Source: Planctomycetaceae bacterium
GTDB lineage: Bacteria; Planctomycetota; Planctomycetia; Pirellulales; UBA1268
Reading direction: 5' to 3'
DNA: 64,000 bases
NCBI GenBank assembly: GCA_947459185.1
Contig: CANHCU010000003.1
Span: forward strand, 4,870 to 68,869
Below the pieces are notes generated by a model that was not told the origin of the DNA, made no database searches, and saw nothing but the letters and a program-made list of their open reading frames with translations. The position numbers and the translations under genes were made by a program. Below are positions 1 through 64,000 of the stretch, piece by piece; positions within the stretch are counted from its first letter, which is position 1, and every line of letters begins with the position of its first letter.

Positions 1-2
1 AC

Positions 3-692
3 GAGGGCTCCAATCCACGATCGCTCGACCAGCAGCTCCTCAACGTGCTGACTCGCGCCCGCCACGACGCCATCTTTATCCCGTGGCAGTACGTCTGCGC
101 GGACGCGGCCGTGAGCGGCACCCTTGCCTGCCGTCGTGGCTACACCGTTGCCAAGATGCTCGTCGAACGCCGTGTCGACACCAGCGTGGCGTCTTTCTTC
201 ATCGACGACCTTTCTCGACTGAGCCGCAACACGATTGAGTCGCTCCGGGTCGGTGAGCTGGCGGAGATCACGGGCGTCCGGATCATCGGCGCGAGCGATG
301 GCTTTGACAGTTCCGGACAGCAGTCGAAGATCATGCTGCCGATGATGAGCTCATTCAACGAGGTCTTCATCGACCAGCTCAAGTCGAAGGTGAAACGTGG
401 AATGGACGACGCCTTCAGGCGGGGCGACAACATCCAGCCGCCCGGTGTCGGGTATCGGATGGTGCCGGTCACCAACCCCGACGGCAGCCTGGTGTTCACC
501 CACAAGAACACCGTCGAGAAGCGGGCCGAGGTCGATCCTGAAGCCGCCGAATGGATTCGCCGGGGCGCGGAGATGATCGCGAATGAAGGCAAGAGCCCGA
601 TTGATGTCGCGAGGCTGTTCAACGAGCAGAAGGTCGGCAGCAAGCAGACGTGGTCAGACAACCGAGTCCGTACCGTGGCGGCAAGTTTTTAA
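3..692 (+). pseudogene. Large serine recombinase fragment (catalytic resolvase domain plus start of the recombinase domain). The 5' end is off-window and the 3' end is cut off inside a hairpin repeat.
   Basis: The frame is open from the window edge. Motifs RSLDQQL, FFIDDLSRLSRN, IIGASDGFDS, VFIDQLKSKVKRGMDDAFRRG and GYRMV are typical of large serine recombinases. The last codons (VAASF*) are encoded by the repeat starting at 673. No zinc-ribbon or coiled-coil part follows. Confidence 0.65.
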
Positions 693-744
693 CTTGTCCG
701 TGCCCCGGCACGTATTCCACAAGTTAAAAACTCGTGGCCACGGG
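673..744. repeat. AT-cored hairpin repeat, copy 1 (family 1)
   Basis: CCGTGGCGGCAAGTTTTTAACTTGT..ACAAGTTAAAAACTCGTGGCCACGG: 25-nt terminal inverted arms with a 4-nt internal mismatch, around an inner CGTGCC/GGCACG hairpin. Nearly identical to 6700-6772. Confidence 0.85.
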
Positions 745-790
745 CGGGGCAAATTTCGTGCCGAACAGGGTTGTGCCTGGCACCCTTTCG

Positions 791-3700
791 TCACTCCAAA
801 TCCCACTTGGCGGCGAGGTAGGCCATCACGGCGGCCTTCTCTGCGCCGCTGAGCGGACGGTTGAAGACGAGGATCTCGGCGATCGTGCCGTCGAAGAACG
901 TCTGATCAAGGGGCGAGAAGCAGCCCACGCGAACGCTCTTCGCCCAGCGATTGCGGCGTTCGATCATCATCTGTCGTGGCCCACCCGTCTCCTGCCCTGG
1001 GATCGTCACGTCGAACCCGACCAGGTAGTCGTATTCCTTGCCGTCGCTGCCTGTGAGCAGACGGGCGCTCAACGAGGGCTGCCGCGCGTTGGGCGGGTTC
1101 GTGAAGGCGACGAACGCCGTGATGTCGGTCGGACTTTCGGCCAGATCGGGGAGCGTGAGCCGGGTGGAGCGGCCTCCCTCGAACGTCACGCCCGGCTTGC
1201 CGCTGAATCCATCCGCGGTGAAGCGAGGACGGTGTTTTGCGTCCGTCTGTACGGCATGCCGGTCGTGGCCGCTCTTATCTTTCCAGGTGGCGACCAGCCC
1301 CGCGTCATCCCGATCGATCGTTCCGGCATCCGCCGCATCGAGCCAGACCTGCAGGCCACCGCGCAGTTCTGAAGAGAGGCTCAAATCCGCCGCCGGAAAG
1401 GCGACGATGCCGCCGTTGTGCAGATCGTAGGTGGCCCCGCCATTCATCCGCCACGATCGCCAGGCGTCGCAGGAGGCGGCGCGGAGCGTGGCGTTCGCAG
1501 CCAGGAAAGGCGTACGGTCGGGCGCGATGCCAAGCGACGCAAACGGAATCCGCCACTCGCAACTCCAGCCTTTTCCATCTTCCTCCCGGGATGCTTTGTA
1601 GGCGATCTGGCCGACGACCGCAGCGGCCTTTTCGGCCGGCAACTCGGCCACCGCCGGGCACTCGAAATGCCCATCTGGCCAGCCGCGGAACGTCATGATC
1701 GGCCCGGCCGGCGTGTCAAACCGGTTCTGCACGACGATCTCGACGGCATCATCATCGGGCCAGCGGTGCTCCCCCGAAGGTCTGGCCGGTGCCGTCCCTG
1801 ATGCTGCGGATCTCGGTGCACGGACAGCCACATAGAGTGCCTCGTCGTCCTGCCCAAACCAGCAGGTGCCGGTGTGGTCGGACATGGCGGCCCCTTCGAG
1901 TGACCGTGAAAGCGTGATGCCACGAGCCTTCCATTCCGAGAGCGTGCCATCGACGGTAACCGCCGGCCCGCCGGTAGCGGCCGCCCGAAATCGCGTAGCC
2001 ACGGTGAACGGCCTGTCTTTCGGCTCAGACGCGTAGCGATCGGCGGGGCGGTCGCACGGTCGGTTGGTCGCCGCCGGAAAGACCGGACCATGCGGGCCTT
2101 CGCGGGGCGGCACGCCCACGCCCGTCTCATCGATCGGACTGGCGGCCCGTTCCAGCCGCACGCTCTCGATCGTGCCGAGCGGCCCATCGAGCGCCGACCG
2201 CACGACGAGGAAGAGCGGCTGAATTCCGCTGGCTGGCTCGAGCCGCGCTACAAACTCGCGAAAGCGGTCCTTGCCGCCAGTGGCCCGCGGAAACAGCTCG
2301 CCAAGCAAGGCGCCGTCGCGACCGCCAGCCCGCAGTTCCAGCCGCACATCATTTTTCGCAAGCGGGATCGCCCCGCGATACTGCTCGAACCGGAAATACT
2401 CGACCTCGGCCACGGGCGAGCCGTCCTCCGAGATAAACCGCAGATAGACGTCGCGGGTGCCGGTGGCCGACTCCGCGATCTCGCCGGTCGCCTCGCGGAA
2501 GATCTGGATCGAGCCGCCACGCGGGATGTCGGTGACCGTGAGCGGCACAGTGCCGACGAGCGGGCCGTCCGGGGCGTCGAGCCGCGCCTCGATCGACCAC
2601 GGGGCGGTGCCGGTGGTGCCATAGATCGCCCGCAGCCGCCGATACCCGGCGCCAAGCAGCACCTTGTCGTACCGCAGCCAGCCGCCGTTGGCGCCGCGGT
2701 AGACATGCCAGTTGTTCGTGATGCCCTCCATGCCCTTGGCCGCGTCGGCCGTGAGCACGAGTGGATCGGTGGCCTTTTCAAAGCGGGGATGAGTTCGCCC
2801 CGACCGGTCGGTGTTCATCGGCGTCGCGTCGCTTGCCAGCCGCACCACGACCGACTGCCAGTGGTCAGCCTTCGTGCTACCGCACTCGACGCTGCCGAGT
2901 GAAAACCAGTCGCCGTCCTTGAAGCCTTCGAGCCCGCCGGACGTCTTCGCCAGCCCCTCGGAGTGTGCCGCCGCCTGCCCGGTGGAAAATGTCTGCGACA
3001 CCAGCTGCGGCCACCTCGGCCGTGCGGGCGGGTGTTCGAAATCGTGGCCGAATCGGAACGGCCTGCCGTGTGGAAAATCCTCCGCCGTCAGATCGGCGGA
3101 CGTGCGTGTGAACAGACCATGGAAGCGGTTGTTACGGACGGTGACGTTGACGTTTGGCGGGTTGAACCAGATGTCGCGCTGCAGTGAGCCGGGTGCCGCC
3201 CAGAAGAGGTTGTTTCGCACGGAGACGTCGCAGGAGCCGTTGTCGAGGTAGACCATGCCGAGCACGTTCCAGTGCATCGCCGAGATGTCGTAGCAGTCGT
3301 GCATCACGTTGTAGATCAGCTGCGACCGCAGGCCGTTGAGCGTGCCGCCGCTCGAGAAGAAGCCGGTGATGAAGCCGGCATCGCGGGTTTGGAGCATGCC
3401 ATTGTAGAGATGGTTGTGCGCGAAGAGCGTGGCGGCGTAGTCCATCGGGCCCCGGTCGCGGGACTGGAGGCTCGGGCCGTTGCCGTAGAAGTTGAAGAAG
3501 TGTCGGCCGGCGTTCCGCATCGTGTTGAACGTGATCGTGTGGCCGCCGACGAGCCGGTTTTCGTAGTCCTGGAAATCTGAGACGGCGTCGGTGATCGCAT
3601 TGAGGTAGTGGGCCGTGTAGCTCACCTCGTCGAAGAGGCAGTTATGAATGGTGTGGCCGTAGCCACGGAGATGGATGCCGGTGCCCGCGGTCACGCGGAA

Positions 3701-4873
3701 GCTGCAGTTGAGAAAGGCGTTCTCATGGCCTGAAAGATAAATGCCCGTCTCGCCCGAGGTGATCGTGTTGCGGCCCTTTTCGACCTGTCCGATGCCGTAC
3801 TGCCGGGTGAAGTGGGAGAGGTGCGTGAAGTGGCAGCCGTCGACGGTGCAGTGTGCGGAGTCTTCCAGCCGCATCGATGCGGCGACGACGTGCAGCCCCT
3901 CGATCCGGATATGCTCCCGGCCGCTCACATCGAGGGCGACCTGTCGCTTCTTCGCCTCGATAGCGATTGTGGCCATGGTGGCGGGATCGACGCCGGCGGG
4001 CGGAATGAGCAGGAGCGTGTTGTCTTGCCAGTTCCATTCGCCGGGCCTGTCGAGCGCGTTGATGTGGCCCACCAGCATGCCGCGGCCCAGTTGATGATCG
4101 CTGGGATACCGTGCGTCGTTGATTGCCCCGAACCACCAGCCTTGGGTGCGGTCGCCGACTTCCATCTCTCCGTCGCTCGACTGCTCGACCGTTCCCGTCT
4201 GGCCGCACCAGCCCTCATAATGAACGCCGTAGTAGATGGCTCCCTTCCAGTGGTCGGCCGGCTGGCCGGCGAGCAGCGGGCTCGTGACCCGGCCGGGGCG
4301 TTCCTTCCTCGTCTCCGGCGGGATCGAAAACTCACCGAACGTGGGCCAGAGCGGCGACAGATCGCTGACATACATGCCGAGATCCTTGGCGGACTCGTTC
4401 GGATGCCGAGCCTCGATCGTGAGCCGCCCGCCAACAAACACCTGGTTGCGGCCGGTGCCTAGCGTCCAGTCCATCGGGGCCCGCCAGATATTGTTGTCGG
4501 CGTCGTGCAGCTGCCAGCCACCGACGGGGTCGCAGCCGCTGATGACGACTTTTTCGCCCGGATGGGGCCGGACGGTGATCGGCCGATCGGCCGTGCCGCT
4601 GCGGGGGAAGACGACCGTCTCGCGGTAGGTGCCGCCGCGGACGACGAGCGTGTCGCCCGGCCCGAGCCTGTCGACTCCCGCCTGCAGCGTGGCAAGCGGC
4701 TTTTCGGCGGAGCCATCGGCTGCATCGTTGCCGTTGGGAGTGACGAAAATCTCGGCCGCATGGGCAGGCATGGCCAACGGCATGATACCGGTGCCAAACG
4801 AGGCAGCAGTCAGGCCGAGGAACAGGGCCGCGGTGGCAACGCGATGCGAACGGTGTGCCGAAGGCTCACGCAT
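791..4873 (-). CDS. Giant secreted right-handed beta-helix protein with carbohydrate-binding-like modules and a C-terminal LamG/ConA-like domain
   Basis: 1360-aa ORF with a signal-like N-terminus (ALFLGLTAASFGTGIMPLAMPAHA). It has a DUF1565/pectate-lyase-like start (FVTPNGNDAADGS..LQAGVDRLGPGDTLVVRGGTYRE) and a LamG-type tail (FDGTIAEILVFNRPLSGAEKAAVMAYLAAKWDLE). ATG 4873 is preceded by GAGAGGG; the ORF-track start at 4918 is also possible. Confidence 0.8.
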   Translation of the reverse strand: MREPSAHRSHRVATAALFLGLTAASFGTGIMPLAMPAHAAEIFVTPNGNDAADGSAEKPLATLQAGVDRLGPGDTLVVRGGTYRETVVFPRSGTADRPITVRPHPGEKVVISGCDPVGGWQLHDADNNIWRAPMDWTLGTGRNQVFVGGRLTIEARHPNESAKDLGMYVSDLSPLWPTFGEFSIPPETRKERPGRVTSPLLAGQPADHWKGAIYYGVHYEGWCGQTGTVEQSSDGEMEVGDRTQGWWFGAINDARYPSDHQLGRGMLVGHINALDRPGEWNWQDNTLLLIPPAGVDPATMATIAIEAKKRQVALDVSGREHIRIEGLHVVAASMRLEDSAHCTVDGCHFTHLSHFTRQYGIGQVEKGRNTITSGETGIYLSGHENAFLNCSFRVTAGTGIHLRGYGHTIHNCLFDEVSYTAHYLNAITDAVSDFQDYENRLVGGHTITFNTMRNAGRHFFNFYGNGPSLQSRDRGPMDYAATLFAHNHLYNGMLQTRDAGFITGFFSSGGTLNGLRSQLIYNVMHDCYDISAMHWNVLGMVYLDNGSCDVSVRNNLFWAAPGSLQRDIWFNPPNVNVTVRNNRFHGLFTRTSADLTAEDFPHGRPFRFGHDFEHPPARPRWPQLVSQTFSTGQAAAHSEGLAKTSGGLEGFKDGDWFSLGSVECGSTKADHWQSVVVRLASDATPMNTDRSGRTHPRFEKATDPLVLTADAAKGMEGITNNWHVYRGANGGWLRYDKVLLGAGYRRLRAIYGTTGTAPWSIEARLDAPDGPLVGTVPLTVTDIPRGGSIQIFREATGEIAESATGTRDVYLRFISEDGSPVAEVEYFRFEQYRGAIPLAKNDVRLELRAGGRDGALLGELFPRATGGKDRFREFVARLEPASGIQPLFLVVRSALDGPLGTIESVRLERAASPIDETGVGVPPREGPHGPVFPAATNRPCDRPADRYASEPKDRPFTVATRFRAAATGGPAVTVDGTLSEWKARGITLSRSLEGAAMSDHTGTCWFGQDDEALYVAVRAPRSAASGTAPARPSGEHRWPDDDAVEIVVQNRFDTPAGPIMTFRGWPDGHFECPAVAELPAEKAAAVVGQIAYKASREEDGKGWSCEWRIPFASLGIAPDRTPFLAANATLRAASCDAWRSWRMNGGATYDLHNGGIVAFPAADLSLSSELRGGLQVWLDAADAGTIDRDDAGLVATWKDKSGHDRHAVQTDAKHRPRFTADGFSGKPGVTFEGGRSTRLTLPDLAESPTDITAFVAFTNPPNARQPSLSARLLTGSDGKEYDYLVGFDVTIPGQETGGPRQMMIERRNRWAKSVRVGCFSPLDQTFFDGTIAEILVFNRPLSGAEKAAVMAYLAAKWDLE

Positions 4874-4952
4874 TGAAACCCTCTCTGGCGCATGGTGCGG
4901 ATCAATGATGCCGGGCAACCTCCACCCGTAAGTCTCGTTTCTGCGATCGCGG

Positions 4953-4980
4953 CCGCTATTGGAGTTTCCTCCAATAGCGG
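4953..4980. repeat. 7-4-7 palindrome ATTGGAG-TTTC-CTCCAAT, copy A (family 2), 12-bp stem
   Basis: CCGCTATTGGAG TTTC CTCCAATAGCGG lies in the divergent region between the beta-helix gene and the DUF1559 gene. It is followed by GGGCCACCGGGGCGGGGACTACC, which resembles the sequence after copy B. Confidence 0.85.
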
Positions 4981-5108
4981 GCCACCGGGGCGGGGACTAC
5001 CTTGGAGGGAAAAGGGGGCGGACAAGCCCCTTTCGAGTCCGGTCCCCATGAGAAACCAGCCGCCCGGGCCAGTTCAGCCCTACCGGCAACCCCTACGAGG
5101 AGGTCAGC

Positions 5109-6164
5109 ATGCACACGAACCCCGAACGCGAGACTACCGCAGCGCAGTCGGCCATGGAGAGCCTGGGTGGCAGAGGAAGCGTTCCACGACGTCGGAGTGC
5201 GTTTACGCTGGTCGAACTGCTGGTCGTAATCGCGATCATCGGCACGCTGGTGGGCCTGCTCCTGCCGGCCGTGCAGGCGGCCCGCGAGTCAGCCCGGCGA
5301 AGCAGCTGTACCAACAACATCAAGCAGTTGGCCTTGGCGTTGCACAACATCCACGACGCCAAGGGAAAGCTGCCGTTTGCGGCCAATTCGTGTGACACGC
5401 GATACGCAGGAACATGGACACCCAAAGACGCCACCTATCCCTCACGGACATGGAACGTCGACATCATGCCGTTCATCGAGATGGCCGATGTCTATGGCAA
5501 GCTTGACCTCAAGCAGGACATACAAAACTTCGCCGCGAACAAGACCGCCCTGCAGGGCAGGCGGATGCCGGCCCAGGAGTGCCCAAGCAATCCCTTTGCT
5601 ACGGGTCTCCAGATGGCCAACACGAACAAGAGCACGGGCACCAAGGACTGGGACACGTGGTACGGAATCGCGCAGACGCCCGTCGAGTGCTACGCCGTCT
5701 GCGCCGGACCGTCGAACTACGGTAATCTCACGCCGTACGATTGCGCCACATGGTCCTACTGCTGGGACGCGAGTTCCGACTTCTATAACCCGTACTCCGC
5801 CAACGTCCCGGGGATGTTCAGCCCCAATGCGCCGTTTCAGTGCAGGTTCAAAGACGTGCCTGACGGCTTGAGCACCACGATCATGATTGGCGAGCGGAAT
5901 GGCGAACAGGCCGTTCGCGGGGGCGTCTTCAACGCTGTCTGGAGGGCGTTCTTGACCGGGATCAGAATCAACAGCACGACGAAGAGCTTCGCCGATCCGG
6001 GGGCGGTTGCATCGTTTACGCCCGGCTTGAGCAGCTACCATCAGGGAGGCGCGTCGGTTGCGATGGCGGACGGCGCCGTCACGTTTCTCGCCGACGGCAC
6101 CGACTTCGTCGTCTTCAATTACCTCGGTGGCCGCCGTGACGGCCAGTCAGCGAGGCTGCCATGA
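5109..6164 (+). CDS. DUF1559 protein with prepilin-type N-terminal cleavage/methylation domain
   Basis: FTLVELLVVIAIIGTLVGLLLPAVQAARESARRSSCTNNIKQLALALHN is the canonical type IV pilin-like N-terminus plus DUF1559 start. GAGGAGG lies upstream of the ATG. Confidence 0.9.
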   Translation: MHTNPERETTAAQSAMESLGGRGSVPRRRSAFTLVELLVVIAIIGTLVGLLLPAVQAARESARRSSCTNNIKQLALALHNIHDAKGKLPFAANSCDTRYAGTWTPKDATYPSRTWNVDIMPFIEMADVYGKLDLKQDIQNFAANKTALQGRRMPAQECPSNPFATGLQMANTNKSTGTKDWDTWYGIAQTPVECYAVCAGPSNYGNLTPYDCATWSYCWDASSDFYNPYSANVPGMFSPNAPFQCRFKDVPDGLSTTIMIGERNGEQAVRGGVFNAVWRAFLTGIRINSTTKSFADPGAVASFTPGLSSYHQGGASVAMADGAVTFLADGTDFVVFNYLGGRRDGQSARLP

Positions 6165-6640
6165 CGAACATGCCACATCCGTCGAAGACGAACCGCCGCC
6201 CCGCCGCATCGGGTTCGCTACCCTGGCTTCGGCTGGCATCTGCCGGATTGATCGGCATCCTGCTGGCAGGCTGCGGCCCCGGGGTCCCGGCCGGCAAGGT
6301 CAAGCTCACCGGCACCGTGACCTTCGACGGCAAGCCGCTGGTTGCTGGCGTCTTGAACGGCGCCGCGATCAACTTCGCCGCAAAAGAGGGTAACGCCAGC
6401 GGCTCGGCGGCGATTTCGCCCGAGGGAGCCTTCACGGTCTACCTCGAGCCCGGAGAGTATGACGTGGCAGTTCGTGACAACGGGGGCACCGAGCGGGGGA
6501 CGCCCTCAGGAAGCGGTCGGAAGCGAGAATTTTACCCGGAGGTCATCCCCGCCCGCTACACGATGTCCAACACGTCGGGCATATCCATAACCGCCGCGGC
6601 CGACTCCAAGCCGGTGACGATCGCGGTCGAATCGAAATGA
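6161..6640 (+). CDS. Small lipoprotein with a carboxypeptidase-regulatory-like beta-sandwich; the usual partner of DUF1559 genes
   Basis: ATGA overlap with the upstream gene. Lipobox-like LLAGC, then VKLTGTVTFDGKPL..GEYDVAV. Confidence 0.7.
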   Translation: MTNMPHPSKTNRRPAASGSLPWLRLASAGLIGILLAGCGPGVPAGKVKLTGTVTFDGKPLVAGVLNGAAINFAAKEGNASGSAAISPEGAFTVYLEPGEYDVAVRDNGGTERGTPSGSGRKREFYPEVIPARYTMSNTSGISITAAADSKPVTIAVESK

Positions 6641-6699
6641 CTCGCGCGACATGAAAAGGGGACGCAGCCCGTAGTGTTCGGTACGGGATGCGCTGCCCC

Positions 6700-6772
6700 C
6701 CGTGGCGGCAAGTTTTTAACTTGTCCGTGTTCTCGGCACGGATTCCACAAGTTAAAAACTCGTGGCGACGGG
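6700..6772. repeat. AT-cored hairpin repeat, copy 2 (family 1)
   Basis: Same orientation and near-identical sequence to 673-744; only the central loop and a few stem bases differ. Confidence 0.85.
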
Positions 6773-6852
6773 TCGAGGGGCCCGAAAGCCGACGCCTCCA
6801 CCCCCCGTGCAAAAACAGGCTACGATCACGGCTCCGGGAGAGCAGAGAGTTC

Positions 6853-9147
6853 ATGATCGGGACGAGGGTTTTCAGGACGTTGCGCAGGCTCGGCGCGGTC
6901 ATCCTCGCTTGTGCTGGTGCATGGTGCGGCCTGAGTTCATCGCCGGCCGCCGCCATTGGCACAGACACCGCCGCTGACGTGCAGCCGATCGCCGAGGTGC
7001 GGTCGCTTCCCGTCGCGGAGCTGGCGACCAACCCGCCCATCCGAATCCGCGGCGTGGTGACGCTCCGGGACGTCAACAGTATCGTCATCCAAGACGACAC
7101 CGCGGGCATCTATGTCAACTTCGACTTCGCTAGAAAACGCGGCGTGTGGGAAGGCGACGGCATTCCAGACGCTGTCCACGTGGGCGACGAGATCGAGATC
7201 GACGGCACGATCGATCCAGGCGGCTTCTCGCCACCGGTGCTGCCTCGGGAGGTCCGCGTGCTTGGGTCCCAGCCGCTGCCATCGGCCCGCCAGACCGATC
7301 CCGAGCGGTTCTTCAGCGGCGCCGACGACAGCCTGATCATCGAAATCACTGGCGTGGTACACGGCATCACCGACGACGGCTCCGACTGGCGGCTGAATCT
7401 CGAAACGGCCGGCCAGCCGTTCGTGGCAATCGTCACCAAGTCGGCGATTCCTGACGACCCGCAGCAACTGGTTGATGCGGACGTCCGGCTCACGGGCGTG
7501 CCGCTGTCGATCTTCAACACCCGCGGGGAATTTCTCCAGCCGTTGGTGATGGTCGGGCGACCGGAATGGTTCACAATTGCGTCGCCGCCGCCGCATCCGC
7601 CGTTTGACTGCCCACCGGTGGCGATCTCATCGCTGGCACGGTTTCGGCCCGAGCCATTCCGTGGCCACCGCATCCGCACGCAAGGGGTCGTGATCCACAC
7701 CGTCCCCGGGCAGGCCGTGCACCTTCAGGACGGTGCCGGCGGCGTGCGGGCTGCCACGCGGTCGGTCGAGGAGTTCAAACCCGGCGACCGGATCGACGTA
7801 GCCGGCTTCATCGACCGCCGCGGCCGCGTCGCCGGCCTCACCGACGCCGTCCTCCAAAAAACGCATTCCGGGCCGCCGCCCAATCCCACGATGATCACGC
7901 CCGACGAGATTGTGGCCCTGAACACGAAATCCACTCAGTCTGGCGTGATGGCCAGGCCCGGCGACTATGAGGGCTGCCTGATCCGGTTTCCCGCCCGCCT
8001 CCTGGAGGCCCGCGTGAGCAACGACGGCGGTCTCCTCGTGCTCTCGGCCGGCAAGACGAGCGTCGTGGCCGTCGCGGAACTGGCCGATTTTCTCTCTCTC
8101 CGCAGGCTCATGCCCGGCAGCGAACTGGAGGTGACGGGCATCGTGGCCACCGACTGGAAGTTCGACCCGACTCAGTGGCCGGCGACAATCCCCGATCGGA
8201 TGACGCTCATTGTTCGGTCGGCCGACGACGTGCGGCTCGTCCGCAGTCCTTCGTGGTGGACTCCAAAACTTCTGGGCATCCTGCTCGGGGGCGTGGCAAC
8301 GGTGCTGGCCGGGTCGCTCGCGTGGGCTTGGCTGCTGCGGCGACAGGTGAAGGTGCAGGCCGCGCTGCTTGCCGCCGAGATGCGTTCCCGCCGGGATGCT
8401 GCCGTCGAGTTCGATGCCACGCTCAAGGAACGGAACCGCCTGGCCGCCAACCTCCACGACACGCTCCTGCAGACGCTCGGCGGCATCGGCTTCCAGCTCG
8501 ACGCCTGCGAGGGCAGCCGCTCGCAGGATGAGGCGGAGTCGAAGGTGCACTTCGACGTGGCCCGCCGCATGGTGAACCACGCCACTGGCGAGCTGCACAA
8601 CTCCGTCTGGGCGATGCGGAGCCTGCCGATCCGCGAGCAGACGTTTCCCGAGGCGCTCAAGACGCTCGCCGGCCGGATCGGCGAGGGACATGCCGCCCGG
8701 ATCGATGTGCAGACCTCCGGCCAACTCGACGACGTGCCCGACTTTGTGGCGGGCAACCTGCTGCTGATCGTGCAGGAGGCGATCTACAACGCCCTGCGGC
8801 ATGGCCGGCCCAAGACGATCACCGTGCAGGTGAGCGACCACCCGCCGACGCATTCGATCCGAGCGACGGTGCAGGACGACGGTGCAGGCTTTTCGGTCGG
8901 CCGCCAACAGGGCGCGGAGCAGGGGCATTTCGGCCTGCATGGCATGCGGGAACGGGCGGAGCGGCTCGGCGGCAGCCTCTCGATCGAGAGCGAGCCGGGC
9001 GGCGGCACGACCGTCTCGATAGAGGTCCGCCGCCGCGACTATGACCACGACCTCGCGGAGCCGGCAGCAGCCGGTAGCCCGGCCCCGCCTCATATTGGAG
9101 TTTCCTCCAATGGCGACGGGCCTCCGGGGCAGGGTATTCCTCAATAA
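6853..9147 (+). CDS. Sensor histidine kinase (HisKA_3 + HATPase_c) with a large periplasmic N-terminal domain
   Basis: ATG 6853 follows GGGAGAG. Signal/TM segment (LGAVILACAGAWCGL), second TM (LLGILLGGVATVLAGSLAWAWLL), H-box NRLAANLHDTLLQTL, and ATPase motifs (EAIYNALRHG, DDGAGF, GLHGMRERAERLGG). The ORF-track start at 6688 lies inside repeat copy 2. Confidence 0.85.
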   Translation: MIGTRVFRTLRRLGAVILACAGAWCGLSSSPAAAIGTDTAADVQPIAEVRSLPVAELATNPPIRIRGVVTLRDVNSIVIQDDTAGIYVNFDFARKRGVWEGDGIPDAVHVGDEIEIDGTIDPGGFSPPVLPREVRVLGSQPLPSARQTDPERFFSGADDSLIIEITGVVHGITDDGSDWRLNLETAGQPFVAIVTKSAIPDDPQQLVDADVRLTGVPLSIFNTRGEFLQPLVMVGRPEWFTIASPPPHPPFDCPPVAISSLARFRPEPFRGHRIRTQGVVIHTVPGQAVHLQDGAGGVRAATRSVEEFKPGDRIDVAGFIDRRGRVAGLTDAVLQKTHSGPPPNPTMITPDEIVALNTKSTQSGVMARPGDYEGCLIRFPARLLEARVSNDGGLLVLSAGKTSVVAVAELADFLSLRRLMPGSELEVTGIVATDWKFDPTQWPATIPDRMTLIVRSADDVRLVRSPSWWTPKLLGILLGGVATVLAGSLAWAWLLRRQVKVQAALLAAEMRSRRDAAVEFDATLKERNRLAANLHDTLLQTLGGIGFQLDACEGSRSQDEAESKVHFDVARRMVNHATGELHNSVWAMRSLPIREQTFPEALKTLAGRIGEGHAARIDVQTSGQLDDVPDFVAGNLLLIVQEAIYNALRHGRPKTITVQVSDHPPTHSIRATVQDDGAGFSVGRQQGAEQGHFGLHGMRERAERLGGSLSIESEPGGGTTVSIEVRRRDYDHDLAEPAAAGSPAPPHIGVSSNGDGPPGQGIPQ
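9094..9111. repeat. 7-4-7 palindrome ATTGGAG-TTTC-CTCCAAT, copy B (family 2)
   Basis: Core palindrome only (7-bp arms). It lies in the 3' tail of the kinase ORF, 90 nt upstream of the response-regulator start, and is followed by GGGCCTCCGGGGCAGGGTATTCC. Confidence 0.8.
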
Positions 9148-9200
9148 GCTGATCGCAAAAGCCTCCCCGCAAGAACCCTCTCCTACCGGCATCTCCTCCC

Positions 9201-9854
9201 GTGACCACACAAGCCTCTCCTCTGTCGCTTAGCGTGATGCTCGTCGACGACCATCCGGTCATGCGGGTGGGGCTGGCGAACGTGCTCTCGCTCAACCATG
9301 GGTTCCGTATCGTGGCCCAGGCCGATGACGGACGGTCGGCGCTCGCTCTCTGGCGGCAGCATCGCCCCGACGTCTGCCTGCTCGACGTCAGCATGGAACG
9401 GATGGACGGCATCGAGACGCTCCGTCGGCTGCGGGCCGAATTCCCCGAGGCCCGCGTGCTCATGCTCACGTCGTCGAAGGCAGGTGAGGACATGAGCCTC
9501 GCGATGCAGGCGGGCGCCCGCGGCTATCTCACCACGACGGTGCGGCACGACGAACTGGCCGCGGCCATCCGCGCCGTCCACCGGGGCGAGACGATCGGTC
9601 CGCAGATGCCCGCCCCGCCGAAGCTGGCGACGGACGGCCCGCTCTCTCAACGGGAGATCGAGGTGCTCGGCCTCATCCGGCAGGGCTTCAGCAACGACGA
9701 GATCGCGCGGCTCCTCGGTATCTCCGAACGCACCGTCCGCGCCCACGTCACCGCGATCCTCGCGACGCTGTCCGCCGCCGACCGGGCCCAGGCCGTCGCC
9801 ATCGGCTTCGAACTGGGCCTGCTCAAGCTCTCGTCGAAGAAGGCCGGCTCCTGA
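9201..9854 (+). CDS. NarL/FixJ-type response regulator (REC + LuxR HTH)
   Basis: VMLVDDHPVMRVGL, PDVCLLDVSMERMDG and LSQREIEVLGLIRQGFSNDEIARLLGISERTVRAHV. Confidence 0.9.
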   Translation: MTTQASPLSLSVMLVDDHPVMRVGLANVLSLNHGFRIVAQADDGRSALALWRQHRPDVCLLDVSMERMDGIETLRRLRAEFPEARVLMLTSSKAGEDMSLAMQAGARGYLTTTVRHDELAAAIRAVHRGETIGPQMPAPPKLATDGPLSQREIEVLGLIRQGFSNDEIARLLGISERTVRAHVTAILATLSAADRAQAVAIGFELGLLKLSSKKAGS

Positions 9855-9897
9855 CGGAGCGGATCTCGCCTTATCTGTAACCGGCCGCCAGTCCAGC

Positions 9898-9935
9898 ACC
9901 GGCTGCTATTGGAGTTTCCTCCAATAGCAGCCGGT
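9898..9935. repeat. 7-4-7 palindrome, copy C (family 2), 17-bp perfect stem
   Basis: ACCGGCTGCTATTGGAG TTTC CTCCAATAGCAGCCGGT. The outer stem differs from copy A but stays complementary. Confidence 0.85.
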
Positions 9936-10013
9936 ATTCGGAACAGGGTAAACCTAACGTCTGTCCTGCACAGTCCTCAAAAACCATTCCGTCACGGCCT
10001 GGAGCCCCTTCCA

Positions 10014-11381
10014 ATGAAAAATGAACGGGTGCCGTCCCGCAACGACACTTTTGCCAGAGCTACAGGGCCGGTCTCACGCCGCGGATTCGTCGCGGCGGCC
10101 GGTGCGGTCGCCGCAGCGGCCAGCGTGGTCGCCGACCCCGTCGCTCGCATGGCCCACGCCGCGGGAAGCGACCGGCTGAAGGTCGGCCTGGTCGGCTGTG
10201 GCGGACGCGGCACCGGCGCCACCTCGCAGGCGATCTCCGCCGACCCGGGCGTCGTGCTCTGGGCAGTGGCCGATGCGTTTGCCGACCAGGTCAAGGCTGG
10301 CGCCAACCTGCTGGGCCGCACGGTCGAGGAAAAGGCCAAAAACGACGCCTCCTTCAAGACACGGTTCGACTGTCCATCCGAGCGGCAGTTCGCCGGCCTC
10401 GACAGCTACAAGCAGGTGATCGATGCCTGCGACGTCGTCTTGCTCGCGGCCCCGCCGGCCTTCCGGCCGCTGCACCTCAAGGCCGCGGTCGAGGCAGGCC
10501 GGCAGATATTCTGCGAAAAGCCGATGGCGGTCGACGCCGCCGGCCTGCGCAGTCTCCGCGAGACCGTGAAGGTCGCCAGCGAAAAACACCTCACGCTCGT
10601 GTCGGGCTTCTGTTGGCGGTATGCGGCCCGCGAGCGGGACGTCTACAAGCGGATCCACGAGGGAGCGATCGGGCCGGTGCGGTCGGCCTACACAACCTAC
10701 AACTCGCCCGGCTTCCGCGGCGAGGTGCCCCGCAAGCCCGATTGGAGCGACATGGAGTATTGCCTCCGCAACTGGCAGTATTACACCTGGCTTTCGGGCG
10801 ACCACATCGTCGAGCAGGCGGTGCACTCGGTCGACCGGCTGGCGTGGGCGATGAACGACGAGATGCCGGTGAGCGTCAACTGCACGGCGGGCCGCGAGGT
10901 CCGCTCCGATGCGCCGAAGGGAAACAACATCTTCGACCACTTCACCGCAGCCTTCGAATACGCCGACGGCCGCCGTGGCTTCCACATGTGCCGCCACTTT
11001 CCTGGCGCGGCCAGCGACAACAGCGACTACATCGTGGGCACGAAGGGCACCGCCACGGTCAATGGCTTTCAAAACAAGCAGCAGACCGTCGTCGACGGCG
11101 TGACCTGGCAGAGCGAGGCGTCGAAGTATGACATGTATCAGCAGGAGCACGACGAACTCTTCGCCAGCATCCGCTCGGCCAAGCCGATCAACGACGGCGA
11201 ACGGATGACCAACAGCACCGCGATGGCGATCATGGCGCGGATGAGCGGCTACACCGGCCAGCCCGTCACGTGGCAGCAGCTCTGGGAGTCGAAAGATGAT
11301 CTCTCCCCGTCGGCGTGGGATTTTTCGGCCGCTCCGCCCCCGTCGCCGATCGCCGTCCCGGGCAGGACGAAGCTCGTCTGA
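10014..11381 (+). CDS. Gfo/Idh/MocA-family oxidoreductase with a twin-arginine (Tat) signal
   Basis: MKNERV..VSRRGFVAAAGAVAAAAS is a Tat motif, followed by the Rossmann motif LKVGLVGCGGRGTGA. The ORF-track start at 9909 overlaps palindrome copy C. Confidence 0.85.
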   Translation: MKNERVPSRNDTFARATGPVSRRGFVAAAGAVAAAASVVADPVARMAHAAGSDRLKVGLVGCGGRGTGATSQAISADPGVVLWAVADAFADQVKAGANLLGRTVEEKAKNDASFKTRFDCPSERQFAGLDSYKQVIDACDVVLLAAPPAFRPLHLKAAVEAGRQIFCEKPMAVDAAGLRSLRETVKVASEKHLTLVSGFCWRYAARERDVYKRIHEGAIGPVRSAYTTYNSPGFRGEVPRKPDWSDMEYCLRNWQYYTWLSGDHIVEQAVHSVDRLAWAMNDEMPVSVNCTAGREVRSDAPKGNNIFDHFTAAFEYADGRRGFHMCRHFPGAASDNSDYIVGTKGTATVNGFQNKQQTVVDGVTWQSEASKYDMYQQEHDELFASIRSAKPINDGERMTNSTAMAIMARMSGYTGQPVTWQQLWESKDDLSPSAWDFSAAPPPSPIAVPGRTKLV

Positions 11382-11470
11382 TGTCAGGCCCCAAGGGCAT
11401 TAAGGAGGCTCGCAAGAGCCTTGACCGCCGCCAGGCCGTGGCTACCCCAAGCACGGCCTCAAGCGGCACA

Positions 11471-11492
11471 CCCGGCGGGAAAACCGCCGGGG
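11471..11492 (+). terminator. GC-rich hairpin downstream of the oxidoreductase (terminator candidate, no U-tract)
   Basis: CCCGGCGG GAAAA CCGCCGGG forms an 8-bp stem. Confidence 0.3.
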
Positions 11493-11527
11493 GGCCTGAC
11501 CAAGGAGAAGTCGTTCGGTCGTGACAA

Positions 11528-11601
11528 TAGCAGCGGCCGGACTTGAACCGGCGACACCCGGCTTATGAAGCCGGTGCTCTAACCAACTGAGCTACGCTGC
11601 C
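11528..11601 (-). tRNA. tRNA with CAT anticodon (elongator Met by structure; lysidine-modified Ile2 cannot be excluded)
   Basis: The reverse complement GGCAGCGTAGCTCAGTTGGTTAGAGCACCGGCTTCATAAGCCGGGTGTCGCCGGTTCAAGTCCGGCCGCTGCTA folds as a 74-nt cloverleaf. The anticodon stem is CCGGC/GCCGG, which lacks the initiator GGG:CCC signature. Confidence 0.9.
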
Positions 11602-11818
11602 ACACACGGTCCGCTGCCCAAGGGGCGATAACCGTCGTTGCCAAAATATACCCCGTCGATCGCGGGCCGTCAGCCGGTGGGCCTCGTTGGGCCGGAAAAC
11701 ATGAGGAAATGCCGCCCGTTGGCAGCCCTCTTCGCGAAAAGAGCGGATAGAATTTCCGTCGTGCCTGATGGAGGCGTTCCTGGCCCCCAGGCGATGCTCC
11801 GCGGCGAGAAAAGTTCCC

Positions 11819-12313
11819 ATGAACATCGACCACATCCTTCAGACGTTCAACACGTGTGAGGTCGACTATCTCCTGATCGGGGGCATGAATTTTTTGCTCC
11901 GCCATGAGCCCGTGCTCACCTACGACATCGATTTCTGGATCCGGGATACCGCGGCGAACCTCGCCCTCTGTGACACCGCCCTCAGGCAACTCGATGCCTC
12001 ATGGGGGCCCACCGAGGACTCGTGGCGGCCGGTGGCGGAGCAGGCTGGCTGGCTTGCCCGGCAATCGGTGTTCTGCATGACCAGCCCAGCTGGTGCCATC
12101 GACATCTTTCGCGGCGTGACCGGCCTGCCTTCGTGGGAGGCCTGTCGGGAACGATCCGTGGTCGGTCAGACAGCCGCCGGCGTCGAGTACCGTGGGCTCT
12201 GTGACGAGGATATGATCGCTTGCCAGGTTGCTTTGCCTGAAGGCCAGCGACGGCAGACACGGATCGAGGCTCTCCGACGGGCGATCTCGAATCAACAAGG
12301 TGGCCAGACATGA
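11819..12313 (+). CDS. Small nucleotidyltransferase-fold protein (minimal NTase, G-G..D-x-D)
   Basis: VDYLLIGGMNFLLRHEPVLTYDIDFWI matches the hhGG...T.DhDhh pattern of minimal nucleotidyltransferases. ATG 11819 was chosen over the ORF-track start at 11768. Confidence 0.5.
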   Translation: MNIDHILQTFNTCEVDYLLIGGMNFLLRHEPVLTYDIDFWIRDTAANLALCDTALRQLDASWGPTEDSWRPVAEQAGWLARQSVFCMTSPAGAIDIFRGVTGLPSWEACRERSVVGQTAAGVEYRGLCDEDMIACQVALPEGQRRQTRIEALRRAISNQQGGQT

Positions 12314-12540
12314 CGAACACCGGCGATACAAGCTCGGACGAGGAGTCGGCGGATCGTGCAGCGCGCGAGCACGAACGGCGGGAACGCGCCTGGCAGCCAG
12401 CCGCCCGCTGGCAGGCAATCCAGGAGACGATCCGGTGGGCCGAGTCGCAGGCCACTGCACGTCGAAATACGCCGCAGTCCTGCATCGAGCGAGAGCGTCG
12501 AATCAGGCTTCAACTTGAGGAACGGCAGGGCCTCGGCTAA
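12310..12540 (+). CDS. Small highly charged hypothetical protein, translationally coupled to the NTase-fold gene
   Basis: ATGA overlap at 12310-12313. 76 aa rich in Arg/Glu (REHERRERAW..ETIRWAESQATARRNTP). No recognised domain. Confidence 0.4.
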   Translation: MTNTGDTSSDEESADRAAREHERRERAWQPAARWQAIQETIRWAESQATARRNTPQSCIERERRIRLQLEERQGLG

Positions 12541-12573
12541 CAACGCAGATCACGCGACGCCGAGCTGCGATCC

Positions 12574-12616
12574 AGAAAAGAAAAACGGCCCGGGGGGCAT
12601 TCGCCTCCCCGGGCCG
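12574..12616 (-). terminator. Intrinsic terminator for the thioredoxin-fold gene
   Basis: On the minus strand, CGGCCCGGGG..CCCCGGGCCG forms a 10-bp stem followed by TTTTTCTTTTC. Confidence 0.7.
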
Positions 12617-12683
12617 CATGAGCATTCATGATCATTCATCGGCATTTCAGCGCGGTCGGGTCTTGACCGTGAAAGACCTCAGG

Positions 12684-13268
12684 CTAGTTCGCCATCGAGC
12701 AGGCAGCCTCGACGATCGCGTCGATCTTCTCGTCGGAAAGCTGCCCCTTGGCCACGGCATGGTTGGAAGTCACCTTGCCCCCCTTGAAGCAGACCACCGT
12801 CAGGTCGGCGTCGGGCGCGATCTTGTAGTCGGCCGGACCGTTTGCCGAATCCTCAGGCACCACAAACGCGATCCGCTCCAGGCCCTGCAGCTTCACGAAC
12901 TCAGCCGCATCTTTCTTCAGCGACTCAGGCTCAGTTCCCAGCATGTTGACGAAGCCCGTCAGCTTCGCACTCGCATGCTCCTCGATCTCCTCGTCGAGCT
13001 TCTTGAGCAGCTTGCCCAGCTTCTCGTCAGCCGTCCGCGCGAACACCATCACCACCGGCCGCGAACCCATCTTGCAGCGGTAGCAGAGCGTCTTGCCGTC
13101 AGCCACGCCGTCCAAGGGATTGCCAGTGACCTTGGTCACCGTCATCGCTCCGACCGATTCACCCACCTGATACCCGCTCGTGACCTCGGCAGAGGCCGTT
13201 CCCGTCATGACCGTTGCCGCCACGATGGTGCCGATCGCCGCCACCGTCGAAATCCATGCTGCACGCAT
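12684..13268 (-). CDS. Secreted thioredoxin-fold-like protein with a CxxC (CYRC) motif
   Basis: Signal-like MRAAWISTVAAIGTIVAATVMTGTASA, then LCYRCKMGSRPVVMVF. Start at Met16 of the track ORF (13268). Confidence 0.55.
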   Translation of the reverse strand: MRAAWISTVAAIGTIVAATVMTGTASAEVTSGYQVGESVGAMTVTKVTGNPLDGVADGKTLCYRCKMGSRPVVMVFARTADEKLGKLLKKLDEEIEEHASAKLTGFVNMLGTEPESLKKDAAEFVKLQGLERIAFVVPEDSANGPADYKIAPDADLTVVCFKGGKVTSNHAVAKGQLSDEKIDAIVEAACSMAN

Positions 13269-13405
13269 TGATGAAAACTCCTCGAAAGCCGCCTGGAACT
13301 CCATGCCGGCCACGCACGCCGCGTTGCCAGCCTTTTCTTGCGATGTTCATGCTACCGCAGGTACGATCTTGAGGGCAACTTTTGCGTGCGGACGGGTAGC
13401 AGATC

Positions 13406-15754
13406 TTGACGGAGCGTTTCATGGGCAGAGTCAAAACAGGCGGCGGCTGGCGGGCGGTGCTCTACACCTTCAAGAAGGCACGCGAGGCCGGTGGACTGTG
13501 GGCCCTCTGGAAGGCGATGCGGTCGAAGAATGCCTGCAAGACCTGCGCGGTCGGCATGGGCGGCCAGTCGGGCGGCATGGTCAATGAGGCGGGCCACTTT
13601 CCCGAGGTCTGCAAGAAGTCGTTCCAGGCGATGGTCGCCGACATGCAGGGGGCGGTGAAGCCGACGTTCTTCGAGACCTACTCCGTGCCGCAGCTGAGGA
13701 TGTTCACTCCCTATCAGATGGAGCACTCCGGCCGGCTCGTGCAGCCGGTGGTGCTCGAGAAGGGGTCGCAGCACTACCGACCGATCGACTGGGCCGACGC
13801 GATGGAGCGGATCGCGAAGAAACTCCGGGCCACACAGCCCGAGCAGAGCTTCTTTTATTTCAGCGGCCGATCGAGCAACGAGGCCGGCTTCCTGCTGCAG
13901 CTCTTCGCGCGGCTCTACGGCACGAACCATGTCAACAATTGCAGCTTCTACTGCCACCAGGCCAGCGGTGTCGGCCTCACGAGCGTGATCGGCAGCGGTG
14001 CCGGCACCGTCACACTCGACGACATGGAACATGCCGACATGGTCTTCCTGCTCGGCGGCAACCCCGCCAGCAACCATCCGCGGCTGATGCGGACGCTGAT
14101 GATGGTCCGCCGTCGCGGCGGAAAGGTGGTGTCGATCAATCCGATCATCGAGACCGGTACGGTGAACTTCTCCGTGCCGAGCGACCCGTGGGCGCTCTTC
14201 TTCGGTGCCGAGATCGCGAGCACCAACGTGCAGCCGCATGTCGGCGGCGACCTCGCGCTGCTCTATGGGATGATGAAGCGGCTCCTGGAGATGCACCGGG
14301 CTGACCTCCGACACGCCAGCCCGCGGCAGGCCGGTCCAAAGCAGGCCGATCCGCTCGTCGACGAGGAGTTTCTCACCCAGCACAGCGTTGGCTGGCCCGA
14401 ACTCGCCGCACGGCTCGAGAGCCTCGGCTGGGACGAGATTGTCGAAAAGTCGGGCGTGTCGAAGGCCCAGATCGATGACATGACGGCCCAGTATGCCGGC
14501 TCGAAGCGGGCGATCTTCGCCTGGACGATGGGCGTGACCCACCAGTTGCACGGCGCCGCCACCGTGCAGGCGATCGCGCAACTCGCGCTGATGCGGCGAA
14601 TGGTCGGCAAGCCCGGCGCCGGACTCCAGCCGATCCGCGGCCATTCCAACATCCAGGGGATGGGCACCGTCGGCGTGACGCCCACGCTGAAAAAAGCGAT
14701 CTTCGATCGACTGGAGAGTCACTACGGCGTGAAGCTGCCTACGACGAAGGGCTACGACACGCTCGAGTGCCTCGACGCGGCCGACGAGGGCACGATGCGG
14801 TTCGCCCTCTGCCTCGGTGGCAACCTTTATGGCGCAAGCCCCGAAGCGAGCTACGCCAAGCGGGCGATGGAGAAGATCGATACGGTCGTCTACATGAGCA
14901 CGTCGCTCAACACCGGCCACGCCTGGGGCACGGGGGCCGAGGAGACGATCATCCTGCCGGTGCTCGCGCGAGACGAGGAGCCGGAGCCCTCCACGCAGGA
15001 GAGCATGTTCAGCTACATCCGCCTCTCCGACGGCGGCAAGCCCCGGCACGTCGGCCCGCGGAGCGAGGTGGAGATCATCGCCGATATGGCCCTGCGGGTG
15101 TGTGGCGACGCCTCGTCGGCCGGCGGCACCAGCCCGGTGAACTGGCGGGATATGTCGCACACGAGCACGATCCGGCAGGCGATCGCGAAGATCGTGCCGG
15201 GCCTGGAGGAGATCGCGGCGATCGACCGCACGAAGAAGGAGTTTTCGATCCCGGGTCGGGCCATCGACAAGCCGTCGTTTTCAACGGCCGACGGCAAGGC
15301 CCACCTCTTCGTGCACGACCTGCCCGCTGTGCCGGAGGGCATGCAGTTGATGACCATCCGCAGCGAGGGGCAGTTCAATACGGTCGTCTACGAAGAGAAC
15401 GATCTCTATCGCAATCAGACGCGTCGCGACATCGTGCTCATGCACCCGGACGACATTCGCCGGCTGGGGCTGACCGCCGATGGGAAGTGTCGAATCGCCA
15501 GCAGCGTGGGGGAGATGCGGGGGCAGATCGTGTCGGCCTTCGACCAGATCCGGCCGGGCAACGTGGCGATGTATTACCCTGAGAGCAACGTGCTCGTGCC
15601 GAAGGCGGCCGACCCGATGTCACGGACACCGGCCTACAAGCGGATCGCCGTCACGGTGACAGCGGATATCGATGTGGTGCCGCTCGCGAAGCCGACACCG
15701 GAAGTTGTTGGAGCCGGCACGCCGCGCGACGCGATGAATGCCTGCGCGGGGTGA
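13406..15754 (+). CDS. Molybdopterin oxidoreductase of the FdhF/YdeP family
   Basis: GGWRAVLYTFKKAREAG..MRSKNACKTCAVGMGGQSGGMVNEAGHFPEVCKKS is the characteristic YdeP-type N-terminus. 782 aa with molybdopterin-binding regions. Confidence 0.8.
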   Translation: MTERFMGRVKTGGGWRAVLYTFKKAREAGGLWALWKAMRSKNACKTCAVGMGGQSGGMVNEAGHFPEVCKKSFQAMVADMQGAVKPTFFETYSVPQLRMFTPYQMEHSGRLVQPVVLEKGSQHYRPIDWADAMERIAKKLRATQPEQSFFYFSGRSSNEAGFLLQLFARLYGTNHVNNCSFYCHQASGVGLTSVIGSGAGTVTLDDMEHADMVFLLGGNPASNHPRLMRTLMMVRRRGGKVVSINPIIETGTVNFSVPSDPWALFFGAEIASTNVQPHVGGDLALLYGMMKRLLEMHRADLRHASPRQAGPKQADPLVDEEFLTQHSVGWPELAARLESLGWDEIVEKSGVSKAQIDDMTAQYAGSKRAIFAWTMGVTHQLHGAATVQAIAQLALMRRMVGKPGAGLQPIRGHSNIQGMGTVGVTPTLKKAIFDRLESHYGVKLPTTKGYDTLECLDAADEGTMRFALCLGGNLYGASPEASYAKRAMEKIDTVVYMSTSLNTGHAWGTGAEETIILPVLARDEEPEPSTQESMFSYIRLSDGGKPRHVGPRSEVEIIADMALRVCGDASSAGGTSPVNWRDMSHTSTIRQAIAKIVPGLEEIAAIDRTKKEFSIPGRAIDKPSFSTADGKAHLFVHDLPAVPEGMQLMTIRSEGQFNTVVYEENDLYRNQTRRDIVLMHPDDIRRLGLTADGKCRIASSVGEMRGQIVSAFDQIRPGNVAMYYPESNVLVPKAADPMSRTPAYKRIAVTVTADIDVVPLAKPTPEVVGAGTPRDAMNACAG

Positions 15755-15786
15755 TGCTGCGAAGCCGATCCCGTCGCTGACGCTCA

Positions 15787-15831
15787 GGGCTTGTATGAAC
15801 CCATATACAAGCCCCCGGCGCGAGCCGGGGG
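15787..15831. repeat. REP-like double hairpin (family 3) at the convergent ydeP-like/mutS junction; likely bidirectional terminator
   Basis: GGGCTTGTAT(8 nt)ATACAAGCCC overlaps CCCCCGGC GCGA GCCGGGGG. TACAAGCCCCCGGCGCGAGCCGGGGGA resembles TGCAAGCCCGACGCGCGAGCGAGGGAA at 34496-34525. Confidence 0.6.
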
Positions 15832-15853
15832 ATCGTCGCTCCGGGTAGCCCTG

Positions 15854-18454
15854 CTATTCGCCGAACAGCGACAGCTGGTCGGCCGGGTCGGCCTTCCGGC
15901 GTGGCTTGACGGGCGGTGTGCCGCTCGCACCGTGGGCCTCGAAGCCGAGCAGCAGGTCGCGGGCCCGCTCGATCACCTGCTCCGGCACGCCCGCCAATCG
16001 GGCCACGTGCACGCCCCAGCTCTTGTCGGCTGCGCCGGGCACCACCTGATGGAGAAACACGAGCTGATCGCGATGCTGTTTCACGACCACCTGCACGTTG
16101 CTCACGCCCGCCAGTCGGTCGAGTGCGGCCAGCTGGAGATAGTGTGTCGCGAACAGCGTGCGGCAGCCGACCCGCCCGTGCAGATGCTCGACGACGGCCT
16201 GAGCGATGGCGAGGCCGTCGAACGTGCTCGTGCCCCGGCCCACCTCGTCGAGAATCACGAGGCTTCGTGGCGTGGCCCGGTTGAGGATCCGCGCCGTCTG
16301 CGACATTTCGACAAGGAATGTGCTGGCGCCGCGGGCGAGGTCATCCCCCGCGCCGATCCGGGCGAAGAGCCGGTCCACGATGCCGACACGGGCCCGCTTC
16401 GCGGGAACGAAGCTACCGGCCTGCGCCAGCACGGTGACAAGCGCCGCCTGCCGGATGAACGTGCTCTTGCCGCCCATGTTGGGACCGGTCACAAGGAGAA
16501 TCGCCGGAGCTGGATTTGCGGTGATGGCAGGCAGTGCCGACAGCATCAGGTCGTTGGCCACGAGCGTGCCCGCCGGGAGCAGATCCTCGAGCACTGGATG
16601 GCGGCCCGCCTCGACGAACAGGTCGCCCCCCTCCGTGATCTCGGGCCGCACCCAGCCCCGCGATCGGGCCACGTCGGCCAGCGCGCGGAGCACGTCGAGC
16701 GTGGCGAGGATCGTGGCCACGCGGTCGAGGGCGGCGCGGTGCTCGGCTGCGAAGAGCCGCAACAGTTCGAGCAGTTCGATTTCCCGCCGCAACGACTCCT
16801 CCTCCGCGCCGAGCACCTGCCGCTGACGGTCGTCGAGTTCGGGCGTGGTGTAGCGTTCGGCGTTCTTCACCGTCTGCGTGCGGATGTAATCGGCGGGCAC
16901 CTTCGCCGCTTGCGCGCGGCTCACCTCCAGAAAGAAGCCGAACACGCGGTTGAAGCCGACCTTGAGCGTGGGGATGCCGGTCCGCTCGATCTGCTCGGCC
17001 TGATAGCGGGCGATCCATGCCTTGCCGCCAGACGCCATCTCGACGAGTTCGTCGAGCCGCGGATCGAATCCCGGCCGCACGAAGCCGCCGTCGCGGGCAA
17101 ACACCGGGCAGCCCTCGCGGAGCGTCGCGTTGATTCGCCGGGAGAGTTCCTCGCACGGATCGATGGCGTCGCGAAGCTCGGCAAGCAGGCCATCGCTGCC
17201 CGCAAGCACCGCGATCAGGTCGGGCAGGATCGCTGTGGCCCGGCCGATCCGTTCGAGGTCGCGCGGGCCCGCGCGACCCGAGATCACGCGGCTGATGAGC
17301 CGCTCCAGGTCGCCGATGCCGGTGAGTTTTTCGGCCAGCCGCGCAGCGAGCGACGGATTGCCCAGGAGCGTGGCCACGGCGTCGAGCCGGCGGTCAATCT
17401 GCAGCTTGTCGATCAGCGGCGCCGAGAGCCACTCCACCAGCAGCCGCGAACCCATCGGCGACTTTGTGCGATCGACGACACCGGCGAGCGTTCCCTCGCG
17501 GCGGTTGGTGCCACCCGTCGCCGATCGCACCAGTTCCAGGCTGCGACGGGAGGCCTCGTCGATCTCCATGCGGTGGCCGGGCCGCCAGACCGAAAGCGTG
17601 GCGATGCGGGAGACCGCAGCAGGTTCGTTTTCCTCCAGATACGCGACGATGCCGCCGGCGGCCGCGATGCCGGGGAGATCAGCGGGCAGTTCGAAGCCCA
17701 GACCTTCCAGCCGCTTCTGCCCGAGTGCGCGGTCCACCGCAGTCTGCGCGGAGGTCTCTTCGAACCACCAGTCAGGGCGGACCGTCACCGCGCATCCGGC
17801 CGACAGCATGCCGCCGCCCGCCTCGCGGACGATTGTCTCGACGCCCTCGCGATCCTTCTCCGCGGAGAGGCATTCGGTCGGGTCGAGGCGGAGGAGCAGA
17901 TCGGGCACATCGTCACGGGGCACGACCGCCGCCTCGAATCGCCCCGCCGCCACATCGATCCAGGCAACTCCGCAGAGGACGTCGTCAACCGCCCTCGCGT
18001 TGTCGTCGCCAGCTGTCGCTGCGGCGTCGACCGCCCGCGTGGCCACCGCCCGGGGCACGATCGCCACGAGCCAGTTGCGTTTCGTCGGGTCGAGCAGCGA
18101 TTCGTCCGAGGCGATGCCTGGCGTGACGATCCGCGTCACCTCGCGACGCAGCAGTCCCTTTGTTGGCTTTCCATCCGTCGAAGCCGGCCCGTCGATTTGT
18201 TCGCAGATGGCGACCCGCCGGCCGACAGCCACGAGCTTCACCAGCTGCACGTCGAGCTGATGGTGCGGAAAGCCGGCCATCGGCAGGGCATCGGGCCCCT
18301 TGTCGCGGCTGGTGAGCGTGAGGTCGAGGAGATCGGCCGCCTCGCGGGCGTCGTCGCCGAAGAGTTCGTAGAAATCCCCCATGCGAAACAGCACCAGCGC
18401 CCCCGGGCACCGGGCCTTCGCCGCCTCGAACTGCTGCATCATTGGTGACGCCAT
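15854..18454 (-). CDS. mutS: DNA mismatch repair protein MutS
   Basis: MASPMMQQFEAAKARCPGALVLFRMGDFYELFGDDA, Walker A GPNMGGKSTF, and DEVGRGTSTFDG. Start at ATG 18454; the longer ORF-track start at 18724 would overrun the SRP RNA. Confidence 0.95.
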   Translation of the reverse strand: MASPMMQQFEAAKARCPGALVLFRMGDFYELFGDDAREAADLLDLTLTSRDKGPDALPMAGFPHHQLDVQLVKLVAVGRRVAICEQIDGPASTDGKPTKGLLRREVTRIVTPGIASDESLLDPTKRNWLVAIVPRAVATRAVDAAATAGDDNARAVDDVLCGVAWIDVAAGRFEAAVVPRDDVPDLLLRLDPTECLSAEKDREGVETIVREAGGGMLSAGCAVTVRPDWWFEETSAQTAVDRALGQKRLEGLGFELPADLPGIAAAGGIVAYLEENEPAAVSRIATLSVWRPGHRMEIDEASRRSLELVRSATGGTNRREGTLAGVVDRTKSPMGSRLLVEWLSAPLIDKLQIDRRLDAVATLLGNPSLAARLAEKLTGIGDLERLISRVISGRAGPRDLERIGRATAILPDLIAVLAGSDGLLAELRDAIDPCEELSRRINATLREGCPVFARDGGFVRPGFDPRLDELVEMASGGKAWIARYQAEQIERTGIPTLKVGFNRVFGFFLEVSRAQAAKVPADYIRTQTVKNAERYTTPELDDRQRQVLGAEEESLRREIELLELLRLFAAEHRAALDRVATILATLDVLRALADVARSRGWVRPEITEGGDLFVEAGRHPVLEDLLPAGTLVANDLMLSALPAITANPAPAILLVTGPNMGGKSTFIRQAALVTVLAQAGSFVPAKRARVGIVDRLFARIGAGDDLARGASTFLVEMSQTARILNRATPRSLVILDEVGRGTSTFDGLAIAQAVVEHLHGRVGCRTLFATHYLQLAALDRLAGVSNVQVVVKQHRDQLVFLHQVVPGAADKSWGVHVARLAGVPEQVIERARDLLLGFEAHGASGTPPVKPRRKADPADQLSLFGE

Positions 18455-18519
18455 AGGCGGGAAAATGTAGCAGCCTTTGACCGCGTGCGCGACGCGGCGT
18501 ACAAAACAGGCGGTGCGAA

Positions 18520-18623
18520 CGCCGATGAGAGGCCCCTGCGATGGGGGCCTGTGAACCTGGTCAGGGCTTAACCGCAGCAGCCATAAGCAGTCGCTCCTTT
18601 GTGCGGTGGGCCTCTCATCGGCG
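18520..18623 (+). ncRNA. ffs: Signal recognition particle RNA (small bacterial 4.5S type)
   Basis: A 16-bp closing helix (CGCCGATGAGAGGCCC / GGGCCTCTCATCGGCG) encloses CCTGGTCAGG..AGCAGCCATAAGCAG. E. coli 4.5S RNA has CCAGGUCAGGUCCGGAAGGAAGCAGCCAAGGCAG. The position immediately upstream of dnaX is a common synteny. Confidence 0.7.
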
Positions 18624-18662
18624 TCCGGCCCCGTCCCCCGCACTGCATGCTCCCGCGCACCC

Positions 18663-20660
18663 ATGGCGCTCTCTATGGCCGAATCGATAGACGAGGGCGA
18701 ACCAGCCTCCGACGCAGGCCCCACTTCGGCTCCGGTGCAGGGGTATCAGGTGGTGGCCCGCCGCTACCGCCCGCAAAGGTTCGACGAACTGGTCGGCCAG
18801 GAACACGTCGCCCGCGGCCTGTCGGGGGCGATCGAGTCGGGCCGAATCGGTCACGCCTATCTCTTCACCGGCGCACGCGGCGTGGGCAAGACGAGCGCGG
18901 CCCGCATCTATGCCAAGGCGCTTGAATGCACCAGTCGCGTCCGCGGCGAGCCCTGTAATGTCTGCGACTCCTGCCTGGCAATCTCGGCCGGGCAGGATGT
19001 GGACGTGGTGGAGATCGACGCCGCCAGCAACCGCGGCATCGACGAGATGCGGCAACTGCGGCAGAACGTCGCCGTCAGGCCGGCGCGGGGCCGCTACAAA
19101 ACCTACATCATCGACGAAGTGCACATGCTCACGCGGGAGGCGTTCAATGCACTCCTCAAGACGCTCGAGGAGCCACCGGCTCACGTGAAGTTCGTGCTCT
19201 GCACGACCGAGCCCGACAAGCTGCCGATCACGATTCTCTCCCGCTGTCAGCGATTCGACTTTCAGACTGTTGATCCGCCGGCGATCGCCCGCCGCCTTGC
19301 CCAGATCGTGGAGGCCGAGGGGGCTCGAGTCACTCCCGACGCGCTGGCCCTGATCGCCCGCCGCGCGGCCGGTAGCATGCGGGACAGCCAGTCGCTCCTG
19401 GAACAGCTCCTGGGATCGGCTGACGGGTCGATCGGAGTGGACGAGGTGCATGCGGTGATCGGCACCGGCCGCGAGGAAAAAGTCGGCGCACTCATCGCCT
19501 GCCTGGCCGCACGCGACGCCCGCGGCGCGCTCGCGGCGTTTGATGCGGCGACCGCCGGGGGGGCCGATCCCGGCGGGGTGCTGGAGCAGGTGATGGCGGC
19601 GCTCCGCGACAGCCTGCTGGCGAGCGTTGGCTGCGGCGCCGAACTGATGCTGCAGGGCGAGGGACTCGGCGTTGATCTGGCCGCAGTCGGCCGCTCGACC
19701 GGCACCGTCACGCTCCTGGCCATGCTGCAGATCATCGACCATGCCCTCGGACGGATGCGGTCGAGCGGCCATGCCGCCGTGCTCGCCGAGATGGCGATCG
19801 TGCGACTGGCGAGCCTGGAAGACCTCGACAGCCTGGCTGACGCCGTGGAGCGGGTGGGGACGGAGCCGGTGGGCCCGACCTCTCCGGCAGTGCGGCCCGC
19901 TCCGGCGGCGCGGCCGACGCCGACGGCCCGGCCGGCTGAACCCGTGCGCGAAAAAAAAACGACCGACCTGACCGAGCCGGCCCCGACCGTCGGCCATCCT
20001 GAGCCTGTCGCGGCCGATAGCCACGTTGCATCTGCTCCGGTCGAGCCAACGACCGTCGCGAGTGCCATCCCGCCGGCCACGGAACTGCCGAGTCTCCCTG
20101 CTGATCCGCTCGATGCGTGGCGTCGGGCTGCCGAGGCGGTGGGAGGGCTCGCGGTTGACTTCGCGGAACTTGCCAGTCGGGCGTCGTGGCGGGACGACGT
20201 GCTGGAGGTCGTGCTGCCGGGGTCGGCAGGCAACGCCGTGTCGTTTCTGAGGCGACCCGAGATTGCCGCTGGGTTGACGCGGTCGCTGACCGAACTCGCC
20301 GGGCGGCCCGTGCGGCACACTCTGGCGATCGACTCTTCGTCCGAGCCACTGGCTCCAACTGCCGAGTCCGAGGGCCGGCCACCTGGCGCGGTCGAACGTG
20401 GAAGGCCGGCCATGTCGCAGGCAGCGATGCTGCGGGAGGTGGCAGAGCATCCGATGGTGGCCCATGTTCGCACGCTGTTTGATGCCGCGGTCCGCAAGGT
20501 GGAGCCGGCCCGTCCGCAGCCTGCCGCGGCGGTTCAGACGGCGGTCGCGGCTGCAGGAGCCGCGTCGGCGGGGGCCGCCGCATCGGAAGACGACGAACGC
20601 GACTTCGCGGCCACGCAGGGGGCCGATGGCGGCGAAGACTATGGAGGCATCGATGGCTGA
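18663..20660 (+). CDS. dnaX: DNA polymerase III subunit tau/gamma
   Basis: YQVVARRYRPQRFDELVGQEHV..GHAYLFTGARGVGKTSAARI, a zinc module CNVCDSC, and IIDEVHMLT. Start set downstream of the SRP RNA (ATG 18663; 18675 also possible). An A9 run lies at 19951-19959. Confidence 0.9.
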   Translation: MALSMAESIDEGEPASDAGPTSAPVQGYQVVARRYRPQRFDELVGQEHVARGLSGAIESGRIGHAYLFTGARGVGKTSAARIYAKALECTSRVRGEPCNVCDSCLAISAGQDVDVVEIDAASNRGIDEMRQLRQNVAVRPARGRYKTYIIDEVHMLTREAFNALLKTLEEPPAHVKFVLCTTEPDKLPITILSRCQRFDFQTVDPPAIARRLAQIVEAEGARVTPDALALIARRAAGSMRDSQSLLEQLLGSADGSIGVDEVHAVIGTGREEKVGALIACLAARDARGALAAFDAATAGGADPGGVLEQVMAALRDSLLASVGCGAELMLQGEGLGVDLAAVGRSTGTVTLLAMLQIIDHALGRMRSSGHAAVLAEMAIVRLASLEDLDSLADAVERVGTEPVGPTSPAVRPAPAARPTPTARPAEPVREKKTTDLTEPAPTVGHPEPVAADSHVASAPVEPTTVASAIPPATELPSLPADPLDAWRRAAEAVGGLAVDFAELASRASWRDDVLEVVLPGSAGNAVSFLRRPEIAAGLTRSLTELAGRPVRHTLAIDSSSEPLAPTAESEGRPPGAVERGRPAMSQAAMLREVAEHPMVAHVRTLFDAAVRKVEPARPQPAAAVQTAVAAAGAASAGAAASEDDERDFAATQGADGGEDYGGIDG

Positions 20661-21252
20661 GGAACGTGGTCCGATTGCGCGGCTCATCGACTATTTTGCC
20701 GACCTGCCGGGCATCGGCCGAAAGTCGGCCGAGCGACTCGCCTATCATGTGCTGGGCATGTCGCGGGCCGATGCCCTCGCGTTCGCCGATGCCATCCGTG
20801 CCGTCAAGGAAAACCTCCGTCCCTGCAAGGCCTGCTTCAATCTGGCGGAGGGGGACGAGTGCGCGATCTGCCGCGATCCCAAACGCGACCGCGGCCTGCT
20901 CTGCGTGGTGGAGCAGGTCCGTGATCTGTTGGCCCTGGAAGAGGCTGGCGGCTATCGCGGTCTCTACCACGTGTTGCAGGGCAGGGTCGCGCCGCTGGAG
21001 GGCAACGGCCCCGACAAGCTTACGATCGACAGGCTCGTCGAGCGGGTGAGGCAGGGCGGCTTCCGCGAAGTGATCATGGGCACGACGCCCAACGTGGAAG
21101 GCGACGGCACGGCGCTGGTGATCGCCGGGCGGCTGGCCGGACTTCCGATCGTGATCACCAAACTGGCCCGTGGTCTCACCGTGGGAGCCTCGTTGCAGCA
21201 GGCCAACAGGGAAATGCTCTCCGACGCGATCTCCAGCCGACAGAAACTGTAG
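20653..21252 (+). CDS. recR: Recombination protein RecR
   Basis: LIDYFADLPGIGRKSAERLAYHVL, a C4 zinc finger CKACFNLAEGDECAIC, and a Toprim region. It overlaps the dnaX stop by 8 nt. Confidence 0.95.
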   Translation: MAEERGPIARLIDYFADLPGIGRKSAERLAYHVLGMSRADALAFADAIRAVKENLRPCKACFNLAEGDECAICRDPKRDRGLLCVVEQVRDLLALEEAGGYRGLYHVLQGRVAPLEGNGPDKLTIDRLVERVRQGGFREVIMGTTPNVEGDGTALVIAGRLAGLPIVITKLARGLTVGASLQQANREMLSDAISSRQKL

Positions 21253-21384
21253 GGCTTTCACCAAACAAGGTATGATCGGGGATCGTGGGAGAAGTCGTTC
21301 GTGACGCTCAACCCACGTGGGCAGGCGGCGGACCGCCGCCGAGAATTCCCGTGAGTCGGTACCGCGCGTAAGGAAGAGTCAGCC

Positions 21385-23013
21385 ATGCGGATGTCGTTCG
21401 GCCAGGAAATGCGAATGGCGCAGAAGCAGATGCTTGCGCCGCGCATGATCCAGTCGATGGAGATCCTGCAACTGCCCGTGATGGCGCTCGAGGAGCGGAT
21501 CGAGCAGGAGATCCAGAACAACGAGACGCTCGAGGTCGATGAGCCGGGGTTCGACGATGCTGCCGGCGGGACAACGGCAGCGGACGCGGCTGGCGGCCAG
21601 CCGGAGCCGGGGCCGGAGGCGTCGACCAAGACGGTGGATGAACGGCCGCTGATCGTGGACCAGGAGCATGCCAATCAGGCCGACTTCGAACGGTCCTATG
21701 ACTGGACGAACCTCTATCCCGATTCCGACGATGACCGCAGCCGACCCTCGGCGGCGCAGATCGACGAGGCCGGCGATCGCTACCTCGACGCCATGGCCAA
21801 CATGGCCGAGCGACCCGAAACGCTGTCGGACCATCTCCACGACCAGCTCTCCAACTACGAGCTCAGCGAGGCCGAACGGCAGGCTGCCGACAAGATCATC
21901 TACAACCTCGACGTCAACGGCTACCTGCCGATGCCGCTCGGGGAACTGGCCGATCCAGACGGGCCGCAGGAGCAACTGCCGCAGCTGCAGAAGGCACTGA
22001 CTGTGGTGCAGGGAATGGATCCGCCGGGCGTGGGTGCCCGCGATCTGAAGGAATGCCTGCTCCTGCAGATTCGTCCCGACATGCCGAATGTCCGGCAGCT
22101 GCGCCGGCTCGTCTCCGAACACCTGGAAGACCTCGCCGGCAACAGGCTGCCGCTCATCGTCCGCAAGACTGGCTTCACGATCGAGCAGATCGAAGGATTG
22201 CGGGAGCAGCTCCACGGGCTCAAGCCCAAGCCGGGGGCCGTGTTCACGCAGCCCTTCGTGCCCGTCGTCAAGCCCGACGTCTACGTCGATCAGCAGCCCG
22301 ACGGCATCTGGAAGGTGCGGCTCGAGGAGGTCGATCTGCCAAACCTGCGGATCAGCCCCACCTACCGTGAGATGCTCCATTCACCTGCCACGCCCCTTGC
22401 CACCCGTGAATACATCAAGCGGAAGATCAACGCCGCCCAGTGGCTCATCGAGTCGATCGAGCAACGCCGCAGCACGCTCCTGAAGACGACGCAGGCCATC
22501 GTCGATCACCAGACGCGGTTCCTCTCGGAAGGCCCCGAGGCGATCGAGCCGCTCAAGATGCAGCAGATCGCCGACCGCATCGGGATGCATGTCACGACCG
22601 TGAGCCGGGCGGTGGATGACAAATGGCTTCAGACGCCGCGCGGCCTCTACCCGCTGCGAAGGTTCTTCGTGGGCGGCACCGTCAGCGCCGACGGCGACGA
22701 AGTGGCCTGGGACACCGTCCGAGTGAAGCTTCAGGAAATCATCGACGGCGAGCCGAAGGACAGGCCCTACAGCGACGACGATCTGATCAAGATTCTCGGC
22801 AAGCAGGGGATCACCGTGGCCCGGCGGACCGTGACGAAATACCGCAAAGCCATGGATATCCCATCCTCTCGGCAGCGCCGTGACTGGAAACTGGTTCGCA
22901 ATGCCAAGCCCGAGGAAGCGCCGGCCGATGAAGCCTTGGGCAACGGTACGATGGGCGACGATGCGATGGCCGACGATACGATGGCCGACAAGCGGGATGC
23001 CGAGTCGGAGTGA
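21385..23013 (+). CDS. rpoN: RNA polymerase sigma-54 factor
   Basis: N-terminal QKQMLAPRMIQSMEILQLPVMALEERIEQEIQNNETLE and the C-terminal RpoN box ARRTVTKYR. Confidence 0.95.
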   Translation: MRMSFGQEMRMAQKQMLAPRMIQSMEILQLPVMALEERIEQEIQNNETLEVDEPGFDDAAGGTTAADAAGGQPEPGPEASTKTVDERPLIVDQEHANQADFERSYDWTNLYPDSDDDRSRPSAAQIDEAGDRYLDAMANMAERPETLSDHLHDQLSNYELSEAERQAADKIIYNLDVNGYLPMPLGELADPDGPQEQLPQLQKALTVVQGMDPPGVGARDLKECLLLQIRPDMPNVRQLRRLVSEHLEDLAGNRLPLIVRKTGFTIEQIEGLREQLHGLKPKPGAVFTQPFVPVVKPDVYVDQQPDGIWKVRLEEVDLPNLRISPTYREMLHSPATPLATREYIKRKINAAQWLIESIEQRRSTLLKTTQAIVDHQTRFLSEGPEAIEPLKMQQIADRIGMHVTTVSRAVDDKWLQTPRGLYPLRRFFVGGTVSADGDEVAWDTVRVKLQEIIDGEPKDRPYSDDDLIKILGKQGITVARRTVTKYRKAMDIPSSRQRRDWKLVRNAKPEEAPADEALGNGTMGDDAMADDTMADKRDAESE

Positions 23014-23130
23014 GGCGGTTGCGTCCCCCCCGAAGATTGGGCCGACTTGCCGGTTTTCCCAGGCGCGGTCTACGATGCTGCCGCCGAAGTCTGCCGCGGA
23101 GTTCACCGCCGGCAGTGGAGGACCCCGCCC

Positions 23131-23604
23131 ATGCGATGCCCCTTCTGCCGCGCCGACAACGACCGTGTGATCGATTCACGCGCCGGCGACGACGGCGCCT
23201 CGATTCGGCGGCGCCGGGAATGCGTCGGCTGCCGTCGGCGGTTTACGACCTATGAACGGGTGGAACGCCAGCTGCTCTCCGTGGTGAAGAAGGGGGGCGA
23301 TCGGGAACCCTTCGATCGCGACAAGATCAAGCGGGGCTTGGCCAAGGCCTGCTGGAAGCGGCCGGTGACCGAGGACGACATCGAAGGCGTGGTGTCGGCG
23401 CTCGAGGCGGAACTGTATGGCAGCTATGAGACGGAGGTGCCCAGCGGCGTGCTCGGCGAGCGGCTCATGGAACTGCTCAAGGCGCTCGACACCGTGGCCT
23501 ATGTGCGTTTTGCCAGCGTCTACCGTGAGTTCAAGGACGTGCGGGACTTTGTCGAGGAGTTGGAGCCGATCCTGGCCGAGACGACGATTCAGGAGCGGAC
23601 GTAG
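23131..23604 (+). CDS. nrdR: Transcriptional repressor NrdR
   Basis: [17 protein letters not shown]...[15 protein letters not shown] zinc ribbon plus an ATP-cone. Confidence 0.95.
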
Positions 23605-24044
23605 TCGCCGCGGCTGCCACCGGCCTTCTCTTCAAGCTGGACGGCCTCGATCGACATGCCGCGGTCGATCGACTTGCACATGTCGTAGATCGTGAGGGCC
23701 GCGGCGGTGACGGCGGTGAGTGCTTCCATTTCGACGCCTGTGCGGGCCGTTGCCCGGACGACGGCCTCGATGGCGACGCAATCTGGTTCGGGAAACGTCA
23801 GCGACACTTCCACCGAGTCGATCGGCAAAGGATGGCACAGCGGCACGATGTCGCTCGTCCGCTTGGCGGCCATGATGCCGGCCAGGCGGGCCGTGGCGAT
23901 GGCGTCGCCCTTGTCGAGTTCCAAGGCCTGGATGCGGCGGATTGTCTCAGGCAGGGCCCGCAGGCGGGCTGAGGCCCGGGCTGTGCGAAGCGAAACCGGC
24001 TTGGAACCGACGTCGATCATCCGGATGCCATGGGGAGTGCTCAT
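23589..24044 (-). CDS. moaC: Cyclic pyranopterin monophosphate synthase MoaC
   Basis: [47 protein letters not shown]. Start at 24044, 24053 or 24086. It overlaps nrdR convergently by 16 nt. Confidence 0.9.
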
Positions 24045-24127
24045 GCACTCCATGGTAACGCACAAGGGCCGGCGTGTCTGCGACACGCCGGCCCTCGGCT
24101 ATGGGGTTGGACGCTTCCAGGTGGTGT

Positions 24128-24700
24128 TTAGACCAGTTCCTTGCGGGCACCGATCAGCGTGCGGAGACGCTCGGCCAGCAAGGCGACGTCGAACGGCTTC
24201 TTGAAGCTCTCGTTGACGTGGGCCCGATCCACCGTGATCTGCGAGCCGTCGTCCGGCAGCAGGGCGATCACGATGGTGTCGGCATACTCCGGATTGCGAC
24301 GCAGGTTCTGGCAGATCTGCTGGGCGTCGATGCGTCCGATCGAGTAGTCCACCACGATGCAATCGGGATGGAAGCTCTCGGCCTGGATGCCTGCTTCGAA
24401 GCCGCTGGCAGCCACCTGGATCTTGAACGACTTTTCGACCGGCAGCTGCTTTTTGAGGTTCTCGATCAGAACCTGATCCTGGCCGACGAGCAGCACCTTT
24501 GCCATCGCCTCGTCCTCGAGGTCGCCGAGCGGCATTCCGTGCTCTTTCAGGAACTTGATCAGGTATTCGCGGGGAATACGGCGATCCTGGCTGCCCGGAA
24601 TGCGGTAGCCCTTCAGCCGACCCGAATCGAACCATTTGCTCACCGTGCGGGGAGCAACTTTACAGATCTTGGCGACCTGGCCTGTCGTGAAAACCTTCAT
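24128..24700 (-). CDS. Excisionase/MerR-type HTH fused to a receiver-like domain
   Basis: The N-terminus is FTTGQVAKICKVAPRTVSKWFDSGRLKGYRIPGSQDRRIPREYL. The receiver has VLLVGQDQ in place of the canonical DD pair, while the VVDYS Asp and KKPF Lys are retained. Confidence 0.8.
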   Translation of the reverse strand: MKVFTTGQVAKICKVAPRTVSKWFDSGRLKGYRIPGSQDRRIPREYLIKFLKEHGMPLGDLEDEAMAKVLLVGQDQVLIENLKKQLPVEKSFKIQVAASGFEAGIQAESFHPDCIVVDYSIGRIDAQQICQNLRRNPEYADTIVIALLPDDGSQITVDRAHVNESFKKPFDVALLAERLRTLIGARKELV

Positions 24701-25111
24701 CACTTGGACTCCATGTGGATCATTCGTGTCCGGAACTGTCCTGGCCAGCCCGCACCCTTCTGAGCAGCGGAACCCAGCCCCCCATGACGCGGAAATGTCG
24801 TCGTGGAATCGACCGCGTCGTCGACCCCACGAAGTCCGGCCTTGAGGCACCGGGAGGGGGTGTGAGAGGGAACCGGACACAACAGACGCGCAAAGGCGTC
24901 GTCGTCCGGCTCCATGACTCGCAGGTGTCCCCCCCTGCCTCTGCCCGCGGCCGTGACCTGGTTTTTCACCCGGACACGTTCGCGGCATGACCGCACAGAG
25001 GGTTAGATCGAAAGATCACGTCGTGAGACTTGAGCCGTTCTTGGGGAAAGCGCCGGTCAGACCGGGTGATCCGACGGCCGGCCGAGCGTGAAAAACGTTT
25101 CAGGCCGGGTC

Positions 25112-28100
25112 TCAGGCCGCTTTTTTGGCCGGTCTGGCCACGGCGGCGGCCGCGGACTCGAACCGCACCGAGATCCGCTTCGACACCCCCGATTCCTCTT
25201 GCGTGATGCCGTAGAGGGTGTCGGCGGCAGCCATCGTCTTTTTCGAATGCGTGACGACGATGAACTGCGTGGACGAGAGAAAGTCGCGGAGCACCCCCGC
25301 GAAGCGGTCCACATTGGCCTCGTCGAGCGCGGCGTCCACCTCGTCGAGCACGCAGAAGGGACTGGGACGCGAGCGGAAGATCGCCAGCAGCAGGGCGACG
25401 CACGTCATCGTCTTCTCGCCGCCGGAGAGCAGCGAGATGCTCCGCGGCTCCTTGCCGGGAGGCCGCGACACGATTTCGACAGATGTTTCCAGGAGGTCCA
25501 CGCCGGGCTCGAGCACGATGTCGGCCTGACCACCGCCGAAGACCCGCTCGAATAGCTCGCGGAAGTGCCCGCGGACCGTCTCGATCGTTTCCGCCAGAAG
25601 CCTGCGGCTTTCGTCGTCGATCCGGGAGACCAGCTGCTCGATCGCCAGTTTCGCATTCGTGACGTCGGCCAACTGGGTTTCGAGGCCCGTGAGCCGTTCC
25701 GTCAGGGCCTCCGCCTCTGCCAGAGCCTCCATGTTGACCGACGTCATCGAGGAGAGCTTGCGACGCAGCGTCTCGATTTCCACATCAAGTTCGCCTCGAT
25801 CGGGCGGAATGATGGGGGCATCGTCAGCGTCGCTTGCCTGACTGGCAGCGGCCGCTGCGGGCTGGTCGGCTTGGCATGTCGCCGCATCGTGGCGGATTGC
25901 GATGTCCTGAGACACCACGTCCTCGATGGCGATGTCGTAGTCGTCGCGGATCCGTTCGACGATCCGAGTGCGGCGGTGACGCGCTTCGCCCGCTTCGAGT
26001 TCATGCGCATGGATCGCCTCGGCCAGACGCGTCGCCTGCGCCCGCGCCTGTTCCAGCGTCATGGTGATGGCCCGTTTGTCTGCCATGACCGACTCCTGGT
26101 CGGCCGCGAGGTCGGTCAGCGCGGCCGTGGAGCGTTCCGCCGCGACCATCGCCTCGGCGTGGCCGGCGGTTGCGGCCAGGAGGTCGAGATCGATGCCGGC
26201 GAGCCGCTGTTCCGCGTCGCCCCGCCGGCGTTTCGCGTCGTCGAGGTCGGTGCGGCGGGTCTGCAGGGCGGCGAGCCGGCCCGCGACACCATCACGGGCG
26301 CGTGCCAGTCGCTCGTCGCAGGTGGCCCGCGCCACCCTGAGCCGGTGGATCTCGTCGATCACCTCGCTGCGGGAACGGTCGAGGGTGTCGATATCGTTTC
26401 TGGCCAGGCCGAGTTCGTGCCGCGCGGCGGCGAGTTCACCGTCAATCGTCGTGATGGCAGCCTGAGCGGCCTCACGGATGGCGGCACGTTCAACCGACTG
26501 TCGCTCGGCGTCGTGGAGGCTCGATTCCAGCGCGGTAATGCCCTCGCCGACTGCGAGCTGCTCGCGAGCGGTGCGATCGCGCTCCGTCCGTGACGAGGCG
26601 ATGCGTTCGGCTGCCTGTTGCTTTCGCGTCTGAGCCTGGCGAATCTCGTGGCGGGTGGCGGCGAGGTCGGCCTGCAGCCGCTCGATCAGACCCCCGGCCT
26701 CAGCCACGGTCCGCGTCAGTTCATCATGACGCTGGTCGAGCGCCTTCAGTTCACTCCGCCGTGCGACCAGTCCGGTGGCGGCACCTGGCAGACCGATCTC
26801 CAGAGCCCCTTCGGATGAGAGGCAATCACCACCCCGCGTGACGAACAGCGTGCCCGGCGGCGCCGCGGCAATCAGCGGGACGGCATCGGCAAGCCGTTCG
26901 ACGACCCACACCCGTGCCAGCAGCCTGGCCACGATCTGCTGACCACCGGCCGGCGGCAGCGCGGCCGTGGAGGAATCGGACAGGCCGATGAGCCGGTCGA
27001 GGCGACCAACTACGCCTCGCGCATCATCTGCGGCGAAGGCCGCTCCCTCACGCACCGACTGGGCCGACACGAATCCGATGCGGCCGCCAGCCGCCAGTAC
27101 CGCCCGTGATCCGTCGGTTGCCGACCATTCGGCCTGCCACCGTACGAGGTCGTCGAGCGAGGTGACGACAAGCGCCTGGCCGAGCGAGCCGAGCGCGAGA
27201 TCGACGAGTGATGCCCATGTCACCTCAGCGTCGAACTGGTGGGCCAGCGGCCCGAGCAGTCCGGGCACCACGCACGAGGGATCGGTCTCGGCGAGGAGCT
27301 TCCGCGCGGCGTCGGAGAATCCCTCCTGCCGGCCGATCATCTCCTCGAGCATCGTGCGACGTTCGCGGCAGGCCTCTAGCTTTGCCTGCCAGCCGGCGAG
27401 TGCCTGCCAGGCAGCGTCAACCGCTTCCGACCGCTGTCGCTGCGTGACGTCGAGCGTGTCCAGTTCGCATTCCACGGCGTTCATCCGCTGGGTGAGCGAC
27501 GCGATCGTGCCCTCCCAGGTGGCGGCCGATTCCAGCATCCGGGCCAGTTGCAGCCGGGCCGTGTCGATCCTCGTCCGCCAGGAGTCGGCGACGCGATGCG
27601 ATTCCTCGACCCGCGCGGCGGCCCGATCGAGGTCCGACTGCATCGTCTGCCGCGACCGCTCCAGGTCGTTAACCTTCGTCGTGCGATCGACAACCGCCTG
27701 CCTGGCCCGCGTTGCATGCTCGTGTGAACCGGCCGCGGCTTGCTCGCAGGTAGCCAGTCGATCGACCATGCAGCGCGATTCTGCCTCGATTGCCGCGACC
27801 TCGTCCCGGGCGGCGGCAACGGCCTCGATCGCTGCCACTTGGTCGCGGGCGGCCCGTCGGAGATCGTCCTCGAGCCGCGACTGCTCCCCTTCGAGTTCAC
27901 GGCGGCGGGTCCAGAACGCTGCGAGGGTGGCCTCGGCGGCTGCGGCCCTGGCCTTGTCGGTGGCGACCGCTGACCGCGCCGACTCGAGCCTCGGCTGCAG
28001 TTCGACCTCTATGGCGGAAAGTGTCGCGGCGGTGTCAGCGGCGGCGTTGGCCCGGGCCTCGGTCGCCGCGAGATCGTCCCGCGTCGTCGCGAGGCTGCCT

Positions 28101-28837
28101 TCGACACGGGCCACGGCCGCATCGACCTCGGCGAGATCCTGTGCCGCGGCCGCAAGCCGTAGCGTGCGGAGCCGATCGGTCATCTGCTGCCAGCGGCGTG
28201 CCCGTGCCGCCTGATGCCGCACGGTCTCCAGCCGGCTCGACACTTCGCCGACGATGTCGGCCAGTCGCTGACGGTTCTGCTCGCTGCGTTCGAGCCGGCG
28301 GAGTGATTCCGTCCGTCGGGCCCTGAACCGGGTGATGCCGGCGGCTTCCTCGAAGACGGCGCGGCGGTCTTTGCCTGACGCCACGAGCAACGCATCGACG
28401 CGGCCCTGCTCGATGACGCTGTACGCTTCGGTGGCGGCGCCCGTGCCCGAGAAGAGTTCGCGGATGTCACGCAGCCGCGAGGCCTCGCCATTGATAAGGT
28501 ATTCGTTTTCGCCGCTGCGGTAGACCCTTCGTGTGATCTGGACCTGCGGCGCATCGACCGGGAGCAGGGCATCGGCGTTGTCGAAGATGAGCGACACTTC
28601 GGCGGCGTTGAGCGGCTTGCGGCCGCCCGATCCGGCGAAGATCACGTCGGTCATGTCGCGGCCGCGGAGGCTGCGGACCGACTGCTCGCCGAGCACCCAC
28701 TTGATGGCATCGACGACGTTCGACTTGCCCGATCCATTGGGGCCGACGACCGCCGTGATGCCCGCGGGGAACTCGAACCGCGTCCGGTCGGCGAAGCTCT
28801 TGAAGCCGAACAGTTCGAGGGCGGTGAGCCTGGTCAT
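25112..28837 (-). CDS. smc: Chromosome partition protein Smc
   Basis: 1241 aa with Walker A GPNGSGKSNVVDAIKWVLGEQS, long coiled coils, a hinge, signature LSGGEKT and Walker B FCVLDEVDAALD. Confidence 0.95.
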   Translation of the reverse strand: MTRLTALELFGFKSFADRTRFEFPAGITAVVGPNGSGKSNVVDAIKWVLGEQSVRSLRGRDMTDVIFAGSGGRKPLNAAEVSLIFDNADALLPVDAPQVQITRRVYRSGENEYLINGEASRLRDIRELFSGTGAATEAYSVIEQGRVDALLVASGKDRRAVFEEAAGITRFRARRTESLRRLERSEQNRQRLADIVGEVSSRLETVRHQAARARRWQQMTDRLRTLRLAAAAQDLAEVDAAVARVEGSLATTRDDLAATEARANAAADTAATLSAIEVELQPRLESARSAVATDKARAAAAEATLAAFWTRRRELEGEQSRLEDDLRRAARDQVAAIEAVAAARDEVAAIEAESRCMVDRLATCEQAAAGSHEHATRARQAVVDRTTKVNDLERSRQTMQSDLDRAAARVEESHRVADSWRTRIDTARLQLARMLESAATWEGTIASLTQRMNAVECELDTLDVTQRQRSEAVDAAWQALAGWQAKLEACRERRTMLEEMIGRQEGFSDAARKLLAETDPSCVVPGLLGPLAHQFDAEVTWASLVDLALGSLGQALVVTSLDDLVRWQAEWSATDGSRAVLAAGGRIGFVSAQSVREGAAFAADDARGVVGRLDRLIGLSDSSTAALPPAGGQQIVARLLARVWVVERLADAVPLIAAAPPGTLFVTRGGDCLSSEGALEIGLPGAATGLVARRSELKALDQRHDELTRTVAEAGGLIERLQADLAATRHEIRQAQTRKQQAAERIASSRTERDRTAREQLAVGEGITALESSLHDAERQSVERAAIREAAQAAITTIDGELAAARHELGLARNDIDTLDRSRSEVIDEIHRLRVARATCDERLARARDGVAGRLAALQTRRTDLDDAKRRRGDAEQRLAGIDLDLLAATAGHAEAMVAAERSTAALTDLAADQESVMADKRAITMTLEQARAQATRLAEAIHAHELEAGEARHRRTRIVERIRDDYDIAIEDVVSQDIAIRHDAATCQADQPAAAAASQASDADDAPIIPPDRGELDVEIETLRRKLSSMTSVNMEALAEAEALTERLTGLETQLADVTNAKLAIEQLVSRIDDESRRLLAETIETVRGHFRELFERVFGGGQADIVLEPGVDLLETSVEIVSRPPGKEPRSISLLSGGEKTMTCVALLLAIFRSRPSPFCVLDEVDAALDEANVDRFAGVLRDFLSSTQFIVVTHSKKTMAAADTLYGITQEESGVSKRISVRFESAAAAVARPAKKAA

Positions 28838-30639
28838 GAAGACGCGTCCGTGGGCGGTGCCGCGTCGGCGGCACCGTCGCCGGCCGGCGCGTCTTCGTCA
28901 GATGATGCGGAGGGAATGTCGCGGATTCTGGCAGAGGCCTCTTCGTGCACGCTCATGCTGCCATCCTCCTCGGCCACGGCGTCGAACACGAGACGGCTCT
29001 TGAGCGCGTGGTGGGAACTGGCCTGCTGGAGAAACTGGACGATGTCCGGGTAGGTGCCGCCCATGTCGGCAATCGCGCGAACGATCGTTTCGACCCTGGC
29101 GGGAACGTCGGCCTGCTGATCGGGATCGCCCGCGACGAAACGGCTGACGATCGCCGTCGGACCGTCGATGACGACCACGATTGTCGGACCCGCCTCGGCC
29201 CGCAGTCCGTCGCCCACGGGATGCTCGGTGCCGAAGAGCACGATTTCGGGCCGCCGGCTCCGGGTGACGTGCACCAGCGGTGGCCCTTTCACGTCGAGCA
29301 CGTGCAGCGAACAGGCCTCTCCCAGGCGATCGCCCCGCACCAGCGGCGACGTTGGATCGATCTTCCACAGGCCCCGGAAGCCGCCGTAGCGGGTTTCGGC
29401 GCTCGTGCTGGTGAGCAGCGATCGCAGGGCGTCGATGCCGTTGGCATCGTCGAGCGTGCCGAGCGCGGAGAGAGCCGCCGCCCGGGCGCTTCGCAGGCTG
29501 GTGGCCGCTTCGGCGAGATGGGGTGCCGCGGTCGACTCTCCCAGGTAGGCCAGCGCCTCGGCGGCGGCGAAGCGGATCTCGGCGTCCTTCGAGTCGAGCG
29601 CGTCGCGGAGCGTGGGCACGCCCTCCTTGCCGATCGCCTCCAGTCGCAGTGCGGCTCCCGGCGCCGTGACCGGATCGGAGAGCTGACGGCGAAGCAATTC
29701 GAGTCGCGCATGACGACCGCCCGGCGGTTCGACGACGGCCAGGCATCGCACAACGCGGATGTAGCGGCCGAGGTTGTCGGCGTAGACGGGCGGAATTTCG
29801 AGTTCGATGTAGCGGTCGGTCTTCGGGGTGGCGACTCCCCGTTTGGCACCACGGATGGAGGCGTGGAACCGCCGGTTGATGCAGTCGCCGATCCGCTTCG
29901 AAAGACCGACGGAGCGGTGCTCCGGGGCGAGGATCAGGCCGATCGGCCGCGACTGCAACGCCACGCCGCCACCTGGCACCTTGGCGCGGAGCTTCGACAT
30001 CGAATCGAGCGTGCCGGTCGAGACGGGGTCAACGAGTAGCGGTCCTTCGGCGACGCCCAGCACATGGCCGTCGCGGATGCGGCTGCCGAGCACCGCCATC
30101 TCTGCCATGCGGGTTTCCATCAGCCAGCCCCCGCCGAGGCTCGTCGTATCGGAGTCATGCGGCACCTCGACGTGGACGTCGAAGCGATCCCCCCTGCGGA
30201 CGCCCGGCGGCAGATAGCCATGCACCCAGACCAGCGACGTGGAGGTCGAGGCCAGCAGGGCATTGGGTTCCACGACGCCGCGGGCCTGCATGTCGGCCAT
30301 GAGCGACTGCCGCTGGGCGTTGGGGGCGGGATCGCTGCCGGTGCCGGCGAGCCCGGTGACGAGCGCCGCGCGTTCGATCCGCTGCGGATTGAGTCCCCAT
30401 GGGGCGGCGTAGTCGCCGATGAGTTTTGTATCGGCCTCGAGGCTGGCGAGTGCCTCGATTTCGGGGCTCTGGCTGCGGATCGCCGGGCCGGCGCAGCCCA
30501 TCATGCCGGCGCACAGCGAGAGCCACGCGAGCCACGCCGTAGTGGCGCTGCCGTGGGAACGGCCGTCGAGCGGTCGGTGTTCGTCGTGCATCCGCGGTGC
30601 CATTCGTTGTGTCGTGAGTCTTGCCGTCGTGGCGGGCAT
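28834..30639 (-). CDS. FlgI (flagellar P-ring)-like domain fused to C-terminal HEAT repeats; N-terminal signal-like segment ending in Cys
   Basis: ALVTGLAGTGSD, SLMADMQARGV, YLPPGVRRGDRFDVHVEV..TTSLGGGWLMETRM and GVAEGPLLV parallel E. coli FlgI (GLVVGLDGTGDQ, LPPFGRQGQTIDVVVSS..AKSLRGGTLLMTPL, LAQGNILV). HEAT-like AEIRFAAAEALAYLG follows. The stop overlaps the smc start (ATGA). Start is uncertain (30639, 30603, 30591 or 30876). Confidence 0.65.
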   Translation of the reverse strand: MPATTARLTTQRMAPRMHDEHRPLDGRSHGSATTAWLAWLSLCAGMMGCAGPAIRSQSPEIEALASLEADTKLIGDYAAPWGLNPQRIERAALVTGLAGTGSDPAPNAQRQSLMADMQARGVVEPNALLASTSTSLVWVHGYLPPGVRRGDRFDVHVEVPHDSDTTSLGGGWLMETRMAEMAVLGSRIRDGHVLGVAEGPLLVDPVSTGTLDSMSKLRAKVPGGGVALQSRPIGLILAPEHRSVGLSKRIGDCINRRFHASIRGAKRGVATPKTDRYIELEIPPVYADNLGRYIRVVRCLAVVEPPGGRHARLELLRRQLSDPVTAPGAALRLEAIGKEGVPTLRDALDSKDAEIRFAAAEALAYLGESTAAPHLAEAATSLRSARAAALSALGTLDDANGIDALRSLLTSTSAETRYGGFRGLWKIDPTSPLVRGDRLGEACSLHVLDVKGPPLVHVTRSRRPEIVLFGTEHPVGDGLRAEAGPTIVVVIDGPTAIVSRFVAGDPDQQADVPARVETIVRAIADMGGTYPDIVQFLQQASSHHALKSRLVFDAVAEEDGSMSVHEEASARIRDIPSASSDEDAPAGDGAADAAPPTDASS

Positions 30640-30914
30640 GCCGCGCACACGCACCCGACGGTCCGATTCCCGAAGGCTCTTTTTCCCGAGGGAAGGGCAG
30701 GGACAGTAGGTGCCGCAGGGGAGGCGGTCAAGGCAGGCTTGGCCGGTTTCGATGGACCCGAAGCCGCCGCGAAAGCTCTTGGCTGCGGCGTGGAGGCCTG
30801 CTACGGTTCGCCCCCCGCCGACTGCCGGAGGGCCGTCGGTCCTCCGGATGAACCACGGACTCGGCGATATTCGCACCGACCAGACCAGTCACAGACGCAG
30901 GGAGTTGCGCACCC

Positions 30915-31424
30915 GTGAGATCGACACACGAAGAACGGCTGAAGATTCACGTCCGCTGGATGATCCGTCGTGACATGCGAGAGGTGCTCGATGTCGAGGC
31001 AGAGGCCTTCGAGTTTCCGTGGTCCGATGAGGACTTCACCCGCTGCCTGCGGCAGAGAAGCTGCATCGGCATGGTGGCCGAGTCGGGCGACTCGGTGGTC
31101 GCCTTCATGATCTACGAGTTGCACCGCAGTCGTCTGCACGTGCTCAATTTCGCCGTGGCCCGGTCGCATCGGCGTCTTGGCGTCGGCACGCGAATGATGG
31201 AGAAGCTGGTCGGCAAGCTGACCCCGGAACGTCGGAATCGGATCGTGCTGGAGGTGCGGGAAACCAATCTTCCGGCGCAGCTCTTCTTCCGATCGTTGGG
31301 CTTCCGCGCGATCTCGGTTCTGAAGGACTTCTATCAGGACACAACGGAAGACGCCTACCTGATGCACTACGTCTCGCTGGCGGCAGCGGGCGTGGAGGCG
31401 ATGCCCCGGCGGATGGCGGGCTAG
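30915..31424 (+). CDS. rimI: GNAT N-acetyltransferase, RimI-like
   Basis: VLDVEAEAFEFPWSDEDF, LHVLNFAVARSHRRLGVGTRMMEKL and LEVRETNLPAQLFFRSLGF. Start at GTG 30915 or ATG 30960. Confidence 0.75.
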   Translation: MRSTHEERLKIHVRWMIRRDMREVLDVEAEAFEFPWSDEDFTRCLRQRSCIGMVAESGDSVVAFMIYELHRSRLHVLNFAVARSHRRLGVGTRMMEKLVGKLTPERRNRIVLEVRETNLPAQLFFRSLGFRAISVLKDFYQDTTEDAYLMHYVSLAAAGVEAMPRRMAG

Positions 31425-31459
31425 CGCCGCATTGCGGGCGGGCTCCCCGAACACGCTCT

Positions 31460-31489
31460 CATCCAAGCCCGCAGCGCAAGCAAGGGAAT
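31460..31489. repeat. REP-like repeat (family 3), left copy
   Basis: CATCCAAGCCCGCAGCGCAAGCAAGGGAAT is the exact reverse complement of 34436-34465. It can pair locally with TTGCGGGCGGGCT at about 31433-31445. It sits at the convergent rimI/ATP-grasp junction. Confidence 0.85.
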
Positions 31490-31520
31490 ACGGCCGGCCT
31501 CGCGGTGTGGGACGCATGCG

Positions 31521-32801
31521 TCACGCTCGCGCCGACAGCAACGTGTCGATGCGGGCGACGCGATCGCGGAGACTGGCCAGCGCGTCGTCGGTCGTGGAGG
31601 CAGCCGCGAAGATCGTCACCACCGGTGCACCGGCGGCGATGACCTGTCCGGGGCGGGGAATGTCGGCAAGCGATGGCCAGCCGCCGTCGGCCTGCGTCCA
31701 CGGGCTCGTCTCACGCGTGAGGCATTCGATCAGTGGCTGCGAGACAGGCGTCGGCACCGCGGCAAACAGCACGGCCTTTGCCCACGTCCATGCCGGCTGC
31801 GGGAGCGGCTGCTCACGCCGGCTGCGGGCAGGCGTCGCATACCCGCAGGCTGCGAGGTGACTGCCTGCGATCGAGCCTGCGGCCGACCGCTCGAAGAGTT
31901 CCATCGACGCCGTCGGCCGCGGGTTGACCTCGATCACTTCGACGCCGCCGCCTGCATCGACGACCAGATCGACGCCGACGAGACCGACTGGCTGAAACCG
32001 CTCCGCAAGGATGCCGCCGAGGCGTCGGAGTTGGTCAACCAGTCGATTATCAACCGGTGGCTGACCGTTGGTGGTGTGCAAAGCCACGGCGCCGCACCAG
32101 GCAAACGGGCCTGCATGGCACCACGGCTCCCCGATCAGTTGCCGGCTCACGCCCAGCAGCCGCGTAAATCCCTCTGCGAAACAGAAGGACGCCGACAGGG
32201 CGGTGCCGGGCATGAAGCGTTGCCAGATGTGCTGCTCGTGGAGCGCGTTGGCTCGATCGGCTGTGTGGTCTGCCGCAACGGCTCGAGTCCACCGCCGGAT
32301 GCCGCGGCCGCCTGCGCCGGCCAACGGCTTGACGAGCCACGTGCCGTCGAGCGGGATGCGGTCGGGCGAGGACATCGTCTCGGGAAACGACAGCCCCGCC
32401 GCGCGGGCGGCGGCTGCAAGGTGCACCGGGTCGCGGAGTCGCCGGACCACGTCGCCCGGATTGCCGGCGAGTGGACGCACGCGGGCGATGGCATCGATGA
32501 GATCGGGATGGTTTTCGACCGCGCCGGTGTAGCACCAGGCAGTGGACGGCGGAAAGCCCTCGGCCGCCGCGAGGAGGCTCCAGGGATAGCGCGTGGCTCC
32601 GTCAGCCGTGCCGTGTGCCACGGGCACGGCCGTCGTGGCGATCGCTTGCAGGTCGAGATCGCAGAAGAGATCCGCGGCGTGCACGGCCCAGCCGTCGCGG
32701 ATCGCCGATTCCGCCAGCGCCCTGACGGATGCTCCCAGAATGATGAGTTGTCCGGCGAATCCGCCGCGGATCGATTCAGCAGCGGTATTCGGGCTACTCA
32801 C
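31521..32801 (-). CDS. ATP-grasp enzyme of the type found in H4MPT-linked C1 gene islands (Orf5-like)
   Basis: VKPLAGAGGRGIRRW and GLVGVDLVVDAGGGVEVIEVNPRPTASMELF are ATP-grasp motifs. It is divergent from fae. Confidence 0.65.
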   Translation of the reverse strand: MSSPNTAAESIRGGFAGQLIILGASVRALAESAIRDGWAVHAADLFCDLDLQAIATTAVPVAHGTADGATRYPWSLLAAAEGFPPSTAWCYTGAVENHPDLIDAIARVRPLAGNPGDVVRRLRDPVHLAAAARAAGLSFPETMSSPDRIPLDGTWLVKPLAGAGGRGIRRWTRAVAADHTADRANALHEQHIWQRFMPGTALSASFCFAEGFTRLLGVSRQLIGEPWCHAGPFAWCGAVALHTTNGQPPVDNRLVDQLRRLGGILAERFQPVGLVGVDLVVDAGGGVEVIEVNPRPTASMELFERSAAGSIAGSHLAACGYATPARSRREQPLPQPAWTWAKAVLFAAVPTPVSQPLIECLTRETSPWTQADGGWPSLADIPRPGQVIAAGAPVVTIFAAASTTDDALASLRDRVARIDTLLSARA

Positions 32802-32914
32802 GATGACCCCGTGGCCGGTTTGGCTGAACCGGGTTTGAAGGACTGAGGCCGAATGGTAGTCTCTGGCCTCACGTGCACGGTATGTAAATTCCCCCGAAAT
32901 GGAGAACAGGTTTT

Positions 32915-33412
32915 ATGTCGATGTACATTGGTGAGGCTCTCGCAGGCGACGGCAACGAGATCGCCCATATTGACCTGCTGATCGGCAGCAAGGATGGTCC
33001 GGTGGGCGTGGCGTTTGCCAACGCATTGGCCCGACAGAGCGAGGGACATTCGAACCTGCTGGCCGTGCTCACGCCGAATCTGGCCGTGAAGCCCGCCACC
33101 GTCATGATCACGAAGGTCACGATCAAGGGTGCCAAGCAGGCCGTGCAGATGTTCGGACCAGCGCAGGCCGCCGTCGCCAAGGCCGTTGCCGACAGCGTTG
33201 CCAGCGGCGTGATCCCGAAGGCCGAAGCCGAGCACCTCGTGATCGTCTGCGGCGTGTTCATCCACTGGCAAGCCGAGGACGACAAGAAGATCTACGAATA
33301 CAACTACAAGGCCACCGTCGATGCCATCGCCAACGCGATGCACGGCAAGCCCTCTGTTGACGAGATGGTCGCCGGCAAGGACAAGGCCGCCCACCCGTTC
33401 CGTGGGTTCTAA
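32915..33412 (+). CDS. fae: Formaldehyde-activating enzyme
   Basis: GEALAGDGNEIAHIDLLIG, LLAVLTPNL, VTIKGAKQAVQMFGPAQ, GVFIHWQAEDDKKIYEYNY and HPF closely follow the Methylobacterium Fae sequence pattern. Confidence 0.95.
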   Translation: MSMYIGEALAGDGNEIAHIDLLIGSKDGPVGVAFANALARQSEGHSNLLAVLTPNLAVKPATVMITKVTIKGAKQAVQMFGPAQAAVAKAVADSVASGVIPKAEAEHLVIVCGVFIHWQAEDDKKIYEYNYKATVDAIANAMHGKPSVDEMVAGKDKAAHPFRGF

Positions 33413-33532
33413 AAAGAATAGAGCGACGGCGGGGCCATCTTTGGCCCCGCCGGCTTGGGACGAGTCCAAGAAGAAGACATGTCAATCGCGACGCCCGCCC
33501 TTGTGGCGGGCGTTCGTGTTGGAGGAGTGACG

Positions 33533-34423
33533 ATGGCCAGAAAGATTCTTATCCAACTCGACGGCGATCCGCAGCCGAGCACGTTTGATTCGGTCGTGGC
33601 AGTCGATGCCGGCGCCGACGTGCTCCTGCGGCACGGCAACGTCACGCCCGATGCGGCTGTGCCGCTCGTGCACGGGGCGATGTTCACGCGAGGCGGCGAC
33701 GACCTCGCATCGACGGCGATCTTCGTCGGTGGCTCCGACGTGGCCGCCGCAGAGGCTGTGTTTGACAGGGTGCGGAAGACATTCTTCGGGCCTGTGCGGG
33801 TGAGCGTGCTGCTTGATCCGGCGGGAGCCAACACCACTGCCAGCGCAGCCGTGGTGGCGGCTGGCAGGCATCTGCCGCTCGGCGAACCGGCCGCCGTGGC
33901 CACGCTTCGCGCGGTGGTGCTCGGCGGCACCGGCCCCGTTGGCCAGCGGGTTGCCCGGCTTCTGGCCCGGAAGGGAGTGACCGTGACAGTCGCGTCGCGG
34001 TCGTTGTCGCGGGCCGAACAGGTCTGTGAAAGGATCGCGTCAGCCGTGCCGGGGAGCCGACTCGAGCCTGCGACCGCCGACAGTGCGATCATTGCGGGTA
34101 CACCGTTCGCCATCGCCCTGGCCGAGGCCGACCTGATCGTGGCGGCAGGAGCCGCGGGTGCGACCCTGCTGGGGACCGCCGGTCGGAAGATGGCCGGTAG
34201 GGCCAGAGTGTTGATCGATCTGAACGCCGTGCCACCTGCAGGCATCGAAGGGATTGCAGCCACCGACAAGGCGCAGCAGGAAGGGAGCGCGGTCGTCTAC
34301 GGTGCGCTGGGCGTGGGCGGCACCAAGATGAAGATCCATCGTGCGGCCATCCAGCAGTTGTTCGCGTCGAATGATGCGATCCTCGACGCCGAGGAGTTGC
34401 TCGCCATCGGCGAATCGTTGTGA
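33533..34423 (+). CDS. NAD(P)-dependent methylene-H4MPT (or methylene-H4F) dehydrogenase, MtdA/MtdB/MtdC family
   Basis: MARKILIQLDGDPQPSTFDSVVAVDAGAD..GNVTPD..FTRGGDDLASTAIFVGGSD..FFGPVRVSVLLDPAGANTTA and LGGTGPVG. GGAGGAG lies upstream of ATG 33533. Confidence 0.9.
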   Translation: MARKILIQLDGDPQPSTFDSVVAVDAGADVLLRHGNVTPDAAVPLVHGAMFTRGGDDLASTAIFVGGSDVAAAEAVFDRVRKTFFGPVRVSVLLDPAGANTTASAAVVAAGRHLPLGEPAAVATLRAVVLGGTGPVGQRVARLLARKGVTVTVASRSLSRAEQVCERIASAVPGSRLEPATADSAIIAGTPFAIALAEADLIVAAGAAGATLLGTAGRKMAGRARVLIDLNAVPPAGIEGIAATDKAQQEGSAVVYGALGVGGTKMKIHRAAIQQLFASNDAILDAEELLAIGESL

Positions 34424-34435
34424 TGGGCAGCCCGC

Positions 34436-34526
34436 ATTCCCTTGCTTGCGCTGCGGGCTTGGATGAAGAGGAGGGGCTTGGATCTCATGTTGATCCCATG
34501 CAAGCCCGACGCGCGAGCGAGGGAAC
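34436..34526. repeat. REP-like composite (family 3): an inverted pair of related 30-mers
   Basis: ATTCCCTTGCTTGCGCTGCGGGCTTGGATG (34436-34465) and CATGCAAGCCCGACGCGCGAGCGAGGGAAC (34497-34526) form an imperfect long hairpin. It sits at the convergent mtd/zinc-ribbon junction. Confidence 0.85.
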
Positions 34527-34558
34527 ATCGCTTGTGCCGCGGCCCCCAAATCCCGGGC

Positions 34559-35011
34559 TCACTCGCGGCGTTTGGGCCGCTTTGTGCCGAGTGAGAACAC
34601 GATCGCCATCAGGATCGAGACCCCTGTCAGCATCATGATCAGATTTCGCCGGGTGCGGCGGACGGCCTTCTCCTCCGGGGTGAGTCGGCGGAGCGTGATC
34701 ACCTGATCGCCGCTGCCAACCGTTCGAACCGGATCCTGGAATTGAAGTTCCTTCACCGGTGCCTGCCGTGCCGGCGGCTCCGTCGTCGGGCTGGCTGGGG
34801 AAGCAGCCACGACCGGCTGGGATGCCGTGTCTGCGATGCCAGTCAGCGGCACCCGGAAGCCGCAGCCGCAGAGCGGGCACTCGGCCGCCTGCCCAAGCAG
34901 GTCGGTGCCCACGGCCATGGCACCAAAGCAGGTTGGGCATGCCAACGCCAGCAGCGGTTCCGGATGGAATGCCGTCGGCGGAAACGTCGCGGTGGTGGGT
35001 GGAAAGCTCAT
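34559..35011 (-). CDS. Zinc-ribbon protein with a C-terminal transmembrane anchor
   Basis: CPTC..(17 aa)..CPLCGC, a Pro/Ala-rich linker, and a C-terminal TM segment IMMLTGVSILMAIVFSL. Confidence 0.55.
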   Translation of the reverse strand: MSFPPTTATFPPTAFHPEPLLALACPTCFGAMAVGTDLLGQAAECPLCGCGFRVPLTGIADTASQPVVAASPASPTTEPPARQAPVKELQFQDPVRTVGSGDQVITLRRLTPEEKAVRRTRRNLIMMLTGVSILMAIVFSLGTKRPKRRE

Positions 35012-35021
35012 GGGCGAATGC

Positions 35022-35876
35022 TCAGGACAGCGCCCCGCTGCGCCGCGTCCGACGCATCATCGCCCGATCGATCAGCCGAGGGAAGAGGCGGGCCGCAAAC
35101 GCGAATCCCTTGGCACGCCAGCCGGGCAGCACCTCGCGCCGACGCCACACCAGCGCCCGCACGATGATCCGCGCCGTGCGCAAGGCAGACATCGCCCGGC
35201 CACGCGACCAGCTGGGGCGGCGACCTGTGAGCAGGTGGTTCCAGAACTCCGATTCCGTGGGGCCGAGGCTGGCCAGCAACACACCGATGCCATCCTCGGC
35301 GAGCTCGATCCGCAGGGTTCCGGCCAGCGATCGGACAGCCGCTTTCGCGGCACAATACTCCGCGTGCAATGGCAGGGGGTGGTAGCCGAGGATGGAGCCC
35401 ACGAGCACGATCGCCGGATCATGGCCGGCACGCAGGGCCGGCAACGCCACCCGCACCAACTCCGCTGGCGCGACGAAATCGACGTCCATGATCCCTGCAA
35501 GCGTGTCGGGAGAGGCGTCACGAAAGCTACCGATCGCTCCGCTGCCCGCTGCCGCCACGATCAGGTCGAGCCCTCCGAACTGCTCGTTCGCCAAGTCGAT
35601 CAGATGCCGGCGAAAGTCGGACGATGTGATGTCGCCAGCATCGTAGAGAAGCGGCCTTCCGGCCATGCCGGCTGCTTCGTCCGCCAACGCGGCAAGTCGC
35701 TCGCCCCGGCGACCTGTCGCCAGCACCCGCACGCCGCGTCGGGCAAGTTCCAACGCCACGGCCCTCCCCACGCCAGACGATGCCCCCGTGACGAGCGCAC
35801 GCTTGCCGGCCAACTGTCGCCTCCAGCGGGGCCATCGCGGTGCGGGGGGCATGGTGTCCCGCGGCGGCGACATCAT
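35022..35876 (-). CDS. Short-chain dehydrogenase/reductase (SDR)
   Basis: KRALVTGASSGVGRAVALELARRG and YCAAKAA (Y-x3-K). ATGA overlap with the hflX stop. Confidence 0.85.
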   Translation of the reverse strand: MMSPPRDTMPPAPRWPRWRRQLAGKRALVTGASSGVGRAVALELARRGVRVLATGRRGERLAALADEAAGMAGRPLLYDAGDITSSDFRRHLIDLANEQFGGLDLIVAAAGSGAIGSFRDASPDTLAGIMDVDFVAPAELVRVALPALRAGHDPAIVLVGSILGYHPLPLHAEYCAAKAAVRSLAGTLRIELAEDGIGVLLASLGPTESEFWNHLLTGRRPSWSRGRAMSALRTARIIVRALVWRRREVLPGWRAKGFAFAARLFPRLIDRAMMRRTRRSGALS

Positions 35877-37243
35877 GGCGCAGCATCCCGGGGAGCCGGT
35901 CTCTTCTGCGGAGCCGGTTCATCCCGAGGAGCCGGTTCACTCTGCGATAGCCGCGAGGCTGGCGACTCGTGCGGCACGATGACCGCCTCGTCGGGCGGAA
36001 TGCGGCCCACGAGCGCCGCGGGGATGCGGCAGTGGATCGTGACGCGGTCCTCGACGAAGTGCCGTGAGAGCACCTCGCCGTGGGCGTTGAGCCAGGCGAG
36101 GAGCCTTCCATTCCCGGGATCGGCATGGATGTCGAGGTCGCGAAAGCCCCGGCTCAGGCATGCGGTGGTCGCCCGCTCGAGCGCTGCCAGTCCATCGCCG
36201 GAGCGTGCCGACAGGCAGACCGCGTGCGGATAGCGGCTGATCAGGCTGCTCCGCGTTGCGTGGTCGGGCAGGGCATCGATCTTGTTGAGCACGAGCAGTG
36301 TCGCCTTCTCATCCACCTCGAGTTCGGCCAGCACGTCGCGAACCGCAGCGATCTGGGCATCGACCAACGGGCTCGACGCATCGGCGACATGGAGCAGCAG
36401 ATCTGCCTGCCGCGTCTCCTCGAGCGTGGCCTTGAAGCTGGCGATCAGGCGATGGGGCAGGTCGCGGATGAAGCCCACCGTGTCGCTCAGCAGCACCGGT
36501 CCCCAGCCCGGCAGCTTCCAGCGGCGGGTGCGGGTATCGAGCGTGGCGAAGAGCTTGTCTTCGGCGAGCACGTCGGCGCCGGTGAGCCTGTTCAGCAGCG
36601 TGCTCTTGCCCGCGTTGGTGTAGCCGACGAGTGACACCGTGAGGTGCTCATGGCGGGCAGCCACTTCCCGCTCGCGGCGGCCGTGGATCGTGGCCAGATC
36701 GTCCTTGAGATCGTGGATCCGTTTCTCGACAAGCCGGCGGTCCACCTCCAACTGCTTCTCGCCCGGGCCGCGCATGCCGATGCCCATCTTCAACCGCGAC
36801 AGGTGGGTCCACATCCGCTTGAGTCGTGGAAGGGAGTATTCGAGTTGGGCGAGTTCAACGGCGAGCCGTGCCTCGTAGGTGCGGGCGCGGGCCGCGAAGA
36901 TGTCGAGGATCACTTCCGACCTGTCGAGCACCTTGGTCTTGAGTTCGCTTTCGAGGTTGCGGGTCTGCGCGGGGGAGAGATCGTTATCGAAGATGACGAC
37001 ATCGGCATCATGGTGTTCGACGAGCATGGCGAGTTCGGCGACCTTGCCACTGCCGAGGTAGGTGGTCTGATCGGGACGTTCGCGGCGCTGCGTCAGTTCC
37101 GCGACCACCTGCGCGCCGGCCGTCTCGGCAAGGCCGCCGAGTTCGTTCAGCGGGTGCTCCGGGTCGAGCGGCGTGTCGAGCAACACCCCCACGAGCACCG
37201 CCCGTTCGCTCTGCACGCTGTTGGTCCGGCGCGGTTGCGTCAT
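35873..37243 (-). CDS. hflX: GTPase HflX
   Basis: VSLVGYTNAGKSTLLNRLTG, DKLFATLDTRTRR, SDTVGFI and LNKID. Confidence 0.95.
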   Translation of the reverse strand: MTQPRRTNSVQSERAVLVGVLLDTPLDPEHPLNELGGLAETAGAQVVAELTQRRERPDQTTYLGSGKVAELAMLVEHHDADVVIFDNDLSPAQTRNLESELKTKVLDRSEVILDIFAARARTYEARLAVELAQLEYSLPRLKRMWTHLSRLKMGIGMRGPGEKQLEVDRRLVEKRIHDLKDDLATIHGRREREVAARHEHLTVSLVGYTNAGKSTLLNRLTGADVLAEDKLFATLDTRTRRWKLPGWGPVLLSDTVGFIRDLPHRLIASFKATLEETRQADLLLHVADASSPLVDAQIAAVRDVLAELEVDEKATLLVLNKIDALPDHATRSSLISRYPHAVCLSARSGDGLAALERATTACLSRGFRDLDIHADPGNGRLLAWLNAHGEVLSRHFVEDRVTIHCRIPAALVGRIPPDEAVIVPHESPASRLSQSEPAPRDEPAPQKRPAPRDAAP

Positions 37244-38469
37244 TCGTAGTCCTCACCAGAGTCGGGGTCGCCCATTGCATCCGCATCCTCCGCTCCGGCG
37301 GTCGCGGCGAGATGGCAGCAACTCTCCCAGCGACGCGTGTCGAGCAGGCCATCGGCCACCGCATGCTTCACGACGCAGTCGACTTCGTGCGTGTGGCTGC
37401 AGTTGGGAAAGCGGCAGAGGTTGGCAAGCGGTCGCAGGTCGCGAAAGGCTGCTGGAACCTCAGCGGGGACGATCTCCCAGAGCTGAAACTGCCTGACACC
37501 GGGCGTATCAACGAACGAACCGCCGGTCTGACTGTTCAGGGCATGCGGGATGAGCCGCGCCGTCGTCGTGGTGTGCCGACCCTTCTCGTTCTCCCGGCTC
37601 ACCTCCGCGACCCGCAGGCTCAGGTGCGGGTCGAGCGCATTGAGCAGCGACGACTTGCCCACGCCGCTCTGACCCACGATCGCGGTGACTCGACCACCCA
37701 GTTCATGACGGAGCCTCGCGATGCCGACCCCCGACACGGCTGAGCAGAGCACCGTCGCGTATCCCATTCTGGAGAAGACACCCGCGAGTGGAACCAGACG
37801 GGACGCATCGACGAGATCGATCTTGTTGATGCAGATGATCGGTCGGATTCCCGCCGACTCCGCGGCCACGAGCAGCCTGTCGAGGAGGGCCGGTTTGAGG
37901 TCGGGCATGGCCGCGCTGCCCACGATCACCACCTGATCGACGTTGGCGACGATCACATGGCGACGGCCGCGGCTGGCCCTGCAGAGCGAGTTGCGACGCG
38001 GCTCGATCGACTGGATCACGCCGACGCCGGAGTCGTCGCGGATCCGCACCCAGTCGCCCGCAGCCACTGGATGCCGCTGCTCCGTCGAGAGCGTGCGCAG
38101 CAGGCGGCGGGTGGTGCAGCGAACGATTCGTCCGTCGCCGGCACGGACGAAGCTCTCCAGTCCATGAACATGCATCACCTGGCCACGCCAGGTCGTGCCC
38201 GCGAGCGGCGAGACGGAGAGACCGTCGCCAGTCGTGGACGGTTCATCATGGATGATGACCGTCCGCTTGCGGGTCAGGTCGCCCTTGCCCGAAATCCGCT
38301 CCGAGGAAGCCATGTCGGATGCATGGTCGGGATCGGCTGCCACTGCCCGGGTGAGATTGCCAGTGCGACGCCGCGACGAACGGTTCTTGCGGAGGTCGGC
38401 GCGGAATTTTCGGGACTTGGCCATCGCCGGAATTGTAGCAGGCGGGCCATGCCGTCTGCCCGATGTCAC
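37240..38469 (-). CDS. rsgA: Ribosome small-subunit-dependent GTPase RsgA
   Basis: Circularly permuted GTPase motifs (INKIDL, GQSGVGKSSLLN, DTPG) and a zinc cluster CRFPNCSHTHEVDC. GTG 38469 overlaps the FHA gene stop (GTGA); ATG 38424 is an alternative start. Confidence 0.9.
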   Translation of the reverse strand: MTSGRRHGPPATIPAMAKSRKFRADLRKNRSSRRRTGNLTRAVAADPDHASDMASSERISGKGDLTRKRTVIIHDEPSTTGDGLSVSPLAGTTWRGQVMHVHGLESFVRAGDGRIVRCTTRRLLRTLSTEQRHPVAAGDWVRIRDDSGVGVIQSIEPRRNSLCRASRGRRHVIVANVDQVVIVGSAAMPDLKPALLDRLLVAAESAGIRPIICINKIDLVDASRLVPLAGVFSRMGYATVLCSAVSGVGIARLRHELGGRVTAIVGQSGVGKSSLLNALDPHLSLRVAEVSRENEKGRHTTTTARLIPHALNSQTGGSFVDTPGVRQFQLWEIVPAEVPAAFRDLRPLANLCRFPNCSHTHEVDCVVKHAVADGLLDTRRWESCCHLAATAGAEDADAMGDPDSGEDYE

Positions 38470-39032
38470 GACCGCGGCCGACCAGGTTTCTGAGGGCGAC
38501 GATTTTCCAGACCGGCCGCCGCCAGCAGCGAGCGGCTGAAGATGTCGCGCAACGGGGAGCCGTGGGCAGAGGCGTCACCGGTGCTGAGCGCGGCCGGGTT
38601 GTAGCACACCTCGTATTCGTGCCGGCCGATCGAGACCTTGTCGCCCGGATCGAGACGACCTTCCGTGACTCGCGTGCCGTTGACCTTGGTGCCGTTGCTG
38701 CTGCCGAGATCCTTCACGACCCAGTGATCTGCCACGAGGGAGAGTTCGCAGTGGGTGCCGGACACGTTCGGGAACCGCAGGACGATGTCGGAACTCTCCC
38801 GTCGGCCGATGATGAGCGTCGATTTCAGCAGCGGAATCGGGTCGCCGCCGCCGACGGGCTGGAGTTCGCCAAACGATGCCGGTGGCTCCATTGCCACGCG
38901 GGGACGCGGCGGGCTGGCGTGGTGGGAGGAGGCTGGCGTCGGGTGGGTCGTCCTCGGGAGTGCGTCGGTCATGGATGGCGGGGCAGGCAAGGTGTGGTTC
39001 ACTGTGGATCGCGGGCCGGCGGCCCGGTGCAT
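38466..39032 (-). CDS. FHA domain protein
   Basis: LIIGRRESSDIVLRFPNVSGTHCELSLVADHWVVKDLGSSNGTKVNG. The start is uncertain (39032, 38972 or 38891). Confidence 0.8.
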   Translation of the reverse strand: MHRAAGPRSTVNHTLPAPPSMTDALPRTTHPTPASSHHASPPRPRVAMEPPASFGELQPVGGGDPIPLLKSTLIIGRRESSDIVLRFPNVSGTHCELSLVADHWVVKDLGSSNGTKVNGTRVTEGRLDPGDKVSIGRHEYEVCYNPAALSTGDASAHGSPLRDIFSRSLLAAAGLENRRPQKPGRPRS

Positions 39033-39160
39033 GGTCGGCTACGACAAAACTAGTACGAAACTAGGGTACGGGTCGTTCGGACGTCAAGAAAATCGCACGG
39101 TCAGAAAATTTCGGGTGGACGACGGTCACCCTGCGGCATCTGCGGCGTAGACTGAGTGTT

Positions 39161-39619
39161 GGACTGGAGCGGACCGGACGATCGCCGGCCGGCGGTCGCC
39201 TGGGTGCCATTTGGCATCTGTGGTGCATGCTGGCGGGAGGAAAGTCCGGGCTCCGTAGGGTGCGATGGTGGGTAACGCCCACCGGCCGCGAGGCCAGGGA
39301 AAGTGCCACAGAAAACAGACCGCCTGCGGAGTTCGCTCTGCGGGTAAGGGTGAAACGGTGAGGTAAGAGCTCACCAGCAGGCCGGGTGACCGGTCTGGCT
39401 CGGTAAACCCCATCGGGAGCAAGGCCAAGCAGGAAGGAGTCCGGTGCAACCCGCGTTCTGCGCAGGTGGTGTCGGCACGAAACGGCCCGTTTCGTCATTC
39501 CTTCCGGGTCGGCTGCTCGAGGCGTCGGGCAACCGGCGTCCTAGAGAAATGGTCGTCGCCCCGCGGGCCTTCGCAGGCTCGCGAGGAACAAAACCCGGCT
39601 TACAGGTCCGCTCCAGTCC
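39161..39619 (+). ncRNA. rnpB: RNase P RNA, bacterial type A, about 459 nt
   Basis: P1 pairs GGACTGGAGCGGACC with GGTCCGCTCCAGTCC. Universal blocks GGAGGAAAGTCCGGGCTCC, GGGTAACGCCCACC, GAAAGTGCCACAGAAAA, GGGTGAAACGGTGAGGTAAGAGCTCACCAG and ACAAAACCCGGCTTACAG are present. TAGACT lies 7 nt upstream of the 5' end. Confidence 0.95.
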
Positions 39620-39657
39620 TTTTATTCCGGTTCCTCCGGCTGTTCATCCTGTTCCGG

Positions 39658-40107
39658 CTAGTCGGTTTGCGCCGCTTTGTCGGCCCGCGGAGTGGCGGAA
39701 GTCGTCAGTTCCCGCCGACCTTCGCCATCGATCAGCTTCATCAGCTTTGAAATGCAGAGGGCATTGATGCTGACCTGCATCTGATCCGCTTCCGCTTTGA
39801 GGGTTTCGTGGAGGGAACTGGGCATCCTGACGGTGACCACCCGCTGCGTTGCCCGCTCGGCCGGGCGTTCCCGCTCGCGTTCGCGGAGATCGTCGAGCAT
39901 CTCCCGGATCCGGGCGTAGTGCGGGGTGCACTCGAACCGAATCAGTGCGTCTGGCGTGTTGAAGGTCCGCCTCACGATCCCATCCACTCCCAGCACCTCA
40001 CGGAAGAAGACCACCCATTCCGGCCCGATGGAGTGCAGGCGTTCTGCCACCTCCAGAACCGCGGCGGCGGCGTGGTCGGTTCCTGGTTCAAATGCGGTGG
40101 CGGTCAT
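39658..40107 (-). CDS. Ribbon-helix-helix (Arc/HicB-like) DNA-binding protein
   Basis: The C-terminal VVTVRMPSSLHETLKAEADQMQVSINALCISKL is an RHH pattern. AAGGAAG lies upstream of ATG 40107. Confidence 0.5.
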   Translation of the reverse strand: MTATAFEPGTDHAAAAVLEVAERLHSIGPEWVVFFREVLGVDGIVRRTFNTPDALIRFECTPHYARIREMLDDLRERERERPAERATQRVVTVRMPSSLHETLKAEADQMQVSINALCISKLMKLIDGEGRRELTTSATPRADKAAQTD

Positions 40108-40508
40108 GCGGTCGTCTTCCTTCTTGAATCGGGGCTGTGTTCTGGGCGGCCACGGATAGGCCGGGCTTCCCGGGAGTTGTTTCATGCCGATCGTGCCCAG
40201 CCGTGTTCGGACGGCCGGGCGGTCGGCAGGCGGGTCTTCCTCCAACCTGCGAGAAACTGTTTCCGGTCGGTCAAGTGACAGCATGAAGTGCAAGCACAGC
40301 AACGACTTGCGTCGACCAAGGCGGCCTCGACTTATTTTTGTGCAGCCATGCCTCGTTTGGTGGCACTCCTCCGGCTGCGCGATAAGTAGGCAGAGGCCCG
40401 GTTTCGCATTTGCCAAGTGTCCGGGTTGGGAGGGCCCCAAAAAAAGTCTCAACTGGAGGCTGGGCAGCCTGGGCAGACCTCGCTATGAGCCGTTTGTTTG
40501 GAGGCCGT

Positions 40509-41453
40509 TCAGCGGCTTTCGAGGTGCCGGACAACGGTGTCGGCCACCGAGATGCCCGTGGCCGCTTCCAGACCCCGCCATCCCGGGACGGCATTCACCT
40601 CCAGCACCAGCACCCGTCCATCACGGGCGGGCAGGAGGTCCACTCCGGCGATCTCCGTGTCCACGGCCTGGCTCGCGGCGCGAGCCAGGTTTACCCAGTC
40701 TGCCGGCGGACTGAACGCCTCCGGCCGGCCGCCCAGAGAGACATTGGTCCGCCAATCGTTGCCAGCGGCAAACCGTCGGATGGCAAAGCTCTCGTTGCCC
40801 ACGAGCAGGATGCGGACATCCCAGCCGTCGTGCGGGACGAATTCCTGCAGGTAGGCGACGGCACCTGCAGACTCGGCGGCGGTCGCGGCGTCGAGCAGGG
40901 GCGTGAGCGACTCGTGATCGGTTATCCTGACGAGCCCGCGACCTCGCGAGCCGAACAGCGGCTTTGCGATGCAGTCGCTCCCCAGCGCTTGCCACGCTGC
41001 CTCGATCGTCGCCGGGCTCTGGGCGACCATCGTGCGAGGAACAGGCAGGCCGGCTGCCGCCATCCGTGCCAGCGACAGATATTTGTCGATGGCGATTTCG
41101 AGACCGCGGGGACTGTTCACCACCGGCGTTCCCCGGGCCGCCAGCCTTCCCAGCAGGTCCATGCGGAAGATGACCTCCTCCAGGCCGCCACCCGGCATGC
41201 CACGCACGACGACGACATCGGCAGCCTCGATCGCCGGCGGCAGAAATCGCTCGGTGGCCAGGCCGCTGGCGGCGGAGAGGATCGCTGGCGGCGCCGTCCG
41301 CACTTCGGCTGAGAGTTCGCTCCACCGCACCGCCACTGCCAGGTGGCCGCGGGCTTCAAACGCGGCCAGGAGACGACTCACATGCCACCCCAACGGTTCA
41401 CCGACCACGGCCACCCGCAGACCGCCACCCGCATGACGGGCCATGGGCATCAT
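40509..41453 (-). CDS. RimK-family ATP-grasp ligase (MptN/Orf17-like H4MPT:glutamate ligase candidate)
   Basis: CIAKPLFGSRGRGLVRI, YLQEFVP and GVDLLPARDGRVLVLEVNAVPGW. Its start overlaps the mch stop (ATGA). Confidence 0.7.
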   Translation of the reverse strand: MMPMARHAGGGLRVAVVGEPLGWHVSRLLAAFEARGHLAVAVRWSELSAEVRTAPPAILSAASGLATERFLPPAIEAADVVVVRGMPGGGLEEVIFRMDLLGRLAARGTPVVNSPRGLEIAIDKYLSLARMAAAGLPVPRTMVAQSPATIEAAWQALGSDCIAKPLFGSRGRGLVRITDHESLTPLLDAATAAESAGAVAYLQEFVPHDGWDVRILLVGNESFAIRRFAAGNDWRTNVSLGGRPEAFSPPADWVNLARAASQAVDTEIAGVDLLPARDGRVLVLEVNAVPGWRGLEAATGISVADTVVRHLESR

Positions 41454-42454
41454 GCCCCCGAGCCGGCAGTCGTGGCCTGCGGCGTCGTGAATGAACTGGC
41501 CACGATCTCGGGGGCGATCCCGCCGAAGCGGTGTCGGCGGCCCGTGTCGATGTTGACCAGATCAACCACCGCAGGGGCGAACAGCGCCGGATCGAGCGCG
41601 TAGAAGTCGCGGCCCGCCCGCTCGAAGAGCGTGCAGAACGGAGCGCCGTAGTCGGCCGAGGCGCGGCTCACCATCTGCGGGCCGATCGCGAGCAGGCTGG
41701 CATCATCGCCGGTCACTTCCAGCACGACATGGCCCCCGTAGAGGATGGCGTCGTTGGTGCGGCCGATGGCGACGAGGTCGTCCTTGCGAGGCACGGGGGC
41801 CAGCGGCGCGCGGCCGGAGCCCCTGCGGATCCTGTGGAGATCGAAGTGCAGTTCGTGAAGCTTATGCAGCGCGGTCTCCAGCGATCGGGCGATCACCTGA
41901 AGCGTGCCGGCCATGCTCGCCGTGCGGGCCACCAGCAGCACAAGTTTGTCCGACGCCACGCGCGCGTCGGCCGCGAGCGACAGACAGACATCATCGGGCG
42001 GAAGTTTTGCCGTCTCGAGCAGACCGACCGCGGCGTCTGCCCGCTCCCGCATGCCGATCTGGTCATAGAGAGTCTCGCGGCCGATCGCCGCGCGGATCGG
42101 TCCGCTGGCCATCGCGAAGTAATCGGACGTGCTCACCTTCCAGCCCGCATACTGCGAGGCGAGGCACGCCGCCAACGGCTGTTCGCTTTTCACTGCCACG
42201 ATTGGCCAGGGGCAGTCGGGCCAGATCTTGGAAAAATCGGCTGGCGAGTGTCCGGGCTCTTCGAGCCAGACGGTGCCGAGCCCGGCCATCGCGGCCCGCG
42301 CGAGCAGCACGCCCGCGTCGATGCTCCCGGCAGCCTTCACGCCGCAGTCCACGACCCTTGCTCCGTTGGTCACCGTGTGGCACTCCACGCCGAGTGCCTC
42401 TGTCTGGGAGAGGAGTTTCGCGACGATCTCCAGGGCTCCTGCGTTGAGCTGCAT
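41450..42454 (-). CDS. mch: Methenyl-H4MPT cyclohydrolase
   Basis: MQLNAGALEIVAKLL..GARVVDCGVKAAGSIDAGVLLARAAMAGLG and YFAMASGPIRA follow the Mch pattern. Start at ATG 42454. Confidence 0.85.
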   Translation of the reverse strand: MQLNAGALEIVAKLLSQTEALGVECHTVTNGARVVDCGVKAAGSIDAGVLLARAAMAGLGTVWLEEPGHSPADFSKIWPDCPWPIVAVKSEQPLAACLASQYAGWKVSTSDYFAMASGPIRAAIGRETLYDQIGMRERADAAVGLLETAKLPPDDVCLSLAADARVASDKLVLLVARTASMAGTLQVIARSLETALHKLHELHFDLHRIRRGSGRAPLAPVPRKDDLVAIGRTNDAILYGGHVVLEVTGDDASLLAIGPQMVSRASADYGAPFCTLFERAGRDFYALDPALFAPAVVDLVNIDTGRRHRFGGIAPEIVASSFTTPQATTAGSGA

Positions 42455-42467
42455 ACCAATGCCTTCA

Positions 42468-42490
42468 GAAAAAGGTGCCAGCCACCAAAT
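42468..42490. promoter_or_regulatory. DtxR-box-like element, left arm
   Basis: GAAAAAGGTGCCAGCCACCAAAT lies 14 nt upstream of the mch ATG. It is the inverted partner of 42532-42555. Confidence 0.4.
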
Positions 42491-42531
42491 ATGGGGAGTG
42501 TGGGCAAGACGCCCCAGTGTATCTTTCCCAG

Positions 42532-42555
42532 ATTTGGTGCCCGGCACCTTTTTTT
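42532..42555. promoter_or_regulatory. DtxR-box-like palindrome, right arm
   Basis: ATTTGGTGCCCGGCACCTTTTTTT has the core palindrome GGTGCC-C-GGCACC, and its TTNGGT...ACC spacing resembles TTAGGTTAGCCTAACCTAA. It lies 58 nt upstream of the regulator start. Confidence 0.4.
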
Positions 42556-42612
42556 GGCGACTAGCACTTTTTTTTGGGCGTGCGACACTGCCGGGGCCAG
42601 AAGGAGGGTGCC

Positions 42613-43284
42613 GTGCCAAGCCTGACCGTCGAGAACTACGTCAAGACGATCTATCAGATCACGGCCGCCCAGGCGGGCCAGCCGGCCAGTACCGGGCAGA
42701 TCGCCGCCGCGCTCGATGTTTCCCCCGGCACGGTCACGAGCATGCTCAAGACGCTCGACGCCGCGCGGCTGGCCACCCACAAGCCCTACGAGGGAGTGGC
42801 CCTGTCGCGGGCCGGCCGCGTGCTGGCACTGCGGATGATCCGGCGGCATCGGCTCATCGAACTCTTTCTGCTCCGCACGCTCGACATGAGCTGGGACGAG
42901 GTGCACGACGAGGCCGAACACATGGAGCACGCCGTCAGCGATCTGCTGGTCGATCGGATCGACGCCTTCCTCGGGCATCCCGAGGTCGATCCACACGGCG
43001 ACCCGATTCCGCGGGGTGATGGCCCCGCGCTCGAGCCTCCCGTGGAGACGCCGGCCCGGCCGTTGGCCGAGTGTGCCGCAGGCACGCGATTTCGTCTGGC
43101 CCGCGTGCTCGATCAGTCATCGGAGTTTCTTCGCTATCTCACCGACTCCGGTCTGGCCTTGGCCGCGACGGGCACAGTCGAGAAGAATCCCGACGGCGCC
43201 GGCCTGATGCGGATTTGTGTTCACGACAAGGCGATGTCGCTGTCGCTCGAAGCGGCGAGCAAACTGCTCGTCACCGAGGGCTGA
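42613..43284 (+). CDS. DtxR/MntR-family metal-dependent transcriptional regulator with a C-terminal FeoA/SH3-like domain
   Basis: LTVENYVKTIYQI, STGQIAAALDVSPGTVTSMLKTL, RHRLIELFL, WDEVHDEAEHMEH and DPHGDPIP. GTG 42613 is preceded by AAGGAGG. Confidence 0.85.
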   Translation: MPSLTVENYVKTIYQITAAQAGQPASTGQIAAALDVSPGTVTSMLKTLDAARLATHKPYEGVALSRAGRVLALRMIRRHRLIELFLLRTLDMSWDEVHDEAEHMEHAVSDLLVDRIDAFLGHPEVDPHGDPIPRGDGPALEPPVETPARPLAECAAGTRFRLARVLDQSSEFLRYLTDSGLALAATGTVEKNPDGAGLMRICVHDKAMSLSLEAASKLLVTEG

Positions 43285-43792
43285 CTTCCCACACGGCCGA
43301 CTGGCCGAGGCACTCGTCCACCTCGACCTTCAGGCAGCCGCGGATCGGACTGCCCGCGGATACAAAAGCGGCGAGAAGCTCGTGGCCGATCCAACGCGCC
43401 AGCCATTCCGCGGTCGCGTTTACCACCGGCAGGAGCACGCACTCGTCGGCTGGAAACACCCACCGGCGGTTTTGGAACCGCACGGTCACCTCGGTCGCCC
43501 CCGCCACGCCGTTCACAACCGGGCCCGGGGCCGTGGACACATCGAGCAGCCGGTTCTGCGTAGGCAGAAGCATGTGGTGGTCGAGCCGCGACACGATGGC
43601 CGAGAGCCGATCACGCAGCATGATGAAGTCGACGACCATGCCATGGGCATCGGGCGGCCCCTCGACATCGACGCCCACGAGCCAGTTGTGGCCATGCACC
43701 GCCTCGCAGAGATCGTCGGTGAGCGTGATGAAGTGGCCAGCACAGAAGACATGCACCGCCTTGCGGAGGCGGACCGTGAAGCGTTCGTTCAT
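43271..43792 (-). CDS. 6-pyruvoyl-tetrahydropterin synthase-family protein (H4MPT-island Orf19-like)
   Basis: FCAGHFITL..CEAVHGHNW and MVVDF are PTPS/QueD-type motifs. Its start overlaps the upstream gene stop (ATGA). Confidence 0.7.
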   Translation of the reverse strand: MNERFTVRLRKAVHVFCAGHFITLTDDLCEAVHGHNWLVGVDVEGPPDAHGMVVDFIMLRDRLSAIVSRLDHHMLLPTQNRLLDVSTAPGPVVNGVAGATEVTVRFQNRRWVFPADECVLLPVVNATAEWLARWIGHELLAAFVSAGSPIRGCLKVEVDECLGQSAVWEVSPR

Positions 43793-44778
43793 GTTTGGGT
43801 TCGAGCGTGAGGTGGAGGCAGAGGCGAAGGTGGAGTCGGGGATACATCAGCCAGGAGGCGACCGCTACGAATGAGAATATAGAGCGCGGCTGCGGTGAGG
43901 TCGGCCGTCGTGCCGGGATTCAGTCGCCGGGGCGACCGCAGAGACAGGTCGAACTCGGGGATCATCTGCGGGCGGGCCAGGGCAGTGGCGGCCCGCTGCG
44001 ACACCTCGATCGCCACGGGGAGGCCGTGCTTGCGGGCGATGAGCGAATCGGGCTCCCGCGCGAGTTGAGCGAGAAAGGCCTGCACGATCGCATCGTCGAG
44101 GACAAGACCGCGGCCGATCGCCGCGTCGAGATCGGCCACGAGGCCGGTGAACAGCGAGTCATAGCCGTCTGCCCAGAGCCTCGCGATGGAGTCTCGCGGG
44201 GCCGCGAGCCTCATCGCCGCCATCAGGTCGTCTGGCGGCGGCCCTGCAAGGTCGTGTTGCCCGCTCTGCCCCATACCGCCCGGCTGGGCCAGCTCGATCG
44301 CCTGCCAGATATCGGCGGCATCGGCCGGGGTGAGTCGCGCGAGCACCTCCGCGACAGCAGCGGGGCTTGTGGGGCGATCATCCGGTACGGCTGCCAGCGG
44401 TGCGATTGCCAGGACGATGCCGAGATTGGCGTTGGACCGCGTCACCGACCTGGCTGCCGTCACGGCTGTGAGGATCGTGCGGCCCAGCGGTACCTCCGCA
44501 GCGTGTTCCATCGACGTCGCGATCGCCAGGCCAGCAGCCACCAGTTCCGCATGGGTGAGGTCTGGAAACTCGGCGGCCGGATGCACATTGCCAGGTTTGG
44601 CTGCGGAGGCTTCGAGGATGCTGGCCGCGGCCGCAGACCAGCCACGCCCGTGCGGCGGGAAAGAAATGGGCAGTCGCGAAAGCGCCGAGGTGAGCTGCCG
44701 TAACACGGCCTCTCGGCCGGCGTCGGCACCGGGGTGGAACGGGCCGGTGGAGTGAATGTGTGAATCCTGTTCAGTCAA
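43789..44778 (-). CDS. Triphosphoribosyl-dephospho-CoA synthase (CitG/MdcB)-family protein (H4MPT-island Orf9-like)
   Basis: SILEASAAKPGNVHPAAEFPDLTHAELVAAG resembles the E..t.PKPGlV..H.DM motif of the family. Confidence 0.65.
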   Translation of the reverse strand: MTEQDSHIHSTGPFHPGADAGREAVLRQLTSALSRLPISFPPHGRGWSAAAASILEASAAKPGNVHPAAEFPDLTHAELVAAGLAIATSMEHAAEVPLGRTILTAVTAARSVTRSNANLGIVLAIAPLAAVPDDRPTSPAAVAEVLARLTPADAADIWQAIELAQPGGMGQSGQHDLAGPPPDDLMAAMRLAAPRDSIARLWADGYDSLFTGLVADLDAAIGRGLVLDDAIVQAFLAQLAREPDSLIARKHGLPVAIEVSQRAATALARPQMIPEFDLSLRSPRRLNPGTTADLTAAALYILIRSGRLLADVSPTPPSPLPPPHARTQT

Positions 44779-44902
44779 ACGCGCTGGCTATAGATGGGCC
44801 TCGACAGAGAGTACACTCTGCCGCGGGTTCAGCGACCGCGTCACGCGGTTTCGGCTGTCTTTTCGGCGGCTTTTGGCGAACCATACAAGCCTGAGGGAGT
44901 CG

Positions 44903-47137
44903 ATGGCGATGCGGGAAAATCAGACGGACGGAAAAATCGGACCTGAATGCTTCCTTAACCGCGAGCTGAGCTGGTTGGAGTTCAACCTGCGTGTGCTGGA
45001 GGAAGCGGAGAACACCGAGAATCCGCTCATGGAGCGGCTGAAATTCCTGGCGATTTTCAGCTCGAACCTCGACGAATTCTTCATGGTCCGGTTGGCAGGC
45101 GTCCGCGAGCAGGCCTTCGGTGAGAGTGCCCCGCAGGATTATGCGCCCGATGGTCTCAGCGCGATCGAGCAGCTCAAGGCGGTCGCCAAGCGGACGCAGG
45201 ATCTCGTGGCCAGGCAGTATCGCTGCCTCAAGGAGAGCATCGGGCCGGCGATGGCCGCCGAGGGCTTCGAGCTGCTCCGCTACGATGCCTTGGAGGGCTC
45301 GCACCGCGAACACATTGACAGGTTTTTCAGGGAGAGGGTGCTGCCGATTCTCACGCCCATGGCGGTCGATCCGGCTCATCCGTCGCCCCGCTATCACAAT
45401 CGCGGCCTCTATTTGGGCGTGATGCTCGAGCATGCGGAGGGGCTGGGACCGAAGCGGCTGTTTGCCGTGGTGCAGGTGCCGCAGGTACTGCCGCGGATCG
45501 TCGTGGTGCCCTCGACCTCCCCTGGCCGCACCAGCTTCGTGCTGCTCGAAGACGTGGTAGCAGCGCGGCTGCCGGAGCTGTTCGGCGGATTTCAGGTGCG
45601 GTCGTGGACCTCGTTTCGCATCACGCGGGACAGCGACCTGGAACTGCTGGAGCAGGAGTCGGACGACATGCTGCGGTTGATCGAGGATCGTCTCAAGGCG
45701 CGGCAACGCGGTCAGGCGGTCCGAATCGAGATCGCCTCGAAGGCAGACGAGTCACTGGCCCACATGATCATCGACGCCGAGGACCTGCATGATGGCAGGG
45801 CCGACGGCTACAGCGAGGTCTACCGGATCGACGGTCCGCTCGACCTGACGGCCCTCTGGGATCTCTACAAACTGCCCGGCTTCGAGAAGCTCCACGACAA
45901 GCCGTTCATCCCGCGGATGCCCCGCGGCCTCGACCGTCGTCGTGGCGACATCTTCTCCGCCATCGCCGCGGGTGACATTCTGCTGCATCATCCCTACGAA
46001 TCGTTCGACCCGGTCGTGGATTTCGTGACGAGTGCGGCCAACGATCCCCGTGTGCTGGCCATTAAGCAGACGCTCTACCGCACCAGCGGCGACTCGCCCA
46101 TCTCGCGGGCGCTGATCACCGCCGCGGAGTCGGGCAAGCAGGTGACGGCACTGGTGGAACTCAAGGCCCGCTTCGACGAGGCCAACAACGTGAGCTGGGC
46201 ACGGCAGATGGAGCGGGCTGGCGTGCACGTCGTGTTTGGATTCCTCGATCTGAAGACCCACTGCAAGGTGTCGATGGTCGTGCGAAATGAGGGGCAGCGG
46301 CTCCGTCGCTATGTGCACCTTGGCACGGGCAATTACAACCCGACGACGGCGTCGATCTACACCGATCTCGGCCTCTTCACCGCCGACGAGGCGATCGCGG
46401 AAGATGCTTCGGCTCTCTTCAATCTGCTCACCGGCTACTCGCAGGGGCATGCCTGGCGGAAGCTGGTCGTGGCTCCCAACGACCTCCATCGGCGGACCCT
46501 GGAATTGATCGAGGAGCAGACACAGCGGGCGCTCGCCGGCCGTCCGTCTCGGATCTTCGCCAAGCTCAACTCGCTCGTGGATCACACCGTGATCGAGGCG
46601 CTCTATCGAGCCAGCCAGGCCGGGGTGCCGATCGACGTCGTCGCGCGGGGCATCTGTTGCCTGCGGCCGGGCGTGCCGGGATTGAGTGAGACGATCCGTG
46701 TCCGCAGCATCGTCGATCGGTTCCTGGAACACAGTCGCATCTACGTCTTCGGTGCCGACGAGGAGGCTCAGGTCTATCTGTCGAGTGCCGACTGGATGCC
46801 ACGAAACTTCTTCCGGCGGGTCGAGCTGATGTTTCCGGTGCTCGCGCCGGAGCTGTCGTCGCGAATCTTGAAGGAGATCATCCCCCTGTATCTCACCGAC
46901 AACATGCGTGCCCGGCAGTTGGATAAGGACGGCGTGTTTCATCTGCTGCATCCCGGGCCGGGAGAGATGCCGTTGCGAAGCCAGATTCAGATGCTCGAAC
47001 AGGGGCTGCCGGAGGTCGATTCGTTCGGAGCCCCGGCGTTGGCGGGCGGAGAGGGAGGGGCCGTAGGCCTGATGGGCTCTCGGAGCGGCGGCCGCGGCCG
47101 TTCTGCCACGGGCAAGACGCGAAAGTCGCGGGGCTAG
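44903..47137 (+). CDS. ppk1: Polyphosphate kinase 1
   Basis: FLNRELSWLEFNLRVLEEA..PLMERLKFLAIFSSNLDEFFMVR and the HCK active-site region. GAGGGAG lies upstream of ATG 44903. Confidence 0.95.
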   Translation: MAMRENQTDGKIGPECFLNRELSWLEFNLRVLEEAENTENPLMERLKFLAIFSSNLDEFFMVRLAGVREQAFGESAPQDYAPDGLSAIEQLKAVAKRTQDLVARQYRCLKESIGPAMAAEGFELLRYDALEGSHREHIDRFFRERVLPILTPMAVDPAHPSPRYHNRGLYLGVMLEHAEGLGPKRLFAVVQVPQVLPRIVVVPSTSPGRTSFVLLEDVVAARLPELFGGFQVRSWTSFRITRDSDLELLEQESDDMLRLIEDRLKARQRGQAVRIEIASKADESLAHMIIDAEDLHDGRADGYSEVYRIDGPLDLTALWDLYKLPGFEKLHDKPFIPRMPRGLDRRRGDIFSAIAAGDILLHHPYESFDPVVDFVTSAANDPRVLAIKQTLYRTSGDSPISRALITAAESGKQVTALVELKARFDEANNVSWARQMERAGVHVVFGFLDLKTHCKVSMVVRNEGQRLRRYVHLGTGNYNPTTASIYTDLGLFTADEAIAEDASALFNLLTGYSQGHAWRKLVVAPNDLHRRTLELIEEQTQRALAGRPSRIFAKLNSLVDHTVIEALYRASQAGVPIDVVARGICCLRPGVPGLSETIRVRSIVDRFLEHSRIYVFGADEEAQVYLSSADWMPRNFFRRVELMFPVLAPELSSRILKEIIPLYLTDNMRARQLDKDGVFHLLHPGPGEMPLRSQIQMLEQGLPEVDSFGAPALAGGEGGAVGLMGSRSGGRGRSATGKTRKSRG

Positions 47138-47259
47138 ACGAAGGAGCCGTGGCCGCCATGGGGCGTCACTGATCTTTGCCATCTGCCTGCTACAATCTGA
47201 GGCTTAGCATCGCGTCCGGAGCGTGATGGCGGGCGGCCCATTTCTCCAGAGCCCATTCG

Positions 47260-48249
47260 ATGGCGGAAGACCACTATCAGACGCTCGGCGTGCCGAAGTC
47301 GGCATCGGCCGAGGACATTCGCAAGGCATATCGCGAACTTGCGCGGAAGTACCATCCCGATCTCCATCCCGACGACAACGCGGCGAAGGAGAAGTTCAAA
47401 AAGGTCCAGACTGCCTTCGACGTGCTCAACGACTCGAGCAAGCGGGAGATGTATGACCGCTATGGCAGTTCGTTCGAGGGCGTGGGGGCAGGGGGGCCGG
47501 GTGGTGGCTGGGCGGGTGGTGGCGGTGGCCGCGGGCCCTTTCCGGGCGCGGGCGGATTTCCCGGTGGCGGTGAGATCGATCTGGAAAGTCTCTTCGGCGG
47601 CGCCGGCGGCTTTGCCGACATGTTTCGTGGCGCGGGCGGCGGTGGAGGTGGCGCCGCATCTGGCCGGGCCGGACGTGGCCGCAAGCGGGCCGCTCAGGTG
47701 GAAGGCGAGGATCTCACGGCCCGCATCGAGGTGCCGTTCAAACTGGCGATCGAAGGGGGCAAGACCGATGTGCGAGTCGATCGCGACGGGAAGGCCGAAA
47801 CGATCAGCGTGACGATTCCGCAGGGGCTGCCCGATGGCGCGAGGATGCGGCTCCGGGGACAGGGCCTGCCTGGTTCGGGCGGCGGAGTGGCCGGCGATCT
47901 GCTCCTGGAAGTGGGCGTGGAATCGCATCCCGTGTTTCGACGCGACGGCGATACGCTCGAACTCACGCTGCCGGTCTCACTCGCTGAGGCGATCGAAGGG
48001 GCCAAGGTGGATGTGCCCACCCCGTGGGGCACGATCAGCCTCCGCATTCCCGCGAACACGTCGGGTGGCCGCAAGCTCCGCGCAGCTGGCATGGGAGTGA
48101 GGCACTCGAATGGGGCGAAAGGAGATCTCATCGCCGAGGTGCAGATCATGCTGCCCGAGGCGGCTGATCCGGAGGCGATCGCGAGGCTGCTCGACGCTGC
48201 GAAGGCGGCTGCCGGAACGGCCTCGCCGCGGCCGCAGCTGCGGTGGTGA
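47260..48249 (+). CDS. DnaJ-family co-chaperone without a zinc-finger domain (CbpA-like)
   Basis: J domain DHYQTLGVPKSASAEDIRKAYRELARKYHPD, a Gly-rich linker and DnaJ C-terminal domains. No CxxCxGxG repeats. Confidence 0.85.
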   Translation: MAEDHYQTLGVPKSASAEDIRKAYRELARKYHPDLHPDDNAAKEKFKKVQTAFDVLNDSSKREMYDRYGSSFEGVGAGGPGGGWAGGGGGRGPFPGAGGFPGGGEIDLESLFGGAGGFADMFRGAGGGGGGAASGRAGRGRKRAAQVEGEDLTARIEVPFKLAIEGGKTDVRVDRDGKAETISVTIPQGLPDGARMRLRGQGLPGSGGGVAGDLLLEVGVESHPVFRRDGDTLELTLPVSLAEAIEGAKVDVPTPWGTISLRIPANTSGGRKLRAAGMGVRHSNGAKGDLIAEVQIMLPEAADPEAIARLLDAAKAAAGTASPRPQLRW

Positions 48250-48707
48250 TGGCTCGATCCGCCGGCAGCGCCGGCTTTCCCCCCGCCGTGAGACTCTTGT
48301 CGCCGGGCGACTTTGCGAGGGTCTTCGCCGTGCGGCGAAGTGCGGCGAGTGGGCCGCTGGTGCTCTACGCCTGTCCGGCCGTGAATGCCGCGCAGCCGGC
48401 GAGGCTGGGGCTCTCCGTGTCGAGTCGGATCGGCAACGCGGTGGTCCGCAATCGCTGGAAGCGGCGGCTGCGGGAGGCGTTTCGCCAGGTGCGGACAGAG
48501 CTGCCCGCGGGCAACGACTTTGTGATCGTGGTGCGGTCTGGAGCCGTGCCTGGGGGAGCCGCCGGAGCGCGGCAGGTGGAGGAGATGATTTGTGATCTTG
48601 CCGCCCGCGTTGTGGCCCGGGCTGGGTATGCGGCAGCGGCCGATGCTTTGAGACAGGGCACCGGCCCGCAGCCTGCTGGTGGCCAGCCGCCGCGACGCCG
48701 GAGATGA
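48249..48707 (+). CDS. rnpA: RNase P protein component
   Basis: LLSPGDFARVF, LGLSVSSRIGNAVVRNRWKRRLREAFR and DFVIVVR. ATG 48249 shares one base with the upstream TGA (TGATG). The ORF-track GTG at 48243 is also possible. Confidence 0.85.
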   Translation: MARSAGSAGFPPAVRLLSPGDFARVFAVRRSAASGPLVLYACPAVNAAQPARLGLSVSSRIGNAVVRNRWKRRLREAFRQVRTELPAGNDFVIVVRSGAVPGGAAGARQVEEMICDLAARVVARAGYAAAADALRQGTGPQPAGGQPPRRRR

Positions 48708-48710
48708 GCC

Positions 48711-48971
48711 ATGAAGCGGCCCCGGGAGATCTGGCAGAGTGTGGCGCGGGCGTGCGACCGCGCGGCATCGGCCGTGCTCATCGGGCTTGTCATTCTTTAC
48801 AAGCTCACGCTCAGTCCGCTGCTCGGCAGGCATTGTCGGTTTCAGCCGACCTGTAGCAGCTACTTCCGGCAGGCAGTCGAGAAGCACGGCGCCCTCCGCG
48901 GCAGCCTCCGCGGCCTCGCCCGTATCGGCCGCTGCCACCCCTGGCATCCGGGCGGCTACGATCCGCCGTGA
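48711..48971 (+). CDS. yidD: Membrane protein insertion efficiency factor YidD
   Basis: YKLTLSPLLGRHCRFQPTCSSYFRQAVEKHG..RIGRCHPWHPGGYDPP. Confidence 0.95.
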   Translation: MKRPREIWQSVARACDRAASAVLIGLVILYKLTLSPLLGRHCRFQPTCSSYFRQAVEKHGALRGSLRGLARIGRCHPWHPGGYDPP

Positions 48972-48988
48972 CCGCCGTGCATCGTTGT

Positions 48989-49014
48989 CCTCCCTGAATA
49001 CGGTCACAGGGAGG
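48989..49014 (+). terminator. Hairpin just after yidD (terminator candidate, no U-tract)
   Basis: CCTCCCTG (10 nt) CAGGGAGG forms an 8-bp stem. Confidence 0.3.
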
Positions 49015-49157
49015 CTACCCATGCCCCATGAGCCGGCGTTGCTGACCAGCGCAGGCAGGATGCCGAAGCGGAGGCGATCTGGCTAGCGCAGTCAGCATCG
49101 AGTGAGCGAAGCCCAGGATGGGCGCAGCGAACGTCCGGCGACGGGGCATGGGTAGCC
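49013..49157. other. 145-nt rod-like intergenic element closed by a perfect 15-bp helix (candidate sRNA or MITE/REP)
   Basis: GGCTACCCATGCCCC (49013-49027) pairs with GGGGCATGGGTAGCC (49143-49157). A second 13-bp helix joins 49032-49044 to 49125-49140. Inner hairpins are GGC-AGGAT-GCC (49054-49064) and GCCC-AGGAT-GGGC (49111-49123). Confidence 0.5.
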
Positions 49158-49162
49158 CTGTC

Positions 49163-49987
49163 TTACGCTGGCTTCTGCACCAGTTCCAGCAGTCGGCCGG
49201 GCGAACCCATGATGTTGTAGCCGGCGTCGACGTGGAGAATCTCGCCGGTGATGCCGAACGAGTCCTTCGAGAGCAGCCAGGCGCCGGCCTTGCCGACCTC
49301 GTCCTGCGTGATGTTGCGGCCCATCGGCGCCATCCGCTCATAGAGGCCGAGCATCTCATCGACACCGGCGCCGCGGCCGGCAAGTGTGCGGACCGGGCCG
49401 GCACTCACGGCGTTGACGCGGACGCCAGCGGGCCCGAGGTCATAGGCCATGTACTTCACGCAGGCGTCGAGCGTTGCCTTGCAGACGCCCATGATGTTGT
49501 AGCCGGGGACGACCTTCTCACCGCCGAAGTAGGTGAGCGTGAGGATCGAGGCATCTTTGGAGAGGATCTTGCGGCAGAGGCGGCCAACCGCCAGCAGACT
49601 GTAGGCGCTCGTCTCCATGGCGGTGCGGAAGCCCTCGCGGCTGCAGTCGGTGGTTTCCCCCTTGAGATCGTCGAGCGGGGCGTAGGCGATCGAGTGCACG
49701 ACGAAGTCGATCGTGCCAAACTCCTGCTTGGCGCGGTCCATGACGGAAGCGATCTGCTCGTCATTGGAAACGTCCATCGGCACGAGGAACTTCGCGTTTG
49801 GCTCGGGATCGGTGAGCTGGGCCACGCGGCGGCGATTCCGCTGCCGCTCGTCATCGGGGCGGTCGGGGAGGTGGGAGAAGCCGATCTGGCCGCCGCCCGC
49901 AAGAATTTCCTTGGCGATGGCCCAGGCGAGCGAGTGATCGTTGGCAACGCCGAGAACCAGACCCTTCATTCCATCGAACCTGCCCAT
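49163..49987 (-). CDS. fabI: Enoyl-ACP reductase FabI
   Basis: GLVLGVANDHSLAWAIAK, FVVHSIAYAP, YNIMGVCKATLDA (Y-x6-K) and ILHVDAGYNIMG. Start at ATG 49987. Confidence 0.9.
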   Translation of the reverse strand: MGRFDGMKGLVLGVANDHSLAWAIAKEILAGGGQIGFSHLPDRPDDERQRNRRRVAQLTDPEPNAKFLVPMDVSNDEQIASVMDRAKQEFGTIDFVVHSIAYAPLDDLKGETTDCSREGFRTAMETSAYSLLAVGRLCRKILSKDASILTLTYFGGEKVVPGYNIMGVCKATLDACVKYMAYDLGPAGVRVNAVSAGPVRTLAGRGAGVDEMLGLYERMAPMGRNITQDEVGKAGAWLLSKDSFGITGEILHVDAGYNIMGSPGRLLELVQKPA

Positions 49988-50117
49988 GGGAATCCTCTGA
50001 GAAAGTGGTGTCGTGTGCGGAGGTGGAAATGTAGCGGGTCTGCCGGAATCGCTCAACGCGGCGTGTGGGCTGCGGGCCTTGCCGGGCGATGATCCGATGG
50101 GTAAAACTGTCACGGAA

Positions 50118-50191
50118 GCCTCGTTAGCTCAATTGGTCAGAGCATCTGACTCTTAATCAGAGGGTTCTTGGTTCGAGTCCAAGACGAGGCA
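50118..50191 (+). tRNA. tRNA-Lys (CTT)
   Basis: GCCTCGTTAGCTCAATTGGTCAGAGCATCTGACTCTTAATCAGAGGGTTCTTGGTTCGAGTCCAAGACGAGGCA folds as a 74-nt cloverleaf with anticodon loop CTCTTAA. Confidence 0.95.
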
Positions 50192-50213
50192 CTTCGGCAG
50201 ACGTGCAGCATCC

Positions 50214-51167
50214 GTGAAGAAGGCTCTGATCGTCGGCGTGTCGGGGCAGGATGGCGGCTATCTTGCCAGCCTGCTGTTCGAGAAGGGCTACGAAGTCCAC
50301 GGAGCGTCGCGAGACCCCTCGCGGGCCTCCTTTTCCGCCCTCCGGTCGCTGGGCATCGCCGACTGTGTCGTCATCCACGCGATGACGCCGACCGATTTCA
50401 GCAGCGTGCTCTCGCTCCTGCGGCACGTCGAGGCCGACGAGATCTACAACCTGTCGGGGCAGTCTTCGGTCGGCCTGTCGTTTCGCCAGCCGCTGGAAAC
50501 CTTCGACAGCATCACGATCGCGACGATGCACCTACTCGAGTGCATCCGGCTGCTCGAGAAGCCGGTGCGGTTCTACAACGCCGGGTCGAGCGAGGTCTTT
50601 GGCAACACGCCCACCCCGGCCGACGAACTGACGCCGTTCCGACCTCGCAGCCCCTATGCCACGGCCAAGGCGGCCGCCCACAACGCCGTCGCCAACTACC
50701 GTGAGGCCTACGGGCTCCACGCGAGCACCGGCATCCTGTTCAACCATGAGTCGCCGTTCCGCCCGGAGCGGTTTGTGACGAGCAAGGTGGTGCAGGCGGC
50801 CCGTCGCATCGCCGCCGGCTCGCGGGAGCGACTGTCGCTCGGCAACCTGAGCGTGCAGCGCGACTGGGGCTGGGCACCGGAATACGTCGATGCGATGTGG
50901 CGGATCGTGCAGCACGAGCCAGCCGACGACTTCGTGATCGCCACCGGCCGCAGCCACTCGCTGCGGGAGTTCGTGGAGAGGGTGTTTGCCTGCGTGAACC
51001 TCGACGCCCGCGACCACGTGGACGAGCATGCGGAGCCGGCCCGCCCCTCCGATATCGCCGTGAGTGCCGGCAATCCTGCCAAGGCGCATGCCGAGCTGGG
51101 ATGGAAGGCGACGTATGACCTCGACATGATCGTGCGGGAGATGGTGCTTTCCCGCGATGGAGCGTGA
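50214..51167 (+). CDS. gmd: GDP-mannose 4,6-dehydratase
   Basis: KKALIVGVSGQDGGYLASLLFEKGYEVHG, YATAKAAA and FNHESPFRPERFVTSKV. The GTG start is 22 nt after tRNA-Lys. Confidence 0.9.
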   Translation: MKKALIVGVSGQDGGYLASLLFEKGYEVHGASRDPSRASFSALRSLGIADCVVIHAMTPTDFSSVLSLLRHVEADEIYNLSGQSSVGLSFRQPLETFDSITIATMHLLECIRLLEKPVRFYNAGSSEVFGNTPTPADELTPFRPRSPYATAKAAAHNAVANYREAYGLHASTGILFNHESPFRPERFVTSKVVQAARRIAAGSRERLSLGNLSVQRDWGWAPEYVDAMWRIVQHEPADDFVIATGRSHSLREFVERVFACVNLDARDHVDEHAEPARPSDIAVSAGNPAKAHAELGWKATYDLDMIVREMVLSRDGA

Positions 51168-51184
51168 AGCGGTCCCGCAGCGTT

Positions 51185-51559
51185 TATCGAGGAAATGTTG
51201 GGATCAGGCGGCGTGTCATGCGGGTGACAAATGTCCGCAGCCGTGTGATTGCTGGCGTACGAAACCTGAGGAGCCGATGCTGGCGGGCCCTCAGGCTTGG
51301 CATGCGGTCATCCGCAGCCGCGATGCGGGCGAGGTCGGCCAGCACGCGACCTGCGAGCACCTGCGACCGCTGGGTTCGATTGGTATCGATCGGCGAGCAC
51401 CAGCGTGATGGGGTCGTGCACCGTCACGTCGGCATGGGGTGGCGGGCCGGAACCATCCAGCAGACGGCTGAAGAGTTCTGACTCGTAGCGGCCGATGCAT
51501 CAGCTGGAATGGCGATTGAAGCGCATCTCGATGGCGGTGGCATCGAGGCCGACTCTCAT
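51185..51559 (-). pseudogene. Decayed GT4 glycosyltransferase remnant
   Basis: The ATG overlaps the upstream stop (ATGA). It reads MRVGLDATAIEMRFNRHSS*CIGRYESELFSRLL; the GT4 N-terminal pattern is MRIGIDAR....GIGRY..LL. There is an in-frame TGA at codon 20, the frame is lost further on, and only about 375 nt remain before gmd. Confidence 0.6.
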
Positions 51560-52446
51560 GGGTTCACCCGCAGCAGGGATCCTACCTTCCGCCAAGCGTC
51601 CGACGCGGCACCAAGAATTCTGCCGATGAGGCCGTAGCGGGTGAGCGCCAGCCTGCGCATCAGTGGCTGAATCTCGGCGTCTAAATCGGCAGGAAGGGGA
51701 GTGGTTCTGGCCGGGTCGAGGCCATCGTAGGCGACCGTGACCAGCTTTTTGGCCCGGTAGCCGCTGAAGGCAGATTGCACCACGTAGGCGTAGGAGCCGA
51801 CGTCGGTCAGCGGATGCCAGGGATGATAGAGGCGTATGGAGGGATCCCACTTCACGGCCAGACCGAGATTCTTGAAACGGATATACATGTCTGTGCCGTG
51901 GGCGTTGATGTGCGACCCGAAGGCCGGATGCTGCTCCCACCCGTTGATCGCGACGATCCACTTCTTGCGGACGCTCATGCACGCGCCGTAGTTCGTGGTG
52001 TTGCCAATCTTCGCATGCGCCTGGAGGTGGGCGAGATCCCAGTCATCGCGATGGACCGCCTGTGGCTCGTCGTGCCGGTAGAGAAACACGACCAGATCAT
52101 CCGTTTTCTGATGCTCCTCCCAGAGAGACTGTAGGCCAGTCTGCTCGGGCACGACGTCGCCATCGGCATACACGATCAACTCGCCGCGACTCGCCCGCAC
52201 GCCCGCGTTGCGACAGTAGGCGGAATGATAGGAGCCCTCCCGGCCCAGTGTGATGATCCGAAGGTTGGGATAGCGGGCCGCCCGCTCCTCGAGCGCCGGA
52301 TCGACTCGGTCGGAATGCTCCACCCAGATGATTTCGTACTGATCGGCAGGAAGTGTTTGATTGGCAAATGCGTCGACGGCATGAAACCGCTCGCGGAACG
52401 AACCATCGATGAGGATGACGGAGATCAACAGTGGTGGGGCCGTCAT
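51556..52446 (-). CDS. Glycosyltransferase family 2-like (GT-A fold)
   Basis: LISVILIDGSFRE, YEIIWVEHSD and VYADGDVV (DxD). Start at ATG 52446. Confidence 0.6.
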   Translation of the reverse strand: MTAPPLLISVILIDGSFRERFHAVDAFANQTLPADQYEIIWVEHSDRVDPALEERAARYPNLRIITLGREGSYHSAYCRNAGVRASRGELIVYADGDVVPEQTGLQSLWEEHQKTDDLVVFLYRHDEPQAVHRDDWDLAHLQAHAKIGNTTNYGACMSVRKKWIVAINGWEQHPAFGSHINAHGTDMYIRFKNLGLAVKWDPSIRLYHPWHPLTDVGSYAYVVQSAFSGYRAKKLVTVAYDGLDPARTTPLPADLDAEIQPLMRRLALTRYGLIGRILGAASDAWRKVGSLLRVNP

Positions 52447-52453
52447 GTCGGTG

Positions 52454-53662
52454 TCACTCCTCTCGAATCCACCGGGAGAGATAGCGGTGCAACGAATGTG
52501 GCTGGGCTTCTTCCCAGGCGGGGTAATCCCATGCGGCCTGGCCGGGTGACCGGGCGAGATCATGCAGCAGAGCATGCCACTCGGGCCAGGATTCGCCGAC
52601 CACGTGCACGCCGGGCGGAACATCGATCGCCCACGTGGGGTGAGCGGGAGTGAGCGACGGAACACCGGCACAGGAGAGTTCCGTCAGTCGGGTGACCGAG
52701 CCAAAGCCGCTGAACTGCGGCACGACAACTGCCCGTGCCAGAGTCAGCAGGCGGTCGAGGTCCGGCTGGCTGACCCATCCCAAGGCCTCGATGCGGGCCG
52801 TCCCGCGAAGGTCGAGGGTGTCGGTGCCCATGCCCGCGATCACGAGTCGAACCCCGGGAGGCAGCCCATGTGAGCGTGCTTGTGCCAGGAACCATTCGAA
52901 CGCACGGCGGGTGGTGCCGTGCATGGCGCTGCCAAGCAGGAGAAACAGCTCGGGCTCCTGTTCCACCTGCAGTCGCGCATTGCGAATCGCCTCGAGCCTC
53001 GTGCGGATGGCGCCGACCGGAAGATAGGGATAGTGCTCAGCCTCCAGACCTAAGCCGCTCACCAGGCCTGTCTCGACTTTCGAAATGAACATCCGGCCAG
53101 CGCAGCGTTGCAGGAGCCCGAGTTCGTTGGCGAAGTCGACCAGATGGGTGCGCAAACCCCACGACCCGTGGGCGTCGGCCGCGGCGAGGTCGAGCGATTC
53201 GAGATTGTGTGTGATCGCGATGACTGGCACGTCGAACTCCCTCGCGACGGCCACAACGCCGATGAAGCGGGCGTCGTCGATCACCGTGACACACGGCCGG
53301 GGCAGGCGTTCGAGCAGCGCCCTGTATTCCTTCACAAAGCCCCGTGGCGTGAACGTGCGCGAGGAATAGCCGGTGCCATGAAAGACCCCCAGGGGATTCT
53401 CCAGACAGTCGTTGATCCGTCGCACGACTCTGCTGGTGAGTGTTGGGCGTGTGGAGGCCGCCTCTAGTCCGGCATGCCTGGCCCGCCAGTCCATCAGACT
53501 TAAGGTATGCACCTGACCCGCGCCACACGCCGACTTGAGATCGTGCTCGATCTGGTAGGTCCGATGCCTGCCGCCGGGGCCGATGTCGGCGGGGAGTGGG
53601 CGAGCGACGAAGACGATGGATGGCATGGGGCGGTTGACGCGGGAGAAATTCGCTATGTCCAA
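52454..53662 (-). CDS. GT-B-fold glycosyltransferase-like protein (family 1-like, divergent)
   Basis: The C-terminal half LLLGSAMHGTTRRAFEWFL..VRLVIAGMG..ALGWVSQPDLDRLL..VVVPQFSGFGSVTRLTELSCAGVP resembles a GT1 C-domain, but the canonical EX7E motif is not obvious. Confidence 0.4.
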   Translation of the reverse strand: MDIANFSRVNRPMPSIVFVARPLPADIGPGGRHRTYQIEHDLKSACGAGQVHTLSLMDWRARHAGLEAASTRPTLTSRVVRRINDCLENPLGVFHGTGYSSRTFTPRGFVKEYRALLERLPRPCVTVIDDARFIGVVAVAREFDVPVIAITHNLESLDLAAADAHGSWGLRTHLVDFANELGLLQRCAGRMFISKVETGLVSGLGLEAEHYPYLPVGAIRTRLEAIRNARLQVEQEPELFLLLGSAMHGTTRRAFEWFLAQARSHGLPPGVRLVIAGMGTDTLDLRGTARIEALGWVSQPDLDRLLTLARAVVVPQFSGFGSVTRLTELSCAGVPSLTPAHPTWAIDVPPGVHVVGESWPEWHALLHDLARSPGQAAWDYPAWEEAQPHSLHRYLSRWIREE

Positions 53663-53701
53663 GATGCGACGGCCGCCGTTTGCTCCAGATTCAGAACCCC
53701 G

Positions 53702-54667
53702 TCACTCCCAGCGAGGATCTGTCTCGTAGCCCAGTTTGAGGAGCAGGTCATTATAGTTCCGCTTGAAATACTCGACGTGCACCGGTTCGAAGTGGTTTCG
53801 CCAATCCCCCGCGATTCCCTTTCGGTAGTGATTGTGGGCATCTTCGACGCCGCGTTCACGGCCGCCCGCCTTCCGTGAAAAGCGGTGTCGGTCCACGATC
53901 GTGGGAACAGCTTCGATAGCCATGCTTCGGTATCGTAGGCCGTGCTTCCAGGCCACGTTCAGCGGATAGAGGCGATAGGGATCGGGCCCGTGGACCCGCG
54001 CTACGGCCGGAGATTCTCCTTCAGGCGTCCGTGGGAACATCCAGTGCCGAAGGTGACGCCGTGCCATCCGTTGCGCACGGCCGACGATGATGCCGACCAG
54101 GCTACCAAGCCGTTCCCCGGAGCTGCTCTGCGGCAGGTGCGTGAGACCGAAGTGCTCGACGATCGTTACAACGTGCTCGACAGGCGACGCAATCATGTCT
54201 TCCATCCGGAGTTCGAGCACTCCGGGCTGGGTATAATCCCAGTTAGCCATGTCGGCGAGCACGCGGCGGCTGAACTCCATCTCGAGCAACAGCCCGGCCG
54301 ACTTGTCGGTGGATTGCAGCTGGCGGCGATGTTCAGCCAGTCTCGGCCATGTTGCGAGGCTGTGGGAGTGAAGGTGCGAGAAATACGCCGACACAATCAG
54401 GTCTCTGGGATCCCGGATCACGTGAAATCCACGCAGCGGCGGCAGCAGCTTGACCTGGCCGATGTCGGCATTGGAGTAGACGAGGACGTCGGGCTTGAAG
54501 CAGCGGACGAGCGCACCCAGATCGGCGAAGTCCCACTCCTGTATTCGTGACACCTCGAACATCCGCAGGTAGGTCGTCGCGCAGATGTCGGCCAGAATGG
54601 CCTTGATCCACTGCGAGGCGCACTTGTGGTGGCCGAAGTAGGCACACCGTGGAGGTTTCGTGGTCAC
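53702..54667 (-). CDS. Sulfotransferase (1 of 3)
   Basis: VIRDPRDLIVSAY (3'-PB-like) and HYRKGIAGDWRNHF (typical sulfotransferase C-terminal motif). The 5'-PSB region is the atypical FGHHKCAS. GTG 54667 is preceded by AGGAGG and overlaps the upstream stop (GTGA). Confidence 0.65.
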   Translation of the reverse strand: MTTKPPRCAYFGHHKCASQWIKAILADICATTYLRMFEVSRIQEWDFADLGALVRCFKPDVLVYSNADIGQVKLLPPLRGFHVIRDPRDLIVSAYFSHLHSHSLATWPRLAEHRRQLQSTDKSAGLLLEMEFSRRVLADMANWDYTQPGVLELRMEDMIASPVEHVVTIVEHFGLTHLPQSSSGERLGSLVGIIVGRAQRMARRHLRHWMFPRTPEGESPAVARVHGPDPYRLYPLNVAWKHGLRYRSMAIEAVPTIVDRHRFSRKAGGRERGVEDAHNHYRKGIAGDWRNHFEPVHVEYFKRNYNDLLLKLGYETDPRWE

Positions 54668-55617
54668 GCCGCGCCTCCTGGGGAGACAGTAGAAATCAGA
54701 CTCCCCTGTCCGAATCGCCGAAGCAGGTAGTCCTTGATCCCCAGCATGGTAGCCCGGAAGAGCGCCGTTCGCTCCTCTGGGGTCCGGCCCAATCGATAGC
54801 ACCTTGCACGGGCCTCCCATAGGAACAGCATCATGCGCGGCACGAGCAGCAGAAGGAAGGAGTGCCGTTCCAGAGACAGGAGGCCGTTGCGCGTGAAGTA
54901 ATACTGATAGGTCGTGCCACGCTTGCCGCCGAATGTCTTCGATCCGCCGTGCCAGAGCCGTGCTGTGGGGACGTATCGCAGCGTCATCCCCGCCTCGCAG
55001 GCCCTCAGACTCCAGTCGACATCCTCGAACAGCAGAAAAAATCGGTCGTCGAACGGGCCGATGCGTTCGAACGCCTGCCTGGTGGCGAACAGTGCGCAGC
55101 CGGTGATCCAGTCGGTGTTCCCGGGCTGGTCAAACTCCGGGCCATCGGGCTGGCCGAGGCCCACATGCACGGCGGGGCCTCTTCTCAAGATTCGGCCCCC
55201 GGCGAAATAGATCGTGTCGGGCTCTGACTCGAAGAGACATTTCGGTACGGCGGCGGCCGTGTTGGGATGGGCCATGCAGTCGGCCAACAGCTCGGCCACA
55301 CACTGAGGGTCGAACACGACGTCGTTGTTGACCACGAAGATGTGGGTGGCCCCGCTGGCGAGCGCGTGGCGAATCCCGACGTTGTTGCCGCCCGTATAGC
55401 CGAGATTGCGGCCTGTCTGCAGCAGGGTGATGTCGGGATGCGCCTGACGGATCGCGGCCTCGGAGCCATCCTCCGAGCCGTTGTCGACGACGATGAGATC
55501 GAGCGAAACCGTCTGCTCCTTCAGGCTCGACAGGCAGGAAAGCGTGTCAGCCTTGCCGTTCCAGTTGAGGATGATGACGGTCACGTGGGTGTTCATGGGC
55601 TGCGGACCGGCCAGCAT
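54664..55617 (-). CDS. Glycosyltransferase family 2
   Basis: VTVIILNWNGKADTLSCLSSL, LIVVDNGSEDGS and NLGYTGGNN. Start at 55617 or 55596. Confidence 0.85.
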   Translation of the reverse strand: MLAGPQPMNTHVTVIILNWNGKADTLSCLSSLKEQTVSLDLIVVDNGSEDGSEAAIRQAHPDITLLQTGRNLGYTGGNNVGIRHALASGATHIFVVNNDVVFDPQCVAELLADCMAHPNTAAAVPKCLFESEPDTIYFAGGRILRRGPAVHVGLGQPDGPEFDQPGNTDWITGCALFATRQAFERIGPFDDRFFLLFEDVDWSLRACEAGMTLRYVPTARLWHGGSKTFGGKRGTTYQYYFTRNGLLSLERHSFLLLLVPRMMLFLWEARARCYRLGRTPEERTALFRATMLGIKDYLLRRFGQGSLISTVSPGGAA

Positions 55618-55872
55618 GGCGAGGTCAGATTCGTTCCAGGATGGTGAGCCTGTTGTTGTTCAACCCGTTGGTGCCTGGCCGGATGACCTCGACCCGGTCC
55701 ATGCCGACGGACGACGTTTTCCCTTGCGCGCCGCTTTTTCGATGATAGCTTGGGCCTTTGGCCCCGAAATAAATCATCAAGAACCCCCCATGGGGGGTGG
55801 CGTGGGCGATTATTTGCCAAGCCCTCCACCGCCGGGATGCTCCTTGCCTTGGCTAGGAGAGGCGACAACGGG

Positions 55873-56787
55873 TCATGTGTAGCGGGCGTAGCCGAGGTGC
55901 CGCATGGTGTTGGCCAGCCGGTCTTCGATGCCGCGGCCCATGGAGTGGTCGATGTAGTCCGACCAGAGTTTGTCGTTCTCTTTAATCGGTCCTGAGAGCA
56001 GCGGATCCTGACGCCAGGAGTCGAGGCCGGGCGTCCGCAGGGCCACGCAGTTCGCGTCGTACGGCTCGCCGATAAACGAGCAAATCCGGGCGAACGTGTC
56101 TGGCGGCGCAGCGGTGAAGTCTTCGTAGCGAATCAGCAACAATCGGGAGGCGAGTCGCTCGGCCTCTGCGATTGTCGCCTCGTAGGCCTGGGAGAACGTC
56201 AGTGGCCCCACGCTCTGCAGCCAGCGGATGCTCGGCGAATCAGCGGGCTCTGTCTGCACGGCGACGCCGAGCCGGCGGCGATAGGAGCTGTAGACGTCGA
56301 GGGGATGACGGATCATGCAGAGAATCCGGGCGTCGGGGAATGCCGAGAGGATTTGCGGGAGCCGATGGATGTGGTCGGGCGTCTTCTCGACGATCCGCTG
56401 CACGCCGCGGGCGCGGGCCGCATGCAAGAAATAGGCCCGCAGGGCGGCGTCGTTTTGGCCGAGCCGCCATGCCAACGCCCGCGCCCACCGGCTTCGGTCG
56501 GTCACGCGGCGGAGCAGGGGGGCGGCGGGCAGTCGGCCGCTCCATTCCGGCGGCAGCGAGCGGAGGAGCTCTTCCTGTTCCTTTGCATCGTGCAGCAGGT
56601 AATCCCAGGCCTTGCCCTGCCGCTCGCGGATGCTTGCAGGGTTGAGAAACACCCGCGATTCGGTGAGATCGAAGCCCCCGGGGCTGCGGGTCGGCTTGAA
56701 TCGCTCGTGGGCCTGGAGCGCAAGGTAGAGCCGACTGGTGCCGCTCCGCGGAACGCCGACGATGAAGACCGGGCTGGTGGTGGGCAT
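55873..56787 (-). CDS. Sulfotransferase (2 of 3)
   Basis: VFIVGVPRSGTSRLY (5'-PSB), CMIRHPLDVYSSY (3'-PB) and LLIRYEDF. Confidence 0.75.
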   Translation of the reverse strand: MPTTSPVFIVGVPRSGTSRLYLALQAHERFKPTRSPGGFDLTESRVFLNPASIRERQGKAWDYLLHDAKEQEELLRSLPPEWSGRLPAAPLLRRVTDRSRWARALAWRLGQNDAALRAYFLHAARARGVQRIVEKTPDHIHRLPQILSAFPDARILCMIRHPLDVYSSYRRRLGVAVQTEPADSPSIRWLQSVGPLTFSQAYEATIAEAERLASRLLLIRYEDFTAAPPDTFARICSFIGEPYDANCVALRTPGLDSWRQDPLLSGPIKENDKLWSDYIDHSMGRGIEDRLANTMRHLGYARYT

Positions 56788-56805
56788 TGCGTGGCGCCGT
56801 GCGAG

Positions 56806-58074
56806 TCAGGGGCGAAACATCTCTCGCGTCGAGCGTGTCATGAAGGGGCGTTCGAACCAGCGATGGAAGAGCCAGGCAATCACCAGACTGCCCGGGATGC
56901 CGAGAGCCAGCAGCGTGGCAAGTCGCGGCGCCGGCGGCAGGGCGAGTGCCTGGGTGGTCCACTTCAGAAGCACGATCCACTGCAGATGGGTGAGGTAGAG
57001 ACTGTAGCCGCACAGGCCCAGCGACAAGAGCCAGCGTGATTCGAGTATGCCGCACACGCGGCTCGCAACGGGACCGGTTCGCGACGATGCAGCGGCGACG
57101 CTCGGGTGTCCGACCGCCAGCCAGACGATGCCTGAAGCGACACAGATGCCGGCAAGAACGTCGGGGATCCAACGGATGCGTAGCGGAAAATGATTGTAGG
57201 GCACCGCAACCCACCGCGTCCCGTCTTTGGCCAAGACGGTCGCGTCGAGACGCCACACAACGATGCAGAGGATCACGACCAGCCCGGCCGTGATGGCCCC
57301 CCAGTTGGCCTTACGCATCGACCGGCACAGCGGCGCTGAACCGAACGCCAGGACGGCGGCCACCATGCCCGAGGCAAACACCGGAATCAGCCAAGGGAAC
57401 TGGTAAAATATGATGTCGCGGGCACAGAGTTCCGTGAGCACGGCCGCGATTGCCACGCAGAGAGCCACGGCCGTCCACAGGCCATAGCGATGCCAAACGG
57501 GAACGAGCACCAGCGCAAACAGCAGATAGATCTGCCACTCGCACGCGATCGTCCAGAACACACCCGTCATGCCCGCCGCCCACTTGCCGTCAAGGTTGTG
57601 GACAAGAAACAGGTGGGAGACAACACTGGGAATTGTCGAGTCGCGGGCGACCATGCGTGTGAGCTTTCGCCAGGGGGCGATGCCATAGAGGGCAAGCCCC
57701 CGCTCGACCGCCAGAAAGAAGGCCATCGACAGGAAGTAGGCCGCATAATACGGCGACAGAATGCGGATTGCGCGGCGGCGAAGGAAATCGAAGAGCCCGC
57801 CCGGCAACTGGCCGCCATGAAGCACCACCGGCATCGCCAGGAGAAAACCGGAGAGGACCAGGAACGCCGGCACCGCCAGATGGCCGTGCATGATCGGGGC
57901 CATGAGCAGGGCGATCGCCGGCCGCGAACGGTCGATCCCCAGCCCTGCCACAAGATGAAAAAGAACCACCGTCAACGCCAGCACGCCGCGCAGCCCGTGG
58001 AGAAAATCGAGTCTGGGTCGCTGAAGCTGCTCGTGATCCACGCTACGCCGTCGTCCGTTCCATGCGGGCCTCAT
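56806..58074 (-). CDS. Acyltransferase family 3 membrane protein (O-acyl/acetyltransferase)
   Basis: RLDFLHGLRGVLALTVVLFH plus about 10 predicted TM segments. An alternative GTG start lies at 58041. Confidence 0.8.
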   Translation of the reverse strand: MRPAWNGRRRSVDHEQLQRPRLDFLHGLRGVLALTVVLFHLVAGLGIDRSRPAIALLMAPIMHGHLAVPAFLVLSGFLLAMPVVLHGGQLPGGLFDFLRRRAIRILSPYYAAYFLSMAFFLAVERGLALYGIAPWRKLTRMVARDSTIPSVVSHLFLVHNLDGKWAAGMTGVFWTIACEWQIYLLFALVLVPVWHRYGLWTAVALCVAIAAVLTELCARDIIFYQFPWLIPVFASGMVAAVLAFGSAPLCRSMRKANWGAITAGLVVILCIVVWRLDATVLAKDGTRWVAVPYNHFPLRIRWIPDVLAGICVASGIVWLAVGHPSVAAASSRTGPVASRVCGILESRWLLSLGLCGYSLYLTHLQWIVLLKWTTQALALPPAPRLATLLALGIPGSLVIAWLFHRWFERPFMTRSTREMFRP

Positions 58075-58079
58075 CGTTT

Positions 58080-59354
58080 ATGAAAATCCTACTCTCGCTC
58101 GATGAGATGTCACCAGGCGGCGGGCCGAAGTTCATGATGAACCTCGGCCAGCATCTGGTCGCCGCCGGGCATGACGTCACCGTCTGGGTCGAGCGGAAGG
58201 GGGAATGGTGGCCCGAGTTGGCCGGTCTGGGCGTCTCCACCGACTGCCCGCCGCTCAATCCCAACGACAGCCTCGTTCACCGGGCCGGGCTGGTGGCCGC
58301 CTCCTGGAGTAGCCAGCGGTTCGACGTGGTATTTGTCAATGTCAGCGGGTTCAATCGACTTGCCCACTGTGCCTGCCACCTGCTGAGCGACGATATCGCG
58401 GTGGCGTATGTGCTGCACGGCGACTGGCGGGATCTCTACGACCTGGCCGAGATAGACGTGCGGGCCTGGAACTGTGCGGTGGGCGTCAGTCCCAAGGTTC
58501 GCGAAGGCGCCTCAGCCCGCTTTCCTACCAAACCCGTGATCGGGATCGACAACGGCATCGAACTGCCCACGGCGGCCGAGCGGCAATCCCGCCGTGCCTG
58601 GGAGCTGCCGCTGCGGCTCCTTTTTGTTGGCCGTCTGATCGACTCGCACAAGGGCGTTTTTAGACTGCCCATGATCCTCGCAGCCTGCCGGGCCCGCGGT
58701 CTGCAGGTTACGCTTTCGGTGATTGGAGATGGCCCGGATGGACGGCGACTGACGCGGCTTTTTGCCACGGAAGGAGTGGGCGACCTTGTGACGATGATGG
58801 GCATGCAGCCACCATCGGCCATCGCCGCAGCGATGCGGGATCATCATGTCTTCGTGTTTCCGACCAACACCGAAGGGATGCCACTAGTCGTTCTGGAGGC
58901 CGAGGCCAACGGCTGTGTGCCGGTGGTCACGCTGCTGCCGGGCATCACCGATGTCGCGGTCGAGGATCGGGTGACGGGTCGGCTGATGACGCTCGGCAAT
59001 ATCGAGGAGTGTGTCGATCACATCGCCGACATGATGAATCGCGACGTCTGGCAGCGGCACAGCGACGCCGCCATGGCCCGCACCGAGCGGCTTTTCTCGC
59101 TTGCTGCCATGGGCCAACAGTATGAGTCGCTCGCGGCGGCGCTGGCCCGGGGTGAGCATCCGATCGAGCGGCCCTACAATCGTTCGCGGGCACTCTCCGA
59201 CGTGCCGTTCATCTGGCAGGACCATCTGCCCAGGGCCGTATTGCGGTGTCTGCCGATCAAGACGGTGCGGGAAGTGCGGCGGCGGAAGAACAAGGCGGTG
59301 CGTGCCATCCGGCGGATGAAACTCTTCAACCGCGATCGGCCGAAGCCAGGTTGA
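58080..59354 (+). CDS. Glycosyltransferase family 4 (GT-B)
   Basis: MKILLSLDEMSPGGGPKF, LLFVGRLIDSHKG and VFPTNTEGMPLVVLEAEANGCVPVV. Confidence 0.85.
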   Translation: MKILLSLDEMSPGGGPKFMMNLGQHLVAAGHDVTVWVERKGEWWPELAGLGVSTDCPPLNPNDSLVHRAGLVAASWSSQRFDVVFVNVSGFNRLAHCACHLLSDDIAVAYVLHGDWRDLYDLAEIDVRAWNCAVGVSPKVREGASARFPTKPVIGIDNGIELPTAAERQSRRAWELPLRLLFVGRLIDSHKGVFRLPMILAACRARGLQVTLSVIGDGPDGRRLTRLFATEGVGDLVTMMGMQPPSAIAAAMRDHHVFVFPTNTEGMPLVVLEAEANGCVPVVTLLPGITDVAVEDRVTGRLMTLGNIEECVDHIADMMNRDVWQRHSDAAMARTERLFSLAAMGQQYESLAAALARGEHPIERPYNRSRALSDVPFIWQDHLPRAVLRCLPIKTVREVRRRKNKAVRAIRRMKLFNRDRPKPG

Positions 59355-59386
59355 CGGCCGAAAGACCATTTGCCAGAGCAGGCCTC

Positions 59387-60307
59387 ATGCCCAAGCCCAA
59401 CTTCCTGATTGTCGGCGCCCAGAAGTGTGGCACCGACGCGCTCTATCACGCGCTGCAGCAGCATCCGGACATCGCCATGAGTCCGAACAAGGAGCCGTTC
59501 TTCTTTCTCATGGACGGCAGGCTGCCCGACTACCGATTGCCCGGGCCGCGGTATACGAACCGGCTGGTCTACGACTGGGACGCCTACCAGCAACTCTTCG
59601 CCGGGGCCGAAGGCAAGCGGGCGATCGGTGAAGCCTCCGCGATCTATCTGAGCAGCTACTTTCCGGAAAAGACCGCCGCACGAATTCACGAACGTATTCC
59701 AGCCGCGAAGCTCATCGCGTTGGTGCGTCAGCCGGCGGAGCGGGCCTATTCTGCCTACAACTTCTACCGTGCCCGCGACTTCGAGTCGCTGGCGAGCTTC
59801 GCGGAGGCGCTCGCCGCCGAGCCGGCGCGGATCCAGGCCAACGATACGCCCGACTTCCGGTATCGGATGAACGGTTTTTATGACGCCAACCTGAAGCCGT
59901 ATTACGCCATTTTTCCCCGCGAGCAGATCCAGGTCTATCTCTTCGAGGAATGGAACGCCGATCCCGCCGGCACGCTGCGAAGTATTTTCCGCTTTCTGGA
60001 CGTCGACGAAAACATGCCGATCGGTGTCGAACGAAGGAATGTGACCCACCGGTATCGGAGCCAGCAGTTGCACCGCTTCCTCGCTCGTCCGGGGCGATTT
60101 GGCAAACGGCTGCGCGGCTTCCTGCCGGCCGGCTTCCGGTCGCGGCTGGATCGCTGGAATCAGATGCAGCCGCCGCCGATGCCCCCCGAACTATGGCGTG
60201 AACTGACCGGAGGCTACCGGGAGGATATCCTCAACCTCCAGGCAAGGATCGGCCGAGACCTCTCGCACTGGCTGAAGCATGACCGCCCGGGAGCAGTGCG
60301 GCGGTAG
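59387..60307 (+). CDS. Sulfotransferase (3 of 3)
   Basis: PNFLIVGAQKCGTDALY (5'-PSB), LIALVRQPAERAYSAY (3'-PB) and VYLFEEW. Confidence 0.8.
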   Translation: MPKPNFLIVGAQKCGTDALYHALQQHPDIAMSPNKEPFFFLMDGRLPDYRLPGPRYTNRLVYDWDAYQQLFAGAEGKRAIGEASAIYLSSYFPEKTAARIHERIPAAKLIALVRQPAERAYSAYNFYRARDFESLASFAEALAAEPARIQANDTPDFRYRMNGFYDANLKPYYAIFPREQIQVYLFEEWNADPAGTLRSIFRFLDVDENMPIGVERRNVTHRYRSQQLHRFLARPGRFGKRLRGFLPAGFRSRLDRWNQMQPPPMPPELWRELTGGYREDILNLQARIGRDLSHWLKHDRPGAVRR

Positions 60308-60338
60308 TGGCTGTCGGCCGGTCGCCGAAGACAATCGA

Positions 60339-61565
60339 ATGAACATCGCCATCTGTCTCAACAAGGTGCAGCCCCGCGACGGTACGAGCCACTTCGCGAC
60401 CCAGCTCGGTGAGATGCTGATGGCGGCCGGGCACGAAGTCACGCTGGTGGCGGGCATGAGGTCGCAGCCCCACGAACTTGCGCACCTTCCCGTGGGCTTG
60501 GCCTACGTGCACACGCGGCCTGGACGATGGGACAGCATGGTCCGGGACCTGGCCAACATCGGAGGATTGTTTCGGCGGGCCCGGTTCGACGTTGCCTTCG
60601 TCTGCCTGGGCGTGCCGCCACGTCATCTGGCTCACTTCCTCCACCGGCTCCCGGACTCGACCGCGATCGTGCCGATCGTCGTGACCGACAGGCTTATTGT
60701 TTACGAGCCATTGGCGCGGAGTGCGGCAGCGTGGAACGTTGCGGCAGCGATCTGCCCGCGACTGGTGGGTGAGCTCCACAATCGCGTGCCGGGCAAACCC
60801 GTACGGCTGATGATGACCGGCGTGCCGCATCCGACCGACGCCGAACTGGCGACCCGGGCCGCCCATGGCACGCCGCTGCGGCTGCTCTTCGTTGGCCGTC
60901 AGGCCGGTCGCAAGAACGTTCTCATGCTGCCGGCGATTCTGGCGGCGTGTCTCCGTCGCGGGATCGATGCCACGCTCACGATATGCGGCCATGGCCCCGA
61001 TCACGAGTCGTTGGTGGATGCGTGCCGCTCCGCGGGCCTGTCACACCTGGTCGAGTTTCCGGACGTGCCCGAGCAGAAGGGGCTCTATGAGACCTATCGG
61101 CAGCACCACGTGCTCCTGCTGACGTCGAGCTATGGCGAGGGACTGGGGCTCGTGTTGCTGGAGGCTCAGGCCAACGGCTGCGTGCCAGTGGCCTCACGCC
61201 TCCAGGGAGTCTTCGACTTCGCAATCGAAGAAGGCGTGACTGGCCTGTTGGCGGAGATCAAGAACGCGGACGACTTCGCCGAACAGATCGCCACGCTGAC
61301 CGCCCCGGATCGTTGGCAGCAGTTGAGCCGCGCCGGCGTCGCCCGGACACGCGAACTGTTTACCTACGAAGCGATGGCACGAGACTATCTCGCGCTCTTG
61401 GCTGATCTTGAGCGTGGCGACTATTCCGTGCCAAGGCCACGTTCAACGCTGGCACGGCCTTCGCTCCGCTGGACGGCCTACCTGCCGCCGCCGGTTCTGG
61501 AACGGTATGCCCGTCTGCTGCCCAGTTGGCAGCCTGTCGTTCCACCCGATCCGGACCCTCCATGA
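60339..61565 (+). CDS. Glycosyltransferase family 4 (GT-B)
   Basis: MNIAICLNKV, LLFVGRQAGRKN and LLTSSYGEGLGLVLLEAQANGCVPV. Confidence 0.85.
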   Translation: MNIAICLNKVQPRDGTSHFATQLGEMLMAAGHEVTLVAGMRSQPHELAHLPVGLAYVHTRPGRWDSMVRDLANIGGLFRRARFDVAFVCLGVPPRHLAHFLHRLPDSTAIVPIVVTDRLIVYEPLARSAAAWNVAAAICPRLVGELHNRVPGKPVRLMMTGVPHPTDAELATRAAHGTPLRLLFVGRQAGRKNVLMLPAILAACLRRGIDATLTICGHGPDHESLVDACRSAGLSHLVEFPDVPEQKGLYETYRQHHVLLLTSSYGEGLGLVLLEAQANGCVPVASRLQGVFDFAIEEGVTGLLAEIKNADDFAEQIATLTAPDRWQQLSRAGVARTRELFTYEAMARDYLALLADLERGDYSVPRPRSTLARPSLRWTAYLPPPVLERYARLLPSWQPVVPPDPDPP

Positions 61566-63310
61566 TGCGGCGAGAATCCTCGATGCAACGCGGCGGGTTA
61601 CCGGGCTTCGGACGGCTGACGGCGATCGCGCAGCGAGTCCACCGCCGGTTGCAGCGACGTTCCTACGATTATTGCGTGTGGTCTGAATGGTTCGGCAAGC
61701 GGTGTGGCAGTGGCGCGCATCGTGCGCTGCCATCCCAGGCCCACACGCCGCTGTTTTCGATCCGTATGGGCGTGTCGACGGTGCAGCCGCGGCACCTGCG
61801 CCGTGCGGTGGAGTCGGTGCTGGCCCAGCGGTATCCGTTCTGGAAGTTGTGCATCGACGTTGACGCAGCCGCATCGCCGGCCGTGCGCAGAAGTCTGACG
61901 GCATATCAGGGACGTGACGCGAGGGTGATCGTACGGCACGACGCCGTTGAGCCGACGACGGCGGCCACATCGCCGGTCCCGGCCGACGAGACATTCATCG
62001 TCTGGCTGCACCCGGATGACGCCCTCGCTCGCGACGCCTTGGAGCAGGTGGCGCAGGCCGTCAGCGACCACCCAGACGTCCACCTGCTTTATGGTGACGA
62101 AGACTCGCTGGGGCGATTCGGCCGCCGTGTGCAGCCCCGGTACAAGCCTGCCTGGAGCCCGCACCTGCTCCGGAGCCACAACTTCATCGGCCGCCCGTGG
62201 TTCATCCGATCCGATCTCTGGAGTAGGCTCAATGTTCCGCCATTCGGCTGCAACGAGGACCTTGAGCACGACCTCCTCCTGCAGGCCGCTGAGCAGGTGC
62301 TTCCCGGAGCCGTGCATCACATCCGGCGTGTGCTCTATCACCGGCGGCTCGAAACGCGGACCGGCGAGGCCGATTCCCGGAACAGCGCCCGTCGAACAGA
62401 GTCGTCACAGTGGGCTGTCGAGGCGCATCTAAGTCGCTCTGGCATCGCCGCCACGGTCGAGTCGATCCCCGGCTGGCCTGGCTTCAATCGCATCGCCTAC
62501 GCCGTTGAGCCGAAGCCGCGGGTGAGCGTGATCATTCCCAGCCGCGACAAGGTGACATTGCTCAAGCGATGCATGACCGGTCTCCAGCAACAGACCGACT
62601 ATCCGGCGATCGAACTGGTCATACTCGACAACGGAAGCGTCGAGCCCGACACGCTGGCCTACCTATCGGCCCTCGCTGGGCAGGCGAACGTTCAGGTGCT
62701 GCGCGTGGATGCACCATTCAACTTTTCGGCCCTGTGCAACCGAGGGGCATGGGCGGCCCACGGCGACATTCTCTGTTTTCTGAACAACGACATGGAGATC
62801 ACGCACCCAGAGTGGCTCCACGAACTGGTCGGTCTCTCCGTGCAGCCTGAGATCGGGGCCGTCGCTCCCTTGCTACGCTATCCTGACGGTCGCATTCAGC
62901 ATCTCGGGATTCGAGTCGATCCTCCCTGGCCGCGGGTGATCGGCGACGGCTGGCGGGAGCCTTTATCGCGACAGGATGCGTCGCGGCTGCACGTGGTGCA
63001 TGATCTGTCGGCGGTCAACGGCGGTTGCCTCGTAACGCGACGCGACGTGTTTACGGCAGTGGGAGGTTTCGACGAGGCCCTGCCGGTAGCCTACAACGAC
63101 GTCGATTTCTGTTTCAGCGTGCGCAAGGCCGGCTTCTGGGTCGTGGTGACCCCCTTCGCCGAACTCAACCACGAACTCTTCGCGTCGCGACGGGACGTGC
63201 CGAAGCCGGACCGGCGGCGCGACTGGCAGGATGGCATCCGCTACCTTCAGGTCAAGTGGCCTGATCAGTGGGGGAGCGACCCGTATCTGACTGTTTCCGA
63301 TCGAGCATAA
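61562..63310 (+). CDS. Two-domain glycosyltransferase family 2
   Basis: Domain 1 has FSIRMGVSTVQPRHLRRAVESVLAQRYPFWKLCI..WLHPDDAL. Domain 2 has VSVIIPSRDKVTLLKRCMTGL..LVILDNGS and FLNNDMEI. The start overlaps the upstream stop (ATGA). Confidence 0.8.
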   Translation: MMRRESSMQRGGLPGFGRLTAIAQRVHRRLQRRSYDYCVWSEWFGKRCGSGAHRALPSQAHTPLFSIRMGVSTVQPRHLRRAVESVLAQRYPFWKLCIDVDAAASPAVRRSLTAYQGRDARVIVRHDAVEPTTAATSPVPADETFIVWLHPDDALARDALEQVAQAVSDHPDVHLLYGDEDSLGRFGRRVQPRYKPAWSPHLLRSHNFIGRPWFIRSDLWSRLNVPPFGCNEDLEHDLLLQAAEQVLPGAVHHIRRVLYHRRLETRTGEADSRNSARRTESSQWAVEAHLSRSGIAATVESIPGWPGFNRIAYAVEPKPRVSVIIPSRDKVTLLKRCMTGLQQQTDYPAIELVILDNGSVEPDTLAYLSALAGQANVQVLRVDAPFNFSALCNRGAWAAHGDILCFLNNDMEITHPEWLHELVGLSVQPEIGAVAPLLRYPDGRIQHLGIRVDPPWPRVIGDGWREPLSRQDASRLHVVHDLSAVNGGCLVTRRDVFTAVGGFDEALPVAYNDVDFCFSVRKAGFWVVVTPFAELNHELFASRRDVPKPDRRRDWQDGIRYLQVKWPDQWGSDPYLTVSDRA

Positions 63311-64000
63311 AGAGCACGCCACCGATCAGGCCGCTGAGGATCGTGCAGGCCAGCCAGAGCAGGCCGATGGCCACTGCCCGCTCCGGCAGCACGTCATACG
63401 GCTTGAGTAGCAATTCGAGCCCCTGCTCGCGGATGCCCAGGCCGAGCATGCTGATCGGGAGCACCATCGCCAGCGTGAGAATGGGCACCACGGCGAACCA
63501 CACGGCCATCGGCAGCGACACGCCCAACGACCGGGCGACGAGTGCCACGGCCACCGAGCCGCCCATCTGGATCAGCAGGCTCCAGGCCACCGCGCGGGTC
63601 ATCAGGCCGGGCTGCTGCTGGTAGGGCAACAATCGGGCGAGGAATTGCCGCGCCGCATGCTGTTCGGGGATGAGTGCCAGGAGCCGATCGATCGAGCCGA
63701 CGCCGAGCCAGAAAGCCAGCATGGCCGCTCCGAGCAGTGCCGCTCCCACGGCGAGCGCGGCGGGAAGCGAAAGCCCACCGCGTGTGGCCAAGAGGGCGGT
63801 GCCTCCGAGCACACCCACCGCCGCCAGGCCGGCGAGTCGGTCGGCGACGATGGTGCAGCCGGCCAGCAGCCGGCTCGATGTCGAGTCGGCCAGCCTAAAT
63901 GCCTTGAACACGTCGCCGCCGATCGATGACGGCAGGCAGAGGTTGAAAAACGTGCCCTCGAAGAACCGCCAGAGAAACGTACCGAGCGAGTGGGGGAAGC
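63252..64000 (-). CDS. Flippase-like / lysylphosphatidylglycerol-synthase TM-region family membrane protein (UPF0104-like), 5' end off-window
   Basis: The frame is open to the window edge. NLCLPSSIGGDVFKAFRL is followed by multiple TM segments. Its 3' end overlaps the convergent GT2 gene by 59 nt. Confidence 0.6.
   Translation of the reverse strand, partial: FPHSLGTFLWRFFEGTFFNLCLPSSIGGDVFKAFRLADSTSSRLLAGCTIVADRLAGLAAVGVLGGTALLATRGGLSLPAALAVGAALLGAAMLAFWLGVGSIDRLLALIPEQHAARQFLARLLPYQQQPGLMTRAVAWSLLIQMGGSVAVALVARSLGVSLPMAVWFAVVPILTLAMVLPISMLGLGIREQGLELLLKPYDVLPERAVAIGLLWLACTILSGLIGGVLFMLDRKQSDTGRSPTDQAT

Follow-up and report, generated by a model that had tools for sequence, protein, structure and literature searches.

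In bacteria, PAPS-dependent sulfation of glyco-conjugates is represented by the NodH, NoeE, LpsS, KpsS and Stf0/MmpL8 systems, whose enzymes are of the Sulfotransfer_1 or Sulfotransfer_3 type, and the rhizobial systems and the mycobacterial Stf0/MmpL8 sulfolipid system employ a single sulfotransferase (ST) each, acting on defined lipo-oligosaccharides or trehalose. KpsS and NodH function in rhizobial glycan sulfation (as summarised in PMC11625862). Several described clusters contain STs together with glycosyltransferases (GTs) or other glycan-modifying enzymes. In Synechocystis sp. PCC 6803, the xss cluster for synechan encodes two STs, eight GTs and Wzx/Wzy (Maeda et al. 2021, PMC8205485). 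Vibrio sp. KMM 8419 has a locus for sulfated CPS in which three STs are accompanied by an acyltransferase, cysNDC and an ABC transporter (PMC11641403). Two STs of different families and a SAM methyltransferase occur in the wps-1 EPS cluster of Actinoplanes missouriensis (PMC13390465), and Pontiella sulfatireligans F21, a member of the PVC superphylum, carries a putative sulfated-glycosaminoglycan cluster and has a chemically detected sulfated exopolymer (PMC7356697).

The surface-glycan gene cluster examined here occupies positions 50214-64000 of the window (the whole 64,000-nt stretch of DNA analysed) from an uncultured freshwater (lake) Pirellulales planctomycete. It very probably directs the synthesis of a sulfated glycan and is a further example of a kind already published, with comparable clusters in Actinoplanes, Vibrio, cyanobacteria and a relative of the planctomycetes. 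It encodes Gmd, three GT2, two GT4 and one divergent GT-B glycosyltransferase, a decayed GT4, an AT3-family acyltransferase, a flippase-like protein and three STs. The original prediction had named the same inventory, with six intact GTs, and all of it is found at or near the positions it assigned, its "two or three" GT2 enzymes being settled at three. The locus runs ~6 kb past the window end, so that 64000 is not its boundary, and this extension encodes a fourth sulfotransferase (ST-D), GT4c, a methyltransferase of the FkbM type and a protein that may be fucosyltransferase-like. Over the 9.3 kb beyond the window, ST-D, the GT4, methyltransferases and a truncated GT87-like gene are followed by YceI and an MMPL transporter; a SRPBCC-like protein, YceI and MMPL stand immediately downstream of the locus, as they do on the related contig L014. 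Polysaccharide-export and PAPS genes had been suggested as perhaps lying past 64000 and are not found in this 9.3-kb flank, which holds ST-D, a GT4 and methyltransferases instead. Of the ORFs scanned in window and flank, none encodes PAPS synthesis, a priming phosphoglycosyltransferase, Wzx, Wzy, Wza, PCP/OPX or an ABC exporter, and gmd is not accompanied in the locus by GDP-fucose synthase, Rmd or Per. The gaps that the original prediction listed for the window are thereby borne out, and the pathway as visible here is incomplete. Outside the cluster, Pfam scans of ~40 ORFs (45-50113, a few small ORFs left out) return housekeeping genes only.

The planctomycete locus resembles xss in mixing many GT2 and GT4 enzymes with STs of distinct subfamilies in one locus, and in the proposed course of events, with a lipid-linked repeat unit being assembled and sulfated in the cytoplasm and then exported (PMC8205485). 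It lacks the Wzx, Wzy, PCP and XssQ/R/S regulatory set of xss, is chromosomal, has three STs in the window and four overall together with PF03706, AT3, gmd and FkbM, and its product is predicted. With the Vibrio locus it shares three STs, GTs, an O-acyltransferase and deoxyhexose (there rhamnose) supply, and the Vibrio product, an acylated, sulfated deoxyhexose CPS, is a near-exact match to the product class originally predicted; 80 genes, dedicated cysNDC PAPS genes, an ABC transporter and an NMR-solved product are found only in Vibrio (PMC11641403). Pontiella likewise belongs to the PVC superphylum and is otherwise known for degrading sulfated glycans. Its cluster also combines GT2, GT4, methyltransferase, ST and gmd, but this organism is a marine anaerobe with a single ST in that cluster, out of three in its genome, and with a transaminase and GtrA absent here (PMC7356697). 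One wps-1 ST is heparan-sulfate-ST-like, as is ST-C, whereas wps-1 belongs to an actinomycete, uses a Wzx/Wzy/Wzz pathway and gives a sporangium phenotype in knock-outs (PMC13390465). The likeness to the rhizobial and Stf0/MmpL8 systems consists of a weak NoeE match of ST-B (E = 9e-6) and the adjoining MMPL transporter, but all the matches score far below the equivalog thresholds, and MMPL is not consistently linked to the locus.

The STs are of four different sequence types, with no predicted transmembrane segment and with the PAPS loop almost at the start of each. The weakest candidate is ST-A (53702-54667, minus strand), a SULT-like, Sulfotransfer_1-type protein that matches PF00685 in its C-terminal part only (30.5 bits); because this match is partial, alignment and fold had to be brought in to place it in its family. 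It carries RDPRD at residue 85 and KGIAGDWRNHF at residue 283, aligns with SULT2A1 from the PDB across RDPRD..VS and RKGxxGDWxNHF (E = 4e-5), and belongs to an alignment of 38 family members in which FGHHK, GFHVIRDPRD..S and HYRKG..GDW.NHF are invariant. All 50 listed Foldseek matches of its AF2 model (pLDDT 81) have the sulfotransferase fold, and nearly all of these crystal structures contain PAP or PAPS. ST-A also has a clade-specific insertion of ~60 aa, and the canonical SULT catalytic His finds no confident placement in its alignment. ST-B (55873-56787, minus strand) is of the Sulfotransfer_3 type and matches the full-length PF13469 profile (102.9 bits, E = 4e-29); its PRSGTS (residue 13) and IRHPLD (residue 159) line up, as PRSGTS and IRHPLD..SS, with the motifs of CurM/OLS sulfotransferases. 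ST-C (59387-60307, plus strand; PF13469 48.3 bits, PF00685 41 bits) carries GAQKCGTD at residue 10 and VRQPAERAYSAY at residue 113, and matches PDB 3rnl (E = 3e-57), NDST1 (5e-10) and the 3-OSTs (~1e-7). Its QKCGT loop, its RQPAERAYS and a Glu aligned to that of the NDST1 FEKSANYF segment, which we take to be the NDST1 catalytic base, correspond to the 5′-PSB Lys loop, 3′-PB Arg/Ser and Glu shared with these heparan-sulfate enzymes, although ST-C is predicted to be a soluble cytoplasmic bacterial protein. As heparosan synthase, UDP-glucose dehydrogenase and epimerase are absent from the locus, a true GAG product is not indicated. ST-D, outside the window, is a Sulfotransfer_2-type protein related to HS6ST-type carbohydrate STs that barely passes its Pfam cut-off (23.1 versus 22) and also has PAPS-binding motifs.

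Each of the three window STs contains both PAPS-binding motifs and matches PF00685 or PF13469, and they are as dissimilar as had been claimed, the lowest pairwise BLASTP E-value being 0.005. Judged by these motifs, they are bona fide PAPS-type enzymes genetically interleaved with GTs. ST-A overlaps GT2b by the four nucleotides GTGA (54664-54667), ST-C lies between GT4a and GT4b, and ST-D and GT4c overlap by 4 nt in relatives. The dN/dS ratios of 0.16-0.26 across all four STs (ST-A 0.23-0.26, ST-B 0.22, ST-C 0.16-0.22) indicate purifying selection.

The remaining genes encode sugar supply, glycosyl transfer, acylation and a membrane protein. The gmd gene (50214-51167, plus strand; PF16363 335.6 bits, E = 5e-100) has a dN/dS of 0.10 versus L008, and its product shows the signatures GSSEVFG, YATAK, NHESPFR and RDWGWAPEYV, and scores 307 bits on TIGR01472, a model whose equivalog cut-off is 415. 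GT2a (51556-52446, minus strand; PF00535 34 bits) is 296 aa long, as also called on the parent contigs, and is 94, 80 and 66% identical to its counterparts in L008, L009 and L012, respectively. The 390-aa protein of 52454-53626 (minus strand; alternative TTG start at 53662) has no Pfam or NCBIfam match above threshold and only 85 homologues, a few of them with PF13692. Its AF2 model (pLDDT 90.3) retrieves glycogen synthase 3l01 (E = 1e-8), PglA, PimB′ and WaaG from the PDB in Foldseek, along with UDP-GlcNAc 2-epimerases, and the protein is a divergent GT-B glycosyltransferase with which this predicted fold agrees. GT2b (54664-55617, minus strand; PF00535 55.7 bits) keeps its close junction with ST-A in relatives: match ends meet at 949 in L008 and abut at 9983/10001 in L009, and in L012 the stop of GT2 and the start of ST-A share nucleotides 10001-10004. 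The AT3-family membrane O-acyltransferase (56806-58074, minus strand; 422 aa, PF01757 67 bits) shows 13 overlapping hydrophobic windows along its full length and no SGNH domain. GT4a (58080-59354, plus strand; PF13692 74 bits, PF00534 71 bits) is 84% identical to its L009 and 56% to its L012 counterpart. GT4b (60339-61565, plus strand; 408 aa, PF00534 81.6 bits) has an alternative start at 60279, different positions being called in the two assemblies, and overlaps GT2c by ATGA at 61562-61565; together with GTGA at 54664-54667 and the ATGA at 51556-51559 that joins the GT2a stop to the GT4 pseudogene start, this bears out the 4-nt overlaps claimed for several junctions. GT2c (61562-63310, plus strand; 582 aa) is a two-domain GT2 matching PF00535 in two stretches (76 bits) and NCBIfam models on residues ~61-165 and ~316-540, with only generic GT-A relatives in the PDB. 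The LPG_synthase_TM/flippase-like gene (63252-64000, minus strand) is open up to the window end that cuts it, and is intact on parent contigs (63252-64253, 333 aa; PF03706 114 bits at full length, TIGR00374). In the hydropathy scan the AT3 and PF03706 proteins are multi-pass and the STs and GTs have no hydrophobic segments.

Gene order is shared with related contigs from lake metagenomes: the full ST/GT core is syntenic in L008, L009, L014 and the P0262 contig (the last with ST-D, GT4c, GT2c, GT4b, ST-C and GT4a), and L012 retains ST-A, ST-B, the GT-B protein, GT2a, GT2b and GT4a at ~50% identity. Taken together, the ST/GT interleaving, the conservation in Pirellulales-type contigs and the purifying selection make a sulfated, acylated and probably deoxyhexose-containing glycan the most economical product. 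This much of the original prediction stands; its view that such a system is undescribed does not, given the published clusters (PMC8205485, PMC11641403, PMC13390465, PMC7356697). ST-A-family genes also commonly lie beside STs, GT4, Wzx and Wzy in metagenomes: among 132 ORFs lying no more than 4 kb from 26 distant homologues of ST-A are 22 GT4-type, 13 further Sulfotransfer_3, five Wzx-type, four GT2, four ABC_tran, four NDP-sugar dehydratase/epimerase and three Wzy_C proteins.

The best explanation of this surface-glycan cluster is probably that a lipid-linked heteroglycan is assembled, and sulfated at specific sites, in the cytoplasm. At the cytoplasmic face, the soluble GT2, GT4 and GT-B enzymes would assemble an oligosaccharide attached to a lipid carrier, with the priming transferase encoded elsewhere, and GDP-4-keto-6-deoxymannose from Gmd could yield fucose, rhamnose or a related residue through a follow-up reductase outside the locus. 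The four soluble STs, using PAPS supplied from genes elsewhere in the genome, would sulfate particular residues of the still cytoplasmic glycan, each paired with a particular GT as the observed genetic coupling suggests, and the FkbM-type enzyme would add methyl groups. The lipid-linked product may cross the membrane via the PF03706 protein and/or a MsbA/HepA/PglK-type ABC exporter, and the AT3 enzyme would acylate it outside the cytoplasm. The cluster most likely makes a heteroglycan bearing both sulfate and O-acyl groups, probably with O-methyl groups and a 6-deoxyhexose as well.

Production of a sulfated glycolipid or lipo-oligosaccharide instead of a polymer is unlikely; here the GTs would decorate a membrane lipid for the STs to sulfate, and export would fall to the flippase-like protein together with the SRPBCC/YceI/MMPL (RND) lipid-handling genes, by analogy with mycobacterial sulfolipid export by MmpL8. 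The PF03706 lipid-flippase-type protein, the position of the SRPBCC-like, YceI and MMPL genes directly after the locus here and in L014, and the failure to find a Wzy polymerase, chain-length regulator or outer-membrane exporter in the scanned ORFs would suit such a product. The MMPL protein, however, is a generic HAE3/MMPL transporter scoring far below every equivalog cut-off including HpnN, and the MMPL/YceI neighbourhood is missing from L012 and from the P0262 contig, which retains the ST/GT core. At least eight GTs are also many for a glycolipid head group, and a MsbA/HepA/PglK-like ABC exporter, not present in this window, adjoins the same core in two more distant relatives, GT87 is carried by relatives and Wzx/Wzy lie beside distant ST-A homologues. 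Also doubtful, and slightly more so, is a sulfated oligosaccharide destined for surface-protein glycosylation, like haloarchaeal sulfated N-glycans, rather than a free polysaccharide or LPS. Planctomycete envelopes are protein-rich, the many single-addition GTs, missing polymerase and candidate lipid-linked-oligosaccharide flippase are compatible with this fate, and the relatives' exporters are PglK-like (234 bits, below the PglK cut-off). On the other hand, neither window nor flank yielded a GT-C enzyme or oligosaccharyltransferase except the truncated GT87-like fragment, target protein genes are not evident at the locus, and an ABC-type or Wzx/Wzy-type pathway with parts elsewhere fits the gene content too.

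Returning to the heteroglycan cluster, the locus is partly decayed in this strain, with a GT4 pseudogene and a truncated GT87-like gene that has an in-frame stop. The pseudogene (~51308-51559, minus strand) is a deletion-scarred remnant with 83.6% nucleotide identity over 146 nt to the 5′ end of an intact 415-aa GT4 (L008:6074-7321); its translation, MRVGLDATAIEMRFNRHSS*CIGRY..., corresponds to the N-terminus of that protein, interrupted by an in-frame TGA at codon 20 and shortened by internal deletions. Relative to L008, ~4.3 kb is gone, comprising an AT3-SGNH gene, the rest of the pseudogene GT4 and a second GT4, and a 255-nt gap stands where L009 carries an extra GT2. These losses, and promoter and terminator signals at the locus that do not rise above chance, could suggest a silent locus making no sulfated product despite intact-looking ORFs. 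This is improbable, as none of the 12 other in-window genes has an interrupted reading frame, comparison with relatives gives dN/dS values of 0.16-0.26 (STs) and 0.10-0.23 (gmd, GT2b and the GT-B protein), the cluster genes recur in near-identical form in several independent metagenome assemblies, with ST-B 100% identical on nine contigs and the window differing from the JGI contig by 7 nt in 12.4 kb, and accessory-gene gain and loss is normal in active glycan loci. Very improbable is modification by the STs of small-molecule, peptide or lipid acceptors beside merely adjoining GT genes: the nearest solved structures to ST-A are small-molecule cytosolic SULTs and those to ST-B, with weak E-values, are polyketide (CurM/OLS) and tyrosyl-protein STs, but PKS, NRPS and RiPP genes are absent around the locus, STs are translationally coupled to GTs, ST-GT pairs are kept across relatives down to ~50% identity, neighbours of distant ST-A homologues are enriched in GT4, Wzx, Wzy and more STs, and ST-C and ST-D are akin to heparan-sulfate and HS6ST-type carbohydrate STs. 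Accessory-gene variation between the relatives is typical of surface-glycan loci, L009 having a different ST-like ORF in place of AT3.

For the glycan locus at 50214-64000, genes were chosen by GC3 and frame because the window has a high GC content (62-70%), and were then compared with gene calls on the parent metagenome contigs. The locus begins with gmd (50214-51167, +), whose product scores 335.6 bits against PF16363 and carries the SDR catalytic Ser/Thr-Tyr-Lys and the GMD signature segments in its translation; as it misses the TIGR01472 equivalog cut-off (307 against 415), it is taken to be a short-type Gmd. The reverse strand carries a GT4 glycosyltransferase remnant (about 51308-51559), the GT2 glycosyltransferase GT2a (51556-52446), a 390-residue protein (52454-53626), the sulfotransferase ST-A (53702-54667), GT2b (54664-55617), ST-B (55873-56787) and the O-acyltransferase AT3 (56806-58074). 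GT4a (58080-59354), ST-C (59387-60307), GT4b (60339-61565) and the two-domain GT2c (61562-63310) are encoded on the forward strand, and a reverse-strand gene that extends from 63252 past 64000 encodes a PF03706 flippase-like membrane protein. Every assignment except that of the 390-residue protein is backed by Pfam and NCBIfam. The four-nucleotide overlaps of the original prediction are confirmed, with GTGA at 54664-54667, ATGA at 61562-61565 and a further ATGA where the GT2a gene ends and the GT4 remnant starts. ST-A is translationally coupled to GT2b and GT4b to GT2c, and the adjacency of sulfotransferases and glycosyltransferases is conserved.

The 390-residue protein has no family match and 85 detectable homologues only, a few of which contain GT4-type Pfam domains, and a PDB sequence search with it returns no significant match. 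Its structural model (pLDDT 90) matches the GT-B enzymes glycogen synthase, PglA, PimB' and WaaG, as well as UDP-GlcNAc 2-epimerases, which are structurally related to GT-B, and by this predicted fold it is assigned as a putative GT-B glycosyltransferase. The GT4 remnant corresponds to the first part of a 415-residue GT4 that is intact on a Lake Mendota contig (L008); the remnant is interrupted by an in-frame stop at codon 20 and by internal deletions. Measured against that contig, the window has lost about 4.3 kb comprising an AT3-SGNH acyltransferase, the rest of the remnant's GT4 and a second GT4, all of which are also present on a related Lac Pavin contig (L009). The 255-nt gap between GT2b and ST-B (55618-55872) contains just a 50-residue ORF where L009 carries an extra GT2 of 291 residues, and a 12-residue match (E = 0.002) hints at a deletion scar. 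The annotated starts of the divergent AT3 (-) and GT4a (+) genes are 5 bp apart (58074-58080), so that either both promoters are embedded in the coding sequence next to them or the start codons have been wrongly placed. At 58113-58086 (-) there is a sigma-70-like match (9/12), such matches occurring in chance number in the region, and a scan of 49000-64000 for sigma-70 promoters and intrinsic terminators gives counts equal to shuffled expectation.

The three in-window proteins originally predicted to be sulfotransferases all pass sulfotransferase HMMs and carry PAPS-binding residues. ST-A scores 30.5 with PF00685 (gathering score 22) over profile positions 218-251 only, ST-B scores 102.9 with PF13469 (gathering score 27) over the full Sulfotransfer_3 profile (E = 4e-29), and ST-C scores 48.3 with PF13469 and 41 with PF00685 (gathering scores 27 and 22); a fourth protein encoded past the window end, ST-D, scores a marginal 23.1 with PF03567 (gathering score 22). 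All four have an N-terminal, P-loop-like 5'-phosphosulfate-binding loop (K/R-x-G/A-T/S), which reads FGHHKCAS in ST-A, VPRSGTS in ST-B, AQKCGTD in ST-C and VPKTGGIT in ST-D. The 3'-phosphate-binding motif (R-x-P-x-x-R/D...S) is on the following strand and helix in each case (IRDPRDLIVS, IRHPLDVYSS, VRQPAERAYS and VRDPVERSVS, respectively), and all four are collinear with the motifs of solved sulfotransferases. Over its full length ST-C aligns with 3rnl, a bacterial sulfotransferase of solved structure (E = 3e-57), and this homology also covers its fold; some 200 of its residues align with the heparan-sulfate enzymes NDST1 and the 3-OSTs. The alignments take in the Lys loop, the 3'-phosphate motif with its Arg and Ser, and a Glu matching that of NDST1 FEKSANYF. 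ST-A, ST-B and ST-C are without significant mutual similarity (best pairwise E = 0.005). The sulfotransferases begin a few residues from the PAPS loop and no membrane segment is predicted in any of them, so they are soluble cytoplasmic proteins. By homology, ST-A, ST-B and ST-C are assigned to the PAPS-dependent sulfotransferase superfamily, with sulfotransferase activity as the predicted function.

The Pfam match of ST-A covers the C-terminal RKGxxGDWxNHF segment alone, to which PDB searches add RDPRD..VS, and because these matches are partial its homologues were collected (more than 1000) and 38 diverse members aligned. FGHHK, GFHVIRDPRD..S and HYRKG..GDW.NHF are invariant in this family, as are K15, R85 and S93 of ST-A itself, and the clade of the window has an insertion of about 60 residues. 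The AlphaFold (AF2) model of ST-A has a pLDDT of 81, and all 50 listed Foldseek PDB matches are sulfotransferase-fold proteins (probability 1.0, TM 0.33-0.46 normalised by query length), nearly all of them solved with PAP or PAPS. In cytosolic SULTs the catalytic His belongs to a K-T-H-L segment that precedes the Arg of the 3'-phosphate-binding motif by about 20 residues; the ST-A family alignment reads Y-x-N-A there (N66 and A67 invariant), and other invariant His residues (H13, H14, H82, H98, H102) could act in its place.

As the nearest solved relatives of ST-A are small-molecule SULTs, the neighbourhoods of its distant homologues (34-45% identity) were examined in 26 non-redundant metagenomic loci of at least 7 kb. 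An earlier tblastn census with the cluster proteins only, in which 8 of 29 loci showed a glycosyltransferase, was too insensitive and was therefore replaced by a Pfam scan of the 132 ORFs at most 4 kb from an ST-A homologue. The most frequent neighbour families are GT4-type glycosyltransferases (22), additional Sulfotransfer_3 proteins (13), Wzx-type flippases (5), GT2 enzymes, ABC ATPases and NDP-sugar dehydratases or epimerases (4 each), Wzy_C proteins (3) and several methyltransferases. These neighbourhoods support a carbohydrate role for the ST-A family and suggest that glycan loci with multiple sulfotransferases are widespread among environmental bacteria.

The parent contig L007 reaches window-equivalent 73310. 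On it the flippase-like gene is complete (333 residues) and is followed by a truncated GT87-like gene, the glycosyltransferase gene GT4c, ST-D, a 169-residue methyltransferase-like protein, an FkbM methyltransferase and a separate protein, also of 333 residues. ST-D (L007:14827-15771, -; window-equivalent 66388-67332) is of the Sulfotransfer_2 type, and its motifs FVHVPKTGGITL and VRDPVERSVS are collinear with those of HS6ST. It is coupled to a GT4, an FkbM methyltransferase follows it, and its 67 homologues are nearly all metagenomic. A PDB sequence search with ST-D gives no significant match, and its designation as a predicted sulfotransferase is based on Pfam and the motifs. The GT87-like ORF (L007:13022-13621, +; window-equivalent 64583-65182) encodes a multi-pass protein of 199 residues with an in-frame stop just upstream and weak similarity to a 444-residue GT87 (GT-C) enzyme on another related contig (L012); a third (L014) has a 440-residue gene at this position, and the ORF is probably a truncated periplasmic glycosyltransferase gene in the window strain. 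The second 333-residue protein (L007:17517-18518, +; window-equivalent 69078-70079) contains HLRRGDY, which is motif I of alpha-1,2/1,6-fucosyltransferases (H-x-R-R-G-D). It scores merely 14.7 bits with PF01531 (GT11; E = 0.018, over 22 residues) and has no significant PDB sequence match; a fucosyltransferase-like function, suggested weakly by this one motif, would fit the presence of gmd.

Metagenome contigs from JGI and ENA also carry the cluster genes: ST-B is 100% identical on nine contigs, and an alignment of 12,439 bases between the JGI contig and the window shows 7 differences. The nearest match among species-representative genomes is L008, from a Lake Mendota 'Pirellulales bacterium' MAG, which shares 84-99% amino-acid identity, the gene order and the gmd/fabI boundary. 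At 69-84% amino-acid identity, L009 retains GT2c, GT4b, ST-C, GT4a, ST-B, GT2b, ST-A, the GT-B protein and GT2a in order. On L014 (ST-D 84%), the far side reads MMPL, YceI, an SRPBCC-like protein, an FkbM methyltransferase among several unassigned ORFs, and ST-D, followed by GT4c, a full-length GT87-like gene, the flippase-like gene, GT2c, GT4b, ST-C, GT4a and AT3. The P0262 contig (ST-D 76%) keeps ST-D/GT4c, GT2c/GT4b/ST-C/GT4a and an ST-B-like gene and has neither MMPL nor YceI. Even at about 50% identity, on L012, ST-A, ST-B, the GT-B protein, GT2a, GT2b and GT4a are found together, with a GT87 enzyme and an ABC exporter of the MsbA/HepA/PglK kind alongside. The four sulfotransferases have pairwise dN/dS values of 0.16-0.26, GT2b and the GT-B protein of 0.19-0.23 and gmd of 0.10, and these genes are under purifying selection. 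In L009, AT3 is degraded to about 95 N-terminal codons (around 5407-5690), and a 230-residue ORF (around 6030-6720, +) with HIPKTAGTTL and ILREPFARTVSV motifs occupies its place. This ORF has no Pfam match; it is called sulfotransferase-like on these two PAPS motifs and 27% identity to ST-D. The site looks like an acyltransferase-to-sulfotransferase swap, by which the modification pattern would vary between strains. A stable sulfotransferase/glycosyltransferase core with a fluid periphery is the usual appearance of surface-glycan loci. L009 (JAPLIB010000012.1) is labelled a 'Cyanobacteriota bacterium' MAG, yet it is syntenic with the Pirellulales contigs over at least nine cluster genes, which reflects either mis-binning or transfer of the whole locus.

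Export and PAPS-synthesis genes, which the original prediction suggested might lie past 64000, are absent from the next 9.3 kb of the parent contigs. Among the scanned ORFs of the window and this flank there is no PAPS-synthesis gene, priming transferase, Wzx, Wzy, Wza or ABC exporter, and PF01943/PF13440, PF04932, PF02706, PF02563, PF02397 and PF00953 have no match in the scanned window ORFs and L007 to 73310. With Wzx, Wzy, PCP/OPX and a priming phosphoglycosyltransferase as its defining components, a Wzx/Wzy system is not encoded in the scanned window ORFs and L007. In relatives, an ABC exporter accompanies the orthologous core in L009 (340 bits with the HepA-family model, truncated at the locus end) and in L012 (MsbA 258, HepA 246 and PglK 234 bits, all under the equivalog cut-offs).

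The product of the locus is probably a poly- or oligosaccharide assembled on a lipid carrier, a reading favoured over a glycolipid or a glycoprotein. A glycolipid is unlikely. A lipid-handling trio of SRPBCC-like, YceI and 765-residue MMPL/HAE3 RND proteins does lie directly after the locus, past the second 333-residue protein on L007 (L007:18498-21749, window-equivalent 70059-73310) and at L014:2537-6521 on the other contig. L014 keeps the linkage of the trio to the locus, the P0262 contig and L012 do not, and at equivalog level the MMPL protein resembles neither HpnN nor MmpL8, so the trio is retained as a minor rival only. A protein-linked glycan is judged slightly less probable still. A hopanoid-glycoside (HpnI/HpnL/HpnN) pathway is rejected, as GT2c reaches 18.6 bits with HpnI (cut-off 310), the PF03706 protein matches the generic TIGR00374 only and not HpnL, and the MMPL protein scores 50 bits with HpnN (cut-off 752). 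Similarly, a glycosaminoglycan-synthase role for GT2c is not supported, as its PDB matches are generic GT-A only (heparosan synthase B, E = 0.003) and the locus has no Ugd or epimerase.

For a carrier-linked poly- or oligosaccharide, the glycan would be built stepwise in the cytoplasm, with each sulfotransferase site-specifically sulfating the residue added by its partner glycosyltransferase, the FkbM enzyme methylating it and Gmd feeding a 6-deoxyhexose branch. Translocation of the product may then fall to the PF03706 protein, to an ABC exporter whose gene lies elsewhere, or to both, and AT3 may O-acylate the product outside the cytoplasm. This functional reading is plausible and well supported by homology and context, and the locus is a solid annotation-level prediction rather than a new mechanism. 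A far bolder version, which we regard as a long shot, is that Pirellulales in fresh water write dense and variable sulfation with four to five unrelated sulfotransferases, a set that differs between strains and in which every enzyme is tied to a particular glycosyltransferase. Equally doubtful is the product that goes with it, a methylated, acylated, fucose-type surface glycan that would be a fucoidan-like polymer of low-sulfate lakes. If true, the large sulfatase repertoires of planctomycetes would act in part in the turnover of their own glycans or those of kin, and lakes would have in this glycan an organosulfur source that has gone unrecognised.

Planctomycetes are the phylum best known as degraders of sulfated polymers. 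Among bacteria, sulfated polysaccharides were for a long time regarded as nearly exclusive to cyanobacteria and a small number of marine taxa, and the sulfotransferases involved have hardly been characterised. The claim that such a system is undescribed does not stand, as clusters with multiple sulfotransferases have been published. The synechan xss cluster has two sulfotransferases of distinct subfamilies among eight glycosyltransferases (PMC8205485) and has been reconstituted in Synechococcus as a heterologous host (PMC13125312), and the Actinoplanes wps-1 cluster has two of different families and a methyltransferase (PMC13390465). The Vibrio sp. KMM 8419 locus combines three sulfotransferases, an acyltransferase and a deoxyhexose pathway, and its product is an NMR-defined acylated, sulfated, rhamnose-containing CPS (PMC11641403). 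Closer in phylogeny, the PVC relative Pontiella has a GT2/GT4/methyltransferase/sulfotransferase/gmd cluster and makes sulfated exopolymers (PMC7356697). Sulfotransferase genes have already been noted in some Planctomycetes MAGs (PMC9723792), and sulfated glycoconjugates are reported from anammox granules, as cited in PMC7356697 and PMC10483923. Specific to the present locus are its uncultured freshwater Pirellulales host, four unrelated sulfotransferase types in one locus without canonical export and PAPS genes, and strain-level swapping of modifying enzymes.

An abundant uncultured lineage of lake planctomycetes thus keeps a conserved glycan cluster with four sulfotransferase types, which is of interest mainly because it offers candidate carbohydrate sulfotransferases and indicates that planctomycetes may make, besides degrade, sulfated glycans. 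If the product is confirmed, sulfated-glycan production would extend to the Planctomycetota and to freshwater, the four new sulfotransferase-glycosyltransferase pairs would be candidates for glyco-engineering, and the result would bear on why planctomycetes hold so many sulfatases.

Outside the cluster, about 40 scanned ORFs (45-50113) are housekeeping or typical planctomycete genes. Two long ORFs antisense to mutS and dnaX (15791-18448, +, 885 residues; 18615-20687, -, 690 residues) have no family matches and are high-GC shadow ORFs, so that ORF length alone is no evidence in this genome. A tetrahydromethanopterin-linked C1 gene set typical of planctomycetes occupies 31521-44778 and includes Fae (32915-33412), an MtdA-like dehydrogenase (33455-34423), the MCH cyclohydrolase (41450-42619), two ATP-grasp proteins, a PTPS-like protein and a CitG-like protein, with HflX, RsgA and an FHA protein interspersed. 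A resolvase-family recombinase fragment (45-692) at the window start adjoins a 1375-residue secreted-type protein with a CBM6 module and beta-helix repeats (791-4918, -). Directly downstream of SMC, a 680-residue protein (28834-30876, -) has an unusual combination of an FlgI (flagellar P-ring)-like region and HEAT/Armadillo repeats.
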